Shown here in pieces: positions 1 through 62,970 of a stretch of 62,970 bases of DNA. Each line of letters starts with the position of its first letter. Within the stretch, counting starts at the first letter, position 1. A model generated the notes under the pieces. The model was not told the origin of the DNA and ran no database searches. It saw only the letters and a list, made by a program, of their open reading frames with translations. The stretch is from Candidatus Bathyarchaeia archaeon (lineage in GTDB: Archaea > Thermoproteota > Bathyarchaeia > Bathyarchaeales > Bathycorpusculaceae): positions 1 through 62,970 of the forward strand of contig JBEKHN010000014.1 of the NCBI GenBank assembly GCA_050012255.1, in the 5' to 3' direction. Made by a program: the position numbers and the translations under genes.

Positions 1-23
1 GGGGCAAGTTTTTTGTTTTCAGC

Positions 24-485
24 ATGCACAACTTCAAGGTTGATGAGAAGTTTGATGTCATATTCTCTGCTAACGATGCCGTCAACTTTCTGAAAGACTT
101 TGCCCAGTGGAAATCAACGTTCAAGACGGTGAATGAACATCTTAACAGGGATGGGCTGTTCATCTTTGACGTGTATACTCCGAAAATGCTGAGAGATACG
201 CTTCATTGGTTGGAAAAGTACAACAGGTCTACTTCATCAGTCAGGGAATTTGCCAAAGGATTTTACTATGACAGGGAGATAGTGAAGGGCAACACGCTGA
301 CTTGGGATTCCAGAGTCTTTGAAAAACTATCAAATGGACTTTATCAGCTTCACAAGTACAGGTTTAAAGAAACAATATACCCGGTTGCAAAGATGAAATC
401 TGCTCTATCTGAGTGTTTCGAGATCGTTGAAGCCAATTTGAGAGAAGAAGGCAGGAAAATATTCTTTGTCTGCAGAAAAAATTGA
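24..485 (+). CDS. Class I SAM-dependent methyltransferase, C-terminal part (gene begins before the window)
   Basis: FDVIFS..DAVNF and HLNRDGLFIFDV motifs; the frame is open to the window edge. Confidence 0.75.
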   Translation: MHNFKVDEKFDVIFSANDAVNFLKDFAQWKSTFKTVNEHLNRDGLFIFDVYTPKMLRDTLHWLEKYNRSTSSVREFAKGFYYDREIVKGNTLTWDSRVFEKLSNGLYQLHKYRFKETIYPVAKMKSALSECFEIVEANLREEGRKIFFVCRKN

Positions 486-573
486 AAGTACGCGCATTGT
501 GCGAGAAAGTGATCAAGTTTTTAATAGGTACAAGAGAATCATTTGTCTATTAGTGGAATTGAGGTGTTAACTG

Positions 574-3051
574 GTGTCTTCAGCAGATGCGTCTAGAGAT
601 CACGGGGTCTTATTTGCCCGGGCTTATCTCGATTCCAAACTTGCAGAGTTGAAAGAAGATCAACAGACGTATCTTGTCGAGACCTTGAAGGAATGGCTTG
701 ACAAGATGGATAGTAGTTCTTTGAAAGCTCTTGTTACGTCATTTGTAGGGCCCGTCCTTGATGTTCTGGGTCACATCAGAAGTGAACTTGGAGAGAATTC
801 TCTTACTTTGTACAGTGACAGAAGTCGTCAGAATGCGGTGTCCTTATGTTATGTCGTGAGTCCTCACGAGAGTCTTGATCAGACATCAAAGGGCAGAAAC
901 TATGCCGTGTCCTTGATAATTGCGCTCAGGAAGATCGGCCTGAAGTGGGGAATACTGACGAATGGATTACTTTGGCGTTTGTACTGTGTTAGAGAGAAGG
1001 CTCCTTTCGAAACCTATTTTCAAGTTGATTTAGGCGAGGCTTTGCGAACCAGAGACTCCAAGGAGACCTTTTTGCTTGCAGAATTCTTTAGCGCCACAGC
1101 ATTCCCACCCAGTGAGACGGGCACATGTCGCCTTGATGCCAACAGGCATGAGTCTGATGAAGAAACCAAAGAGATCGAGAAGCATCTTGAGAGCAAGATA
1201 GAGAGCATACTCAGCAAGATTTGCATGGGTTTCATTGAGTCGGAAGGCAAAAAATCATACACCGAAGATGAAAAGAGAGTTGTCTTCAGCAATTCGATAT
1301 ATTTACTATATAGAATTCTTTTTGCACTTTATGCTGAAGCAAGAGGTCTTTTGCCGCTCCAAAATAGAGAGTATTACGAGAAGAGCATGGAAAAACTGAT
1401 GAGCATAGCTAAGGAGAATCATTCCAAGGGAGTCACGGATCCGCATTCAAGAGAAATGTGGAACAGTCTCTGCGAACTTTTTGACTGGATCAACAGAGGC
1501 AATCACGCTTTACTTATTCCTCCATATAATGGTGGATTGTTTGATGATGGCGAGAAGCCATACCTTGCAAATCATGTGATCCATGATGCACATTTGTCGG
1601 AAGCCTTGTTCAGTCTGGGATTCAGGGAGGAACATGGCAAAACTGCAAGAATAGACTATAATGACCTTTCAGTGAGACCTTTGGGGAGTTTATACGAAGG
1701 TATTCTAGAGTATCAGCTGTTTTTAGCACCTGAAAGGATGATTAGACGGAAAGAGGAAAACGCTTACAGATTTTTGCCTGAGACGTTGGCTGGCAAGGTT
1801 ACAAGAACGGATATAGTGATTGAAAAAGGCGATATCTACTTCTCGCAGTCCAGCGAAGAACGCAAGTTTACTGGTAGCTACTACACGCCAGAAGATGTTG
1901 TTCAGCACATCGTTGAGAACTCGTTGGGGCAGTATCTTGACGATCTCAGCATAGAATTGCGCGCTCTTATAGACACCCATGTGGAGGCACACGCAACCGC
2001 CATCGACGACAAAGAAAGGAAAAGAGTTGAAAAATACATTGATTCTGAGCTTCTGTCTTTCATTGAAAGCAGGGTATTGTCTATCAAAGTCCTGGATCCT
2101 GCCATGGGCAGTGGTCATTTTCTGGTCAATGCAGCATATTTTCTATCTGACTTCATTGTTGAATTACTGTATTCATCTGAATGGGAGAATGATTCAGTAG
2201 ATACGAGTCCCCTTTCATGGAGACGGCGAGTTGTTGAAAAATGCATTTTCGGTGTCGACTTGAATGATTTGGCTACTGAGCTAGCCAAACTCTCGCTTTG
2301 GTTGATCACTGCTGATAACAAGAAACCTCTCACTTTCTTGGATCATCACCTTAGAACAGGGAATTCCCTCATAGGAGTAAAATTGGATGACTTGGGGACT
2401 TTGCCCGATAAAGCCAAGATCATCGACGAAAAGAAGTTTCAGACTACCCTTTATTACCCAATTTTCAGAAAAGAATTTGTTCCCCGAGTCTTGAAGTTGG
2501 TGAACGAGATGAACTTCTCGACTGAAGAGATCGAAGATGTTGAGATGAAAAAGGGGAAGTTTCTCGAATGGGAGAAGTTGAAGAAAAATCTTCAAGTGGT
2601 TGCTGACACTTGGCTTTCCACTTTTTTTGGGCACCAGATCGAAGAAGAGTCATATCAGTTGCTTCTAAGAAATGCAGTTGAACTGAAGGAAGTATCGGCT
2701 GATAGCAAAGTTGAAGAAATTGTAGAGACGGAAAAGAATCGTTTCCTTCACTGGTGGTTAGAGTTCCCAGAAGTCTTTTTGAGCTCAAGCGAAAACAATG
2801 GCAGCTGTGGTTTTGATGTTGTGATTGGAAACCCGCCTTATGTGCGTTCAATTCTTCTTCGAGACGAACCGAAAACATGGGAATACTATCGTACACATTA
2901 TAAGACTGCATTCAAAGAATTTGATATTTACTTGTGCTTCTTGGAGAAAGCGCAGTCCTTGCTTGCCCCTTATGGTCGTCTTGGCTTTATCATGCCTAAT
3001 AAGTGGCTTCATGCCGGAATGGGTGAAGCTGCAAGAAGAAGGTATTTTTGA
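574..3051 (+). CDS. Eco57I/PglX-like type IIG restriction-modification enzyme (N6-adenine MTase), apparently 3'-truncated
   Basis: N-terminal ILTNG..W.LY motif, YNGGLF, LGSLYEGIL, GSYYTP, VLDPAMGSGHFL (motif I), FDVVIGNPPY (motif IV); ends just after GFIMPNKWL with no target-recognition domain. Confidence 0.85.
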   Translation: MSSADASRDHGVLFARAYLDSKLAELKEDQQTYLVETLKEWLDKMDSSSLKALVTSFVGPVLDVLGHIRSELGENSLTLYSDRSRQNAVSLCYVVSPHESLDQTSKGRNYAVSLIIALRKIGLKWGILTNGLLWRLYCVREKAPFETYFQVDLGEALRTRDSKETFLLAEFFSATAFPPSETGTCRLDANRHESDEETKEIEKHLESKIESILSKICMGFIESEGKKSYTEDEKRVVFSNSIYLLYRILFALYAEARGLLPLQNREYYEKSMEKLMSIAKENHSKGVTDPHSREMWNSLCELFDWINRGNHALLIPPYNGGLFDDGEKPYLANHVIHDAHLSEALFSLGFREEHGKTARIDYNDLSVRPLGSLYEGILEYQLFLAPERMIRRKEENAYRFLPETLAGKVTRTDIVIEKGDIYFSQSSEERKFTGSYYTPEDVVQHIVENSLGQYLDDLSIELRALIDTHVEAHATAIDDKERKRVEKYIDSELLSFIESRVLSIKVLDPAMGSGHFLVNAAYFLSDFIVELLYSSEWENDSVDTSPLSWRRRVVEKCIFGVDLNDLATELAKLSLWLITADNKKPLTFLDHHLRTGNSLIGVKLDDLGTLPDKAKIIDEKKFQTTLYYPIFRKEFVPRVLKLVNEMNFSTEEIEDVEMKKGKFLEWEKLKKNLQVVADTWLSTFFGHQIEEESYQLLLRNAVELKEVSADSKVEEIVETEKNRFLHWWLEFPEVFLSSSENNGSCGFDVVIGNPPYVRSILLRDEPKTWEYYRTHYKTAFKEFDIYLCFLEKAQSLLAPYGRLGFIMPNKWLHAGMGEAARRRYF

Positions 3052-3132
3052 CTCGAAACGTATTCTCAATTCAAGAAACGAGAGCAGAATAATCCATCTT
3101 AATCAGATAGCCTATATAAAGGAGACAAGCAT

Positions 3133-6100
3133 GTGACAAAGATTAAGGAATTTGTTGAAATCCATTCGGGATACGCTTCAGCAGTTGACGTGAGAACCGA
3201 ATTTATCGATCCAGAGAAGAATTTTGAAAGAATAACCCGATATGTTCCCATAAAGGCTCATCGTGACGCAATCGAAAGAATAATGATGGCACTCCGACCC
3301 AAGGACAAACGGTTCTATTTCCTGACAGGTAACTACGGAACAGGAAAATCCCACCTTTGTTTGATGATCGCCAACCTCTTCAGCAACAAGTCCAATAGCT
3401 CCGAGCTAGAAGGTTTTTTTGCCAACTACGCAAAAGTAGATGAATCAAAGGCTAAAGAACTGAAGGCCCTGCGAAAAGAAGGCAGATACCTGGTCGCGAT
3501 TTGCGACTTCGGAAACAAGGACGACTTTGAAGAGGTCGTTTTGCAAGCTATAGCCCGAGCGTGCGAAAGAGAGGAAGTCAGCTACTTCATGGACACCCAC
3601 TTCAATGAGGCACTGAGGAAAATCGATAACTGGCAAAAAGCCGACAAACAACAAAAACGTCTCCCGAAGCTTCCAGCATTCATACAAGAACTTCAAGAAA
3701 AACATCCTGAGTACACACTGAAGAAGCTGATGGAAGGTCTAAAAGACTATCGAGAAGAAGCAATGACAATATTCAAGGAGATCTACAAGAATGTTCTGGA
3801 TACTGAATTTACCTATGAAAGAAGTAACTTGGTTGAAATCCTTAAGGATTTGTTGTCTAGTCCGAAGTTCAAAGAGAAATATGCAGGGCTTCTCGTAATA
3901 TTCGACGAGTTTGGCTATACCCTGAAAGACAGGCGGATAAGCCTTCAGATAATTCAAAGCTTCGCTCAATTATGTGCCCAAGGATGGAAACAAGCCGGCA
4001 AATCAACTTGCCCGGTCGTCTTCCTAGCGACAGGTCATAGGCCTATCAAAGACTACTCCAGGCCTGAAGACAAAGCTGATTTTGACGTCGTAGCTGACCG
4101 CGTAGAGGAAATCGGGCTCACACCTGAGGGAATGGAGAAGATTATTGGAGCTATCGTAGTTCCAAACAGAAAATCCGAAATCTGGACTAAGGAGGTTGCA
4201 CCAAACAGCGACATATTCAACACTCTGATACCTGACTGTAAGAGAACAGGCATATTTGACAAGCTCGACGCTGCTACACTGCGTGAAGAAATACTTGAAA
4301 AGATCTACCCAATGCATCCCATGGCAACATATTGCCTGCTGAAGCTTGCAAGTGAGGTGGGCTCCAACAACCGAACCGTATTCACATTCTTCTCAGGAGA
4401 ATTCACAGCAGAAGACCAGTCCTACCCATTCTATGTAAACTACAATGAAGTCTTGGACAACCAAAACAATCTGAACCTCTACTCCACCGACTTGCTATTC
4501 ACCTATTTCAAAGACAACTTGACCTCAACCAACAAGGAACTGAAAGAATCCACGAGAAGAATCTTGATGGACTATGAAGCCACCGTTCGAGAACTGAACA
4601 AAGTTGCAAAAAGCATCGACATCGAAGGTGACAAGACTGCAGAACGCATATTGAAAGTCATGCTGATACACGAAATAATCGGCGTAAAAAACGATCTAGA
4701 GAACATCTCGTTTACGTTGTATCCTAAATCAGCAAAAGAACGAGCCCTGATCGACGTAACTATTGAGAAGTTGCACCAAGCAAAAGTCCTCTTCTACAAT
4801 GGAATCTCCGACGCTTACGAGTTCAAGAAAAGCGAAGCAGTGGACTTTGACACGGCAATTGAGGTCTACATAAAAGATACGACAAACTACCCACAAAACA
4901 TCGCACAAGCAGTTGACATTGCAATTCCATTCACAAAGGATGATCTCTATCTTGAAGCAAAGGGATACAACGCCTTATACAATGAAGACAAGCGGTTAAG
5001 AAGAAAGTTAGTGACGATCGCAGATTTGGAACAGAGTGAGAAAGTAGATGGAGTAAACGTCAACCTTTTCACTGCACTTCAACGTCAACTTGAGGCACCG
5101 ATGGACTGGAAAGATTCTTTCGAAGGTGTGGTCCTATGCGTGCTGTGCCAAACACTTGATGACATAAACAAAGCCAGAAAAAGCGCGGCTAAAAACACCT
5201 CAAATAGAGTACTCGTTGTTATTCCAAAAACGCCTACAGACTGGACCGATCTCCTACTCGATTTCAACGCTGTAAAGAGCATAGAGGACTCCGATGATTA
5301 CGAAGCATTTTCAACACAAGATAAATCACGTTTGAATGAACTCGTGGAAGCTGCACTTAAGCGCCTTACCCAAGCCAAGACAGAAGCCATGGAAGGCCGC
5401 AATTCGATCTGGTATGCCGACCAAGGAAAGATCTTGCTTGACAGGATAACGAACCTATCGGATGCCGCCGATAAATGCCTAGAAACCCTATTCGGAAAAA
5501 GGAATCGGCTTAAGCATATCGATCTCAACTTGTCTCACGCGGCAAAGTTCCAGCCTAACAAGAATATCGCGCTGAAAGATGCAGTAAACAGGATCTTGTC
5601 CCCCAAATGGGACATAGAAGTAGACTCCTCATACTCAAACGAAAAAGGAGAAATCAGATATCTGAAGAACACTTTGGCGTCGCAAGGTGTCCTGAGGCAA
5701 ACAGGAAAACCCGAAGGTTCAATATACCGATACCAGATTGAAGCAGACTCCTCGAAATTCTCCCAAATATTCCCAGCGCTCGCTGACATGATGAACCAGA
5801 TCAAGATCAAGGAAACGACAGGGATCAAGATAAAAGAAGCCGTCATAAAGAAATATGCAGGTCCCCCATACGGCTTAGGTCCAATATCTCTTTCAATATT
5901 CCTAAGCATAGTACTGAAGATGTATGGCGACAGTGTCAGACTCAAAAAAGAACAAACAGAAATTGGCGACATTGAAATAAAGGATTTTGATGTCATCTAT
6001 GATTTGATAGAGGGCAACTACCCGAACGCCGTGCTTGTCTACAGACAAATATCTCGACCCGAGAGAGATTTCCTGAATCAGCTTTTCGACTTGTTCAGCC

Positions 6101-7236
6101 TGGGAACGCCACAGAAAATAGGTGACAGATCAGTCTTTGAAACTTACAACAATCTCAAACTATGGTGGGATTTACTCCAGACTATTTCCAAGTCATCAAT
6201 ATACGACACCAAACTTCTCCCAACGATTCCCAAACTAATAGATGCGTTCAACAATATCTCAGAAATCGTTCCTCACGATTTTGTCTTCGGCAGAGTTCAA
6301 GTAATCTATGATTATGATTATGACGAATTGATAACTGAGCAAAAGGCAAAAGATATACTCGCAAAGCTGAAAACGGACAAAAAATGTATCGATGAAGCGT
6401 ACGATTGCCTCAAGAACGAGATCCAGAACGAAATAAAACAGATATTCTCGGTCGAGGGCAACACACTTGAAGACCTGCGACTTGGAATCCAAAAATGGTA
6501 CAATTCGCTTGATTATAATCAGCGAGACCTTGATGCCACATGGCATACAAACGAGAGCAAGACGCTAACAAAAAAACTTGGGCAGGTTCTTGACATATCT
6601 GACACATTATTCGTATCAATTCCGGAGGATCCTGGCTTCGGGCTCAAGGCTGTTAAGGACTGGACTAACGACAAATCGCAAGATTACATTCAGAAAATCA
6701 GGATAGGCAAGGGGCACATAGAAGAAAACAAAATCAAGGTAGATCCACCAATCTGGCAGGTTACCCCTTTTAACAAGTGCAAGTGTGAAGAGAGCAAGAA
6801 AGGCGCAAACATCAACTACAGGGTATCGGCAAAACTCATCGTAAAACCCCCAACAAAAGACACAGTGGTCTTCGCTACAAGCAATGGCGAAGATCCTTGG
6901 GACAGCAAATCTCAAAGAAGCGAAATAAAAACCGAAACAACCTTAGACGTTGATGGAGGCAACAAGAGATTCCGCTTGATTACAGGAGACAAGGAAGGCA
7001 ATTGGAGCAAGGAAACCGAAATCAACTTCATTGACCAAGAAAAGAAACATGAGATACGTGTAGAGAAAAGCTTCGGAAAAGAGCAGACAATTGTTCAGTT
7101 TGTCTTTCCGCTGGACGAGCAGAGTTTCAAAACAAGTATCCAGTCGCTAATCAATGAAAGCCTTGAACATAGCATCGTGGATAAGAAGACAGTCAAGAAA
7201 ACCCTAACGGAACTACTAAAAGAGACGGAAAAATGA
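3133..7236 (+). CDS. BrxC/DUF499-like large P-loop ATPase (1367 aa)
   Basis: Walker A GNYGTGKSH, Walker B LLVIFDEFG, YPMHP motif; directly upstream of pglZ. Confidence 0.8.
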   Translation: MTKIKEFVEIHSGYASAVDVRTEFIDPEKNFERITRYVPIKAHRDAIERIMMALRPKDKRFYFLTGNYGTGKSHLCLMIANLFSNKSNSSELEGFFANYAKVDESKAKELKALRKEGRYLVAICDFGNKDDFEEVVLQAIARACEREEVSYFMDTHFNEALRKIDNWQKADKQQKRLPKLPAFIQELQEKHPEYTLKKLMEGLKDYREEAMTIFKEIYKNVLDTEFTYERSNLVEILKDLLSSPKFKEKYAGLLVIFDEFGYTLKDRRISLQIIQSFAQLCAQGWKQAGKSTCPVVFLATGHRPIKDYSRPEDKADFDVVADRVEEIGLTPEGMEKIIGAIVVPNRKSEIWTKEVAPNSDIFNTLIPDCKRTGIFDKLDAATLREEILEKIYPMHPMATYCLLKLASEVGSNNRTVFTFFSGEFTAEDQSYPFYVNYNEVLDNQNNLNLYSTDLLFTYFKDNLTSTNKELKESTRRILMDYEATVRELNKVAKSIDIEGDKTAERILKVMLIHEIIGVKNDLENISFTLYPKSAKERALIDVTIEKLHQAKVLFYNGISDAYEFKKSEAVDFDTAIEVYIKDTTNYPQNIAQAVDIAIPFTKDDLYLEAKGYNALYNEDKRLRRKLVTIADLEQSEKVDGVNVNLFTALQRQLEAPMDWKDSFEGVVLCVLCQTLDDINKARKSAAKNTSNRVLVVIPKTPTDWTDLLLDFNAVKSIEDSDDYEAFSTQDKSRLNELVEAALKRLTQAKTEAMEGRNSIWYADQGKILLDRITNLSDAADKCLETLFGKRNRLKHIDLNLSHAAKFQPNKNIALKDAVNRILSPKWDIEVDSSYSNEKGEIRYLKNTLASQGVLRQTGKPEGSIYRYQIEADSSKFSQIFPALADMMNQIKIKETTGIKIKEAVIKKYAGPPYGLGPISLSIFLSIVLKMYGDSVRLKKEQTEIGDIEIKDFDVIYDLIEGNYPNAVLVYRQISRPERDFLNQLFDLFSLGTPQKIGDRSVFETYNNLKLWWDLLQTISKSSIYDTKLLPTIPKLIDAFNNISEIVPHDFVFGRVQVIYDYDYDELITEQKAKDILAKLKTDKKCIDEAYDCLKNEIQNEIKQIFSVEGNTLEDLRLGIQKWYNSLDYNQRDLDATWHTNESKTLTKKLGQVLDISDTLFVSIPEDPGFGLKAVKDWTNDKSQDYIQKIRIGKGHIEENKIKVDPPIWQVTPFNKCKCEESKKGANINYRVSAKLIVKPPTKDTVVFATSNGEDPWDSKSQRSEIKTETTLDVDGGNKRFRLITGDKEGNWSKETEINFIDQEKKHEIRVEKSFGKEQTIVQFVFPLDEQSFKTSIQSLINESLEHSIVDKKTVKKTLTELLKETEK

Positions 7237-9611
7237 GCAATGGAAAGGCATCCATTCACTACGATCCTCAGGGGATTGAGGATACTCAAGAGACGTCAAC
7301 CATGGTGGTATACAGCACTTCTGACTATGTCAGAGCATATAAGTTGGCAACAGAATCCCTGAAGGCCAAGAACGCTGTAAGAATCATAGTTAAAGACCAC
7401 ACCGCATATGCATGGCTAAGTAAGCTAAAGGAAAAATACTCTGAAACAAATCTGGAAGTCAAAGAAATAAGACCTAGCACTCTTCTAGCCGAGAAATGGG
7501 GATTCAATATCCCTCCAGATGTGACAGATCAAGAAGTAGTGGAGCTGAACCTACTCAATTTTGCCATGGAAAAGATCTCCTACTCGAGTTTCACTGACTT
7601 CGTTCTTTCAAAGTTTGTTTCCGCCATGATGTGCTCAGAAACCACACCTTTGGAGAATCTATCCAATCTCGTTGCAGCGATTTGCGCGGATGAAGTTCAA
7701 GCAAATTTACAGAGAGATTTGATCCAAAGGGAATTTGAAAGAAAACTCGAGAATTGGCTCAAGAATGCAAAAGACGAGTATGAAAAAGAAGTGATTGAAT
7801 ATCTCTTACAAGATCCTAAAGGACTGAAAAGGGCATTGAGCCTATACGCAGTTCTGGCGAACTACCCAAATGAAGTAGGAGAACGCGCCGCAGGCAAAGT
7901 CATCCACGCTGTCAAGAAACTCCGCCTAGTGCCTTCCAGCATTAAAGTCGACCGCGCAGATATAGAAACAACCATCAACAACATAGAAATATTCCTGAAC
8001 ACACAATTCAAGAATGGGCTTTCCCAATCCGACGCGCTGAAAATCGTTGAATGGGCCAGCGGTCTCGTTCCCGAAGAGTTCAGGGTACTAGCAAGGACCT
8101 TCGAACAATGGCCTAACGCCCTACGGGATGAGACTCTAAAGTCTCTAGAAAAGAAATTCTCTGACGTGTTGCCTTTGGTCCAGCCTGAATTGCGAAAACT
8201 TGCTCTGCTGCTTCGCCCTAATGTCCCAAGCGCTCCGGAATCTTCATGGGATGCGGCAAAAATGATTGAATGGGCCACGCAGCAATACTTACCTTATCAC
8301 TTCTGGCTCGAAGAAACAAACAATGAAGACAACAATCTTTCCAATCAATCCGAGTCATTTGGGGATTGGCTCTACTCCAACTTCGTCAACATCAGAAGCA
8401 ACTTCCCAAACATAGTCTATAAGATCCTCCCAACAATCATCGGCATACACACAACCGACAAGTGTCTCCTGATCCTGGTAATCGACAACTTCAACTTCAA
8501 GTTCGCAGATGTCCTAACAAGTCTGTTACAAAACCATGGATTCAGACTTGTTCAAAAAACCCCCTACTTCTCCATGATCCCATCTGATACAGAAACATCG
8601 AAACGTTGTCTAATTGCTGGGCAGCCAAAAGCATCTGAAATACTTCTCGACTATGATTCTCTTATCTCAAACGAATGGCAACAGTGCTTTCCTGACAGAC
8701 GTTTCCGCTACCTCAGAAGCACGGTGGAATTGGAAGATGCAAAAGCGTCGATCGGGGACGTGTTGTTTGTAAATTGTATCCAAATTGACGATGTCCTTCA
8801 CCAAGATGAAAGAAAACTTGGAAAGAGGCACTCCGTAGCAGTCGAGGCGGAGCTGCAGAATCTGGCAAATCTTGCAACGGGCTTTTTCAATCAGAACGGC
8901 CTTACAAACAGCGCCATGATCGTCATATGCTCAGATCACGGATCCACGATGATTCCGACAAGCGTACATAATGAAATAGATCCAGCCTTCTTTGTTGGAA
9001 AATCACTCGATGCTCATCACAGATTTCTCACGGTTTCCCAAGAAGAATACAACAAACTCCCCGCAAACATAAAATTCCAGTGTTATTATCTCGATGCAGC
9101 ATCGTTTGGCCTGCCGGAAAATGTTTTGATTGCCAAAGGATATTATCGTTTCAAGAAGACCACTGAACATTTCTTCGTACATGGAGGATTGTCTCCTGAA
9201 GAAACCATAGTTCCATTTATTGTCCTCGAGGGTGGCAAAATCGCATTCAGGAGACCAACTCTTAGACTTCTGAGGAATGAATTCCGATATTTGACAAAGA
9301 CCAGCGTTGAAATTGAAATAGTGAATGAAAACTCAGTTTCTATTGAAGACGTAAGAACCTCAATAGTCCAGGAAGAGAGAAAGGACATAGAAATAGCCGA
9401 ACCAGCTCCAGTGATAGAAAAGATTGATCCTGCAAGTTTGTCCAGGTCAACGATCATTTGCAGATTCTACAAGAGTTTTGACGCAAGCAAGGGCTTGGAA
9501 ATTGCTGTCGAGTTTAAGTTCCTTGGCAAATCATATACTGAAACAAAGGGTTTCGCGGTGCAAATGAAGTCCTTGATGGAAACATCCTTCAAACTTGGGG
9601 AATTACCTTGA
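7233..9611 (+). CDS. pglZ: PglZ-domain alkaline-phosphatase-superfamily protein
   Basis: LILVIDNF, SDTETSK, IDDVLH, SDHG, HGGLSPEETIVPF; ATGA overlap with the ATPase stop. Confidence 0.88.
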   Translation: MSNGKASIHYDPQGIEDTQETSTMVVYSTSDYVRAYKLATESLKAKNAVRIIVKDHTAYAWLSKLKEKYSETNLEVKEIRPSTLLAEKWGFNIPPDVTDQEVVELNLLNFAMEKISYSSFTDFVLSKFVSAMMCSETTPLENLSNLVAAICADEVQANLQRDLIQREFERKLENWLKNAKDEYEKEVIEYLLQDPKGLKRALSLYAVLANYPNEVGERAAGKVIHAVKKLRLVPSSIKVDRADIETTINNIEIFLNTQFKNGLSQSDALKIVEWASGLVPEEFRVLARTFEQWPNALRDETLKSLEKKFSDVLPLVQPELRKLALLLRPNVPSAPESSWDAAKMIEWATQQYLPYHFWLEETNNEDNNLSNQSESFGDWLYSNFVNIRSNFPNIVYKILPTIIGIHTTDKCLLILVIDNFNFKFADVLTSLLQNHGFRLVQKTPYFSMIPSDTETSKRCLIAGQPKASEILLDYDSLISNEWQQCFPDRRFRYLRSTVELEDAKASIGDVLFVNCIQIDDVLHQDERKLGKRHSVAVEAELQNLANLATGFFNQNGLTNSAMIVICSDHGSTMIPTSVHNEIDPAFFVGKSLDAHHRFLTVSQEEYNKLPANIKFQCYYLDAASFGLPENVLIAKGYYRFKKTTEHFFVHGGLSPEETIVPFIVLEGGKIAFRRPTLRLLRNEFRYLTKTSVEIEIVNENSVSIEDVRTSIVQEERKDIEIAEPAPVIEKIDPASLSRSTIICRFYKSFDASKGLEIAVEFKFLGKSYTETKGFAVQMKSLMETSFKLGELP

Positions 9612-9621
9612 GGTGATTAGA

Positions 9622-11037
9622 ATGGAAGCATTTGAGCAGAAAGCATTAGACTATTATGGCGAGGTCATCATCGACAAGAATCTCATACACCAAGCCGGAT
9701 TTGGTGCAAGGTCTATCCCTACTTACGTCGGTGAATGGATTCTCTCAAATTTCGCCGAGAAAGGAACTTTAACTGAGAAGACTCGACAACAGATCGCCGA
9801 TTTCCTCGCAAAATATCTTCCTAGCAAAGGACAAAAGGAAGAAATCAAGAACAAACTCATCAACATGGAAACCGTTCATCTTCTAGACGACTATAGCGTT
9901 GAAGTCAACCTGAAAATAGGCCAAAGGCGCCTAAGGATTCCTCTATTGGACATGAATGATGCGTTTATCGTAGACTCAATTGTAGAAGGGAACGAACTAA
10001 TGCTGACAAGCGGAGTATGGGGAATTGGAGAGTTGCAATACGTTCCCCCCTCGATTTATGGAGAGAAAGGACAAGTTTGGATGCGGTCGTTCAAACCGTT
10101 CCAAATCCACAGCATAGATGTGAACTACTTTGCCGAGTGCAGGCACTATTTTGACACGCATGAATGGATAGATCTCATGGTCTCAAGCATAGGTTTCAAT
10201 CCATTAGCACTGACTGAAAGACAGAAAATCGTCCTTCTGACAAGAATCATCCCTCTTATTGAACCCAGAGTCAACATGGTAGAGTTGGCACCTAAAGGAA
10301 CAGGAAAATCGTTTGTCTACGACAATCTGTCCAGATACGCAAGGGTCATAGGGGGAGGAAAAGTGAGCCCAGCCGTCTTGTTTCACAACGTAGCAACCGG
10401 AACCCCTGGCATCGTCACAAGATACGACGCAATAGTACTTGATGAAGTACAAAGCATAAGAGGAGACAGCGCAGGCGAGGTGATTGCACAGTTGAGAGTC
10501 TACCTAGAATCTGGCAGATTCAGCCGTGGCAAGACAATGGGAACGTCGGAATGTGGCTTCGTGATGATGGGCAACATCAGCCTAGACGAAAATAGAAAGC
10601 CAATACATGCTGATGACGGCCTGTTCAACGAAATCCCCAACTTCTTGAGAGAGACTGCCTTCATTGACCGGATACATGGACTGATATCCGGATGGGATCT
10701 ACCCAGAGTAACAAAGGACACACCGTCAAGATACTTAGGCTTCAAAGGGGACTTTTTCTCAGAGATACTGCATTCACTAAGAAAGGATGTACGGTTCGCC
10801 GACTACGTTTCCATAAACATGCAACTGGAAAACTGCCAAGATCTGAGAGATAGAAAGGCAATAACACGCTTAGCAACAGGTTTCATGAAACTACTATTCC
10901 CAAGCCTAGAGCCCACACACGAGGATTTCGTCAACTACTGCGTGAAACCTGCCGTCGAGCTCAGGCAACGAGTTAGAGACGAACTCCATAAGATGGATCC
11001 TGAATATCCACAAGTGGCAATAGGAGTTGCCACATAA
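9622..11037 (+). CDS. brxL: BrxL-like MCM-type AAA+ ATPase without the C-terminal Lon protease domain
   Basis: IPTYVGEWIL, MVELAPKGTGKS, VLDEVQ, YLESGRFSRG, AFIDRIHG, RDRKAI, AVELRQRV; GAGGTGA SD-like site before the ATG. Confidence 0.88.
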   Translation: MEAFEQKALDYYGEVIIDKNLIHQAGFGARSIPTYVGEWILSNFAEKGTLTEKTRQQIADFLAKYLPSKGQKEEIKNKLINMETVHLLDDYSVEVNLKIGQRRLRIPLLDMNDAFIVDSIVEGNELMLTSGVWGIGELQYVPPSIYGEKGQVWMRSFKPFQIHSIDVNYFAECRHYFDTHEWIDLMVSSIGFNPLALTERQKIVLLTRIIPLIEPRVNMVELAPKGTGKSFVYDNLSRYARVIGGGKVSPAVLFHNVATGTPGIVTRYDAIVLDEVQSIRGDSAGEVIAQLRVYLESGRFSRGKTMGTSECGFVMMGNISLDENRKPIHADDGLFNEIPNFLRETAFIDRIHGLISGWDLPRVTKDTPSRYLGFKGDFFSEILHSLRKDVRFADYVSINMQLENCQDLRDRKAITRLATGFMKLLFPSLEPTHEDFVNYCVKPAVELRQRVRDELHKMDPEYPQVAIGVAT

Positions 11038-11130
11038 GCTTCTATTCCACCCGAGACTGAAAGACCCATTCAGCCCTTCTTGCATAAGTCTATTAGGAAC
11101 TGAATTCAGGATATATTCGTCGGGATCGGA

Positions 11131-12024
11131 ATGCTCCCAGTAGGCTTTTCAGACGTCGTTAAACTCGTAATCGAAGACTGGAATTGGGATGAGCTTCCAA
11201 AACAACGCGACGATATTTGGGATGCGTTGCTCTACCCAATTTTCCTAGGAGCCACAGTTCGCAGTGCCCAAGCAGCCTATGTCAAAGAAGTGTTAGACGA
11301 CATTCTGAAGTTCAAAGCTGCACACACTGTTCCAAAGGATCCAATTTGGAGCAAGAAAGCACTAGCTATAATCAACAACGAAATGAACAGCATTAATGGA
11401 ACACCTGGAGAAGGCTTCAAAAGGGCAATACTCCAGGTTGCAGCAGCCGATATCGAAAGTCTCGATCTAAGCAGAACAATCGGCACAGCATTGAACTTCT
11501 TTGATAAATACGGCATCACAGTTCAGAGAATCAAGAACCTTCAAAACGATACGGGAGGAACTCTTGATTTGGTCGATCTAGCTGCTCGGGAAATCTACAA
11601 TGTCAGATACATTAAGGGGGTTCTTTGGCTATATGGTTGCGGAATCGCTAAGGATCTTGTTCCACCAAATTCGCATGTCACTCGATTTCTGAATGAATGT
11701 GGATATCCTAGCTTCGGATGGTCACGTGACCCGCCTGATGATTGGCAAATATTCACTCCAGCCTGTAATTGTATGCGAGATGTCGCTAAACAGGTGGAAG
11801 CCGAATTGAAACAGCCGATTACCTCCAAGCAGGCACAGGCCGCAGTATGGTATCTACAAACTTGCCGTGGATTGTTACCCCAGGGAAAGGCACGACAACT
11901 AACCCCAATAACATTGATTGACTTCATGAAAGCCCAAAAATGGGACATCTGCAAATTAAGTCAGATGCTGGATGATGTGGAACAACTGGATAGCCTAGCG
12001 TCAGATCTTAAGGCCTCCCTGTAG
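11131..12024 (+). CDS. Hypothetical protein, possible HhH-type DNA glycosylase-like fold
   Basis: IYNVRYIKGVLWLYGCG..DLVPPNSHVTRFL resembles the HhH / D.HV.R region of HhH-GPD/Ogg glycosylases; co-directional after brxL. Confidence 0.45.
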   Translation: MLPVGFSDVVKLVIEDWNWDELPKQRDDIWDALLYPIFLGATVRSAQAAYVKEVLDDILKFKAAHTVPKDPIWSKKALAIINNEMNSINGTPGEGFKRAILQVAAADIESLDLSRTIGTALNFFDKYGITVQRIKNLQNDTGGTLDLVDLAAREIYNVRYIKGVLWLYGCGIAKDLVPPNSHVTRFLNECGYPSFGWSRDPPDDWQIFTPACNCMRDVAKQVEAELKQPITSKQAQAAVWYLQTCRGLLPQGKARQLTPITLIDFMKAQKWDICKLSQMLDDVEQLDSLASDLKASL

Positions 12025-12085
12025 CAAGAGTCAGAACACACGACTTCCGATGGATGATTAGCGCGCGCGAGAAACCGAGGTTATA

Positions 12086-12379
12086 GTGCATGCTCTTCTA
12101 GAGGGCTTTCTCAGAGCTATCCCAAGAGACATTGAATCAATCGAACAAGGAAAATACATCGCGTACTTAGTTCTAGCAATGGTAGAAACTCCGGAAATAC
12201 GAGAGAAGTTTGAAGAAAAAGACTTAACTAGTCTCTACCAAATCCCAGGCTTCTTGGAGTTCATAATGAATTTGATCAATGCTTCTGAAAGACAACTCGC
12301 CGATGCGCTAGCTGGAGTTCAAATGATTAAAGAAGGACTTAGCACCCACATCCAAGCCTACGCAGAAAGCGGAGATTGA
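12086..12379 (+). CDS. Hypothetical protein (97 aa, helical)
   Basis: ORF with GAGGT SD-like site; bounded by CG motifs on both sides. Confidence 0.55.
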   Translation: MHALLEGFLRAIPRDIESIEQGKYIAYLVLAMVETPEIREKFEEKDLTSLYQIPGFLEFIMNLINASERQLADALAGVQMIKEGLSTHIQAYAESGD

Positions 12380-12473
12380 AAGCAAGACCTCCTCTTAGTA
12401 GGTCTACTACAAAAAAAGAAAGATGCGCGCGCCAGCTCTAAAGGGGTCATTATCGGGCTTCATATAGTTCTCG

Positions 12474-13127
12474 TCAGAACAAACAAAGGGGCCTGTTGCA
12501 CAGAGTCCATAGGAACTCATCCAAGACTTTTACCTTTTGTATTTCATACTTTCCTGCTAATTCGGAAAAAACCACATCATATCTTCTAGTGAGGCCCTGC
12601 ATCTTCTTCATAAACTCAAAGTATTCCTCACCAGAGAACTCCATAACGCTCTTCTCGAGTTCCTTATGAAACGCTTTTTCAATGGCACTGTCCCAAGCAA
12701 GAAAGAAACTTGGACAAATAAGATGTAATGTCTTGGCTGCGCTTACACCACTATCCTTGAATGCTTTCTTCACAGATTTATAAAGTTCCATGATGTCAGC
12801 AGAAGACTCATCGAGATCATAATCATCAGCGATACTAGAGGTTCGGAGTTTCTGGAGTTTTTCCTGATTGTGTTGTATCCATGGTGCGAGCCTATTCTCC
12901 CAGCCTTTATACTTGGATCTGCCCAAGACGCGTCGCATATGTCCCCATTCAAGCAAGAATGGTCTTACGATCAGCTCCACACTTGCCTTAGTAATATCCT
13001 GCAAAGCAAGCTTCCCAAGTTCATCGACACTCTTTTCATAAACTCCTTCGCTTTCTGAATCTGTCCCATCATTATATCTTTTCACGCATTTTCTTATTAC
13101 TATAGGCTCTACCTCGAAACGATCCAT
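12474..13127 (-). CDS. Hypothetical protein with HhH-like glycosylase motif
   Basis: PFLLEWGHMRR, GVSAAKTLHLICPSFFLAWDSAI and C-terminal KVLDEFLW; GGTGAG SD-like site. Confidence 0.55.
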   Translation of the reverse strand: MDRFEVEPIVIRKCVKRYNDGTDSESEGVYEKSVDELGKLALQDITKASVELIVRPFLLEWGHMRRVLGRSKYKGWENRLAPWIQHNQEKLQKLRTSSIADDYDLDESSADIMELYKSVKKAFKDSGVSAAKTLHLICPSFFLAWDSAIEKAFHKELEKSVMEFSGEEYFEFMKKMQGLTRRYDVVFSELAGKYEIQKVKVLDEFLWTLCNRPLCLF

Positions 13128-13195
13128 TGTTACTCACCACATACTAGCTAGACCACATTACATTTATGACCTAGCATTAAGCGCGCGCCACGTTG

Positions 13196-13849
13196 CTAAG
13201 GGTCTATTAAGAACATTCTAATTCCTTTCACTGCCGGTGCTCCTAACATAGCAAGCAAATTAGGACCAGGCTGTCCTAGCCATATCGCGAAACTTCCAGT
13301 CAAAGCGATATAGTTGACAAGATTAACTGCTTTCTTGATGTGCCTAACATGGGCTCGCCATTCTTCTGGGACAATTCTCTCGAGATTTATTAATGGCAGG
13401 GCGTCAAGGCTTTCAAAGAGTTTGAATGTTTTTTTTAATCGTGAGAGTACCGATGAGCGAGTGACCAAAAAAACATATTCGTCTATGAGCATGTTCTTGA
13501 GTGGCTCGGACAAATGTGAGCCTTGTAGATGTGATCTAAATCTCTCAAAACTCTCCACAAGTTCTTTGGGCATGAATTCCGCCAGATTCCTCCATGAGAA
13601 AAGTTGGAAGAGCCCCTCAGTTCTCTCCACTACCGCCTCTATGCTCAAGATTTCTGACGCGTTAGTATAACTTCCATAGAACTCTTGAAACTCCGGATTT
13701 TCAATTTTCCTGATTCCGGCAGGAACATATATCAATCGCCTAGGGAGGATTCTTTGAAGTTCTTCTATCGAAGTCCAGAATCTCCGATGAATCAAGAGAG
13801 AAGGATCTAGAAGCACGGGTCTTAACTTTTCCGAAAACAAATTCTCCAA
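13196..13849 (-). CDS. Hypothetical protein, PIN-like N-terminus and hydrophobic C-terminal segment
   Basis: VLLDPSLL..IYVP at the N-terminus; hydrophobic LVNYIALTGSFAIWLG..LLAMLGA tail. Confidence 0.5.
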   Translation of the reverse strand: MENLFSEKLRPVLLDPSLLIHRRFWTSIEELQRILPRRLIYVPAGIRKIENPEFQEFYGSYTNASEILSIEAVVERTEGLFQLFSWRNLAEFMPKELVESFERFRSHLQGSHLSEPLKNMLIDEYVFLVTRSSVLSRLKKTFKLFESLDALPLINLERIVPEEWRAHVRHIKKAVNLVNYIALTGSFAIWLGQPGPNLLAMLGAPAVKGIRMFLIDP

Positions 13850-13917
13850 ATGGGCTTCACCATGGCAAACGTCATTGTTTCTTGAACTATACTTAAATTC
13901 TTTGCCCGGCTCAGCAT

Positions 13918-14562
13918 CTAGCGCGCGAGCTCTGCTTCGGACATTCTTCTTATATATCTCCGTGTTCTCGGTGCGGCCATGAAAATCATGCCGTTCTTTA
14001 TTGTACTACTTTTCGTTACAGTTGAGTCTTTGAAGTCTAGATTGATGCCCAGTCTTATGTTGACATAGTCTAGAACTTTCCTGTCCTTGAAGTCATAGAC
14101 TATCACATATTTCAGCCCGGAGAATAATCCAATCATGTCTAGCAGAAATTTGTCACCGCAAGGCTTGAGACACTTCAGAGCGGTTTCTTTGTTTCCTATT
14201 CCGTGAACGAGATTAGCCTTTACGTATTCAAGTTCTCTTCCAATTCGCTCTTTCATTGCATTCCTGAAATTTGTGTGATATCCATCAGCTATTGGCTTCT
14301 TGCAATATTCCCTTACATATTCAAATTCTGCGTTCGCCGGGGGAGAAAATGGAGGAGTGGTCTGCTCTGGATTGCCTGGGCTGAGCCCTAAGAACATCAC
14401 ATCCGCCTGGACTTTGGGTGGGAAATCTCGGAGTCGGAAGGGTTCGCATAAGAAATCTGCACGAACAATGCCATGGCAGGGATGGTTTGGATCATCTAAA
14501 GCCTTTTGATGGCAACGTATGATGTTTTCAATGAACTCTTCATAGCGCGAGATCAAAACCAC
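13918..14562 (-). CDS. Uracil-DNA glycosylase superfamily-like protein
   Basis: DVMFLGLSPG (UDG motif A-like), NLVH, C..FL..MI...LKYVIV; its stop codon is supplied by the GCGCGCTAG motif. Confidence 0.55.
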   Translation of the reverse strand: MVLISRYEEFIENIIRCHQKALDDPNHPCHGIVRADFLCEPFRLRDFPPKVQADVMFLGLSPGNPEQTTPPFSPPANAEFEYVREYCKKPIADGYHTNFRNAMKERIGRELEYVKANLVHGIGNKETALKCLKPCGDKFLLDMIGLFSGLKYVIVYDFKDRKVLDYVNIRLGINLDFKDSTVTKSSTIKNGMIFMAAPRTRRYIRRMSEAELAR

Positions 14563-14600
14563 ACCCTCGACACTTTGTGATTATCCATGACCAACAACAT

Positions 14601-14810
14601 AAAAACGGGGATTACGCGGGAGATATCGTGGCCTGAGTTTGAGTAAGCACGCGCTTCATATTAAACTCGATTGGTCATATAAATCTCAAGATGACGAAGA
14701 AAAAAGAGGGATTGGCGGGAGACATCGCCACTTGCAATAGAGTTCGTGACAACTCTCAGGGCAAAACTAAGTGTGGTTTGAATCCCACTCCCGCACCTGT
14801 ATGTTGAAAA
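14601..14810 (+). repeat. Tandem AAAAA..GGGATT..GCGGGAGAYATCG repeat followed by a degenerate tRNA(Leu)-like 3' end
   Basis: 14601-14632 resembles 14701-14731; GTGTGGTTTGAATCCCACTCCCGCACC at 14771-14797, then ATGTTGAAAA. Confidence 0.6.
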
Positions 14811-14966
14811 AGCCAAGGGGTTTGTCTGCGCGTGCCGGCCAAATACGCAACGCGTTTGGATGATGTTAACTAGTGATTTTCAATGGGTCACGGCAGTCAG
14901 CTCGCCGAACCACCAGCATTTGACAGACAAGAAACGTCTGCAATTGACGTGCATCGTACGTATGAG

Positions 14967-16343
14967 TCAGAGGAGGAGGGCGGCTTCCAAGTAAGAACAA
15001 ACCGATTCTGTCTTCTCTTTTGCGATTCCTGTGTATTCGTCAGGGTGTCTAAGTATTTTCTTCTGTTTTTCCGTCATTTTTTCGATATAAGGTCGGATTT
15101 GCTTGTCTTCCCATATTGCTTCCGACAGTTTTTGCCCACTTTCTCTAGCTTTCGTTGCCATTCTTCTCACATATTCATATGCATCAGGATGCCCATGAAT
15201 CGCTAACAGAATATAAAGAGGTTCCGCAACCACCTCTTTACTGCTTTCCTGCACATGCCTTTTGACGCTGTCCTTGTTTATCTTGATCTTTGCAAGTGCG
15301 TCTCTTGTCCAATTTACTGAGTGATCAAACGCGACAAACAATTCCGTCACAAATCTGCTTGAAGCCGAATTCGTAAGGTCACGTTGATGCTCAGAGATCT
15401 CATCCATGAAAACCGTTATTATTCTGGGCACGAAAGCCTTCCACATGCTTTTGACGTGCTCAAAATCCCAAGGGTTCACTTTATGAGGCATCGTCGAAGA
15501 TCCGACCCGATTGTCTTCCTTCAATTCTTCGATTTCTTGAATCTCACTGCGTTGAAGATGCCTAAAATCATCTGCAAGGTTGGCTAAAACTGAGAAGCAG
15601 GAGGTCACTGCACATGCCAAATCTGTCACAAACTGAGGCTCGACTATTTGGGTAGAATGTGTGGCTGGCTTGAGCCCAAGTTCAGACAAGACTTCTTTTT
15701 CAAACTTTTCAGGATCCGAAACTATCAATGACAGAGCATTGTAGGCTCCAACAGCGCCCGAAATCTTGCCACGTAGATTTTCCGCCGCATGAACTATTGT
15801 CTCTATTCTATCAGCAAGCCGGCTAACATACTTGGTTATTGCAAACCCAAATGTGATCGGTTCCGCAAACTTGCCATGTGTTCTCCCTATCTGAATTAGA
15901 TCGCTGTTATCCCTGGCCATTTCGATAAGATACCTCTCCAGCTCCAGCAGGTCTGGTAAGATTACTTTTTTGAACATATCTCTCAGACGCATAGCAGTAG
16001 CTGTATCGGTGATGTCCGATGAAGTCACCGAGAGATGAACAAACGGTTTGGCCCTTTCACTAACATTAGTTCTTATGCAATTCGCAAGTGCCCTCACACT
16101 GTGTTTTATTCTTTTTTCCTCAGCATATACATCCCCGATTCTGACCCTTTCACAAGCGTTCTCTATTTCCTCTGCGATTTCTTCAGAGCAGACTCCCCAT
16201 CTACTCATCACTCTTACAAGAGCAGTCTCTACATTCAATTGGTACCTGATGAAGGCCTCTTCAGAAGCAAAGGGCTGGAGTTTTCCAAAAAGTTCCTTAT
16301 TGTATCTATAGTCCAAAGGACTGACCATATCGAAAGGTCTCAT
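14967..16343 (-). CDS. purB: Adenylosuccinate lyase
   Basis: SPLDYRY, HLSVTSSDITD, GRTHG..AEPITFG, GAVG, signature GSSTMPHKVNP, EHQRDLTNS; the ORF could extend to 16430. Confidence 0.95.
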   Translation of the reverse strand: MRPFDMVSPLDYRYNKELFGKLQPFASEEAFIRYQLNVETALVRVMSRWGVCSEEIAEEIENACERVRIGDVYAEEKRIKHSVRALANCIRTNVSERAKPFVHLSVTSSDITDTATAMRLRDMFKKVILPDLLELERYLIEMARDNSDLIQIGRTHGKFAEPITFGFAITKYVSRLADRIETIVHAAENLRGKISGAVGAYNALSLIVSDPEKFEKEVLSELGLKPATHSTQIVEPQFVTDLACAVTSCFSVLANLADDFRHLQRSEIQEIEELKEDNRVGSSTMPHKVNPWDFEHVKSMWKAFVPRIITVFMDEISEHQRDLTNSASSRFVTELFVAFDHSVNWTRDALAKIKINKDSVKRHVQESSKEVVAEPLYILLAIHGHPDAYEYVRRMATKARESGQKLSEAIWEDKQIRPYIEKMTEKQKKILRHPDEYTGIAKEKTESVCSYLEAALLL

Positions 16344-16433
16344 TTCTCCACCTTCTCTCACATGTGAAGACGGTTCCGGCATTCTAACCGAACTAGCTCT
16401 CTTTCGGGGGTTCATTAACTCCCTCCTCATCCC

Positions 16434-16697
16434 TTAATTACCTTTCTGTTGAAGACGACGGGCAGTATCCACTCCTTTGCTAGAAAGCGAAATTCTGTAG
16501 TAACGCCGCATGCCTCGCTTCTCGGTCTTTACCTCGGCTAACTCTTCTTTTAGAAGATGGTCCACGTGTTTCTTGATAGTGGTCGATGACCCTGCCCCGA
16601 CAGCGCGCTGCAATTGAGCATAATCCATTGCATCTGTCGTATTTTTCAACAAGACTGAGAGAATATTGGTACATATATCATCAATTCTGGAAGTCAT
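16434..16697 (-). CDS. Winged-helix (ArsR/MarR-like) DNA-binding protein
   Basis: 87 aa, LQRAVG..SSTTIKKHVDHL..EELA..YYRISLSSKG; GAGGAG SD. Confidence 0.75.
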   Translation of the reverse strand: MTSRIDDICTNILSVLLKNTTDAMDYAQLQRAVGAGSSTTIKKHVDHLLKEELAEVKTEKRGMRRYYRISLSSKGVDTARRLQQKGN

Positions 16698-16809
16698 ATT
16701 CTCCTCTTTTCCACATATCTACAAATCATAATAATGCCAAGACTCGGATTTGATATATATGTTTTTCCAATTGAATCCTAGAAGCCCAACTGCCGTATCC
16801 AAAACCAGA

Positions 16810-16893
16810 AAAAAGGAAGTTGCGGGAGCCTGTGGAGACGTCGCCTGTTGAGATGGAGTTCAAACCCCATCCCCCGCATCATCATGTTGAAAA
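16810..16893 (+). repeat. Second copy of the GCGGGAG..GGAGACGTCGCC / tRNA-3'-like / ATGTTGAAAA repeat
   Basis: ATGGAGTTCAAACCCCATCCCCCGCA at 16853-16878 followed by ATGTTGAAAA; direct orientation relative to 14701-14810. Confidence 0.6.
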
Positions 16894-17118
16894 CTGCGGG
16901 AGTTCGTTTGGGTGACGTTGTCAGTATTTTCGCTTTCTGAAGATCTTGTGTTCGTTGAAGCCGCAGACAAAGTCGAAGCCGACGTCTAGTAGCGCGCGCT
17001 TGCTGCTAGGGAAAATCCCGTCTAGGCGGGAAAATGACCCGTAACCTGAGAAGGCTGAGTTTGGGATACGTTCTAAACCGTTTATCCAGCCAGTAGCGCG
17101 AAGTTAGAATTCTTCCTT

Positions 17119-18486
17119 TCATAAAGAATATTCTTTCGCATGTTCTATCATCTGGGCGTTCTTGAAGTAGTGTCCGAACAGCTGCTGATTCTCAGTATGC
17201 ACCGGAAAAACCTGTTTGGGTTGAATGCGGTTGATCAAGTCCACTAGTTGATCCTTATTCAAGTGTCCTGATGCGTGCAGCTGATGAAAGTGCATTCTGA
17301 AGTGATCTATCCAGTTGTGCATTACCTCATCTTCAATGTCTTCTTCGCTGAACGGCTCACTCATGCTGTGAATGAACTGACTTCCAGGCTTTGGTTTGAT
17401 GTCTATCAACTCCGCGAACTGGTAGAAGTCCAGGTCCATGACAAGCTTTCCTTGGTTCTTGTGAATAAACTCGTGCGTCACCATTTTGTCCATGAACTTT
17501 CGCTCCCAAACATAGTAGTCCTTCTCATCGAAGCCACCTGACTTTTTCCGCTTGTAATAAACCAGAATGTCAGCATCCTTCAGCGGATCCGGAAGGTCGA
17601 GATGCTCATCATCAAGAAGTTTGCTCAGTAAATATGCAGTCTTCGGTGAAACAACGATTTTCCTTCCGTTTTTCTTGGCGACTTTGTAGAAGCTTCTAAA
17701 CCTGTCCAAATCTCGACTGTAGCGCATCGCAAGCACCAACTTATCGGTTGAGGAAACAACTTCGTTGCTCAACTGCCTGACCTGAGATTCCGAATAGTTC
17801 TTGCGCTTCTCCTGTTCAACCATCCTTGTTCCCTCACAGATCAAGGCAACCGGCTCACAATTCTGGGCCTTCTCCAAGAAATCTTCGGTCAGATCTTTCC
17901 TTGGACCGTGAATTCTCAGGTCTCCCGTGTAGACCACTGACCCTTCAGAAGTGTGGATGATGAAGCCATAAGCGGCTGGAATAGAGTGATCCACATGCAC
18001 CGGTTCAACCGTCACGCCGTCAACCTTGAAGCTGTGTCCAGTGCGAAACTTGTGGCATTCATGTTCTCCATACTTGCAGAAACTACTAGTCTCTTCCATC
18101 GACTCCATCAACAGCTTAGTGCCGACCCCGACGTAAATGGGAATTTTCGGGTCCAAGAACTGAATGTGAGCTACATGATCAAAATGAGCATGCGACAAGA
18201 ACACAGCATCGACCTCAGGCTCAACGTATCAAAGACTGGTAGAAGCCAACATTTCCTGAGAATACAAACCGCTGATGCGAGGCAACAAGTTAAACGCAAA
18301 GTAATCTCCTAAACCGTTGACTCCTCTTGGTGCGAGCCAGCTCGTAAAGTAATCAGTACCAAAGGTGAAAGACTGCCCAAAATCGAAGAAAATCCTCGTC
18401 TTTCTGTCTTCTAGAAGAATCTTGTTGCCGCCAATCTCATTCACTCCACCATAGAACCTGAGTTTAACCAGATGAAGCCCCCTCAA
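17119..18486 (-). pseudogene. Metallo-beta-lactamase / RNase J-like hydrolase with an in-frame TGA at 18229-18231
   Basis: GGVNEIGGNK, DFG, SHAHFDH, VDHSIP, YTGD, HASGH, PVHTE; the two ORFs are in the same frame, separated by one TGA. Confidence 0.85.
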
Positions 18487-18543
18487 AAGAGCATAAGTAC
18501 AAGAGTCTTATAGCATCTTGCGAATGGAACGGAGCGGGTACGT

Positions 18544-18798
18544 ATGAGCAAAGAAGCAGTTGCGAGACAATTCTTCCTCGATTTTATCGAGAACCTTGGA
18601 AGCGAATACGAAGATGAATACAACCAAGAACATGATGAAGAAGAAGCCAACCTAATACTAACAGATCTCTTCTTTTCAGGCTTGTAGAAGATCGAGTGGA
18701 ATCCAAGAAAACATGTGTTAAGACTCAACTTCAGAGATCGCAAGAACAAAGAAAGCAAACGACAGAAGCGCGCCCTAGTGTTAATGTTCGAAAAGTAA
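18544..18798 (+). pseudogene. Small acidic hypothetical ORF with an in-frame TAG at 18685
   Basis: MSKEAVARQFFLDF...FSGL*KIEWNPRKHVLRLNF reads on in one frame. Confidence 0.4.
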
Positions 18799-18878
18799 TG
18801 TTGCTTCTGCTCTTCCTCATACTATATTACAGAAAATACTGATTCCATCATTGATTATCAAGGGACAAGCGTTACGCA

Positions 18879-19085
18879 CTAGCGCGCTAACCTTCGCGCA
18901 CCGGCAAGAGCAAGTAGCCCTCCAACTATTGGTAGAGAATCGACTACTGCGGCGATCAAGAAGACAGACTGTGATGAGCCGCGCGCGCAAATAACTGCAT
19001 TAATTAATTGTAATTGCAAATTCTTTCTCTGTTTACCAATTTGAAGTTCTTTGGTGGTCTCGAAAAGAAGTTCTGGATCATCCAT
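18879..19085 (-). pseudogene. Probable 5' gene remnant downstream of the AbiEii gene
   Basis: Starts 20 bp after the toxin stop, crosses a CG motif at 18981 and stops in another at 18880. Confidence 0.3.
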
Positions 19086-19105
19086 TTCAGTAGATTGATT
19101 CCGAA

Positions 19106-20266
19106 TTAGTTTGAAAGCAATGACTTTATATTTTCAAGGTTTTCAAGAGTTAGAACCTGCCAAAAGACTCTTTCCAATGATTTTCCTCGAAGATCCTTGT
19201 AATGGAGGATGCGTGTCTGTACGAGCTTCAACATTTTCTCTCTGAGATCGCCCACAGAATCTCCTGAAATCTTCCGCAGAGACGCCTCCATTTCCTTGCA
19301 TTCCCTGATGATCTCAGCAACATCGACGGGTTCCATCTCTTTTAATAGTCGCTTTTGCGCGAGAATGGCCAGAAATCGTATCCTCAAAGATTCAGAACTC
19401 CATTCATAATACGGCTTCCTCTGACTTTTGCTCACGAAGAATTGTTGAAATCTCTCTATTTCCCTCTTCGTGAGGACGTCAGCACTGGGAGTATCTACCA
19501 GTGAATATTTGTTCATGGCTTTCACGACATCATTGAGGGCTTCGATCGGAGTGACCTTTATTCTTCTGAAAGATGCCTCAAGTTTTGTCAATTCGTCTAT
19601 TGAAATAATCCTGTCACTAACGAACTGAGCTGAGACATCGCATGTCTCAAACAGTGCGTCGACGTCATAGATCTGCTTCGGCAGGTCTGCTTCAAGTTCC
19701 GTGCCTATGCTACCCCTGGCAAGCGTAAGCAGTTTGTCACCTATGAGTGCCCCAGCGGTGGAGCATCTTACTCTGTTGACTTTCAAGGCAAAGGTTTGGA
19801 CGTTGTGGAGATCAGCGTGAGGCAAGTCAGGGCTCTCACATAGAAAATCAAGTTTGATCTCTAGCTTTTCTCTTTTCGGATCCACTTGGGAAGGAACGCT
19901 TGCGAGATATGTCAATAGAGGAAGCTCAAGGTTGGGCTTCTTAGGTTCATACCGCGAAAACTCTGCACATCCTTCCAATGTCTTTCCCAGCTGTAGGATG
20001 ACTTCTTCAACGTCCTTTTTCTCCAATGTTGTCGCCAGGTCTGCGTCAACACTTCCTCTCTGTTTTTCCAAAGGTAGATGCAACTGAGCGGCGGCGCCTC
20101 CTTTCAGCACCATTTTGTTACAAAGAATCTGCAATTGTGCTGTGAGTTCGCAGTCCCAAAGAAAGATTTCGACGGCTAGAGGGTTTGGGTATTCATAGTA
20201 CTCTGCTCTTCGTAGTATTTCATCCTTGGTGAAATACTTGGCCGCATGTATCAGCTTTATCGCCAT
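19106..20266 (-). CDS. AbiEii/AbiGii-family nucleotidyltransferase toxin
   Basis: MVLKGGAA..LHL...RGSVDADL, IKLDF, GDKLLTL, KQIYDV. Confidence 0.85.
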   Translation of the reverse strand: MAIKLIHAAKYFTKDEILRRAEYYEYPNPLAVEIFLWDCELTAQLQILCNKMVLKGGAAAQLHLPLEKQRGSVDADLATTLEKKDVEEVILQLGKTLEGCAEFSRYEPKKPNLELPLLTYLASVPSQVDPKREKLEIKLDFLCESPDLPHADLHNVQTFALKVNRVRCSTAGALIGDKLLTLARGSIGTELEADLPKQIYDVDALFETCDVSAQFVSDRIISIDELTKLEASFRRIKVTPIEALNDVVKAMNKYSLVDTPSADVLTKREIERFQQFFVSKSQRKPYYEWSSESLRIRFLAILAQKRLLKEMEPVDVAEIIRECKEMEASLRKISGDSVGDLREKMLKLVQTRILHYKDLRGKSLERVFWQVLTLENLENIKSLLSN

Positions 20267-20745
20267 TCTACGGCCTCCATGGTTTTCAGAAAGTCTTTCA
20301 CGTGTTTGTTCTCGACTTTGGGCCTTGAAGAAGTCATGGGCTGGACGAAGTCTAGTAGCACGTCAATTTCCTTTTCAATTCCTCTCCTATTAGCAAACAT
20401 TAACAAACGACTGTGGCTAATCGGCTCATTTCTTGATACCCTGAGAAAGATGCGAGCCGCTTCTTCTTCAGGAAAAGGTATTCTATTTCTAGTTGACTCA
20501 AAGTAGAGATCCACCAGAGCTCGTTCCAGAGAAGCTGTTCCATCAATGTTGCCAAGAAGCCCAGAAAACTCCCTTACAACGAAAATATCCCTTTCAGCGA
20601 AGTTCTCAAGGGCTAAGCTAATATCATTTCTTGTTGGATTCAACAAAGCTCTCATTCCTGCCTCGCGAAGCGAGAGAACTGCCAATTCTCCAGACCCTCT
20701 GATGATGTATATTAGTTCAACTAGACGCTTAGGCAGGTTGGGCAA
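20257..20745 (-). pseudogene. AbiEi-like antitoxin, C-terminal part (5' end missing)
   Basis: [11 protein letters not shown] and LLMFANRRG motifs; overlaps the toxin start; no N-terminal wHTH. Confidence 0.6.
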
Positions 20746-20884
20746 GAGAGGAGCTTGGGAAGTAGATCACAGTCGGCCACTTTCGAGAGGCGGGACTGAC
20801 TACCTAAGAAACCTTGTTCCTTCCTGCGTTGAATGTAACCGTAGCAAGGGTGATTTGGGAACACGTGAATTTGGAAACTACTAG
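20740..20884 (+). pseudogene. HNH endonuclease 3' fragment
   Basis: [34 protein letters not shown] with no start or N-terminal CxxC. Confidence 0.75.
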
Positions 20885-20942
20885 CGAAAGATTATATCTG
20901 GATTCAGGGCGCGCTCTTGGTGGATCATAGCTTGATTGTGCC

Positions 20943-21016
20943 GTTCAAAAATATTGAACATACGTAAAATATTGAACAAGTTCAGTAAAACTGAACATAT
21001 AAATACTTCACTGAAC
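20943..21016 (+). promoter_or_regulatory. Operator/promoter: two GTTCA-N7-TGAAC inverted repeats, extra TGAAC half-sites and a TATA box
   Basis: 20943-20959 and 20980-20996; TATAAATA at 20998. Confidence 0.65.
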
Positions 21017-21028
21017 AATGATCGCATT

Positions 21029-22051
21029 ATGGTCAGAAGCATATTCACAGGAAAATCCAGCAGAGTAGTCCGCGTTCTACTATCAAAACCTACAGGAACA
21101 TGGAGAACCCGAGAACTGGCATTGGAAGCCAAAGCCAGTTTAGGGACGGTCTCCACAGTCACAAACAAGCTAATCGACATGGGTTTTCTGGTTAGAGACA
21201 GATCAATGCGCCTTAAGCTACGTAAAGAGGAAGAACTACTCAGAAGATGGGCATCGTTCTACGACCCGAATATTTTGCCACACAAGACGTATTATGCTCA
21301 AGGTACGGTATATGAAATAGGGAGAGCGCTGGCGAAGACAGCAATGCGATATGGTCTAGAATATGCGTTCACAGGACCCTTCGCAACAGATCTTCTCACG
21401 CAATACATCAGACCCGCAGAGATTCACATGTACCTAACGAATGAAGACGATTTGAAAAAAATCGTAGATGACCTAAGTCTTGAAATTGCTGAAATCGGTG
21501 GGAATGTGATTTTCCTAATAGCCGAAGACGAGTCAGTTCTATACGGATTAAGAAATACGACAGATGACAGAGTTGGCACGGTCTCAGTGGTTTCGGAGGT
21601 TCAATTAGTTCTAGATTTGTTCAACCTCACCGACAGAACGAGAGAAGCAGCCGAACGGCTCTTGACCAAGAATCTCGAAAGAAAGACTCAAGGAATGGAC
21701 CTAATTGAACTTGCCATGCGGTTTTTCGAGCAAAAAGGACTAACCGCTGAGAAGGCACGAACAACAGGCCCCGTACAGCAACCTGACATAATCCTTTTTG
21801 ACCCAAAGACTGAGGAATACATTCTGGTCGAATGCAAGAACACAACCGCAAAACTGGAAGCCGTGGACCAGTTGAAAAAGGCAATTGCATCTTTCCCAAA
21901 GAAAGCAAAAGGTGTTATAGTCGCACCACGCATAACTGGCGCTGCAATGAAGGAATTGGAGAAGGCACAACTGACATTTGAATCCATAGAGGCGATCGAA
22001 CGTGGTCTACACAAAGGCACAAATCGAAACATCTTACAAAGCATTGAATGA
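21029..22051 (+). CDS. wHTH AbiEi-like antitoxin fused to a C-terminal PD-(D/E)xK (Mrr-like) nuclease domain
   Basis: RELALEAKASLGTVS HTH, YAFTGPFA, VSEVQLVLDL..RTREAAE, then QPDIIL..LVECK. Confidence 0.75.
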   Translation: MVRSIFTGKSSRVVRVLLSKPTGTWRTRELALEAKASLGTVSTVTNKLIDMGFLVRDRSMRLKLRKEEELLRRWASFYDPNILPHKTYYAQGTVYEIGRALAKTAMRYGLEYAFTGPFATDLLTQYIRPAEIHMYLTNEDDLKKIVDDLSLEIAEIGGNVIFLIAEDESVLYGLRNTTDDRVGTVSVVSEVQLVLDLFNLTDRTREAAERLLTKNLERKTQGMDLIELAMRFFEQKGLTAEKARTTGPVQQPDIILFDPKTEEYILVECKNTTAKLEAVDQLKKAIASFPKKAKGVIVAPRITGAAMKELEKAQLTFESIEAIERGLHKGTNRNILQSIE

Positions 22052-22151
22052 AATCAGTGAAGCGTTCAATCGCAACAAAGCGCGCGCGCTATCCTCTGCA
22101 AAAGCGAAAAAGGTTTCACTTCAGAAGATTTATCGATGCACAAAAGCCTGA
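22002..22151 (+). pseudogene. 5' remnant of a nucleotidyltransferase toxin, broken at the CG motif
   Basis: MVYTKAQIETSYKALNEI parallels MLYEPSETKTSQKQLKQI at 35619; similarity ends at GCGCGCGCGC (22080). Confidence 0.5.
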
Positions 22152-22160
22152 AGGAAGTGT

Positions 22161-22274
22161 TCAGACCCGTTTCTTTGTTCTCTTGGATCCGCTGTTCAGA
22201 CCTTTCAGTATTGCATAGTTTTCCCTAATGCTTTCATGAAGAACGGCAACGGGGTCTTTTCGGCACTTTGCCAT
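22161..22274 (-). CDS. 37-aa small ORF overlapping the Fic/Doc 3' end, possible partner
   Basis: MAKCRKDPVAVLHESIRENYAILKGLNSGSKRTKKRV; below the ORF track cut-off. Confidence 0.35.
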   Translation of the reverse strand: MAKCRKDPVAVLHESIRENYAILKGLNSGSKRTKKRV

Positions 22275-22629
22275 CTCTTAACCACGCTTCTATCTCAATC
22301 ACATTATAAGACTTGATGTCTTTTATAAACCTGATTACTTTCAGCTCATCATCAACCCTTATTCTTTCTCCGTTCATTCGCAGGAAAATGTCTGTAATTG
22401 CGTAGGCCGTACGGTGATTTCCGTCGCAGAATATCCTTACATCTACAAGTCTCCTCAGGAGAACCGCTGCCTTTCCACATATGCCCTTCGTCCTTTTCAT
22501 TTCTTTCAAAACGACATCGAGCAATTGGATGCCTCTCTCGAAACCAGCATGACCACCAAACTCCGACAGCATCTCTTCGTGGGTTTTCAGAACAAGATTC
22601 TTGCCAGGATACCAAGTTCTAGTTGGCAC
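22234..22629 (-). CDS. Fic/Doc family protein
   Basis: KAAVLL..RIFCDGNHRTA..FLRMNG. Confidence 0.8.
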   Translation of the reverse strand: MPTRTWYPGKNLVLKTHEEMLSEFGGHAGFERGIQLLDVVLKEMKRTKGICGKAAVLLRRLVDVRIFCDGNHRTAYAITDIFLRMNGERIRVDDELKVIRFIKDIKSYNVIEIEAWLRDGKVPKRPRCRSS

Positions 22630-22717
22630 GCTTCCTAATTGTCATGACAAGATTAAAGGATAGCGTTTCGCCGCCAACGCGCGCTAAGCACTGACTAAAC
22701 CAATGTAACATTGGCTT

Positions 22718-24742
22718 TCATGCAGCCTTTATTTGTGAAATCCCGTCTTTCTTTTCGATTTTCATGACTTGGTCGGCGAAGCTTTCTAGCTCTCTCTCGT
22801 GTGAAACCATGATTACTTGTGGGCATTTGAGTTCGTCTAGTATCTCTCTTATCTTGAACAGCTGTTCTTTGCTGAAGCCGTCGGTAGGTTCGTCAAGTAT
22901 TAGAAGGTTGGACTTGATTCCCGCTGAGACTTTCTGCACGATGGTGTTAAGTGACAGTCTATAAGCTAAGGCTAGGCTGGTTTTTTCGCCGCCGCTCAGA
23001 TAGTTGTAGTCTTGTTCATAGCCGTCCTGTTCAACTATCGGCGTGAAATCCTCGTCAATGCGGCTTTCTTTGCCAGGGTCGTCGACGAGCATCGTCCACC
23101 ATTTCTGAAAGTGCTGATTAAACTCCTGGTTTATGTTCATCATCACGTGAGTTTCGATCGACTGCAAAGTGGGCACGAAAAACTCCTCAAGCCACATCTG
23201 ATATTCCTTCAGTCTCTCCCCGGCTTTTCTCCCCTTCTCCTTAGCCTGGATCTCCACTTCCAGCTCGTCAACTTCTCTTGTGAGCATTTCACGGGTCCTC
23301 TGGCTTCCAGAGATGTCCTTTTCGACCTTGGTGAGCTGCCGCTCATCTTCTTTCAGTTCCTTGGATAATCCTTCAATCTCAGTCGAGATCCTGTTAAACT
23401 CCTCAACGTGTTGCATAGCCTTCTCAAGCCTGTCTCTTGCATGCGTAACCTGTTCTCTCAGCTTCTGAGCTTTTTCACGGGCCTTTTCTATCCTCTCCTG
23501 GTTCTTCTTGACGCGTTCGGCCAAGGTCTGCAGTCTATCTTGGGCTTTCTTGTATTCTCTGAGCGATTCTTGCAGGAGTCCTATATCTTCGATTCTTCTT
23601 TCACAGGCGACGACTTCTTCTGACGCGCTACTTTTCTCTTCTTTTTTGAGCCTGATCTTCTCTTCAAACTCCTCTGGGTCCGCTGGTCTGTCGCATGTTG
23701 GGCAGACCTTGTTTCTTTCAACAGACTCATAATCACTTATCTTTGCACCTATGACATCCTGCGCCGACCTCATCTCTCGCTCTTTTTCCCTCGCTGTCCT
23801 CAATTCTTCTTTTAGCTGGTCCTCAGTCTTCGGCGTAGGCTCCTGCATCTTGCTCAGTCTTTCCATCTCGGGATGCGGTTTTCCTGTTTCCGCCGCAAGC
23901 TCTTCAACCTCATTTTCGAGGTTAACAACTTCACTATTCTTGTCTTTGATATCCGCTTCTAGGAGGGGAACTTCACCTGCAGCTTTTACGAGCTGCTCCG
24001 TGTTTTTCCGTAGTGCATTGACCTTCTCTCGCAGCGTGGTCACTTTTCCATCAAGATCCGCCCTGTTCCTGCCTAGGCTTGTCAGTTCTTCCTCGCACTT
24101 TGCGATTTCGCCCTTTTTTGTCCTGCATTTTTCTCTGCGGCTCTCGAGGTCGGAAGCGTGTGACGCTAGCTTGATCGACTTTTGGTTAATCGAATTCGCC
24201 AGAGTTTTCGAGTTGTCCTGTGCGATTCGGTAATCCTCGATTCTGAACGCTTTCCGAAGAGTCTGCAGCCTAGAGTCTGCCCTCATCCAGATGATTGCTT
24301 TCATCTCTTCCTGCGGCGTGAAAATCGCGTACCTGAAGATGACGCTCTGCGCCTTGGGGTCTGCCGGTTCGTTGAAGGCGAGTATGTCAAGAATCCTTTG
24401 TTTCATTTCGGAAGCTGATAACTGCAGAACCGTGCCCTCGGTTTTGAGGGCGCAATCGGATTGCTGGATACTCTTGGCTTTTCTCTCCAGGCTGCGGCAG
24501 GCTTCATACTCTTTCCCGTCCACTTCGAAGCACAGTGTTACTAGACCTTTTTTTGCGCCGGCCTTAAGCAGGGCTCCGCCCTTCTGTGAGCCTAATCCGA
24601 ACAGCGCGAATTCTATTGCCATCAGGATGGTTGACTTTCCCGAACCTATATCGCCCTCAAACAATGTCGTGCCCATGGGAAAAGTGATTGCCTGCTCGTT
24701 GTAGCTTCTGATGTTTTCAAGCCTGAGCGATTTGAGTATCAC
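22718..24742 (-). CDS. rad50: DNA double-strand break repair ATPase Rad50 (short, 674 aa)
   Basis: NIRSY, GDIGSGKST, CPTC zinc hook, LSGGE, LILDEPT, VSH. Confidence 0.92.
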   Translation of the reverse strand: MILKSLRLENIRSYNEQAITFPMGTTLFEGDIGSGKSTILMAIEFALFGLGSQKGGALLKAGAKKGLVTLCFEVDGKEYEACRSLERKAKSIQQSDCALKTEGTVLQLSASEMKQRILDILAFNEPADPKAQSVIFRYAIFTPQEEMKAIIWMRADSRLQTLRKAFRIEDYRIAQDNSKTLANSINQKSIKLASHASDLESRREKCRTKKGEIAKCEEELTSLGRNRADLDGKVTTLREKVNALRKNTEQLVKAAGEVPLLEADIKDKNSEVVNLENEVEELAAETGKPHPEMERLSKMQEPTPKTEDQLKEELRTAREKEREMRSAQDVIGAKISDYESVERNKVCPTCDRPADPEEFEEKIRLKKEEKSSASEEVVACERRIEDIGLLQESLREYKKAQDRLQTLAERVKKNQERIEKAREKAQKLREQVTHARDRLEKAMQHVEEFNRISTEIEGLSKELKEDERQLTKVEKDISGSQRTREMLTREVDELEVEIQAKEKGRKAGERLKEYQMWLEEFFVPTLQSIETHVMMNINQEFNQHFQKWWTMLVDDPGKESRIDEDFTPIVEQDGYEQDYNYLSGGEKTSLALAYRLSLNTIVQKVSAGIKSNLLILDEPTDGFSKEQLFKIREILDELKCPQVIMVSHERELESFADQVMKIEKKDGISQIKAA

Positions 24743-25995
24743 TAACGTTCATCTCCTAGGCCCAGTGAAGCCCACGCGTGCTTCTGGACGCGTTCCTCAT
24801 AGTCCTTCTTTGTCTCGTTAACCCTCTGCTCCTGCCTCAAGATCTTCAGCAAGTCCTCCGCGAGTTTGGCGCCTTTGTCGGCTTTGAGCTCCTCCACAGA
24901 AACTTTGACGGCCCCTATGTTCTCCCTGAGAAGTCTACTCTCGACGGCAGGGACGTCTTCGTCCATAACCGCGACCGGCGTATAATCCTTGGATGAGAGC
25001 CCATAGCGATTCACGATCACGTCTAACGCACCGTTGTCTTTCAGCAGGTCTCTGATCTCGCTTGAGCTGACCTCTGAAGTCTTGCCTCCGGAGAGTGTTC
25101 CCTTTATCTTGACAACGGCAATCTTGTCTTGAACTTCAATCTTGCCTAGCTTGTCAAGCAGGGCTTTCCTGGCTTGCACCGAGTTCTTATCAGTCACGTC
25201 GTACTCGAAGTATTCGAAACCGCATACGGATATTTCGATGAACTTCACGTCTTGCACTATGTCATCAAAGTACACTATGTAGAAGCCTCTCTCCTCGCCT
25301 TTGGCAGTGTCCTCCAAGTCTCTCGGATACCCTGCGAAAAGCGTCCCTGGGAAAACCACTCTTTCGTACCCTGGAAACCCTGATTCTGTCCTCCGGTGTA
25401 CGTGGCCGCTTGCGTAATAGTTAAAGCCTTTCGGGAGCAGAGACACCGGAACAGACTCCATCTGCGCCAAGAGCTCTGGCTTCAGCTCTGAGATTGCGCT
25501 GTGGAAAGCGAATATCTTGAAGCCCTGCTCCTCTTCTAAGTGTTCTCGGTCGAGGATTTCAAAATAGTTCTTTTCCAGCCCTGCTTTTCTGCCCGATATG
25601 CCGACGAGCTTTGCCTTCGTCTTCGGGTCTGTGAACACTTCCAGCCTGAGCTTGCCGTCTACGACTTCTCCTTTCACCACCTTCTTGATGAGGCCTGTGC
25701 TGTCAAGAATATCGATTATCGACGTGGCATTCGGGCTGTAGTCGTGGCTTCCATAGATGACGTAGATAGGAATGCCTGCATCCTTGACCTCCTTCATCTT
25801 CTTAACGGCTTCATTGGCAACGTGCATGTCCGGAAGGTTGGCGTGAAACAGGTCTCCGGCTATCAGAACAAAGTCAACCTTCTCCTGCACGCAGGTTTCC
25901 ATGGCTTTGCTGAACGCGGCTAGTTCCAGTTTTTCCAGAACTGGGTCTCTGTTTGCCCCTATGTGAATGTCTGCCAGATGAGCAAATTTGAACAT
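24742..25995 (-). CDS. mre11: Mre11 nuclease
   Basis: HLADIHIG, AGDLFH, GSHD, FHSA, ASGHVH. Confidence 0.92.
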   Translation of the reverse strand: MFKFAHLADIHIGANRDPVLEKLELAAFSKAMETCVQEKVDFVLIAGDLFHANLPDMHVANEAVKKMKEVKDAGIPIYVIYGSHDYSPNATSIIDILDSTGLIKKVVKGEVVDGKLRLEVFTDPKTKAKLVGISGRKAGLEKNYFEILDREHLEEEQGFKIFAFHSAISELKPELLAQMESVPVSLLPKGFNYYASGHVHRRTESGFPGYERVVFPGTLFAGYPRDLEDTAKGEERGFYIVYFDDIVQDVKFIEISVCGFEYFEYDVTDKNSVQARKALLDKLGKIEVQDKIAVVKIKGTLSGGKTSEVSSSEIRDLLKDNGALDVIVNRYGLSSKDYTPVAVMDEDVPAVESRLLRENIGAVKVSVEELKADKGAKLAEDLLKILRQEQRVNETKKDYEERVQKHAWASLGLGDER

Positions 25996-25999
25996 GGCA

Positions 26000-27541
26000 T
26001 TACCCCACAAAAACCGTTTTCTCTTTCCGCTTCACCTGCGACTTGTCTTCAACATAATCTTCGAACAGAGGTATCTGGATGGGCACGGCGAATCGTGTGA
26101 AGTTGCTGCTCACGATGGCTTCTCCCTTGTCCAAGCTTGCGATGGTTCTATCGTCCGATGACAGGTCCTGTGCGGCGCTGTTCATCACAGCCTGCCTCTC
26201 GGCTGCCAGTTCGTTTCCAAGGATTATCTTGGTGTTCATGTTTGCAAGTATCGTTCCCGGAATCAAGCTGGCCAGCTGAGTTATGGCGATTAAGCCTACT
26301 TGGAATTTTCTGCCTTCTCTTGCAATCGTGCTGTAAATGTTGTCTCCACGCGTAGCAAGCACGTCTGCGCCTAGAACTCTGGGCGCTTCCTCAATCACGA
26401 CGCTTACCACGGGCTTTTGTTCCAGCGTGCCCTCAGACTTGTACCTCTGATACTTGTAAAAGATTCCGCTTGAGACGATGCTTCCTATGAGCAGTTCGGC
26501 TTCGTCGAGCAGTTTTGACGTGTCGATAATAACCTTTTTCCCATCTTCAAGAGCCTTCGAAATTTCCCTGGTAGTGGCTAAACCCGCCGTGTCGCTGAAG
26601 ACGCCGCTTCTGCACTGAAAATCGCCGCTGTCATCTATGTACACGCCTAGCACGTTGTCGAACTTCCTCTTCAACACCTCAAGCGTTCTAGGGGCAACAG
26701 CATCACCGATGTCGGTTCCCCGCACGATGTTCTCTATCCACTGGTCCCTGAACCGGTGATAGTACAAAGATATGGCATCATGCTGAGCATCCGTGAACTC
26801 TACAATTCCTTGGAAATGCGAAGGCAAAATCGACCTCAGATTAATGACAAGAGTATTTGTTCCCGCAACAGGGTTCGTGGAATAGTACAGCAAGTTCTGC
26901 TTCGCCATGGAATTATCTTTCAGCCCCTTCCCATGCCTGCCGTAATATTCATCATGCGGGTCCAGAACCAGTATGCCAAGACAGTCCTGGGCCAGAACGC
27001 TCCACAACATGACCTTGACAAGGTTGCTCTTTCCCCTTCCAGTGGTAGCCGGAATCAACACGTGATGCGTGAGCATGTCCTTTCCATTAACATAGACGTC
27101 CACATCCAGTATCTTCGACCCACTTCTGACTTTTCCAAGATACACGGGGCTCTCTGGCTTGGTGAGAAAACCAAGATCTTTCTCGGCAACGTGTCTGATT
27201 GTGGAAAAGAACTTGGGAAGGGTCTTGGGTATCTTCAATTCATTGTTCTTGCCGACCCGTAAGAGTGCCTTGATCTGTGCTATAACATAGTTCCGTAACT
27301 GTGGCTCAAGAAAATCCAAGTCAACGCCCATGCCCTCAAGCTTCATGCCCGCCAGAAGCTCCCTCACTAGTTGCGGCACTTGGCTCCCATAAACAAGCTC
27401 GTAGGCCTGGAGAATCACGTATCCTCCATCTTCTTCAGCTACAAGCAAATCTCCTATCTCTATTTCTCCACCAGCCTTTTCTCTTGCCAGAATCTGCCCG
27501 GTTTTTCCCGCAATTATCTGACCTGAAACTTCCAACGTCAT
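26000..27541 (-). CDS. herA: HerA helicase/translocase
   Basis: HAS barrel N-terminus, [33 protein letters not shown]. Confidence 0.9.
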
Positions 27542-27548
27542 ATCCCGA

Positions 27549-28670
27549 TCAACCCTTCAACAAGCCTAACACGCCGTGAGCGTCACCGGAGCAAATATGC
27601 CTCGACATCTTCTTCCACTTACCATGTTTCGATATTTCGGACATAAGCGGCACTCTATACGCATCTATCTCATCAACGCTCACTCTTGCAAAATTGTCAG
27701 CATCTATTAGGCCATAAGGATACCCAGGGAAGCTTATGTCTTTCGAATTGCTCGCCACGGCGGAAGTGACCCTGCAAAAGTCTTCTTCACTCATTCTCCT
27801 TGCCTGCTCACCATAAATCTCATACCTGAAAACATACCTTGCACTCTCATGCAGCTTGACCACGTAAATGAAGGCATTATGCAACACGTTAGCAACCTTA
27901 GCTATATGAAGACACCAAGGACCCTTCACCGCATAATCCTCAGCCAACTTCTGCACAGCACCCAACAAGGAAAGACCAGTGGTCGTGAACAGAGTACTCG
28001 TCTTCGAAATCCCAGCAAAAACGACCCCTTTGTTCACCGTTGCCTCAACCGCTCGCGCCAGGTACTTGTACTCATTAGTAAGACTCGTCTGCAAACTGCC
28101 ATCATGAACAATCATATCTCCCCTCTCAAGCTCCTTTTCAATAACATGCTTAGCAAACTCCCACTCAGCAAACCTCCTCGCGACAGAAGCAACATGCTGA
28201 ATGTCTGCCCTCTGACTTCCAATTGTAACCGTTCTGTCAAGCGAACTAAACGATAGGAACTGATCAGGGACGAAGCCCTCGAACTCAGGCTTCAGAGGAA
28301 AAACCGAAGTATCATAATAAATTCCATCATCTCTGTAATTCGCCGTCGTTGCAGAGTAAAACTCCACCTTTCTGGGCAAAGACTTAGGAAGAATTCTTTC
28401 TCGACCTTTGAAAATGTTGAAGTAAACCCTGTTCATCTGAACTGAAAAGTTCGGCGCACCAATCATTTCATGGTTTCCACCATCCACGAAAGCCGTGCGT
28501 ATGCTCGGTTCCATATCTTGAATTGGAACAAAATTGGCAGTGGGAAACGGCAACGTTTCATAGTCTGGATTGCCGAAATACGGCTGACCCAAGTCACTTT
28601 CCTCAATTTCCAAATCTAGAAACTCTGCTACTCTCTTCGAAACATCTGCAGACATGTGCTTATCACACAA
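27549..28670 (-). CDS. nurA: NurA nuclease
   Basis: [36 protein letters not shown]. Confidence 0.9.
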
Positions 28671-28812
28671 CGATATACGTATGCTTTCAACTCATTAAAA
28701 GAGTATTTCAACAATGCACGCTTCATGAAGGGTTTCATCTCACTCAGCACCGTGACGAAGGAGTTAATTATAAATAATAAACGTGAAGACATAAGACGTT
28801 CAGGGTCAACCT

Positions 28813-29007
28813 ATGACTAAAGAAGTTGATAAAGGACTAAAGAAGATCGGTCTCACAATGTCCAAGCCAGTGCTGGCTGCAATTGCCATAATATTCGGTC
28901 TGCTAGTCATAGCATTTCACGACTTGCTTCAGTGGATCGTCGGATTGTACTTCATAATACAGGGCATACTGCTTTTCATAGACTACTATGAACTGAGAAG
29001 AAAATAG
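28813..29007 (+). CDS. Small two-TM membrane protein (DUF3096-like)
   Basis: AIIFGLLVIAF..LLQWIVGLYFIIQGIL; TTATAAAT upstream. Confidence 0.7.
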   Translation: MTKEVDKGLKKIGLTMSKPVLAAIAIIFGLLVIAFHDLLQWIVGLYFIIQGILLFIDYYELRRK

Positions 29008-29342
29008 TGTACAGCAGAACAGAATTCCCCACACTTTTTCTCCAATGCGAACGGAATTTTACTTTCTACAACACTTTCATGTCATACTATGAAAAATACA
29101 CTAGACGATTGGCGGTTACATCGTTGCTGTCTGGCTAGTAAGGGTCATACTCATCTCTCTGTTTGTCCCAGCCACAGCGGCCACAGCGGCAACACTGTGG
29201 CATGTTTGAACAAGATCACTAACTGAGATGATGTGAATAGCTCTCGCTTTCTGGGCACATCATTCATCAGTCCGCATATGCGGCTTTTCTTCAAATCATT
29301 GATTAATCAACGATCCGGATGCTAGCTAACACCGGCGCACGC

Positions 29343-30272
29343 TCAAATCTTAGGTGAAGAAAGGTCGAAGAATTCCTTCGACGTTTCGAGCATTTCTTGG
29401 AAGAGACGTTCATTTCCAAAATAGTATTCATTCTTCTTTTTCAAAGCATCTGAGTTGCACAGTTCAAGCAGGCCAGCTCGCAGTTCAAGTTTTGACCGCG
29501 CTCGGTACTGAGCAATGTAGCGGTTAAACAGTGATTCGGCTCTTAACAAGAGAATCTTCTCAGCTTCTAACGCGGGCATGTAATAGCAACTGTCCAGATG
29601 TACAAGGGTCTCAAATTGCCTGAGATGGAATACTTCTTTGAGCATTGGGTAGCGCTCCTTCACGACGTATGCCAGAACCTGAGTGAGGAACTCTGAATCA
29701 TCCTTCGCTTTCCTCCTCATTTCGGTGAAAATGTTGCCGTACGTGTATCCTTCCTGCTCTTTTCGTAGCAGCTGCAGATCCTCCAGCAAACGGACCCATT
29801 TGAGATAATTTTCCCTTAGCGCTTCCAGTTCTTCAAACGAAATTACAGTCGTCTCCTCTTCAAGGAAATTCGACAAGATAGTCCTGATAGGGTTTAGAAA
29901 GACTTGGGCCATGCCGGTGCCTGCAAGTTGGAACGCCGAAGTCTTGACTATGATACTCTCGGCTCGCTCTTCCCATGTTCTCAAACGTGTTCTAAGAGTG
30001 CCCACACACTGGCTTCTTGAAGTGGAGCAGTCTTTGACTATTGCCATTTCTTCGTTGACACATACAGTTCCTATGTCTTTGATGAGAAGCGTGCGAACAA
30101 ACCGTTCTTCTGGATTGTCATTCTTGATCAATCTCGGGTAATCTGTCTTCAACTTGACTTTCCAGAGTCTTTCCCTTTCACTAAAGACAGGTTCATCTAT
30201 GGAGAGAAGGTTGCCATAGTGACTCAGAACATATTCTCTGGATTTCTTGGCAACTTGCTGCAGAACGCTCAT
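29343..30272 (-). CDS. Hypothetical protein (309 aa), coupled to the C39 peptidase
   Basis: ATGA overlap with the peptidase stop; possible wHTH-like segments. Confidence 0.75.
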   Translation of the reverse strand: MSVLQQVAKKSREYVLSHYGNLLSIDEPVFSERERLWKVKLKTDYPRLIKNDNPEERFVRTLLIKDIGTVCVNEEMAIVKDCSTSRSQCVGTLRTRLRTWEERAESIIVKTSAFQLAGTGMAQVFLNPIRTILSNFLEEETTVISFEELEALRENYLKWVRLLEDLQLLRKEQEGYTYGNIFTEMRRKAKDDSEFLTQVLAYVVKERYPMLKEVFHLRQFETLVHLDSCYYMPALEAEKILLLRAESLFNRYIAQYRARSKLELRAGLLELCNSDALKKKNEYYFGNERLFQEMLETSKEFFDLSSPKI

Positions 30273-30814
30273 CTCTCCCCATCCCTTTGCTCGGTCTTCG
30301 GAACGTATTCCGGCATGATTCTTTGTAGCTTTTCGCCTACTTTAACTTTTATCAACGTATTGTCTACCTCTCCCCAGCAAGATATGAATTTTCCCATCTC
30401 CATCTGCCTTTTCCCCCTTTGCGGATCATTGTAGTAAACAATCAACAAAGTCGTATCTAACCCTGTTACCACGACTGAATGCGAGTATGGAATTTTGATC
30501 CACGCAATTACAGGCTTACCCTGCAGTATTTCTTTCTCAATCTCAAAGAAACTGCAGTTCATTTCTGTCACGAATTCGACAGACGGAACTGTTTTCAGAA
30601 GCTTGTCATTGATTTTCTTCACATCATCCAAGGATGTTCCGAGTTCATCGGTGCCTATCGTCTCCCCGATTTCTCGGGTCTCAACATTAGGAACATAGGC
30701 ACCTGGATTTTGAGTACGAACGAACTCTAGCACCATTTTGATGCAAGCAGGAACACATGAGAAGTCATCCTCTTGATAAACCACAGGAACCTCAAGGTAT
30801 GAAGGCAAAGACAT
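30269..30814 (-). CDS. Stand-alone papain-like C39 family cysteine peptidase
   Basis: VPVVYQ...SCVPACIKMVL (Gln/Cys), HSVVVTG (His), YNDP (Asp). Confidence 0.85.
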   Translation of the reverse strand: MSLPSYLEVPVVYQEDDFSCVPACIKMVLEFVRTQNPGAYVPNVETREIGETIGTDELGTSLDDVKKINDKLLKTVPSVEFVTEMNCSFFEIEKEILQGKPVIAWIKIPYSHSVVVTGLDTTLLIVYYNDPQRGKRQMEMGKFISCWGEVDNTLIKVKVGEKLQRIMPEYVPKTEQRDGER

Positions 30815-30984
30815 GAGCGACTCCAGGACTACCTGCCTGCAATCCTCTTGTTGTTATATTTCTAAAGGTCATATCAGCTTTTTGGTAACGCTCGCATTGA
30901 CTTGTTCTTTCACAAGCCATAAAAGACGAAAAGTCCGTGGCTACGACGGATGCAGTTTGAAAACAAAACTATTTGCGTTTGCTT

Positions 30985-31100
30985 CGGTGAGCCTTAGCAG
31001 GTTAATCAAGGCCAGTCTCATTGAAAAGGCCGACAGCAAATATCGCATTGCAGACCCGATACTAGCCTATGGCATTCTTAGAGAACCTTTCAACGAATGA
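30985..31100 (+). pseudogene. 3' fragment of an archaeal ATPase C-terminal wHTH
   Basis: LSRLIKASLIEK..YRIADPIL. Confidence 0.45.
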
Positions 31101-31238
31101 TAGCGTTCAGTAGACCTAGGTCTACATAGTAAGGGTACCCCTACCAAGACCCCGATTCTCAAAAACAAATCGGGGAAGATGCGGGAGAAATAGCGAGCTT
31201 TTAGCGGTTTTTTCTACGGTTAGCGCGCGCCTATTTTG

Positions 31239-31943
31239 TTACTTTAGGATTTTCCATACTGCTGCTGCCAAGAGTCCACCGATTATGGGAGCTACCCAGA
31301 ACAACCAAAGCTGGCTAAGTGCCGTGCCGCCGACGATGACTGCGGGACCTAAGCTTCTAGCAGGGTTAACCGATGTGCCAGTTATGGGTATTCCCACAAG
31401 GTGAATAAGCGTTAGGCTTAACCCGATGGCTATTCCAGCAAATCCTTTCGGCGCGTTCTGGCTTGTTGCGCCGAAAACGACAAGAAGGAATATGAATGTT
31501 AACACGACTTCAGCAATGAACGCGGCAGTCATGGAGTAACCAGCTGGAGAAGCTACACCATACCCGTTTTGTCCCAGACCATTACTCGCTAAGCTGTAAG
31601 CGGGGTTACCGATAGCGATCCAGTAAAGTAGCCCTGCACCAATTACGGCGCCTATGCACTGGAAAACTACGTATCCTACAGTATCTTTGACGCTTAATTT
31701 ACCAGCAGCCAACATGGAGATTGAAATAGCGGGGTTTATGTGGCAGCCAGAGATGCCTCCAATCGCGTAAACCATCACGAGCACAGCTAAACCAAAAGCT
31801 AAAGCAATGCCTACAGTGCCGTTACCGCCTAAGCTCGAAAAGTTTTTGCCTGCAATCACGGCGCTTCCGCAGCCCATCAACACCAGCACCATTGTCCCGA
31901 CGAGTTCAGCAGTGTATTTCTTGAATGGACTAATTCCACTCAC
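31239..31943 (-). CDS. aqpZ: Aquaporin Z (MIP family)
   Basis: AELVGT, ISGCHINPA, TSVNPARS, LWLFWVAP. Confidence 0.95.
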   Translation of the reverse strand: MSGISPFKKYTAELVGTMVLVLMGCGSAVIAGKNFSSLGGNGTVGIALAFGLAVLVMVYAIGGISGCHINPAISISMLAAGKLSVKDTVGYVVFQCIGAVIGAGLLYWIAIGNPAYSLASNGLGQNGYGVASPAGYSMTAAFIAEVVLTFIFLLVVFGATSQNAPKGFAGIAIGLSLTLIHLVGIPITGTSVNPARSLGPAVIVGGTALSQLWLFWVAPIIGGLLAAAVWKILK

Positions 31944-32176
31944 GCTAATACCTCGTACAATGTGTTCAACCTAAGAGGTTTTAAATGTAACCCAGCGCAC
32001 GTGTGGCGAATCCGTTTAACTTATTGGTTAAATTTCGCCTTCTGTCATGTAACTACTCGCACGGTCAAAAAAGCGAGAGTTACTCGCTGTTTCGGGAGGA
32101 GTCGGTCCTGTGATGAGTGATTTCCGTTCTGAATCTTGCCTTCGCAAGAGTGTGCGCGTTGGATGGAGGCTTGTTT

Positions 32177-32536
32177 CTACCTTTCGTCTAGCCAGCATAC
32201 TCTCCATTCGGAGATGCGGGCACCGCGTATTTTTGCTGTCCACATGTTTGGACCATCGAGAGGTTTGAAAGAGCACGTGGAGTAGCCAACCATAACGACA
32301 ACATTGCCTTGAATTGTTACAGAGGTGAATATGTTTCTGTAATCCGGGTATTTCTTGAAGAACTCTCTCCAACCCTCTTTCACAACGTTTTTGCCTTTAG
32401 TCGTCTCTCCTTTGTTGTTTGCTATGACTATGAGGGTGTGGTCATCGGTCATTAATTCAGCTAAGCCTTCTAAGTCTCGCTGGTTAATTCTTTCATCGAA
32501 CCTCAAAGCAGTCAACATTAACTTTGAAGAATCCAT
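32177..32536 (-). CDS. NTF2/SnoaL-like protein
   Basis: IN.RDLEGLAELMTDDH..GK..W..FF..YPDY..ISEWRV. Confidence 0.75.
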   Translation of the reverse strand: MDSSKLMLTALRFDERINQRDLEGLAELMTDDHTLIVIANNKGETTKGKNVVKEGWREFFKKYPDYRNIFTSVTIQGNVVVMVGYSTCSFKPLDGPNMWTAKIRGARISEWRVCWLDER

Positions 32537-32661
32537 TTCGATTTGAAAATAAAAATCAGTCAATTTAAGCCTTTGCATTTTCGGTTCTGTTAACTCTTAG
32601 GGGTATTGGGAAAAGCTAAATACAACTTTCCATTAAACAACAGATTGAAGGGTAAAGAGAA

Positions 32662-32970
32662 ATGAAGAAGATTCTGCAGATAGATTTTAAGTTCAAGGCG
32701 ACAAGACCACAGGTTGAGCAAGTCTTTCTACAAGGTGCCCAACCCATCGCAAACGTCAAGGGGCTTCTATGGAAGGTCTGGCTTATGAATGAGGCTGAAA
32801 AATCAGCAGGTGGAATCTACCTGTTTAAAGACGATGCCTCAGTAGAGGCGTACCTGAAAGGAGAAATCATTGCAGCGACAAAGAACAATCCAGCCGTGAG
32901 TGATATCGAAGTAAAAGTATTCGACATACTACCTGAACCCACAAAGATTACTCGTGGTCCTGTAGACTGA
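32662..32970 (+). CDS. YdhR-family putative monooxygenase
   Basis: GLLWKVWL.NE..AGGIYLF..A..YL..KVFD..T.ITRGP. Confidence 0.85.
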   Translation: MKKILQIDFKFKATRPQVEQVFLQGAQPIANVKGLLWKVWLMNEAEKSAGGIYLFKDDASVEAYLKGEIIAATKNNPAVSDIEVKVFDILPEPTKITRGPVD

Positions 32971-33260
32971 CATAACTCTAAGAAACAACAACCTTCCCAT
33001 TTTTCACAGAAGTCTTTATTCTTCCATTTTGAATTGTGCTAATAATTCAGGAAAATCTTCCATCATTCAAGTCCCGAAGAGTTAACAAAAGCGCATTTTC
33101 TGCTGCAACATTCCTCTACCACTCTTTTCAAGCCAGTTTGACCCTTGGAGTTTAGCTTTTTTCCGTTCTACGCTTTCGACATATTTTTTCTAAGCCAGTT
33201 TTGGTTTTGCGGAAAAGTTATAGCAGAACCGAAGGATACCGTGTGGATTGGTGAATTCAG

Positions 33261-33467
33261 TTGAAGAATAATGAGTGCACAATCTACATCACAACTAAAC
33301 ATGGCTATATACAAAGATACCATAAAGAGAAAAATGGTTGGACACAAACCAATCCAAACAGTAAAGTTCGGCTACTTAGTGCAGAGCAATTATTATCACA
33401 CATCTTGCCATCCCTTGCTGGGATTGGACCTCTCAGCGTTAGGGTAGAACCAGATAAACAAACCTAA
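33261..33467 (+). CDS. Hypothetical protein (68 aa)
   Basis: GGTGA SD; shares its leader sequence with the next gene. Confidence 0.55.
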   Translation: MKNNECTIYITTKHGYIQRYHKEKNGWTQTNPNSKVRLLSAEQLLSHILPSLAGIGPLSVRVEPDKQT

Positions 33468-33512
33468 TGATGTTGCGGAAAAGTTAATGCTGAACCGACT
33501 TGACTATTTGGA

Positions 33513-34064
33513 TTGGTGTTCGGATTGCTTGAAGGTAAGAATGTAAATCTGAGGGTAATGGAGAAAGAGGACTTACCACTAATTACAGAATGGTGTAACA
33601 ACATTGAATTCGGCGGTGAATATCTTAGGCCGTTGCAGATGTCTAGGGCTGAGATTGAGAAGTCAGGCGAGAGTACCCTTTTCGAAACGAAGGTTTTTAT
33701 CATCGAGAAGAAAGACGGAAGCAAAATTGGTCACATTTGGCATTTTAACATGCTTGCACCCTATGCGAAAATGCAGGAAATAGGATATGGTCTTGTTCCA
33801 AGTGAGAGAGGGAAGGGCTACTGCACCGAAGCTACGCAGTTAATGGTAGATTATCTGTTTCTTTCGAAGGACATTGCTCGAATACAAGCAACTACTCACA
33901 CCAAAAATGTAGCTTCTCAGAAGGTTCTAGAAAAAGTTGGGTTTAAAAGAGAAGGCACTTTGAGAAAACTCGCTCTAATCAGAGGAGAAAAGACAGACAT
34001 GTTCATCTTCAGCATCCTCAGAGAAGAATGGAAAGAACCAAAAATACTAACAAAAACCGCTTGA
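33513..34064 (+). CDS. RimJ/RimL-type GNAT acetyltransferase
   Basis: EIGYGL..RGKGYCTEA, N.ASQKVLEKVGF..EG.LR. Confidence 0.9.
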   Translation: MVFGLLEGKNVNLRVMEKEDLPLITEWCNNIEFGGEYLRPLQMSRAEIEKSGESTLFETKVFIIEKKDGSKIGHIWHFNMLAPYAKMQEIGYGLVPSERGKGYCTEATQLMVDYLFLSKDIARIQATTHTKNVASQKVLEKVGFKREGTLRKLALIRGEKTDMFIFSILREEWKEPKILTKTA

Positions 34065-34098
34065 AGCAGAATCTTATCTTGAGTGGAACTGGCACTTG

Positions 34099-34260
34099 AT
34101 GGAAGTTTTTCTATTGATTATATTGGCATTTCTTTGTGTTGCTTATTCTTGGACTCGGCATAAGTGGATGCCAAAAGAACTAGAAAACCTTCGTAAGGGT
34201 TTCCCTAAACCTAAAGAGTCAAGAAAACCTAAGGAAGAAAAACCAAATCAAGGTTCTTGA
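34099..34260 (+). CDS. 53-aa single-TM protein with a Lys-rich tail
   Basis: MEVFLLIILAFLCVAYSW...KPKESRKPKEEK; not in the ORF track. Confidence 0.4.
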   Translation: MEVFLLIILAFLCVAYSWTRHKWMPKELENLRKGFPKPKESRKPKEEKPNQGS

Positions 34261-34438
34261 CTAATCACATGATTAATTTCATTCATTCGGTATATCAGTG
34301 ATGTTTCAAAAACCCGCTATTTGGCGGGAATTTCGGGAGATGTCGCTCACTCTAGCAGCGTTTCAACCAACAAGCCAGACTTTCCCACCTACTGGCCCAC
34401 TCTGCAGTGTTTTGAGTATCGTGTTTTTCTACGGTCTG

Positions 34439-34861
34439 TTACTTGCTTCTTCGCAGAAGAATGGACATCTGGACTTCCACTATTTTGCCTTCTCTCCAGA
34501 TGTCTTTCTGAAAAACGTATTTGCCATCTAAGAGGTATAATCGAAAGTCGTACACAAGATCGTCATGGGTTCCTCTGACTGAAACGAAATTTCCTTTCTT
34601 CACGCCTTCGGCAGAAAAATCCCTCTGGGACAAGACCACCTTGTTGCCCACTAGTCTTATGACCATGTCCCTTGTAACATCTTGCCCCTTGTCAACTCCC
34701 AGAGCCGTGATACTGAGTGTTTCAGAGTCCTTGATCTTCATTATCTCCCTGTATTCTTCCACTTTAACCTCATGGTTAGGGGTGACAGTAACGTCTCTCG
34801 TCACCCAAGTTCCCTTCAAAAACTCGACTATTTCGTTCGCTCTGCTTTTATCTTCTGTCAA
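34439..34861 (-). CDS. Hypothetical beta-rich protein
   Basis: 140-aa ORF with an upstream SD-like site. Confidence 0.6.
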   Translation of the reverse strand: MTEDKSRANEIVEFLKGTWVTRDVTVTPNHEVKVEEYREIMKIKDSETLSITALGVDKGQDVTRDMVIRLVGNKVVLSQRDFSAEGVKKGNFVSVRGTHDDLVYDFRLYLLDGKYVFQKDIWREGKIVEVQMSILLRRSK

Positions 34862-34948
34862 ATCAAAAGCCCCTACCTGTATTTAATAGGCAACATTTTC
34901 ATAAAAACATTGCAGCAAGACCTGTCCTCAGATTGTTTCGCGCGGATG

Positions 34949-35024
34949 TATCGGTAATGTATTTATGAGTGGCGAGTTACCGATATATCGGTAACCTATT
35001 TAAATGCAAAGAGTTACCGATATA
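34949..35024 (+). promoter_or_regulatory. Operator: perfect 20-bp palindrome GTTACCGATATATCGGTAAC plus two further half-sites around a TATA box
   Basis: Palindrome at 34976-34995; half-sites at 34949-34957 and 35013-35024; TTTAAAT at 34999. Confidence 0.7.
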
Positions 35025-35038
35025 CTGCGGGTGTAGAC

Positions 35039-35638
35039 GTGAAAACCAGAGGCGTAATTCGAGAACGTGTGATACGTGTGCTCCTCAACGAGCCAGAAGG
35101 TACACTCACAAAGTATAGACTGGCCAAAAAAGCAGAGTGCTCATTTCCTTGGCTTCATGAGTTCCTAGGCAAGCTAGAAGAGTCAAAATTCGTGAAAGAC
35201 ACGGAAGTCACAGACTATTCTGGTCTTGTGAAGTACTGGCTCAGTGTCAAAGCCAAACCTCAAAAGCAGGAGTACATGTGCAAAGACCCAATCAGCCTAA
35301 TCAAAAAAGCCCAACTACCATATGCACTTACAACATACCAAGCAGAGAACCTGGTTCAGCACTACCTATTCCCTTCGCGAACCGACTTCTATGTCAAGAC
35401 CGAAGACAAACAAAAATGGCACGACATAACAATTATTGAAGGCCTCGTTGGAAAAGGCAACATGAGACTGCTCACAACCGATTCTCACGTTTTCTATAAC
35501 TCGTTCAAGCGGCAAGACTTGGAAATTGTGTCTGTGCCACAGCTAATCGTTGACCTGTTCGAAGAAGGCGGCGTATGCACGGAAGCCGCAGAAAAACTTC
35601 TTGAAAAAGTGACGGAACATGCTGTACGAGCCCAGTGA
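35039..35638 (+). CDS. wHTH AbiEi-like antitoxin/regulator
   Basis: YRLAKKAECSFPW HTH, YALTTYQAE, VSVPQLIVDL..GG..EAAE. Confidence 0.7.
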   Translation: MKTRGVIRERVIRVLLNEPEGTLTKYRLAKKAECSFPWLHEFLGKLEESKFVKDTEVTDYSGLVKYWLSVKAKPQKQEYMCKDPISLIKKAQLPYALTTYQAENLVQHYLFPSRTDFYVKTEDKQKWHDITIIEGLVGKGNMRLLTTDSHVFYNSFKRQDLEIVSVPQLIVDLFEEGGVCTEAAEKLLEKVTEHAVRAQ

Positions 35639-35777
35639 AACAAAGACTTCTCAGAAACAACTGAAACAGATCTTCAAATCGCTCAAAGACCCAGCCGGCC
35701 TTCTAGGAGGATGGGCAGTCTACCACATCGTGAACAAAAACTTCGAAAAGGCCAATGGAAGATCTGCACTGAGATGA
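35619..35777 (+). pseudogene. Truncated nucleotidyltransferase toxin (52 aa)
   Basis: LLGGWAVY motif; stops before the expected DxD. Confidence 0.6.
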
Positions 35778-35956
35778 TCAGAATGCAAATCACATATTTC
35801 AGAAAAAGCACGTGTTAGTTGCTCACATTTGCTCATATTTGAGTTAACCATTCTTTGTGCTTCTCCACTTTTCCAGCCTACGTCGTTAGGCAATTCGTTA
35901 ACCGGCATCAGAGGGCTGTTTTTCCATGCAAAACGGTGAATATCTTATGAGGAACC

Positions 35957-37249
35957 TTGTTCAACCTTGTACGGTGCGTAAGCTTGGGAAAAGATGAGTC
36001 GAGGGGCCGCATCCGCCATGGACGAAGGCTTCAAAGGTTTTCACGTCTTTTTTCGAAGGCAGGCCTCTCTGGTTTGTCCTCTCAGGTTTACATCTTGGTT
36101 TTTCTGGGCTTCCTCTTCTCGCTTGGAAGGAACATTTCCTTTTCTTATCTTGCCATGTTCTTGGCTGGGAAAACTCAGAGCGGCGGATTAGCATTTGACC
36201 CTTCGCTTGTCGGCCTGATGCTGACGATAGGCGGACTCACAAGCATTTTCGCTCTTCCAGCGGCAGGGCACCTGTGTGACAGGTTTGGGCGAAAAAGAAT
36301 AATGCTGTTCTCACTGGTTCCACAGGTTGCGCTGACCGTTGGCTTCGCGTACGCTCGCGCTTATGCAGAGTTCCTGTTACTTTTCACAGCTCTGTCGATC
36401 GTGATGGCGCTTTACCAACCCGCTCACAGCGCGATGATCGCAGACCTGGTTGAGCCGGAGAAAAGAGAGCACGCTTACGGTCTTGACTACATGATCGGCA
36501 ACGTCGGCTTCATGGTCGGATTGCCCATCGGAGGCTTGATCGCAAGCACAAGCGGATTCTCTGTGCTCTACTTCTACTGCGCTGTTCTTGTGGGTGCAGC
36601 GGCAGCTGGCGTCAGCTTGCTGATCAGAGAATCAAAGCCTGAACAGGGCCGCAATGCGCCATCATATGATGTTGCTTCAGTGTTCCGAGACAAGGTCTTC
36701 ATGCTCTTCTGCCTCATGATGTCCTTGACGAACTTCCTCTACGTGCAGTTCTACAGCCTGCTCTCCGTCTACACCGAACACCTCGGCTTCGAACCGTACG
36801 TCTTTGGCACTCTCTCCGCGATAGCTGGCGCCATGGTTGTAACGCTCCAAATCCCCATCAGGCTGGGCACAGTGCGAATAGGTCCCGCAAAAGCCTTCAT
36901 TATCGCTCAGACATTCTTTGCCGCCGGATTCACCTGTTTCATGGTTGCCTCGAACTTCATCGAATTCCTGGCAGCCATTGCCGTTCTGACGCTGGGGGAA
37001 ATAATCTTCTACCCAGCGGCTTCGGCTTTTGCCGCTAATCTTGCACCAGGAGACATGCGGGGAAGATACATTGCCGTGATGGGACTGTTCTCAGGAATAG
37101 GAGGTTCAACGGCTTCAATCACAGTCTTTAGCATTTACGGAATGTTGGTCAACAAAAACGTGGTATGGGGCATATGGGGAGCCTTCGGGTTTGCGGTTCT
37201 TCCGGGCTATTTTCTGCTGTCTAAAGTCACCAAGAACCACAAGAACTAG
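35957..37249 (+). CDS. MFS transporter
   Basis: GHLCDRFGRK motif A, about 12 TM segments. Confidence 0.9.
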   Translation: MFNLVRCVSLGKDESRGRIRHGRRLQRFSRLFSKAGLSGLSSQVYILVFLGFLFSLGRNISFSYLAMFLAGKTQSGGLAFDPSLVGLMLTIGGLTSIFALPAAGHLCDRFGRKRIMLFSLVPQVALTVGFAYARAYAEFLLLFTALSIVMALYQPAHSAMIADLVEPEKREHAYGLDYMIGNVGFMVGLPIGGLIASTSGFSVLYFYCAVLVGAAAAGVSLLIRESKPEQGRNAPSYDVASVFRDKVFMLFCLMMSLTNFLYVQFYSLLSVYTEHLGFEPYVFGTLSAIAGAMVVTLQIPIRLGTVRIGPAKAFIIAQTFFAAGFTCFMVASNFIEFLAAIAVLTLGEIIFYPAASAFAANLAPGDMRGRYIAVMGLFSGIGGSTASITVFSIYGMLVNKNVVWGIWGAFGFAVLPGYFLLSKVTKNHKN

Positions 37250-37596
37250 TAACGTAGACGATGGTGGTTCCACTTGTTACATTTCATGGACTTTCCAGCA
37301 TTGCCATAAGCAGCTTCAAGTTACAGTTTGTTACAAAAACGTTGCCGTCAAAAAAACGCTATAGATCTCGAATAGTTTTACTGATAGATAAATCTGTTGG
37401 AGAACCACATGCACCAGCCAAATCCATTAAAACATATTGCACTACAACGCATTTTCCAGTTTTGGGTTTTGGGATGAAACTTTACCCCAAACCAACCAAC
37501 AACAAGACTTTGCTCCCTTACGCGTTCGTCTGCGGAAGAAAACCTATTTGTGGCAAGATAGCGTAGAATGGTCTTTGAGGGAGGTTACAATGCAGC

Positions 37597-38061
37597 TTGC
37601 GAAAGACAATCAGAATCCGTCAAGCGACCAAGAAGGACATCTCGACCATCAGCAAGACATTAACGGAATGGCTAGATTGGAAAGTCCCTAGAGAATTGTC
37701 AATCAAGCGGGCTATGGAAAACAAGGAACTACTTGTGGCTGACCGAAAAGGCACGGTCATAGGTTTTGTTCACTACGTAATGCATGAAGACGTAGTTGAT
37801 GGTGGTTTGAACGCTTTCATCACGTGCTTCTATGTCGCTCCAGAATTCCGTAACCAGAGAATCGGCTCTCTCCTTCTTGACAGAGCAATAGACGATGCTG
37901 TAAGGAAGGGAGCAGTCGGAATCGAGACATCTACAGCTAGTCCTGACGCACGACGACTCTATGAAAGACACGGTTTTAAGCAATTCATGGGCAAATGGAC
38001 AATGGGGGAAGTCTTCCTCGAATTGGACATGGAAAAAAAGTCACTTAAAAAGCGTCGATAG
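37597..38061 (+). CDS. GNAT acetyltransferase
   Basis: FYVAPEFRNQRIGSLL, ARRLYERHGF. Confidence 0.85.
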   Translation: MRKTIRIRQATKKDISTISKTLTEWLDWKVPRELSIKRAMENKELLVADRKGTVIGFVHYVMHEDVVDGGLNAFITCFYVAPEFRNQRIGSLLLDRAIDDAVRKGAVGIETSTASPDARRLYERHGFKQFMGKWTMGEVFLELDMEKKSLKKRR

Positions 38062-38269
38062 GCGTGCGCTTTAGCGCATATTGAGACTTCTGCATAATTG
38101 AATTCCCATGCTTAACGTCAAAACTCTGCAAGACTAGTTCTGCCATTATCGACAGAAACTGCTCTGGGTCAAGGCAGGAATACTATGACTGCAAAGGCCG
38201 TAGACCACGCCTAGTTAGCTTTTTAAGGCCTGCTAACTTGATCAAGCTCAATACTGGGTTGGATGTCGT

Positions 38270-39841
38270 ATGGATGATCATTTTTTCGCGGGTTTCGCCG
38301 CTCATGCACACACATTGAACGAGCTGGAGACTGACCCACAAAGAGAGTTGGAGCTGAGAAAAAGAAACGGTCCAGAAGAAGCCCAGAAACTAATCGGAAC
38401 GGGTCTTGACAAGCTTGAAACAGACCTTCTGAAAAGCGACTGCAGTCTCGAAGATGTGAAACTGTTGATCTTGTACCTGAGTTACAGAGGGGAACCTGCA
38501 GAGAAGGACGCCCTGATACGTGAATCAATTCTTAGAGCAATAGGAGACAGATTCAAGAAACACGCTGCAGACCAGCTCAGATTCATCGGTCACACGACTG
38601 GTGGAGAATTAGAAAATGAGGACCTTGAACTGAAGGAGATTTCGGGAATAGGCTACAACGGTTTGTCTCTCTTAGCTCTGGCCACGGACCTTCCGATAGG
38701 CGTGGGACGAACTTGGGGTCTTCGAACGCCACAGGAAGCAGGGGAGCAGGGGAGGGAAATGACGCGTGACGCATGGGTCGACTTCACTCAGCAGACCGCT
38801 AGCAAAGAGCATCTTCACATGGGAAAGACTCTGCTTGTGCTGACTCAAGGGTCGAAGGTTGACACTCCAGGTTACGAACATTTCTTGGCGGAGGGAATCG
38901 CCAATTTCATGGGCAGCACTCGGGAGGCAAGGATAATGAACGTGATAGGCGGAAGCAGCGGTGATGGACTGACTGCCAAGCTTTGTCATCAGTTCTATGG
39001 GAGGCTGAAAGAGCATTCACAGTTGAAAGTCCTTAATGGAGAAGCCGTTTGTGCCTTGATTCCCAACCTGTGTGAAACCTCTTTCGGCCTAGATGTGAAC
39101 GCCATAACGAGAATTGGAAGACAACACACATTTCATTTCAACAGCGAGAAGGAACCTCGCTTCAAGTACGTCAAACGCATCGGCAACGAAGATCCCCTCA
39201 CTAAGTGTGCCAAAGTGATCTATGAAAACGAAGTTCAACTATCCAAAGAAAAAAGCCTTCCAACAGTCGATAAGGAAACAATTCAGGAAGCAATACGACT
39301 CTCTCAAGCACAGAAAAGGTTACTGATATTCAATCCTGTTGTGGCCAGATACGCCTTTGCCTTCCCTTTTGACAACTATGCTTGTGTTGCCGGCATGCGA
39401 ATGGTAGGAGAAGATATTGAACTCATGTTTCCAATCCGAAGCTACACGCCTGAGATGCCTGGCTACTTTGTCATAGGCGATTGTGAGAAGGTGCAGAAAG
39501 GTGCTCGCCGCGTGTACGATATGCTGAGAGAAGACCAAGGCTTCAGCAGAAACGATGCCACCATCCTCGTTTCCTGCATTAACAGAAGAATGGTTGAGCT
39601 GATGGCTGGATGCAGGTCGGGAACTGAGGCTGAGATATTGAAAGAAGGGCTTTCATCAACACAGGTAATAGGATTCTTGGCATACGGCGAACTGTCATTC
39701 ACTCATCTTATCCAGGAGCCTTACATTCATGCCTTCAGCTGCTGGGGAATCACTCTTCATTCCAAAACTGCAAAGACCAAACCAAAGGAAAAGAAAAAGG
39801 AAGTAGGGATTAAGGGCTGGCTCAAAGGCCCCAAAGACTAA
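38270..39841 (+). CDS. FIST-domain (FIST_N + FIST_C) sensory protein
   Basis: IGGSSGD, SCINR, IGFLAYGE. Confidence 0.7.
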   Translation: MDDHFFAGFAAHAHTLNELETDPQRELELRKRNGPEEAQKLIGTGLDKLETDLLKSDCSLEDVKLLILYLSYRGEPAEKDALIRESILRAIGDRFKKHAADQLRFIGHTTGGELENEDLELKEISGIGYNGLSLLALATDLPIGVGRTWGLRTPQEAGEQGREMTRDAWVDFTQQTASKEHLHMGKTLLVLTQGSKVDTPGYEHFLAEGIANFMGSTREARIMNVIGGSSGDGLTAKLCHQFYGRLKEHSQLKVLNGEAVCALIPNLCETSFGLDVNAITRIGRQHTFHFNSEKEPRFKYVKRIGNEDPLTKCAKVIYENEVQLSKEKSLPTVDKETIQEAIRLSQAQKRLLIFNPVVARYAFAFPFDNYACVAGMRMVGEDIELMFPIRSYTPEMPGYFVIGDCEKVQKGARRVYDMLREDQGFSRNDATILVSCINRRMVELMAGCRSGTEAEILKEGLSSTQVIGFLAYGELSFTHLIQEPYIHAFSCWGITLHSKTAKTKPKEKKKEVGIKGWLKGPKD

Positions 39842-40165
39842 CCCTTACCTGCCCACTTGTCGTAGAGACGCGCGCAAAACGCAACTTCGACAAATTGAGC
39901 ATGAGGCATATGCTACATCCAATGTGTTTTTTCGTTCTCCATCGCCTCCACCTCTCCCCAAACGTCAAAAGCAAAACTTGTCAAGGCCCAATTCCAACCT
40001 TGTCGGATTACAACAAAAACGCCAGCCTTTTGCAGAAACCTTTCTGTTCTTTTCCTAAGCTGTTGCTCACGGCTTAGAATTCTTGGCCCTTCCACTGCGC
40101 TAGCAGGTGTGCTGCCTGCTTGTGCTTAGACTGTTAAAGTGGGGGGTTTTTGCGCAGTAGAGTTG

Positions 40166-40603
40166 TCATTCTTTTTTGACTTTCAGGAGCAGTTTCATTC
40201 CTTCGAGGAGAAATATCAGCATGGTCACTGCTGTTGTGACTGTGAGGAATACGAAGTCGAACCTTGGGGTTTCGGCTGCTGAAAGCCGTACAGCTATTAT
40301 GATGATTTCTGCGGTCAAGATGCCCAGGAAGAAGAAGGAGTAGAATATCAACCTGGGGACGAGGTTTCTTCCGACCCAGAGATGGCCCTTGATGCTGACC
40401 TTTTCTTTGACTGCGTATTGCCCATAGCTGTCTTTCTGTATAAACCCGAGATTCTCCAGTTTCTGCAGGTGCCTGTAAGCCACGCTGGGGCTGCTGAGTC
40501 CCAAGTCTCTCATAACGTCCCGTGGGCCTTGAGGCTTCCCCTTTCCCATCAGGTAGACGTACACCTTGAGGGTGGTGCCCTCAAGCTCTTCGTCAGCGTT
40601 CAG
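40166..40603 (-). CDS. Membrane-anchored winged-helix transcription regulator
   Basis: GTTLKVYVYL..GPRDVMRDLGLSSPSVAYRHLQKL plus two TM helices; CTG start inferred. Confidence 0.8.
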   Translation of the reverse strand: MNADEELEGTTLKVYVYLMGKGKPQGPRDVMRDLGLSSPSVAYRHLQKLENLGFIQKDSYGQYAVKEKVSIKGHLWVGRNLVPRLIFYSFFFLGILTAEIIIIAVRLSAAETPRFDFVFLTVTTAVTMLIFLLEGMKLLLKVKKE

Positions 40604-40607
40604 CCTG

Positions 40608-41297
40608 TCAACTCCTCGACTGGACGGACACGTCGAAGCCGTTGCCGATCTGTAACATCTGGTTTCCAGATATTAGAGCATTGTATAAGAACTCTCTGCC
40701 ATACGCTTGTAGCTGCACCTGCTTGACGCTTAATCCGACGGAATAGGCTCCTTCTCCATTAGGCTGGGCTTCAACGCGCCCGTACACGTAGATGGTTCCA
40801 CTCGTCAGTGACAGGTAGACCGTTTCAAAAACGTCGACCATTCCGGTCAGAGCGACCAGCCTAGACTCGTTAGGACTCCAGTACTGGTCCCAGCCGGGGT
40901 ACCATTTGACTGTTCGAACATCGTACACCACGGGGTTTTGCATCTGAGGGCCGCCGTTTTCGACGCGAATCATCGGGCCCGCGGCCGCTTCGAGCTCTTC
41001 GACGTACGCGAGTTTGTCAGAGCGGTTCGTGATGTTGAGCACGATGAGGTACGTGATATGATGGCGCATGTACTCCTGAGGGTTGCTGGCATTTCTCCAC
41101 AGACCCGAAATATTCTGGCTGAACACCTGATCGCCGAAATATGCGTACTTGACGTCCACAATCAATTCTATACTCGTCACCGGCCTCAGGTTTGAAACCA
41201 GAAGCGGAATGGAAAAGGCCAAACCGAGGAGAAGTGCGAGAACCCCGCCTAACATGAGCTTCAAACGAAGGTCCATGAGTCTTCGCCTAGTGAACAC
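40608..41297 (-). CDS. Hypothetical membrane-anchored/secreted protein
   Basis: N-terminal TM, beta-rich body; operonic with the regulator. Confidence 0.7.
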   Translation of the reverse strand: MFTRRRLMDLRLKLMLGGVLALLLGLAFSIPLLVSNLRPVTSIELIVDVKYAYFGDQVFSQNISGLWRNASNPQEYMRHHITYLIVLNITNRSDKLAYVEELEAAAGPMIRVENGGPQMQNPVVYDVRTVKWYPGWDQYWSPNESRLVALTGMVDVFETVYLSLTSGTIYVYGRVEAQPNGEGAYSVGLSVKQVQLQAYGREFLYNALISGNQMLQIGNGFDVSVQSRS

Positions 41298-41510
41298 TTG
41301 ATACGAGGTTGCTCATAGCTCTCCTTCAGGAACACGCGGTTCCTCCCACAGAACACTTGGTGGATATCAAACTCCTTCGAAGACAACGCCACTGAAGCCG
41401 TTTTCTCCACGGTTAAACAACACAGCTACCCCAACTCAGACAGTCACAATGATTGAGCCGAACAACCGGAGCGGCACACACAACTTCAAAGCGACACACG
41501 ACCAAATCAA

Positions 41511-41552
41511 CAAAACGTATATGCAAAACGTATATGCAAAACGTATAAGCAA
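41511..41552. repeat. 13-bp tandem repeat CAAAACGTATATG x3
   Basis: Units at 41511, 41524, 41537 (last has one mismatch). Confidence 0.85.
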
Positions 41553-41795
41553 CACGCAAGCATCTACACGAAGCTGAACGACTCGCTCCCAGTCTGCTTC
41601 TTCAACGACAACATCAACATGACTAGGACCGAAGCAAGCGTGCGCTAGGCAACGGGCGAGCGAATCTCTGGCACACCCACGCTTCGATGAATTGCAGCAT
41701 GCAGCAAGCTAGTTCATATTTCAACTTCACAAATGACATATCTCACCTGAAGAACAATTCGAAAGGTTGCAGCGAAGCGGACGAAAAAGGGCACG

Positions 41796-42257
41796 GTGAC
41801 GGCTCTGTTAACCAGCATCCTCATCGTTGACGATGACGTCGCAGTGAGAACCATGCTCTCAACGGTCCTCAGCGACGAGGGATACCTGGTTGAAGCCGTG
41901 GAAAACGGCAAGCAGGCAGTCAAGACCTGTGAGAAATCCTCTTTTGACGTCGCCCTCATCGACATCGAACTGCCAGACATGAAAGGCACCGAACTTCTCA
42001 ACAAACTGAAAAGAATACAGCCGAAAATGATCAGGATAATCATCACGGGACACCCCAGCCTTGAAAGCGCCATGAAAGCCGTCAACGAAAGAGCAGACGG
42101 ATACGTACTGAAGCCCTTCGAGGTAACAGAACTACTGCAAAAAATAAGAAGACTCCTAGAAGAGAAGACCAACGAGTACCTGCGCATCTCCACAGAGGCC
42201 GCTCGCGAAAAAGAGAGCACTCCAGTCGTCAAGTACCAACGCTCAGACAGATGGTAG
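41796..42257 (+). CDS. Response regulator (receiver plus short tail)
   Basis: ILIVDDD, DIELPDMKG, ITGH, KPF. Confidence 0.9.
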   Translation: MTALLTSILIVDDDVAVRTMLSTVLSDEGYLVEAVENGKQAVKTCEKSSFDVALIDIELPDMKGTELLNKLKRIQPKMIRIIITGHPSLESAMKAVNERADGYVLKPFEVTELLQKIRRLLEEKTNEYLRISTEAAREKESTPVVKYQRSDRW

Positions 42258-42484
42258 CGCTCAGCCAGCTGAATAAGAACAGACGACGCCTGAAAAAGGT
42301 TCTAGCCTAAACGTTAGCCCGTGGAAGTCGCCTTCTTGAAAGCTTTTTGTAGACCAAGCGTGAGTCAAGATCAGTAGCAACGATCTTGCGTATTGATTGC
42401 AGTTTCATAATTGCTATATCAACGGTTGGACTTTCTTGTCAATATTCTGTGTTTCAAGCATCTAATAGCATGGAAGATGGATAG

Positions 42485-45400
42485 ATGACTGAATCCACTG
42501 CCGAGCCTATCGCAGAAGCACTAGTGGAATTGAACGAAAAGGAGCCTATTCGAGTTCTGCACGTTGATGACGATTCTGGCTTTGTCAAGGTCACTAAGCA
42601 GTGTCTGGAGATGGAAGCACCCGTCCAGGTTGACACGGCTGTATCCGTTGACGAGGCCCTGACAAAGCTGAGGACGGAAAGATACGACGTCGTCGTTTCT
42701 GACTATCAGATGCCCGAGAAAGATGGTCTCGAATTTCTAAAGGAGCTGAGAGAGAAAGGAAACACGATTCCGTTCATCATGTTCACTGGAAAAGGCAGGG
42801 AAGAGATTGCCATCAGAGCACTGAACCTAGGGGCTGATCAATACCTCAACAAAAGCGGGGATCCTGAAACAGTCTACAAGGAGCTTGCTCATGCAGTGCG
42901 ACAGGCGGTGGAGAGAAAAACTGCACTGGAAAAAATCAGAGAATCTGAGCAAAAATACAGAAGCTTGGTTGAGTTGGCTCCTGATGGGATCATAGCCGTG
43001 GATTTGAACGGCACAATCACATCCGTCAACGATAGTTTTCTGAAGATAGTAGGCTATGACTCGGATAAAGTTGTTGGCAGGCATTTCACGAAGATTGAGT
43101 CTGTTCGACCGCAGGACATTCCCAGGTTTATGGAATTGTTCCGTTCAGTGATGGAGAGAAAGTCAGTTTCGCCGATTGAATTCTCTTATGTTCGGAGAGA
43201 CGGAGAAAGTCGTTGGGCGGAGGTTCACCCTGGCTCATTGATGAAAGACGGCAAGGTGGTAGGGCTTCAAGTAATAATGAGAGACATCACTGAACGGAAA
43301 CGTGTGGAGAAGGCGCTGACGGAAAGCGAGGAACAGTCTAGGGCAATAGTCATTAACGCACCTATCGGGATAGCCACGTCAGATGCGGACAAGCACTTCG
43401 TAAGTGCAAACGATACGTTCTGCAAAATACTCGGGTACACAGAAGAACTCCGAAAGCTGACGTTCATGGACATCACCCATCCTGAAGACATTAAAGAAAG
43501 CATTGCAAAGATGGAATTTGGCGCAGGCAGGAAATCCTTCTTCGTTCAAGAGAAACGCTACATCAAAAAAGACGGAAACGTGATAGTTGGAAGAGTCAAG
43601 GTCAGCGCAATACGCGACCAACACGGCAAACCTCGCATGTTCGTTGCAGAACTTGAAGACATCACTGAACGCAAGGAAACCGAAGAGGCACTTGCCCAGT
43701 CAGAAGCCAAGTACCGCTCGCTTGTGGAACAGTCTCTGCAAGGAATAGCGATAGCTCAAGGCGTTCCTCCTCGACTAGTTTTTGTCAACCCTGCTATGGT
43801 CGCAATTTCAGGCTATTCTCAGGAGGAGCTTGCTTCCATTTCAATCATATGCCTGATACACCCCGATGACAGAGACATCTTCTTTACCCGACTCAAAGAA
43901 CGATTCGAAGGAAAACCATCTGTCTCAACCAACGAGTACAGAGCGATCCGAAAAGATGGAACTATCCTCTGGATTGCCTTAACTTCAAATCGAATCCAAT
44001 ATAACGGGCAACCTGCGGTGCAGGCAACCTTCATAGACATCACTCAACGTAAGAAAGCAGAAGAAGAGCTTCTGAAAGGCGCAGAGAAATACAGAGAGCT
44101 GTTCGAAAACGCCACAGATCTAATAGTCACGCTTGACCTGCAAGGAAACGTGACATCCGTTAACAATGCCATCCTAAGGTTCGGCTACGAAAAGAAGGAA
44201 ATCATTGGTAAGAACATTTCAAGGTTCATTCTGAAGCCTTACTGGCCAACTATCATTAACGATCTGTCACAAGTAGCGCAGGGAAAATCTGTCCAGAACG
44301 AAACAGGAATTAAGACCCCGCAAGCAGACCTAACTGCAGAATACAGGGCCAACCCAATTGTGAAGGATGGCAACATCATCGGCGTCCAAGTGATTCTGAG
44401 AGACGTAACCGAACGCAAACGTGCCGAAGAGGCAATAAGCAAATCAGAAGAAAGATTCCGTAGTCTAGTTGAAAAAACGAGTGTGCCCATCGCCACAAGC
44501 GACTTGAAAGGACGCTTCACCTATTTGAACAAAGCTTTGGCAGAATTGCTAGGCTACTCAACGGAAGAACTGCTTCATCGCCCATTCAAAGACTTCTTGC
44601 ACCCAAAGGATAGAGGAAAGATAACACGGTTGTTCCTCGGAGCTATTCTCCTGCGGAAAGAACCGTACAGCTTTGAATTCAGGGTGCTGCACAAGGACGG
44701 ACACATTCTACATCTCATGTCAAAACCTACAAGACTCGCAATCAACGGGAAAACCGTTGGTTTCCAAGCGATAATCGTGGATATTACCGACCGCAAGAAG
44801 GCGGAGAAGCTGATTCTGGAGAGCCAGCAAAAATTCGCAGGCCTGTTCAGAAACAATCCTGAAGCGACCGCCTACCTCGGACCAGATTGTCGCGTCTTGG
44901 ACATAAATCCCCGATTTGAAAAACTCTTTGGGTATTCCCTTGAAGAAATCAAAGGAAAACGCATCAACGATGTTGTGGTTCCAGAAAGCAGAACAAAAGA
45001 AGGAGATGCACTGGACAAGGAAGCCATGAAAGAATACGTTTACCGAGATACCATCAGAAGAAGGAAAGACGGGTCTTTAGTTCCAGTGGCCGCGTCTGCC
45101 GCTCCGATAAAGAGTTCGGGCAAAATCGCAGGGATCATTGTGACGTACCATGATATCTCTGACTTGAAGAACACTGAAAAAATGCTGGAGACGGTCAATG
45201 AAAAACTGCACGTGATCGGTGGCTTGACTCGTCATGATGCTCGCAACAAGCTCACAGCAATCAAGGGAAACCTGTACTTGGCGAAGAAGCACCTGTCGGG
45301 TAGCCCTGAAGCCTTGAAATACTTGGACGAAGCTGAGTCTGCGTGCCAACAAGTAGCCAAGATCTTTGACTTCGCAACCGCCTACGAACGACTGGGCATC

Positions 45401-45862
45401 GAGAACCTCGGTCCGATGGAACCAAGAAAAGCCTTTGATGAAGCCGTTTCCCAGTTCTCAGACATGAGAGGAATAAGAATCACAAACAATTGTCAAGACC
45501 TGACCGTTTTGGCTGATTCGTTACTTAGTCAGCTGTTCTACAACCTGATCCACAACTCACTGAAGTATGGTCAGAAGACCACTGCGATAACGGTGCGCTA
45601 TGAGAAGACAGGGGAAGACACGTTAAGACTAATCTACGAGGATGATGGTGTGGGCATACCGGCTGCTAACAAGCCTCACCTCTTCCAAGAAGGATACGGT
45701 ACGGGTGGCAGCACTGGCCTTGGATTGTACCTGATAAAGAAGATGATGGAAGTCTACGGATGGACCATACAAGAGACTGGCGAGCCTGGCAAAGGAGCAC
45801 AGTTCACCATAACGATCCCCAGACAAAACCAGAATGGAAAAGAAAACTATCAGGTCCCCTAG
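42485..45862 (+). CDS. Hybrid sensor histidine kinase: REC, six PAS, HisKA/HATPase
   Basis: VLHVDDD, DYQMP, six DITERK-type PAS ends, RHDARN, NLIHNS, DDGVG, GLGL. Confidence 0.93.
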   Translation: MTESTAEPIAEALVELNEKEPIRVLHVDDDSGFVKVTKQCLEMEAPVQVDTAVSVDEALTKLRTERYDVVVSDYQMPEKDGLEFLKELREKGNTIPFIMFTGKGREEIAIRALNLGADQYLNKSGDPETVYKELAHAVRQAVERKTALEKIRESEQKYRSLVELAPDGIIAVDLNGTITSVNDSFLKIVGYDSDKVVGRHFTKIESVRPQDIPRFMELFRSVMERKSVSPIEFSYVRRDGESRWAEVHPGSLMKDGKVVGLQVIMRDITERKRVEKALTESEEQSRAIVINAPIGIATSDADKHFVSANDTFCKILGYTEELRKLTFMDITHPEDIKESIAKMEFGAGRKSFFVQEKRYIKKDGNVIVGRVKVSAIRDQHGKPRMFVAELEDITERKETEEALAQSEAKYRSLVEQSLQGIAIAQGVPPRLVFVNPAMVAISGYSQEELASISIICLIHPDDRDIFFTRLKERFEGKPSVSTNEYRAIRKDGTILWIALTSNRIQYNGQPAVQATFIDITQRKKAEEELLKGAEKYRELFENATDLIVTLDLQGNVTSVNNAILRFGYEKKEIIGKNISRFILKPYWPTIINDLSQVAQGKSVQNETGIKTPQADLTAEYRANPIVKDGNIIGVQVILRDVTERKRAEEAISKSEERFRSLVEKTSVPIATSDLKGRFTYLNKALAELLGYSTEELLHRPFKDFLHPKDRGKITRLFLGAILLRKEPYSFEFRVLHKDGHILHLMSKPTRLAINGKTVGFQAIIVDITDRKKAEKLILESQQKFAGLFRNNPEATAYLGPDCRVLDINPRFEKLFGYSLEEIKGKRINDVVVPESRTKEGDALDKEAMKEYVYRDTIRRRKDGSLVPVAASAAPIKSSGKIAGIIVTYHDISDLKNTEKMLETVNEKLHVIGGLTRHDARNKLTAIKGNLYLAKKHLSGSPEALKYLDEAESACQQVAKIFDFATAYERLGIENLGPMEPRKAFDEAVSQFSDMRGIRITNNCQDLTVLADSLLSQLFYNLIHNSLKYGQKTTAITVRYEKTGEDTLRLIYEDDGVGIPAANKPHLFQEGYGTGGSTGLGLYLIKKMMEVYGWTIQETGEPGKGAQFTITIPRQNQNGKENYQVP

Positions 45863-46121
45863 TTCCAGTCGTGCGAGTCATCATCAACGTTGTGAGTAGC
45901 ACGCGTGCGTGTTCCCAAATTCCGTTTTTCTAGTGTGAGAGTTGGGACGCGCCTTCTACCGATGCTCTCTCCCATCTCATGGCAGATCACAATCCATCGA
46001 CGGAGCAAAGCCAGAAGCATAAAATACTTTGCAAACGAATTTAGGAACAGACATACGCGCCATTGTAATGAGAGCGGACGCCAAATCAATAAATACCAGT
46101 GAATGGCAACTTACGCACACT

Positions 46122-46553
46122 ATGTTGTCTGAACTTAACAAAGCAGTGACTCGCCGATATTTTGAAGCCTACGGCACTGGAGATACAGATGCTGTAATGG
46201 AATTCATAGACCCTCACTACGTTCTACACCCCGGAGGAGGCGGAGAACCGATGAACTCTTACGAGAGGAAACGCGATGAACTCGTGTTTTTTCATGCTTT
46301 CTCCAGCATCCAAGCCATTGTGGAAGACCAGATCGCTGAAGGAGACAAGGTCGCAAGCCGCATAACAATGCATTGCACACACACGGGCGAGTATAAGGGT
46401 ATTCCTGCAATTGGAAAGCGAATTGCCATCCCCTACATAGACATCACCCTAATCAAAGCTGGAAAGATCGTTGAAGAATGGGTCGAGTATGACACGATGA
46501 ACATTCTCCAGCAAATCAGAGTTCGCAGTGCGGACGAAGCTTCAAAACGTTAA
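46122..46553 (+). CDS. SnoaL-like ester cyclase
   Basis: EDQIAEGDKV, THTGEY.GIP..GK, GKIVEEW. Confidence 0.85.
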   Translation: MLSELNKAVTRRYFEAYGTGDTDAVMEFIDPHYVLHPGGGGEPMNSYERKRDELVFFHAFSSIQAIVEDQIAEGDKVASRITMHCTHTGEYKGIPAIGKRIAIPYIDITLIKAGKIVEEWVEYDTMNILQQIRVRSADEASKR

Positions 46554-46738
46554 TTCTACAAAGGGTTTGATCCTTATCAGATTGAGGCGTGCTCGGAAGA
46601 AATGAAGAAATGAAGGTCACATACGCGGGCATCAGAGTCAGAGATTTAGAATGCTCTAGATTGAGCTCATGGACAAAAAGACCCAATCGAAAAAGGACTC
46701 GCGCTAGACGCAAACAGATAAAATAAGCAAAGAGACGG

Positions 46739-47506
46739 GTGCATATGCATATGGAATTCTTCAACTCCTACGAGGATGCTAGACGTGCAGAAGCCTACGC
46801 GAAGCTCGAGTTTCCAGGCACGTACTATTTGGCCTACAGGGATCTGCCTGAGATCATACGCGAATATGCCAAAGGGAGAAGAGCATTTGATTTTGGTTGT
46901 GGAGCTGGACGTTCGACCCGTTTTCTGCAGAAGCTTGGGCTCGACGTTGTCGGTGTTGACATTTCAGAGGACATGCTGAAGAGGGGCAGAGAGCTGGACT
47001 CCAAGGGTGATTATCGTCTGATCGAAGAGGGCGACTTATGCCAGTTTAAGGACGATGCTTATGACCTTGTGCTGTCCGCGTTCACGTTCGACAACATTCC
47101 CACCATGGAAAAAAAGGTGAGGAATTTCAGAGAGCTTGGACGTCTGCTTAACATTGAAGGAATCCTGGTTAACCTAGTCTCGTCACCTGAGATCTACACG
47201 CATGAGTGGGCGTCTTTTTCCACAAAAGACTTTCCGGAAAACCAACATGCGAAGAGCGGAGACAAAGTGAGAATAATCCAAACAGACCTGGAAGATAAGA
47301 GGCCGGTGGAGGATGTTGTCTGGACGGACGAGTCTTACCGAGAAACCTACAGGAGGGCCGGGCTTGAACTGGTCAACACCTACAAACCATTGGCAAAGGA
47401 GAGTAAGCCGTACGTGTGGGTCAATGAAACGAGGATTGCGCCATGGGTCATCTATGTGCTGAGAAAACAAGAGGTGCGCTCTAGTCGAGGCGGGCGCCCT
47501 TCTTAG
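46739..47506 (+). CDS. Class I SAM-dependent methyltransferase
   Basis: FDFGCGAGRS, GVDISEDML, YDLVLS. Confidence 0.88.
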   Translation: MHMHMEFFNSYEDARRAEAYAKLEFPGTYYLAYRDLPEIIREYAKGRRAFDFGCGAGRSTRFLQKLGLDVVGVDISEDMLKRGRELDSKGDYRLIEEGDLCQFKDDAYDLVLSAFTFDNIPTMEKKVRNFRELGRLLNIEGILVNLVSSPEIYTHEWASFSTKDFPENQHAKSGDKVRIIQTDLEDKRPVEDVVWTDESYRETYRRAGLELVNTYKPLAKESKPYVWVNETRIAPWVIYVLRKQEVRSSRGGRPS

Positions 47507-47568
47507 GGATGGTTAATAACGTTGAGAGAGACTTACAACGCTGACTGAACAGGAGGCGGCAACGAGTC

Positions 47569-48141
47569 ATGGTCGCAGATTTGGAGTTTCGTCCGCTCAC
47601 TTCTGAAACGTGGCAAGATCTTCAGACGCTTTTTGAAGGGGATAAGACGTGTCGCGCTTGCTGGTGCATGTGGTGGAGGCTTTCGGCATCAGATTGGATG
47701 AGACAGAGAGGCAAAGAGAACAGAGAAGCCATGAAAGCAATTGTGAAATCTGGAACGGTTGCCGGCATACTCGCTTATTCCGATGACAAACCGATCGGCT
47801 GGTTCTCGATATCGCCTAGAGAGCAATATCCCAGGTTGGAAAGATCCAGAACTCTCAAGAGAGTCGATGACAAGCCAGTGTGGTCCGTTGTATGCTTCTT
47901 CGTGGCTAAACCTTTCAGACATCAAGGCGTAGCAACCAAATTACTCGAGGCGGCTGTAGGCTATGCTGGAAAGCAAGGAGCAACGATTGTAGAAGGCTAT
48001 CCAAACAGCTTAAACAAGAAGCAGCAAGACCCGCTCGTTTACACTGGCCATATATCTTCGTTTGAGAAGGTCGGGTTTGTTGAAGTCCAGAACACTTCTA
48101 AGACCAAGGCAATCATGCGGTATGCGTTTGGAAACGAGTAG
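47569..48141 (+). CDS. GNAT acetyltransferase (CWC-type)
   Basis: CRACWCMWW, WSVVCFFV..RHQGVA, VEGYP. Confidence 0.88.
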   Translation: MVADLEFRPLTSETWQDLQTLFEGDKTCRACWCMWWRLSASDWMRQRGKENREAMKAIVKSGTVAGILAYSDDKPIGWFSISPREQYPRLERSRTLKRVDDKPVWSVVCFFVAKPFRHQGVATKLLEAAVGYAGKQGATIVEGYPNSLNKKQQDPLVYTGHISSFEKVGFVEVQNTSKTKAIMRYAFGNE

Positions 48142-48298
48142 CGACAAGGTCTCATCGTTGTTAGCAGAAAAGGAGATGATTGAGATGGACATCTCCGTGA
48201 GCTATGCGTGACAACCAACACGCTGGCCTTTTGAAACAATGTCTGATTTAGGCTTGCGTTTTGGCTCGCTGTCTACCGGGCTCAAGCACGCTTTAGTT

Positions 48299-49201
48299 TC
48301 AAGCTAGGAATAGAATGGCCACTCCAATGATGGCAACGAATGCCCCCAGTATGCCTCGCCAGCTGGTCCTTTCTCTGTAGATTATCCACACCACCGGGAT
48401 GATGAGGACGGGCATCAAAGACATCAACGTCTGCGCAATGCCTGCTTTAGTATCGGCTACAGCGACCATTGACAGCGTCATGCCTACGAACGGCCCAACT
48501 AGAGCACCCGCAGCAGTGTACTTCATTCCTACCGTGTCCTTCACGGCCCGGTGCAGGCCCGACAGTTTTCCCGCGAAGAGAGCACACGTCCAAATGAACA
48601 AGCCCGCCAGCATCATCCGTATCAACGCTGCAGACACAGGATTCATCGCCACGCTCGTATCGAGGTACATTCCCTTCTTTGACAGGACAACGCCGAACCC
48701 TTGACCCATCGCCGAAATCAAACCACAAAGCACTCCCCAAGCCTTCCGATTCTTTGCCTCAAGCTTCTCTTCCGACTTCTCTTCCCGCTCCAGCAGGACT
48801 ACAGCGATACCTGTCAACGTGACCGCTATCCCAAGAATAGACAACAGTGAGAACGTCTCTCCCAACATCCAGTACGCGCCTAATGATGCAAATATCGGGG
48901 CTGAAGACTGAATCAGGACTGAACGTCGCGGACCGATCGTAACGTACGCCGCAAACAACCCGAAATCACCGATGCCAAGCCCAACGATGCCGCTTACACC
49001 CATCCAGAACCATTGTCCGCTGCTTGCAAGAGGCAGCAGGGTACCCAACAAAACGGCATGAGCAAGAATCAGAAGCCCAATGGCCATTATCGTGCGATAC
49101 GCGTTGACACTGAATGAACCAAACCTCCTGCCGGCCGACGTGAAAAGGATAGAGCTGCACGTCCAGAAGCATGATGTGAGAATCGCGGCTGACTCTCCCA
49201 T
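48299..49201 (-). CDS. DMT/EamA family transporter
   Basis: About 10 TM segments, SGIVGLGIGD, IGPRR, LGE. Confidence 0.88.
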   Translation of the reverse strand: MGESAAILTSCFWTCSSILFTSAGRRFGSFSVNAYRTIMAIGLLILAHAVLLGTLLPLASSGQWFWMGVSGIVGLGIGDFGLFAAYVTIGPRRSVLIQSSAPIFASLGAYWMLGETFSLLSILGIAVTLTGIAVVLLEREEKSEEKLEAKNRKAWGVLCGLISAMGQGFGVVLSKKGMYLDTSVAMNPVSAALIRMMLAGLFIWTCALFAGKLSGLHRAVKDTVGMKYTAAGALVGPFVGMTLSMVAVADTKAGIAQTLMSLMPVLIIPVVWIIYRERTSWRGILGAFVAIIGVAILFLA

Positions 49202-49438
49202 GAGACTTAAGTCCAAATTCCTCACTGTTAGACTAGGGCAAAACGACCCGGATAACCTTAAACCTTTCCCACAACGAGCGCAGTTAGGTCGAACAAGGAC
49301 CACGAGAAGGCACTGTTTTGCAGATGATATGTGCGCATGTGCTGGAGATAAAGATCACGTGCAACGGATATTACGGGTTGTCCTTTTCGATCGTCTTAGA
49401 AAATAGAAGGCATGGGTTTGAAAGTTTCGAAGCTCGCG

Positions 49439-50167
49439 CTAGCACATGTCCTTGCAGCAGGCAGGGTTGTCGTAGTAGTCTCTGGCAACTCGAATCATGT
49501 TGTGGTCTTGCGTCAGCATGGCGGTTTCGTCTATCCAGTCTGACAGCGTTAAGAGAGTGTTCATGTCGGAGATGAGCATTCCAACTGAGCAGCAGAGTAA
49601 GCGTACATCTCCAAGGTTTGAAGAGTCTCCTTTGTCGAAAACCTCTTGCGTCACGGCGATGTTCAGTTTGACTCTTCGCTTTTCCTCTGCCTCTGTTAAC
49701 GACTTCTTGAGTTCTCTGAGAACTGCGGGGTACGGAATGAAAATCGTTATTTCTTTTCGGGCTGCTTCAATCAGGGCTTTCATCCTGTTGATGATGTTCT
49801 TTTGCCCCCGAATGATGTAAGCCACTTCCAGTTCCTCCGACTTCTCGGCGCTCTCATATATCGGCGTCAAAACGTCAACCAAAACATCGGCTTCCATCAT
49901 TTTCTCGTTGAACGCTTCGGTCATCTGCTGTTCTAGACTGGCGACGGCTTCCTTCGGCGGCACGGGACGATAGATGTTTGGGTTACCTCTCTGAACTATG
50001 AGCATGCCTTTCTTGGAGAGCCCATCTAAGGCATGGTAGATTTTTGAGTCCGGGATGCCTGTTTCCTTGCACAGCGCGCCCGCGGTCATATTGGAATGCG
50101 TCAAGAGCGTAACATAGGCCAAGGCTTCATGGGTCGGCAACTCAAGCTCTTTAAGCCGTGAAACCAT
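49439..50167 (-). CDS. TrmB-family transcription regulator with Cys pairs
   Basis: EALAYVTLL..TGIPDSKIY.AL..L..KG HTH; IRGQKNI; LLCC and C-terminal ACCKDMC. Confidence 0.88.
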   Translation of the reverse strand: MVSRLKELELPTHEALAYVTLLTHSNMTAGALCKETGIPDSKIYHALDGLSKKGMLIVQRGNPNIYRPVPPKEAVASLEQQMTEAFNEKMMEADVLVDVLTPIYESAEKSEELEVAYIIRGQKNIINRMKALIEAARKEITIFIPYPAVLRELKKSLTEAEEKRRVKLNIAVTQEVFDKGDSSNLGDVRLLCCSVGMLISDMNTLLTLSDWIDETAMLTQDHNMIRVARDYYDNPACCKDMC

Positions 50168-50255
50168 TCTGTCTCGAACTACCGTTTCTGTTATGTTCGC
50201 GAGCGTCTCCCCCTTTTTCTAATCAGCAGTTGTCAGAAAACGCTTAAATAGTTTT

Positions 50256-50275
50256 CTACTACTCAAAAGTAGTAG
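50256..50275. promoter_or_regulatory. Inverted repeat CTACTACT-CAAA-AGTAGTAG, probable TrmB operator
   Basis: Just downstream of CTTAAATA, between the divergent trmB and cmd/arsM genes. Confidence 0.65.
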
Positions 50276-50296
50276 TAAAAAAAGAACTGATCTAAC

Positions 50297-50593
50297 ATGG
50301 AAGACAAAATCAAGTTGTTGATAGCAGTCGGAGCTTCCGTCACCGCGAATTGCCAGCCCTGTCTCAAGACCGCCGTCACTCAGGCTCAGTCAGTAGGAGT
50401 AGATAAGAAGGAGATCATCGAAGCAATAGCGATAGGGAGAGTCGTGAGAAGGGGCGCGTTTGGCAAGATGGACAAATTTGCTTCTAGTCTTACCGGAAAA
50501 CCCATGGAAAAGTCGGACGATTGTCCGTTTGGCTCGACAGAAGAGGATGTCAAAGAATGGTTGGAGGAGGACGACCAATGTGGTTGCAAGTGA
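50297..50593 (+). CDS. Carboxymuconolactone decarboxylase/AhpD-like protein
   Basis: LIAVGASVTANCQPC, EIIEAI; C-terminal CGC. Confidence 0.8.
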   Translation: MEDKIKLLIAVGASVTANCQPCLKTAVTQAQSVGVDKKEIIEAIAIGRVVRRGAFGKMDKFASSLTGKPMEKSDDCPFGSTEEDVKEWLEEDDQCGCK

Positions 50594-50660
50594 AAGATTG
50601 GACCTTTGAAGACAAGGCCCAAGACCTGCTAGATAGCGCGTGCAAGTCATCATGTAGGAG

Positions 50661-51503
50661 GTGAACCATGTGGAAGAAGAAAATGTGAAGAAAATGGTCC
50701 GAGAGGGCTACGCAAAGATCGCCAAGAAACAGAAGTCCTGCTGCGACACACGAACTTCCTGTTGTTCCAACGGCTCCGATGTGAGCAAGGAGATCACCAA
50801 GAGAATAGGCTACACTGAAGAAGAAATAGGCTCAGTTCCAGAAGGCGCAAACCTGGGCTTAGGATGCGGAAATCCTGTCGCGTTGGCTTCTCTGAAGAAA
50901 GGGCAAACTGTGCTGGACCTTGGCTCCGGCGGAGGGTTTGACTGTTTTCTAGCGGCAAACAGAGTTGGCAAGGGCGGCAAGATTATTGGCGTGGACATGA
51001 CGCCTGAAATGGTTGACAAGGCCAGAGAGAATGCCCGGAAAGGCAAGTATGGGAACGTTGAGTTCAGACTTGGAGAAATCGAGAATCTGCCGGTCGCAGA
51101 CGGCACGGTTGACGTTGTTATCTCGAATTGCGTGATCAACCTTTCGCCGAACAAGAAGCGCGTGTTTGAAGAGGCCTTCAGAGCTCTAAAACCCAACGGA
51201 AGACTGATGGTCTCAGACATCGTGCTTCTGAAACAGCTTCCAGAAATCATAAGAAGAAACGTTCAAGCATACATCGGATGCCTCTCAGGCGCCGAAATGA
51301 AAGACAAATACCTGCAAATGATAAGAGACGCTGGTTTTAAAGAAGTCAAAGTTGTCGAAGAGAATTACTTCCCAATCGAAAACATGGCCAACGATCCTAC
51401 GGCACAAGCGATCGTAAAGACTTCACAGATGCCCCTGGACAAACTCAAGAAACTCGAAAACACCGTATCAAGCGTGAAGGTCTACGGGGTCAAACCTAAC
51501 TGA
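50661..51503 (+). CDS. arsM: Arsenite methyltransferase
   Basis: N-terminal CC..CC, LGLGCGNP, LDLGSGGG.DC, ISNCVINL, GCLSGA. Confidence 0.92.
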   Translation: MNHVEEENVKKMVREGYAKIAKKQKSCCDTRTSCCSNGSDVSKEITKRIGYTEEEIGSVPEGANLGLGCGNPVALASLKKGQTVLDLGSGGGFDCFLAANRVGKGGKIIGVDMTPEMVDKARENARKGKYGNVEFRLGEIENLPVADGTVDVVISNCVINLSPNKKRVFEEAFRALKPNGRLMVSDIVLLKQLPEIIRRNVQAYIGCLSGAEMKDKYLQMIRDAGFKEVKVVEENYFPIENMANDPTAQAIVKTSQMPLDKLKKLENTVSSVKVYGVKPN

Positions 51504-51760
51504 CCCTCAAAGCTTGCTAAAACCTGAAGAGAGCCCTCTCTATTTTGTGTGAGAATGATGAAGAGAAGCCAGATGCCAGAGGCCTTCGGCAAGCCTGAGC
51601 GGGGGCAAGATGGGGCAAGCCAGATTCTAAGCCCTGAATTGCCTATTCTTCAAAATCGGCGGACTTCACATAACGCACAATAGGTCCTCCTGTTCCATTT
51701 TGGATTTATGGAGCTAAACGAGGAACAGGAAACGTTTCAAAAAAAGAAGTAGAGGATAGT

Positions 51761-52339
51761 CTAGCTAGCGGGTTGTATGTTGAAGGGTAGCACCGCGTAC
51801 GCGTGTGTGTTTGTCGCGTTGATTGCTTCGTATCCGACCATCACGTTGATGCTGAAGTTAGCGTTGCTGAACACGTTGCTCTCCAACACTTTAACCGTCA
51901 CGCTCTGCCCAGGATTCACAAAGGTGCCGTTGAACAGTGCAGCTCTGCCCACGACTTCGTTGCCCAGTGTCCAGTCTTTAGGAAGCAAGACCCGGACCTG
52001 ACTCGAGCCAGTGTCCAGGATGAGCATGCTTCTAAACTCTGAGACTACGGTTCCCTGAACCGTTGAGAGCGTAGCGTTCTGCAATAGCCCTTCAGTCAAA
52101 TAATTACCGTTCGCCCGCATTTGCGGCATGCGCCTCATTTGACCACATGGTATCGTAACGTTGTCCGGCAGAGTGATGTTGTGCGACTGGAAAAAGGTCT
52201 GCATGTTCTGAATGCCCGTCTGTTGCTGGTCAGCATTAGCTATGGCGCCGTTCTGCGAGCATGCGTACACGAAGGCCACAGTGCCCAGTGCGATGAACAA
52301 AACCGCGGCTACAGCAGCTATCTTCAAACTTTTCCTCAT
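51761..52339 (-). CDS. Hypothetical secreted protein
   Basis: N-terminal signal/TM, several N-x-S/T sequons. Confidence 0.7.
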   Translation of the reverse strand: MRKSLKIAAVAAVLFIALGTVAFVYACSQNGAIANADQQQTGIQNMQTFFQSHNITLPDNVTIPCGQMRRMPQMRANGNYLTEGLLQNATLSTVQGTVVSEFRSMLILDTGSSQVRVLLPKDWTLGNEVVGRAALFNGTFVNPGQSVTVKVLESNVFSNANFSINVMVGYEAINATNTHAYAVLPFNIQPAS

Positions 52340-52645
52340 TCTTTCACATCACCACGCAATCAGCAGACCGCAGGCTGCCTATAAAGTGTTTTTCAGAATT
52401 AGATCCGATTCTATCACTAATCTGACCATGCTCTCGGCACATCTGGCCGTCAGAAATTGAAGGGACACGTTCATTACGCTAGTTCAAGCGGGTTCAGCTT
52501 TGATCCGCCTCTAGAGGCTGGAAACAGCCAACAGTGCGCGCTAACCATAGAAACGGGTGATAGAGATTAGGAATTCATAAGTTATTTATTGGCGTTTGCT
52601 ACAACGTCTTTAAACCGATGATGCAACGATACGTGGTGATTCTGG

Positions 52646-52834
52646 TTGTCCAAGAAGGATTTCGACGAAGTTCCATGTAGGACGGTCGATGAGGGATTAT
52701 CTGCTACAGGAGAGTCTGTTGAGCAGTGGGTCCATTTTCACGCGGAAAGCTCCTTTGCAGAATGCATTATTGCTGCCAATGGTTGTTTCTTGCAGAGAAA
52801 CAGAATCAAGACGACGGCGGAGTTGGCTGAATGA
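52646..52834 (+). pseudogene. Degenerate small domain of the type found before TACK sensor kinases
   Basis: VDEGLS..GESV...HFH.E.SF pattern. Confidence 0.35.
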
Positions 52835-52893
52835 TAAGAAGAGGAGCCAGGTTACAGAGACATGCGCTGAGGGTCAAAAGCAAGAAAAGGCGC

Positions 52894-55599
52894 ATGGTTA
52901 ACTATCACCAGTTTTATGAAGAACTAGTGCAGAGTGTTCAAATTGGCTTAGATGTTTGGAAGCTTGAAAACCCAGATGATTTGGGCTCCTTCAGGCTTGT
53001 TCTATCCAATCCGGCGGCGGAAAAGGCAACTGGAGTATCAAGAAGAAAGGTTCTGGGAAAAACTCTGGCTGAAATCTATCCTGCTCTTCTCAAGACAGAG
53101 GTTCCCAAGACCTGGGTAGAGGTCATTCAAACTGGCGAGACTAGGGAACTGGAGGAATTTCACTATGGCGACGAACGCATTTCCAACAAAGTCTTTCATC
53201 TGAGGTTTTTGCCGCTTCCCAACAACTGCGTTGGCTTAGCCATAGAAGACATCACTGAACGCAGGAAAGCTGAAGAAGCTCTAAGCGAGTCTGAGAGGAA
53301 GTACAGAAGTGTCGTTGACAACATAGCTGTTGGCATCCTAGTGATAGGTTCGAACATGAAGATTCTGGCTTCAAACGCCCAAATGAAAAAGTGGTTTCCG
53401 GAGTTCGAAATTTCGAAGAAGCCTGTTTGCTTCAGGGCTTTCAACAATCCGCCTCGAGAGGGTGTCTGCTCCTATTGTCCGACGTACAAGACGCTGGTGG
53501 ACGGGCAAGTGCATGAATCAACTAAGAGTGCTTCTGTGGCCGGCGAGACCATGCATTTTAGGGTGACATCGTCTCCGATTAAGGATAAGGATGGCAAAGT
53601 CATCGAAGCCATTGAGATGGTAGAGGATGTTACTGAGCGTATTCGGTTGGAGAAGGAGCTTAAGTCTCATTCTGAACGGTTAGAGAAGCTGGTAAAAGAA
53701 AGAACGAGTGAGCTGATGGAGGACGAAGAGCGTTCTAGAACGTTGAACTTGCACGGTGGGAAGCTTAATGCTGCCAAGACTCTCGATGAGGTCTATCAAT
53801 GGACATTAGACGCCATGCATAAAACGTTGGGTTTCGAGTATGCCACATTCATGGCCATAGAGAAAAACAACCTTGTGATCGCATGTCACCGGGGGCACAC
53901 AAGACCTGTGCTTCCGGATCTGCGAATTGATGGAACGAGAGGCTTAACTGTCAGGGCCGTAAAAACCCGTGAACCCATTCTTGTTCCAGACGTGAATAAA
54001 GAAAAAGATTACGTTGCAGGTTTCCCCGGTATTCAGTCAGAACTTGCTGTTCCAGTTCTTGCAGAAGACCGAGTACTGGGAGTTTTAGACGTGGAAAGCA
54101 GGAAACCAGGAGCATTCAGCGAAAAAGACGCTACGTTGCTGCAGATTTTGGCTTCACACGCTGCAACTGCGATCAGCAACCTGTTGAAACGGAGGGAGAT
54201 TGAGAACCGCTCGGGCCAGATGGCTTCGCTTATGAAAAGCTCGGCTGAGATGATTCACACCGCGGACTTACGCCGCCGCCTCCGAACGATCGCCGAGGCG
54301 ATCAGAGAGTTCGGATGGCGAAGAGTTGTCATCTCCGTGAGAGACGAAAACGTGGAGATGAGAAGCCCAGATGACATGGTAGCCGTTGGCATAACGGACG
54401 AGGAAAGAGAATTTCTATGGAAGAACAGACCACCAGGACATGTGATCCGTGAACGGCTGGGGCCAGAATATGAACGCTTCAAAATCGGCGAATTCTATTA
54501 CCTTCCATGGAATGATCCTTGGGTTAGAGAAAAGTACGGGTACAAGACAAGTGTCCTGAGCCATCTTAAGCCTGAAGAGATGGTTGATTGGCATCCACAG
54601 GACACGGTGTATGCTCCGCTTCGATTGGCAGACGGACGCATCGTAGGTCGCCTGAGCATGGATGACCCTGTGGACGGAAGACGCCCGACTAAGGACTCTT
54701 TGATGCCGTTGGAACTCTTCTTGCATCAGGCAGCGGTCGCAATCGAGAATGCTCAGCTGATTCAGCAGTTGGACAGTGCCAAGGCCAAGATTTCGGAGTA
54801 TGCTGGCGAGCTTGAAGTGAAGGTTCAAGAGCGGACAAAAGAGTTGATGGAAACTCAGGCGAAGTTGCTGAAGAATGAGAGGTTGGCAGCTATCGGCCAA
54901 TTGGCGGGGATGGTTGGGCATGACCTACGCAACCCACTCACAGGAATCGCTGGGGCAGCATATTACATTAAAGCAAATTCAAGCCCGAAGTTGAACAAGA
55001 AATCCAGGGAAATGGTTGACATCATAGAAGAAGACGTTCAACGTTCAAACAAGATCATCAGCGACCTTTTGGAATACTCAAAGGAGATCAGACTTGAATT
55101 CTTGGAGACCACCCCAAAAATGGTGCTGAAAGAAGCCTTGTCGCTTGTCAAGATTCCAAAAAACATTCAGGTTAAGAACTTAACGAGAGACAACCCAAGG
55201 ATCAGCGTTGACATCGAAAAAATGAGAAGAGTCTTCATCAACATAATCAAGAACGCTGTCGAAGCCATGCCAAAAGGCGGGACACTGACAATAAGAAGCA
55301 AGAAATCAGACAACAACGCAGAATTCTCTTTCACAGACACTGGAGAAGGCATGACTAGATGCGTGCTTGACAAGCTTTGGAGCCCGCTTTTCACGACAAA
55401 AGCGAAAGGAATGGGCTTTGGCCTGCCGATCTGCAAACGAATGGTGGAGGCACACAGGGGCAAGATCTCTGTCAAAAGTGCCATTGCCAAAGGGTCCACA
55501 TTCACGATTACCGTTCCAATCAGCCCTGTAACGGACGGAGGTGAACAGGTTTGGGTGAACATGCCAGAATCCTTGTTGTCGACGACGACAAGAGCATAA
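52894..55599 (+). CDS. Sensor histidine kinase: two PAS, two GAF, HisKA/HATPase
   Basis: SELAVPV..LGVLDVES, GHDLRNPL, NIIKNA, DTGEG, FTTK, GFGL. Confidence 0.92.
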   Translation: MVNYHQFYEELVQSVQIGLDVWKLENPDDLGSFRLVLSNPAAEKATGVSRRKVLGKTLAEIYPALLKTEVPKTWVEVIQTGETRELEEFHYGDERISNKVFHLRFLPLPNNCVGLAIEDITERRKAEEALSESERKYRSVVDNIAVGILVIGSNMKILASNAQMKKWFPEFEISKKPVCFRAFNNPPREGVCSYCPTYKTLVDGQVHESTKSASVAGETMHFRVTSSPIKDKDGKVIEAIEMVEDVTERIRLEKELKSHSERLEKLVKERTSELMEDEERSRTLNLHGGKLNAAKTLDEVYQWTLDAMHKTLGFEYATFMAIEKNNLVIACHRGHTRPVLPDLRIDGTRGLTVRAVKTREPILVPDVNKEKDYVAGFPGIQSELAVPVLAEDRVLGVLDVESRKPGAFSEKDATLLQILASHAATAISNLLKRREIENRSGQMASLMKSSAEMIHTADLRRRLRTIAEAIREFGWRRVVISVRDENVEMRSPDDMVAVGITDEEREFLWKNRPPGHVIRERLGPEYERFKIGEFYYLPWNDPWVREKYGYKTSVLSHLKPEEMVDWHPQDTVYAPLRLADGRIVGRLSMDDPVDGRRPTKDSLMPLELFLHQAAVAIENAQLIQQLDSAKAKISEYAGELEVKVQERTKELMETQAKLLKNERLAAIGQLAGMVGHDLRNPLTGIAGAAYYIKANSSPKLNKKSREMVDIIEEDVQRSNKIISDLLEYSKEIRLEFLETTPKMVLKEALSLVKIPKNIQVKNLTRDNPRISVDIEKMRRVFINIIKNAVEAMPKGGTLTIRSKKSDNNAEFSFTDTGEGMTRCVLDKLWSPLFTTKAKGMGFGLPICKRMVEAHRGKISVKSAIAKGSTFTITVPISPVTDGGEQVWVNMPESLLSTTTRA

Positions 55600-56030
55600 G
55601 AAAAACGTTGGAGGCAATACTCAAGGGCGAGGGCTACTACGTGCAAACTGCAGAAAACGGGAAGCAAGCCATTGAAAAGACTAGTAGTAGCTATTACAAT
55701 TTAGCGCTAATAGACATTCGCTTGCCTGACATGGAAGGAACAGAGCTTCTGACAAGAATGAAAGACACGACGCCTAAGATGCGAAAGATAATTATCACAG
55801 GCTATCCATCCCTGCAAAACGCCGTTGAAGCCCTGAACAGGGAAGCAAACGCCTACATACTGAAGCCTTTCGACGTCAAAAAGGTTCTGGAAACAATAAG
55901 AGAAGAATTGAAAAAACAAGAAGCAGAAAAGATGTTCAGCCGAGACAGAGTCGCCGAGTTCATAGAGACGCGAGTCAAAGAACTGGAACCTCAGAAAAGC
56001 ACCGCGAGCCTTAAATCTCGGCGCGTTTAA
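55551..56030 (+). CDS. Response regulator
   Basis: ILVVDDD, DIRLPDMEG, KPF; paralogue of 41796-42257. Confidence 0.9.
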   Translation: MGEHARILVVDDDKSIRKTLEAILKGEGYYVQTAENGKQAIEKTSSSYYNLALIDIRLPDMEGTELLTRMKDTTPKMRKIIITGYPSLQNAVEALNREANAYILKPFDVKKVLETIREELKKQEAEKMFSRDRVAEFIETRVKELEPQKSTASLKSRRV

Positions 56031-56294
56031 ACGTTGCCAATCTTTTCTCTCGTGTGCAGCAGTCCAACTTGAAACCATTTTCGTATAGGGACATGCAGGT
56101 CCACCTTTCGACGGCTATGCAATTATGCGTTTTACATGCGTTGGGAGATAGCTAACCAGCCTCCGGAAGCTGGAAAAAACCCGACGTGCCAGCCGTTCCT
56201 TATTGCACGCCATCATCGCGCGCTAGCGAATCACTGACTAATCAGCAAAACCTATATTGATAGAGCAATCAAAGATGGCACGTGCACGTGAAAC

Positions 56295-56990
56295 ATGGAA
56301 AATAACGATGATTATGTTTTGAGGGTGTCAAATCTAAGCGTCAAGCTTCAGAATCAGACAATTTTGGACAATGTGAGTTTCAAGCTGAAGAGAGGAACTG
56401 CTTTGGCAGTTCTTGGACCGAACGGTGCGGGAAAGACGATGCTTTTCAGGGCACTGTTGAAACTGGTGCCATACACGGGGAAAATTGAATGGGCAGAAAA
56501 AGCGAAGATCGGCTACGTTCCTCAGAACATTGCAGTTGATGATATTCCCATCTCTGTGAAGGAGTTTTTGTCGTTCAAAAATCACGTGGACGTTGAGAGC
56601 TCTCTGGTCCCTGTGAGACTTAACAACAAGAACATGGCATACAAGACCTTGGGCTTTTTGTCCGGAGGAGAGCTTCGAAGAGTGCTCATTGCGTGGGCTT
56701 TGGCTGATAACCCAAACGTTCTGCTGTTTGATGAACCGACAAGCGGCGTCGACCTCGGCAGCGAGGAACCCATATTCGTGACGCTTAAGGAGCTGAAGGA
56801 GAAAAACAAGATAACTGTACTTCTGATCACGCATGACGTGCATATTGTTAGGGAATACTCGGACTATTTACTGGCACTGGATAAGTGTGTTACCTTCTTT
56901 GGCGATTCAAAGGAAATAATGAACCCGCAAATACAGAAAAGGATCTACGGCGAAACGGTGTGCGCTGGAACACCCAACGAAAAAAAGTGA
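56295..56990 (+). CDS. znuC: Metal (Zn/Mn) ABC transporter ATP-binding protein
   Basis: GPNGAGKT, IGYVPQ, LSGGE, DEPT, ITHD. Confidence 0.8.
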   Translation: MENNDDYVLRVSNLSVKLQNQTILDNVSFKLKRGTALAVLGPNGAGKTMLFRALLKLVPYTGKIEWAEKAKIGYVPQNIAVDDIPISVKEFLSFKNHVDVESSLVPVRLNNKNMAYKTLGFLSGGELRRVLIAWALADNPNVLLFDEPTSGVDLGSEEPIFVTLKELKEKNKITVLLITHDVHIVREYSDYLLALDKCVTFFGDSKEIMNPQIQKRIYGETVCAGTPNEKK

Positions 56991-56996
56991 CCCTCT

Positions 56997-57770
56997 ATGG
57001 CAGAAGCATTGTTGCTCAGCCTCTTGATAGGGGTCTCAGTGGGCGTTTCAGCGGGCTATTTGGGTTCTCTCATGGTCCTCAAAAAAATGGCTCTTGTCGG
57101 TGATGCCCTTTCACACGTAGCCTTGCCTGGACTCGCGCTGGGAATCTTGTACAACTTCCCACCTTTTCTAGGAGCCTTTGCCTTCCTGTTCGCTTCAGCC
57201 ATCATCATTTGGCATCTGGGAAGAGTCACTAAACTGTCTTTTGAAACGATCGTTGGCGCAATGTTCACGCTTGCCCTTGCAATCGGCATATTGATTATTC
57301 CAGGAGCTGACCTCCTTGAGGCACTGTTTGGAGATATAACCACGGTAACGATCCTAGACACGGTAGCCGCAATAGTCGTCTCTGCGATAGCGGTGTTTTT
57401 GACGAAGATCATCTACAAAAAGCTCGTGCTGGGCATGATTTCAGAAGAACTGGCAATCTCAAAAGGCATCGATGTTAGCAGGACAAACTTCGTGTATCTT
57501 CTGCTGACATCTCTTATCGTGGCAGTTGGCATCAAAATCACAGGAACGCTCCTAGTGGGTTTCCTAGTAGTGGTTCCGGCGGCAGCAGCAAAGAACGTGA
57601 GCGCTGACCTGTTCAAGTATGCGGTGCTGAGCGCAGCTTTCGGGACACTCAGCGCTTGCTCCGGAGTTCTGTTCTCAAGCTACTTGAACTTGCCAACCGG
57701 ACCGTTGGTCGTCTTTTCCGGAATCGTGGTTTTCTTGGGAACTGTACTGGCAAAGTGGAAAGCAAAATAG
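56997..57770 (+). CDS. znuB: Metal (Zn/Mn) ABC transporter permease
   Basis: GDALSHVALPG, LFGDI, GPLVV. Confidence 0.8.
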   Translation: MAEALLLSLLIGVSVGVSAGYLGSLMVLKKMALVGDALSHVALPGLALGILYNFPPFLGAFAFLFASAIIIWHLGRVTKLSFETIVGAMFTLALAIGILIIPGADLLEALFGDITTVTILDTVAAIVVSAIAVFLTKIIYKKLVLGMISEELAISKGIDVSRTNFVYLLLTSLIVAVGIKITGTLLVGFLVVVPAAAAKNVSADLFKYAVLSAAFGTLSACSGVLFSSYLNLPTGPLVVFSGIVVFLGTVLAKWKAK

Positions 57771-57807
57771 GGCGAAACAAGCGCAAGAGAAAGAGGAAGT
57801 AGAACCA

Positions 57808-58779
57808 GTGCAACTGCAAGATGGATTGGAGCAAGGAGCAAAACCTTATCGCTTGATGAAACCTGTCACGCTTCATGAGTTCAAGACCTTTGCTGCACGG
57901 AAAAGAGTTGTGACGATAGAAAACCAACAAGTAGACATTGGAAATAATTGGAAGATCACCGAGTTTGGTCCGCCGAAAGAATACGTTCCTGAAGTTCATA
58001 CGGTTTGGAGTTTTCCCAATAGAGGAAACTGGGCGACACACGTAGGCAATTACAGAGGCAACTGGTCGCCCTATGTTCCGAGGAATCTGATACTCAAATA
58101 CACGAATCCAGATGACGTAGTTTTAGACCAGATGGTAGGATCAGGGACAACTCTTGTAGAATGTAAATTGCTGGGCAGAAACGCCGTTGGGGTTGACATA
58201 AACAGAGACGCCATTATGGTTGCTCTTGATAGACTAAATTTTTCCTATAACCCGGTGAACTTAGGCCATCCTGAAGACCTCAAAATCAGAACTTACGTTG
58301 GGGATGCACGGAACCTAAATCTCATCGAAGACGATTCGATAGACCTCATTGCCACTCATCCGCCATATACGGGAATAATCGCTTATACGAACAGTAGAGT
58401 TGAAGGTGACCTTTCGAGTCAAAAACTCGCAGGTTATCTGAAAGAAATGCGGGTTGTTGCAGAAGAAGCCTTCAGAGTTCTGAAGCATAACAAGTGCTGT
58501 GCCGTATTGATAGGTGACACACGGAAGCATCTCCACTACGTTCCTATATCTGCCCGAATCTTGGAAGTGTTCTTAGACGCAGGCTTCTTGTTGAAAGAAG
58601 ACATCATAAAACTTCAATGGAAGACGAAGACGACAAGAGAGAAGTGGAGAGGCAAAAAATACGAATTCTACAAGATAGCTCACGAACACCTCTATGTCTT
58701 TAGAAAGCCTGCTGAAGGAGAAAAACTGTCACCGTTAAAGTACAGCAAGAAATGGCACGAGGAGTCACTCGACAATTAA
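57808..58779 (+). CDS. Amino (N4/N6) DNA methyltransferase or Trm11-like methyltransferase
   Basis: WSFP.RG.WATH, YRGNWSP, DQMVGSGTT, THPPY, HEHLYVFRK. Confidence 0.8.
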   Translation: MQLQDGLEQGAKPYRLMKPVTLHEFKTFAARKRVVTIENQQVDIGNNWKITEFGPPKEYVPEVHTVWSFPNRGNWATHVGNYRGNWSPYVPRNLILKYTNPDDVVLDQMVGSGTTLVECKLLGRNAVGVDINRDAIMVALDRLNFSYNPVNLGHPEDLKIRTYVGDARNLNLIEDDSIDLIATHPPYTGIIAYTNSRVEGDLSSQKLAGYLKEMRVVAEEAFRVLKHNKCCAVLIGDTRKHLHYVPISARILEVFLDAGFLLKEDIIKLQWKTKTTREKWRGKKYEFYKIAHEHLYVFRKPAEGEKLSPLKYSKKWHEESLDN

Positions 58780-58819
58780 CCGGCACGCATAGAATCCAAG
58801 GCCATTTCGTAGATCGACG

Positions 58820-59704
58820 TTAACGCATTTCCTTTGTGAGGCCAGTCTTGCTTATGTGCCCTTTTTCAACCAGGTAATCGGCAAGGGCTTCTTTCCACTC
58901 TCTGGCTTGTATGCCGTGTTTTGGTAGTTTGGTGCTTTTTAAGGCTGAAAATGCGGGTCTGCGAGCCTTTGTTTGCTGTTGACTTGTCTCTATGGGCTTC
59001 AGTGTTGGGTTTAACCCTGCGAGTCTAAATATTTCCTCGGCGAACTGGAACCATGTGCACTGGCCTTGGTTTGACGCGTGGAAGGTTCCTGAAGGTAGCC
59101 TTTTTTCTATGATTTCTTGTATTGCTCTTGCAGCATCTTTCGTGTAAGTGGGGGTCATCCACATGTCGTTCACTACGCTTAGGGGCTCGTTTTTCATTGC
59201 TTTTGTTATCATTGTTTCGACGAAGTTACCTCCCTTGCCGCTTGCTCCTGCGACGCCGAAGAGGCTTGAGACTCTTACGATGTAGTGTTTGGGGTTTTGT
59301 TTTGTGAAGAGTTCGCCTGCCAGTTTTGAGATTCCGTAGGTGTTGATTGGGTTTGGAGCGTCATCTTCCGTGTAGGGTTCCTTTTTGGAGCCGTCGAAGA
59401 CGTAGTCCGTGCTTATGAACGTGGCTGTGGCCTCGATTTCTTTGGACACCGTGGCTATGTTTCTGGCGCCTACGGCGTTTACGAAGAACGCTTTCAGCGG
59501 CTCGTCCTCGCATTGGTCTGTTTTGTGGAATGCAGCCGTGTTTATTATGATGTCTGGGCGATCTTTTTTCAGGATTAGGCATCTGTTGTAGTCTGTGACT
59601 TCTAGGTCTTGATGGTTTAGGCCTATGACTTCGTGTTTGCCACTCAGCGCTTTCACGAGGTCTGTGCCGAGCTGGCCTGTTGAGCCTATGATCGTGATCT
59701 TCAT
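58820..59704 (-). CDS. rfbD: dTDP-4-dehydrorhamnose reductase
   Basis: GSTGQLG, ISTDYVFDG, YGISKLAGE, PTY, RP.FS.L. Confidence 0.92.
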   Translation of the reverse strand: MKITIIGSTGQLGTDLVKALSGKHEVIGLNHQDLEVTDYNRCLILKKDRPDIIINTAAFHKTDQCEDEPLKAFFVNAVGARNIATVSKEIEATATFISTDYVFDGSKKEPYTEDDAPNPINTYGISKLAGELFTKQNPKHYIVRVSSLFGVAGASGKGGNFVETMITKAMKNEPLSVVNDMWMTPTYTKDAARAIQEIIEKRLPSGTFHASNQGQCTWFQFAEEIFRLAGLNPTLKPIETSQQQTKARRPAFSALKSTKLPKHGIQAREWKEALADYLVEKGHISKTGLTKEMR

Positions 59705-60717
59705 AGTACTGCCCCTTTGACCTCGATGTCTTTGAGGAAAGCGTGCATTTCCAGAAGGTTGCGGTACCATTTGACGGTTATCGTTTTCGGGTCGTCGGGG
59801 TTGAGTTTTCCTTCCTTAAGGGCGTCGTACACTTCTTTTGCCCCCTCTTTCGGCGAATAGTCTGTTCTGTAGTTGAGTGTCTTCTTGATCTTGTCGAAGC
59901 TCACTTTGTAGCTTCTCTTGTCGGGTGTGCCGTACCATTCATAGTTGAACGGCAGTTTGATGGCTTCTGCCACCAAGTTGGCGAGGTCAAAGACTTGCAC
60001 GTTCTGCTCGTCGCTGCCGACGTTGAAGATTTGGCCGTTGACGAGTTCCGGGTCCGATTCTAACACTCTGATAAACGCGTTTGACGTGTCTTTCACGTGT
60101 ACAAAGGGGCGCCACTGCTTGCCGTCTCTCATGATGGGTATTTTACCGTTTTTGAAGAAGCCCAGAACCATGCCGTTTATCGCTAGGTCAAACCTCATTC
60201 TTGGGGAAAACCCGTAGACAGTGGCTTGTCTGAGTGCCGTCGCAGTGAAGGACTTGTTGGCCAATGGTAGAATGTCTTTTTCAGCCAGCATGTTGGCCTT
60301 TGCGTACGTTGTTAAGGGGTTCAGGCCTGACTGTTCCGTCAGAGTTCCTTCCTGGAAGCCGTAGACGCTGCATGTGCTGGCGAGAACGTATTTTCTTACA
60401 CCGTGTTTCTTAGACAGAGCGGCTACTCTCACTCTTCCTTTGTGGTTTATTTCCAGAGTTTTCTGAGGGTCAAGTTCGCCGCTCGGGTCGTTTGAAAGTG
60501 ATGCCAAGTCGAGGACGGCGTCTACTCCGTTCAGTATTTCTGGCTTGAACCATCTGATATCGTCCTTGATCAAGGTGATTTTGTCTGTTACGTCTTTTAC
60601 AGGGTCGGTTCCAAAGAACAGCCTGTCGAGGCATGTTACGTCGTGGCCTTTCTCCAAAATGGTTCTCGTGAGGACGGAGCCAATGTACCCTGCACCGCCT
60701 GTGACTAACACTCTCAT
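59701..60717 (-). CDS. NAD-dependent sugar epimerase/dehydratase (extended SDR)
   Basis: TGGAGYIGS, LSNDP, STCSVYG, RFDL, WRPFVHV. Confidence 0.9.
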   Translation of the reverse strand: MRVLVTGGAGYIGSVLTRTILEKGHDVTCLDRLFFGTDPVKDVTDKITLIKDDIRWFKPEILNGVDAVLDLASLSNDPSGELDPQKTLEINHKGRVRVAALSKKHGVRKYVLASTCSVYGFQEGTLTEQSGLNPLTTYAKANMLAEKDILPLANKSFTATALRQATVYGFSPRMRFDLAINGMVLGFFKNGKIPIMRDGKQWRPFVHVKDTSNAFIRVLESDPELVNGQIFNVGSDEQNVQVFDLANLVAEAIKLPFNYEWYGTPDKRSYKVSFDKIKKTLNYRTDYSPKEGAKEVYDALKEGKLNPDDPKTITVKWYRNLLEMHAFLKDIEVKGAVL

Positions 60718-60730
60718 TGCTCTGGCCCTC

Positions 60731-61246
60731 TCACTTGTGCGGAGGACTGAACCAGTCCCACGGTTTGCCCACGCGAGGGTCGTCTTTCTTGCCGTTTATC
60801 TCCGTCGGAACTATTTTCTGGTCGTTCCACGGCCTGCGGACTTCGTCTGGATTCTTATAGTCGTAGAGCCTTGTCACGAAGTAAACCGTCAATGATGGTT
60901 CGTTGCTGACCGTTTTTGTCCCGTGCAGGTACTTGCCCGGTATTCTCACAATCGTCGGCTTTTCGCTGCTGGTTATGACTTCTGCCAGTTTTCCCGTCTC
61001 TTCTTCATAGGCGCAGATCTTCATTGCTCCTTTCAGCACGAGGAAGTAGTCGACTTGCCCTCTCACATGTTTGTGCCATGCTCTAACGACGTTTGGGTAG
61101 CTGCTGCTTACGTTCACCTGCGTTATCCATTCGTCTAGAAACATTTCTTTCCAGTCTTGTCTGAGCGCCTCGGCGAAAAAGCCTCTTTCGTCTGGCAGGA
61201 TGTTTATTTCGTTGGTTTTCACTCCTTTCAAGGGGTACTCTTTCAT
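60731..61246 (-). CDS. rfbC: dTDP-4-dehydrorhamnose 3,5-epimerase
   Basis: DERGFF, VRAWHKH, IPG..LHG, DEVR.PW. Confidence 0.9.
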   Translation of the reverse strand: MKEYPLKGVKTNEINILPDERGFFAEALRQDWKEMFLDEWITQVNVSSSYPNVVRAWHKHVRGQVDYFLVLKGAMKICAYEEETGKLAEVITSSEKPTIVRIPGKYLHGTKTVSNEPSLTVYFVTRLYDYKNPDEVRRPWNDQKIVPTEINGKKDDPRVGKPWDWFSPPHK

Positions 61247-62313
61247 ATTTCCACCTCTGAATAGTCTCCAACGTGAAGTTTTATCGCTCTGGTCTTTCTG
61301 TTTTTACACACCACAGCGTTCTTGCCTATGAGGCTTTCCTCCAGCCTGTCAACGTCCTGAACTAGAGCGTTCTCTAGGATTACAGAGTATTCCACGTTGG
61401 AGCTCACGATTCGTGAGTTGTCTCCAACACTCGTGTAAGGCCCTATGAAGGAGTTCTCCACCACCGTGTTCTTGCCTATAGTGCATGGGCCTCTGACCGT
61501 GCTGTTCGTTATCTTCGCCCCAGCGTCTACTCTGACTCTTCCTTCGACGGTGCTGTTTTCGACTTTTCCCTTGACGCTTCTCTTTATGTACTCGTCCAAT
61601 ATTTTCGCGTTGGCCGAGAGAATGTCGTCTTTCTTGCCTGTGTCTATCCACCACGTCTTGAGCACTCCAGCTTTGACCTTGAAACCCATGTTTATCATTT
61701 CTCGCAAGGCGTCAGTTATTTCCAGTTCACCCCTCCATGAGGGCTTGATCCTTTCTATGGCCTGGTGGATCCTGTTGGAGAGTATATAAGTGCCGACTAT
61801 TGCGAGGTTACTCGGGGGTTCCTTAGGCTTTTCTATGAGCTGCTTTATGTTGCCTTCTCCGTCCAAGACGGCTACGCCGTATTTCGTCGGGTCTTCCACT
61901 TCTTTCAGGAGGATGAGTCCGTCGAGCTTTTCTCGTTGAAACCTCTTGACGAGGTTAACTATTCCTAAACCTTGAAGGTTGTCCCCCAAGCACATGACAA
62001 GGCTGTCGTCTTTCAAGAAGCCCTTGGCAGTCTTGACTGCGTGTGCCAGACCCAACGGCTCTTGAGTGATGTAAGTGACGTTGAAACCCCATTCCGCGCC
62101 ATCCTTAACGTATTCCTTGACATAGCTTCCAGTCTCTGGCGCGATGACCAGACCAACATCGGTTATGCCCGTTTCCGCGACCTGGTCGAGAACGTAGCCG
62201 AGAATAGGCCTGTTTGCGACGGGAATCAGCTGCTTGGCCAGTGTAAACGTCAGAGGCCTGAGCCTAGTGCCCTTTCCCCCGCTTAGGACCAACGCCTTCA
62301 AGTGTTTCGCCAC
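61243..62313 (-). CDS. rfbA: Glucose-1-phosphate thymidylyltransferase (long form)
   Basis: LSGGKGTRLRPLT..KQL, PLGLAHA, EKP, RGELEITDA, hexapeptide tail. Confidence 0.93.
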   Translation of the reverse strand: MAKHLKALVLSGGKGTRLRPLTFTLAKQLIPVANRPILGYVLDQVAETGITDVGLVIAPETGSYVKEYVKDGAEWGFNVTYITQEPLGLAHAVKTAKGFLKDDSLVMCLGDNLQGLGIVNLVKRFQREKLDGLILLKEVEDPTKYGVAVLDGEGNIKQLIEKPKEPPSNLAIVGTYILSNRIHQAIERIKPSWRGELEITDALREMINMGFKVKAGVLKTWWIDTGKKDDILSANAKILDEYIKRSVKGKVENSTVEGRVRVDAGAKITNSTVRGPCTIGKNTVVENSFIGPYTSVGDNSRIVSSNVEYSVILENALVQDVDRLEESLIGKNAVVCKNRKTRAIKLHVGDYSEVEI

Positions 62314-62395
62314 TTTATCGGGTAGAGTGTCAATGGTGACTTAAGTATTTCCTCACAGTAATTAAAGCAACACGCGCTAATCGCTTAAGAAATAA

Positions 62396-62538
62396 CGGGC
62401 CCGCCGGAACCCATACCCAAAAGGGCTCGAGTCCATTCCTAGAAAGAGAGCAGTGCGGGGAGTGGGACCCCCACCCAAGTATACCGGTAAAAAAGCATAC
62501 TTAGTATGCTTGGTGAGAGTTCGAATCCGCGCGCGTGC
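62396..62538. other. Intergenic mosaic of short tRNA-3'-like fragments, a 19-bp hairpin and a CG motif
   Basis: 62453-62467 reverse complement = TCCCACTCCCCGCAC; AAGCATACT-T-AGTATGCTT at 62493-62511; GAGAGTTCGAATC running into CGCGCGCG. Confidence 0.45.
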
Positions 62539-62668
62539 CAGAGGCTGTGCCTACAAGAATTTTTTGCGCCCTCTTTTCGAGCAATTTGTTGGCATTTTGG
62601 TAGAATCTAGAACAGGAAGATGTGCGCATGCAAAAAACTTTTATCCAATCGAACACTCTTGAAAAGTG

Positions 62669-62970
62669 ATGCCGACAGTCAAGGATTTCATGACGAAGAA
62701 TGTCATAACCATCGACGCTAGCAAAACTGTTATTGAAGCCGCAGACCTAATGTCGCAAAACAACGTAGGCGATTTGGTGGTCATGGACAAAAATACGCCT
62801 GTAGGGATCGTCACTGAACGGGATCTCGTAAGGAGAGTCTTGGCGGAGAGAAAATCGCTAAACATCAAAGTTTCAGAGGTGATGACCACACCCCTCAGAG
62901 TAATCGATCCAGAAGCTCCACTAAAAGAAGCTGCCAGAAGAATGGTCAACAAAGGAATCCGACGACTTCC
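62669..62970 (+). CDS. CBS-domain protein (runs off the window end)
   Basis: VKDFMTKNVITI..AADLM..VGIVTERDL..VSEVMT.P. Confidence 0.9.
   Translation, partial: MPTVKDFMTKNVITIDASKTVIEAADLMSQNNVGDLVVMDKNTPVGIVTERDLVRRVLAERKSLNIKVSEVMTTPLRVIDPEAPLKEAARRMVNKGIRRL

Follow-up and report, generated by a model that had tools for sequence, protein, structure and literature searches.

Insertion sequences of the IS5/IS1182 type encode a transposase with a DDE_Tnp_1 catalytic domain and an N-terminal DUF772 domain. They measure about 1.1 kb, carry one ORF or two overlapping ones, end in terminal inverted repeats (TIRs) of about 23 nt, prefer TA just outside, and have short non-autonomous relatives (MITEs) with the same ends. 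IS4/IS5-type transposases excise through hairpins on the transposon ends and leave the donor free of element bases, and we know of no footprint or scar formation in such a family. Other comparable systems are HIP1 of cyanobacteria (GCGATCGC), a lineage-specific, GC-rich 8-nt palindrome with hundreds to thousands of copies that is common in genes; REP/RAYT elements, which are intergenic, palindromic and clade-specific, number in the hundreds and measure about 20–40 nt with a GTAG head; integron cassettes, which form single-gene runs bounded by palindromic attC sites of 57–141 nt; and the GC clusters of fungal mitochondria, GC-rich palindromes of about 30–40 nt that lie dispersed among the genes of an AT-richer genome, are considered mobile and have no associated DDE transposon. 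Tc1/mariner-Stowaway excision leaves a few terminal element bases at the donor site. In work on eukaryotic DNA-transposon excision, loss often comes with flanking deletions of up to kilobases, frequently one-sided, and with filler (PMC4423477; mPing, PMC4561436); 86 of 94 rice excisions described there had flanking deletions and/or filler, with at most 2.5 kb removed on one side (PMC4423477).

Here we analyze a 62,970-nt stretch (the window) of a Bathyarchaeia genome (G000), in which a preliminary description had read short (GC)n runs at gene junctions as a candidate for an undescribed gene-capture or recombination signal. That reading missed a more ordinary source of the motif. An IS5/IS1182-like insertion sequence and its MITEs end in inverted repeats whose outermost bases are (GC)3. 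The element shares the features of the type listed above but scores below every NCBIfam equivalog cut-off, its termini start with self-complementary (GC)3, and no clean target duplication was resolved. The isolated motif, like REP, is intergenic, clade-specific and palindromic in hundreds of copies, yet is only 8–10 nt long, and no Y1 transposase was found in the five genomes searched. It bounds single-gene runs as integron sites do (window 12–14.6 kb; contig C24), but is dispersed genome-wide and shows no structured site of attC size. Fungal mitochondrial GC clusters are longer and lack the DDE transposon found here.

A GC palindrome between genes of the window

The window (GC 0.464) holds eight GCGCGCGC matches against 0.49 ± 0.75 expected from 100 dinucleotide-preserving shuffles, none of which reached eight; about 0.4 had been estimated earlier. 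The matches start at 12061, 12425, 13181, 16992, 18981, 22080, 22082 and 31223, those at 22080 and 22082 forming a single 10-nt run. None lies within an ORF call, in agreement with the seven positions first listed as outside intact genes. Alternating G/C runs of at least 6 nt number 19, eight of them at least 8 nt long (including CGCGCGCG at 62528) and 11 of 6–7 nt; three overlap ORF calls (1959, 50074 and, at an ORF 3′ edge, 13921). Eleven one-transition variants, some overlapping runs, all lie outside ORF calls, which roughly matches the 23 or so shorter or variant copies proposed before. Genes were called with a crude program of our own making (2243 ORFs covering 80% of the genome), so coding and intergenic figures are approximate. 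Runs mark 7 of 11 junctions between called genes at 11–22.7 kb and 3 of 26 at 28.7–56.3 kb. As first reported, they are missing inside operons: none occurs at three BREX junctions, three rad50-mre11-herA-nurA junctions or five junctions of the 56.3–62.3 kb cluster.

Four sites of a proposed five-junction series are real (12061, 12425, 13181, 13921), while the fifth, placed at 14645, is the variant GCACGCGC at 14647. The run GCGCGCGCG (12061–12069; left flank TTA) lies 17 nt upstream of ORF 12086–12379; the solo GCGCGCGC at 12425–12432 separates this plus-strand ORF from the convergent ORF 12474–13127(−); the next (13181–13188; left flank TAA) is 8 nt off the stop end of ORF 13196–13849(−); and TA-GCGCGCG (13921–13927) forms the 3′ edge of ORF 13918–14562(−), its TA and first G making up a TAG-type stop region. 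A 6-nt GCGCGC follows at 16603–16608, with other 6–7-nt runs outside ORF calls at 20909, 39869, 52536 and 56217. The solo copy at 16992–16999 (left flank GTA) is 68 nt outside a block common to the window, G001 and G007, whose left end is at 17067.

The AbiE module (18872–22127) is missing from G001, a congeneric genome assembled as a single contig, and runs stand near both of its ends. By eye, 18768–18876 is a probable degenerate MITE or IS-end remnant, reading from GCGCGC-CCTAG-TGTTAAT to ATCAAGGGACAAGCG; homology to G001 stops at 18871, and the G001 sequence at that point is the TIR end GGGACAAGCGCGCGC. The palindrome TAGCGCGCTA, correctly noted before at 18880 (18880–18889), lies 11 nt past this block end, at the left edge of the module. 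Within the variable segment, a solo CGCGCGCGC (18980–18988) is 118 nt from the AbiEii ORF 19106–20266, and a solo (GC)5 followed by TA (22080–22089) is 29 nt past ORF 20936–22051 and 39 nt before G001 homology restarts at 22128; G001 carries CGCGCGC exactly at that joint. A CGCGCGC-TAA (22678–22684) precedes by 18 nt a further restart at 22702, the rad50 3′ end. The solo copy at 31223–31230 (left flank TTA) is 9 nt off the stop end of ORF 31239–31943(−) and 36 nt inside a 905-nt segment (31188–32092) missing from G001. A complete MITE with mutated termini occupies 45896–46060 (GTA-GCACGC-GTGCG-TGTTCCCAAATT ... AATTTAGGAACA-GACAT-ACGCGC-CAT), and the solo CGCGCGCG (62528–62535) is 42 nt past the end (62486) of a long block common with G001. 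Separately, contig depth spikes at the 18768–18876 remnant.

Genome-wide abundance and form

The 2.35-Mb genome holds 434 GCGCGCGC copies, about 20-fold denser outside than inside ORF calls, bearing out the claim of a strongly non-coding motif far above chance. It abounds in each of the 10 same-genus genomes; copy numbers are 0–14 in other genera of the family. G024, from another family, has 53, including 12–14-nt runs, with no element found. Alternating runs have the length spectrum 6:517, 7:171, 8:201, 9:123, 10:63, 11:2, 12:2, 14:1, 16:1. Spacer densities per kb are 0.67 (tandem), 0.82 (convergent) and 0.52 (divergent), no Rfam family matched, and other dinucleotide repeats are not enriched genome-wide (ATATATAT, 11; ACACACAC, 28).

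The motif is a palindrome (A-GCGCGCGC-T) with no directional signal. Around 393 runs of at least 8 nt, the sole marked preferences are the symmetric −1 A (62%) and +1 T (56%), and TA[AG] on the right (26/153) has its mirror image, [CT]TA, on the left (21/153), contrary to the oriented consensus put forward earlier. The reported leaning of variants toward transitions is real but of ordinary size: at the central four positions, four transition variants total 151 copies versus 106 for eight transversion variants. Of 84 copies in aligned blocks, 33 are identical, about as many as neutral change would leave in 8–9 nt at ~90% identity and thus no sign of selection for the motif; 24 differ by indels or at least three changes.

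The (GC)3 ends of an IS5/IS1182-like element

The insertion sequence of this genus is about 1.08 kb long and encodes a transposase with Pfam domains DUF772 and DDE_Tnp_1; its MITE derivatives measure 140–200 nt. The inverted repeat reads GCGCGC-[AT][TA]GC-N-TGTTCC(T/G)AAATT, or GCGCGC(GC)-CAGC-TGTTGCAAAAT in a second subfamily, and TA lies directly outside about half of the element ends. The strict TIR core has 74 matches in G000, and ends combining a GC run with the TIR number 73 in G000 (68 with exactly (GC)3) and 36 in G001. In G009, an intact 329-aa transposase ORF lies 70 nt inside TA-GCGCGC-ATGCC-TGTTCCGAAATT, and a two-ORF copy in G001 (389080–390160) is enclosed by TA-GCGCGC and GCGCGC-TA. 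Transposase homologues occur in 7 of 11 genus genomes including G000, where fragments at three contig ends suggest unassembled copies. All scores fall below NCBIfam equivalog cut-offs (IS1182, 139 bits versus 270; IS5_4, 103 versus 140). The sole fully resolved insertion showed no clean target-site duplication.

Synteny breaks and indel junctions

The motif had been expected at gene presence/absence breakpoints, and this holds genome-wide but not in the window alone, where 4 of 32 block ends on the G000 side carry it (null 4.0). Among 113 clean indels relative to the complete congeneric genome, the short-allele junction contains a run of at least 6 nt in 38 (null 5.3 ± 2.3) and of at least 8 nt in 28 (null 2.3 ± 1.5); 64 have no motif at all. 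Runs mark 157 (G000) and 226 (G001) of 934 homology-block ends, or 17–24% against a null of 5.3%, and 60 ends carry the motif in both genomes. A run is at the junction in either genome in 56 of 118 replacements; in seven, the same edge of a conserved block has the motif in both genomes, with different DNA beyond it (for example, C1 250446–251525). Twenty-five blocks have motifs at three or more of their four ends, including single conserved genes flanked in both genomes, and in the islands C24 4–13 kb and C32 almost all ORFs are flanked, 3–60 nt from their ends. The motif-bounded "cassettes" examined encode, by eye from translations, a putative methyltransferase (450 aa) and a putative GTP-binding protein (198 aa).

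G000, G003, G009 and G004 carry a 3.3-kb segment that G001, G010 and G007 lack, which makes the long allele ancestral; at least nine further events have a long-allele ORF that spans a breakpoint. The deletion joint is common to G010, which lacks the motif, and G001, which has CGCGCGCGC there and a second (GC)5 of its own 23 nt upstream in place of GGACG. The motif can therefore arise after a deletion, replacing a few bases.

Elements and solo motifs at orthologous sites

Species differ in their elements as well as in their isolated motifs, and both kinds of site lie at synteny breaks. A pristine empty site, TATGAATA-[GCGCGC..MITE..GCGCGC]-GAAGTTAGC in G001 versus TATGAA(T/C)A-GT(T/A)... in G007, G003 and G000, shows that (GC)3 travels with the element, since the three other genomes have no GC run there. 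Conversely, G000 C3 43055–43218 is TA-GCGCGC-MITE-GCGCGC-TA, and the same site is TA-GCGCGCGC-TA in G001 and G010 and TA-TCGCGAGC-TA in G007. Reading the rows, we found a solo run at the orthologous spot for about 8 of about 18 informative TIR ends; a script tallied 11 solo versus 19 neither. Opposite a 1241-nt IS remnant of G000 (C10 59513–60755), G001 retains GCGCGC-AT.., the element's first bases. The gene upstream of site C3 43055 is followed in G008, where no element was found, by GCGCGCGC at a similar distance; this favors an old solo motif that was later the target of the G000 MITE.

Discussion

We favor, at about an even chance, the reading that isolated (GC)3–5 copies are remnants of this transposon family and of accompanying deletions, excision being judged from assembled contigs. 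The several hundred isolated copies would be what is left once an element is lost. Two self-complementary (GC)3 termini could rejoin in registers overlapping by 6, 4, 2 or 0 nt, giving (GC)3, (GC)4, (GC)5 and rarely (GC)6, lengths that agree with the observed spectrum, which breaks off sharply at 10–12 nt. Rejoining might follow excision by the transposase, through end joining, or result from slippage across the inverted repeat. Loss would often come with a one-sided deletion, as in rice DNA-transposon excisions, so that a scar would replace 0.2–4 kb and remove one original flank, and surviving scars would be confined to non-essential DNA, that is, between genes and in variable islands. Several observations count against remnants. 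Three motif-rich genomes have few or no elements: G009 has 359 motifs, two ends and one transposase; G008 has 254 motifs, no element ends and no transposase found; and G004 has 128 motifs, no ends and no transposase. MAGs are prone to losing repeats, but G004 is 93% complete in 20 contigs. Flank statistics misfit simple excision. Solo 8-mers have TA on both, one or no side in 6/71/93 cases in G000 and 18/107/102 in G001; the 3.5–8% with TA on both sides fall short of the ~25–30% predicted by two element-like flanks. The data fit one element-like and one random flank, which calls for near-universal one-sided loss, and a full (GC)4 surviving resection of one end is hard to explain. The motif that appears to have arisen after the 3.3-kb deletion, the G008 solo at a MITE site, the lack of a clean target duplication and the hairpin excision of IS4/IS5-type transposases also weigh against it. 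Putative scars here, unlike eukaryotic footprints, are prokaryotic, number hundreds with one fixed palindrome, and exceed elements 3- to >100-fold.

An unlikely but credible alternative is that recombination or insertion takes place at the motif itself, or that the motif is filler written at DNA joints, in a genus-wide cutting or joining at (GC)4–5. Motif-bounded modules would be exchanged, inserted and deleted, with the IS and MITEs merely adopting the same ends; in a variant, any DNA between two (GC)3 ends could be mobilized by the IS transposase. Motif presence in 10 of 10 genus genomes versus the IS in 7 of 11 fits such a site, as do the replacement of a few bases at or near an old deletion joint, the G008 motif at the G000 MITE site, the 25 multiply bounded blocks and the two motif-rich islands. 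The earlier suggestion of a crossover or target site draws on the 7 of 118 replacements sharing a motif edge, but 24 of the 38 motif-bearing indels have a long allele without motif within 40 nt of either end, which excludes two-site excision for these 24, and 64 of 113 indels are motif-free. Moreover, no recombinase or nuclease was found to track the motif, a lone 8-nt palindrome is very small for a site-specific enzyme, and the examined cassettes encode housekeeping proteins whose variable neighbors explain the pattern as well as mobility does. We consider it improbable that the motif is a selected intergenic element (a nucleoid or insulator protein site, a bidirectional terminator or a TAG-bearing stop cassette). 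The 20-fold intergenic enrichment, frequent positions 3–60 nt from ORF ends, TA flanks yielding TAG on both strands, 60 of 934 block ends with the motif in both genomes and possible positional retention over deep divergence at one site (G008 versus C3 43055) would suit such a role; yet start and stop distances are not fixed, tandem, convergent and divergent densities are similar, alignable copies are not conserved above neutral, flanks carry no information past ±1–2 nt, Rfam has no family, and operon-internal and most core junctions in the window lack the motif, as do sister genera with the same gene repertoire.

Still less probable is a (GC)n microsatellite, or a tract prone to Z-DNA, that lengthens by slippage until instability caps it and that itself provokes breaks and deletions. 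Orthologous copies do vary by ±2 nt, transition variants preserve purine-pyrimidine alternation, and G024 has long runs without an element, but lengths peak at 8 and collapse past 10 with no geometric tail, entire 8-nt copies are gained or lost against seedless sequence, and other dinucleotide repeats are not enriched; 8–10 nt is also short for Z-DNA in vivo. Very unlikely is a HIP1-like palindrome made or kept by a cognate DNA methyltransferase and short-patch repair. Hyper-abundance, lineage specificity and GC-rich 8-nt form recall HIP1, but this motif avoids coding DNA and is linked to transposon ends, and the proposed methyltransferase link gains no support: PF00145 C5 methyltransferases were found in 3 of 31 genomes (G000, G007 and the unrelated G030), hence 2 of 11 in the genus, and G001 and G009 yielded none. 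An assembly or scaffolding artefact filling gaps with a fixed string, as a short string of at most ~10 nt replacing kilobases in one genome might hint, is hardly plausible, given copies at orthologous places in independently assembled genomes, presence in 10 of 10 genus genomes and not in sister genera, identity with the termini of a genuine, transposase-encoding IS, the single-contig G001 assembly, and point and ±2 length variants among copies.

If isolated motifs are transposon remnants, junctions would be marked because a transposon was there, and the motif itself would be no capture signal. The remnant reading would also account for the motif where gene content varies between relatives.

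A short palindrome concentrated between genes

The palindrome GCGCGCGC lies at every window coordinate where the preliminary description had placed it (eight matches at seven loci), whereas dinucleotide-preserving shuffles gave 0.49 ± 0.75 and none of 100 reached eight. The window is contig C14 of the genome under study, G000 (2,351,129 bp in 38 contigs, GC 0.48), which contains 434 overlapping matches. Of these, 363 fall outside and 71 inside ORF calls, a roughly 20-fold difference in density that bears out the proposed intergenic bias. The calls came from a crude home-made caller (2243 ORFs, 80% of the DNA), and with them the control GC-rich palindromes GGCGCC, GCCGGC and GCGGCCGC gave ratios of 0.6–0.8. 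The excess also holds against a first-order Markov background (358 non-coding copies observed, 5.3 expected), and no non-coding 8-mer in the genome is more over-represented than GCGCGCGC. An order-5 model expects 332, so the signal is already present in the 6-mer.

The motif had been read earlier as a directional (GC)n-TA(A/G) signal. Among 393 alternating G/C runs of at least 8 nt, only positions −1 (A, 62%) and +1 (T, 56%) depart from background, in a symmetrical manner; the flanks beyond them show no conservation. TA adjoins at least one side of ~46% of non-coding GCGCGCGC copies, and right-hand TA[AG] is matched by its mirror, [CT]TA, on the opposite side. The motif is thus palindromic and has no orientation. 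Maximal alternating runs peak at (GC)4 and stop sharply beyond (GC)5, with 517 of 6 nt, 171 of 7, 201 of 8, 123 of 9, 63 of 10, two each of 11 and 12, and one each of 14 and 16. Motif density is alike whether the spacer is tandem, convergent or divergent, the G000 ORF calls gave no favored spacing from starts or stops, and single-base variants of the motif show an ordinary transition excess.

Each of the 10 other genomes of the genus carries 29–464 copies, compared with 0–14 across the family's eight other genera. G024, from another family of the order, has 53 GCGCGCGC matches, some of them within (GC)n runs of 12–14 nt (for example, C8 28423-28436 and C25 70055-70066). We found neither the terminal inverted repeat nor the transposase homologue described below in G024, and its runs may be an independent phenomenon. 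A literature search on GCGCGCGC in archaea, archaeal excision footprints or MITEs, and archaeal highly iterated palindromes returned nothing on the motif.

Association of the motif with synteny breaks

We compared G000 with G001, a relative of the same genus assembled as a single contig of 2,346,764 bp, keeping 486 unique BLAST blocks that cover 1.48 Mb. The figures are subject to the incompleteness of metagenome-assembled genomes (MAGs) and to an estimated contamination of 5–8%, and they were obtained from contigs. Among 256 collinear neighboring block pairs, 113 are clean indels, in which one allele spans at most 60 nt and the other at least 200 nt. The short allele carries a run of at least 6 nt in its junction in 38 of the 113 and of at least 8 nt in 28; random non-coding windows of equal sizes gave 5.3 ± 2.3 (maximum 13) and 2.3 ± 1.5 (maximum 8), respectively. 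In this single pairwise comparison, with block ends defined by BLAST to about ±10 nt, the 934 block ends with a run at or just outside them number 157 in G000 and 226 in G001, or 323 when either genome counts and 60 when both must, against 5.3 ± 0.8% for random non-coding positions. Replacement events show a run at the junction in either genome in 56 of 118 cases. The motif is not involved at all in 64 of the 113 clean indels, and the long allele lacks a motif near its ends in 24 of the 38 motif-bearing ones. Where TA accompanies a run at a block end, its orientation is unbiased (34 toward the conserved side, 32 toward the variable side). Both the observation and its genome-scale association with breakpoints are real, and the motif is not directional.

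Relative to G001 907–944 kb, the window is a mosaic. At the junctions that correspond to window block ends 18871, 29051 and 34412 (3 nt off), G001 carries the motif itself; it has a 7-mer at 22128 and, at 35915, a 6-mer. The window's own runs lie 11–39 nt from block ends 18871, 22128, 22702 and 31187. The proposal that the motif marks module junctions is strongly supported genome-wide. On the window side taken alone it is not significant, with 4 of 32 ends lying no more than 40 nt from a run and a null of 4.0 ± 1.9. The breakpoint association therefore rests on the genome-wide counts together with the G001-side junctions of the window.

Genes and junctions of the window

Four gene groups make up the window. 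One encodes a BREX system, in which a large AAA protein lies between a methylase (Eco57I, N6_Mtase and MmeI_Mtase domains), a PglZ-domain protein and BrxL. Small ORFs without annotation form the second. The third holds a purB-like adenylosuccinate lyase (87% protein identity to the enzyme of a "Candidatus Bathyarchaeia archaeon" MAG), a metallo-beta-lactamase-fold protein with RMMBL, an AbiEii/AbiEi pair and a Fic-domain ORF, and the fourth is rad50-mre11-herA-nurA. As had been noted from the sequence, junctions within operons lack runs of at least 6 nt (BREX, 0 of 3; rad50-nurA, 0 of 3; the cluster at 56.3–62.3 kb, 0 of 5). Such runs occur at 7 of 11 junctions between called genes at 11–22.7 kb and at 3 of 26 at 28.7–56.3 kb. 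Rfam searches at gathering score matched no family in the window or in five motif-dense loci, nor did searches at E ≤ 1 in window 14400-23200.

Two features of this region are recorded separately. The AbiEii/AbiEi toxin-antitoxin module at 18872-22127, which includes an ORF with AbiEi_2 and NucS_C/Mrr domains, is not in G001, where ~700 nt of other sequence stands instead. One contig from the public run X2 joins 18816 to 22141 and represents the AbiE-less form, so this segment is a strain-variable defense module beside BREX and the Fic-domain ORF; public-run contigs also contain a joint that goes back, at 22995/17067. By eye we spotted a tRNA-like gene at 14707-14798, with a 7-nt acceptor 5' strand GCGGGAG that pairs with CTCCCGC near the end, a T-arm-like stretch GGTTTGAATCC and probably an intron. 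ARAGORN reported zero tRNAs in the window, and both it and Rfam missed this candidate. Contigs from four public runs are stacked over 14698-14735, and one of them leaves out 14731-14775.

A transposon and MITE family with (GC)3 tips

Many runs adjoin a repeated terminus, GCGCGC-[AT][TA]GC-N-TGTTCC(T/G)AAATT, whose strict core has 74 matches in G000 and 47 in G001. Complete copies are MITEs of 140–200 nt with this terminus inverted at both ends (a copy with mutated tips lies at window 45896-46060), and several G000 contigs terminate ~100 nt inside one. A DDE_Tnp_1 search identified the autonomous form. In G009, a genome of the same genus, an intact ORF of 329 aa (L194:1138-2127) starts ~70 nt inside TA-GCGCGC-ATGCC-TGTTCCGAAATT and matches PF01609 (88 bits) and PF05598 (DUF772, 42 bits), as expected for a DDE_Tnp_1-type transposase. 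G001 has split copies, of which one of 1080 nt, at 389080-390160, retains both ends and carries two overlapping ORFs; a degenerate copy lies at G000 C24 15248-16333. The terminal inverted repeat (TIR) is shared at both ends by the 1.08-kb copy and the 140–200-nt copies, and a second subfamily ends in GCGCGC(GC)-CAGC-TGTTGCAAAAT. Scores fall below the NCBIfam equivalog cut-offs (IS1182, 139.1 bits against 270; IS5_4, 102.7 against 140), and by these profile matches the predicted transposase is a divergent relative of IS1182/IS5 and not a member of a named equivalog.

Ends consisting of a GC run plus the TIR number 73 in G000 (68 exactly (GC)3), 36 in G001, 32 in G003, 14 in G007, four in G006 and two each in G002 and G009; among the genus genomes, we found none in G004, G005, G008 or G010. 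TA stands directly outside 40 of the 73 ends in G000 and 18 of the 36 in G001; the one resolved insertion, with TA on its left flank and GAA on its right, shows no clean target-site duplication. Transposase homologues occur in 7 of the 11 genus genomes and, at 29–48% identity, in five other genera.

Empty sites show to which partner the GC run belongs. The MITE at G001 532698-532906 reads TATGAATA-GCGCGC...GCGCGC-GAAGTTAGC, and the corresponding site in G007, G003 and G000 is TATGAA(T/C)A-GT(T/A).. with no GC run; ~10 other element ends also face a run-free orthologous site. The (GC)3 is therefore part of the element. For 13 of the 14 complete MITEs in G000, no more than one flank has a joint orthologue in G001; the elements, like the isolated (GC)3-5 copies that lack an element ("solos"), sit at synteny breaks.

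Other candidates for the mobile sequences were set aside. An IS630-like identity for the TA-flanked MITEs was rejected, with PF13358 (IS630/Tc1-type transposase) in 0 of 31 genomes, and a TnpB search gave nothing above cut-off in five genomes. ORFs adjoining TIR ends proved to be ordinary genes (methyltransferase, wHTH, dockerin). The largest repeats of G001, considered as possible IS elements, turned out to be paralogous genes. The main dispersed repeats are TATA-binding-protein (TBP), OB-fold (SSB/RPA-like) and Alba genes plus a glycosyltransferase. Copies of the TBP and OB-fold genes share 81–99% DNA identity, and paralogue copies lie at 870–874 kb, 1341–1342 kb, 1415.7–1418 kb, 1663 kb and 695 kb (L067, L093), with an Alba gene adjoining the L093 copy. 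G001 also has a 6-kb tandem duplication at 2,096,997-2,108,976 (99.95% identity). Further over-represented non-coding 8-mers of G000 (GGGGGAGG/CCCTCCCC, GCATATAC/GTATATGC and CCCTAGGG) come at least partly from MITE-subfamily interiors, for example C15 39053-39233 and C3 116573.

Solos, deletions and turnover

At G000 C3 43055-43218, a MITE of the form TA-GCGCGC...GCGCGC-TA stands opposite TA-GCGCGCGC-TA in G001 and G010 and TA-TCGCGAGC-TA in G007. The (GC)4 here equals 4 + 4 nt of the two element termini. Reading the alignments row by row, we counted ~8 element ends whose orthologous position in the other genome holds a solo, among them C3 43055, C8 39446 and G001 1730230; a script tally gave 11 of 30 informative ends. 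Opposite an IS remnant at G000 C10 59513-60755, G001 retains GCGCGC-AT.., the first bases of the element. If two (GC)3 tips were joined with an overlap of 6, 4, 2 or 0 nt, runs of 6, 8, 10 and, rarely, 12 nt would result, and these are the length classes observed.

The C3 43055 site may also have a deeper history. G008 is a distant member of the genus, and we found no IS in it. On the minus strand of G008 C2 (L144, ~position 1430 of the locus), GCGCGCGC lies ~70 nt downstream of a conserved gene end, at about the same distance from the same gene as in the C3 43055 site (G001 1435570), with a spacer that is not alignable. This suggests that the solo is old and that the G000 MITE later inserted into it. 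The G008 copy is either an ancient retained copy or the product of recurrent formation there. We found no site with all three states, pristine, element and scar.

Several observations bear on the polarity of the motif-bearing indels. An ORF of the long allele spans the breakpoint in at least 9 of the 38, and the short, motif-bearing allele therefore looks like a deletion. G003, G009 and G004, which are more distant, share the 3.3-kb segment at G000 C8 12774-16064, and the allele without it in G001, G010 and G007 is therefore derived by deletion. G010 has the same joint without a motif; G001 has CGCGCGCGC there, as well as a second (GC)5, found in G001 only, that replaces GGACG 23 nt upstream of the joint. 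Outgroups did not polarize event 18, where distant genomes show a different context. A DNA-level search at a putative GTP-binding-protein locus gave no distant orthologues. Within aligned blocks of the two genomes, 33 of 84 motif copies are identical, 27 have one or two substitutions, five have three or more and 19 have indels, among them clean presence/absence of 8 nt and length differences of ±2 nt. Motif conservation in these blocks is not above neutral expectation.

Origin of the isolated copies

The motif is most economically traced to a divergent family of IS5/IS1182-like transposons and MITEs with (GC)3 tips, previously undescribed, and we give about an even chance that the solos are remnants of this family. 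In a study of rice, 86 of 94 DNA-transposon excisions had flanking deletions or filler, one of them 2.5 kb and one-sided, which provides a precedent for scars located at deletions (PMC4423477). The flanks and the phyletic distribution fit this origin less well. Among solo 8-mers, TA stands on both, one or no side in 6, 71 and 93 cases in G000 (n = 170) and 18, 107 and 102 in G001 (n = 227). Two element-like flanks, as in an excision footprint that keeps both, predict 25–30% with TA on both sides, which the solos do not show; one element-like and one random flank predict ~3/50–54/43–47%, near the observed values. Survival of a complete (GC)4 after resection of one end would also fit the remnant origin poorly. 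Motifs greatly outnumber element ends in G009 (359 vs 2), G008 (254 vs 0) and G004 (128 vs 0), and of these three only G009 has the transposase. These misfits keep alive a less probable idea, close to the gene-capture or recombination signal first proposed, as do the old solo suggested at C3 43055, the position of elements at synteny breaks, islands on contigs C24 and C32, where solos bracket nearly every ORF, and several conserved single genes with the motif on both sides in both genomes and unrelated DNA outside. In that case (GC)3-5 would be a working DNA-joining signal, such that any segment between two such ends could be cut out and pasted elsewhere; the agent would be the IS5-like transposase or a host activity that also writes (GC)4-5 at broken or deleted sites. 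We regard this combination as improbable. It would also differ from an integron cassette array, which has a structured attC-type site; here the site is 8–10 nt with no conserved flanks.

Explanations that do not invoke mobility fare worse. Neutral decay, the lack of any positional rule, absence from sister genera and the lack of an Rfam match make a selected regulatory or structural site unlikely. A plain microsatellite leaves the capped length spectrum and the gain of whole motifs unaccounted for. HIP1 is abundant in coding and non-coding DNA alike, whereas the present motif is scarce in coding DNA (71 in, 363 out; density ratio 20), and a HIP1-like palindrome would lack its enzyme: the suggestion that a cognate C5 methyltransferase tracks the motif fails, with a PF00145 C5 methyltransferase in 2 of 11 genus genomes (G000 and G007) and 3 of 31 overall. 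The two C5 DNA-methyltransferase genes of G000 lie at C7 4931-5887 and C6 37304-38281, and most congeners are without them. A REP/RAYT system was rejected, as the Y1 (IS200/IS605-like) transposase PF01797 is in 0 of 5 genomes (G001, G007, G009, G008 and G012) with positive controls. Orthologous copies in independent assemblies, together with the IS itself, exclude an assembly artefact.

Implications

Excision footprints are commonplace among eukaryotic transposons; to our knowledge, they have not been reported on such a scale in prokaryotes, and our literature search found nothing similar to such a scar record for archaea. Whether the solos are remnants or joining sites, annotating the motif as a regulatory element is unwarranted without further evidence. 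Were the motif an active joining site, it would represent a new and very small recombination signal for module exchange and a genome-wide mark of gene capture and gene loss, with MITEs only its smallest passengers. If the solos are instead scars, several hundred visits by transposons could be read in this genus from a fixed palindrome of 8–10 nt. Such scars, which mark 38 of 113 large indels between two species, would make variable islands in metagenome-assembled genomes easy to tag by sequence and would give direct access to the frequency of gene loss caused by cut-and-paste elements in an uncultured archaeal lineage.
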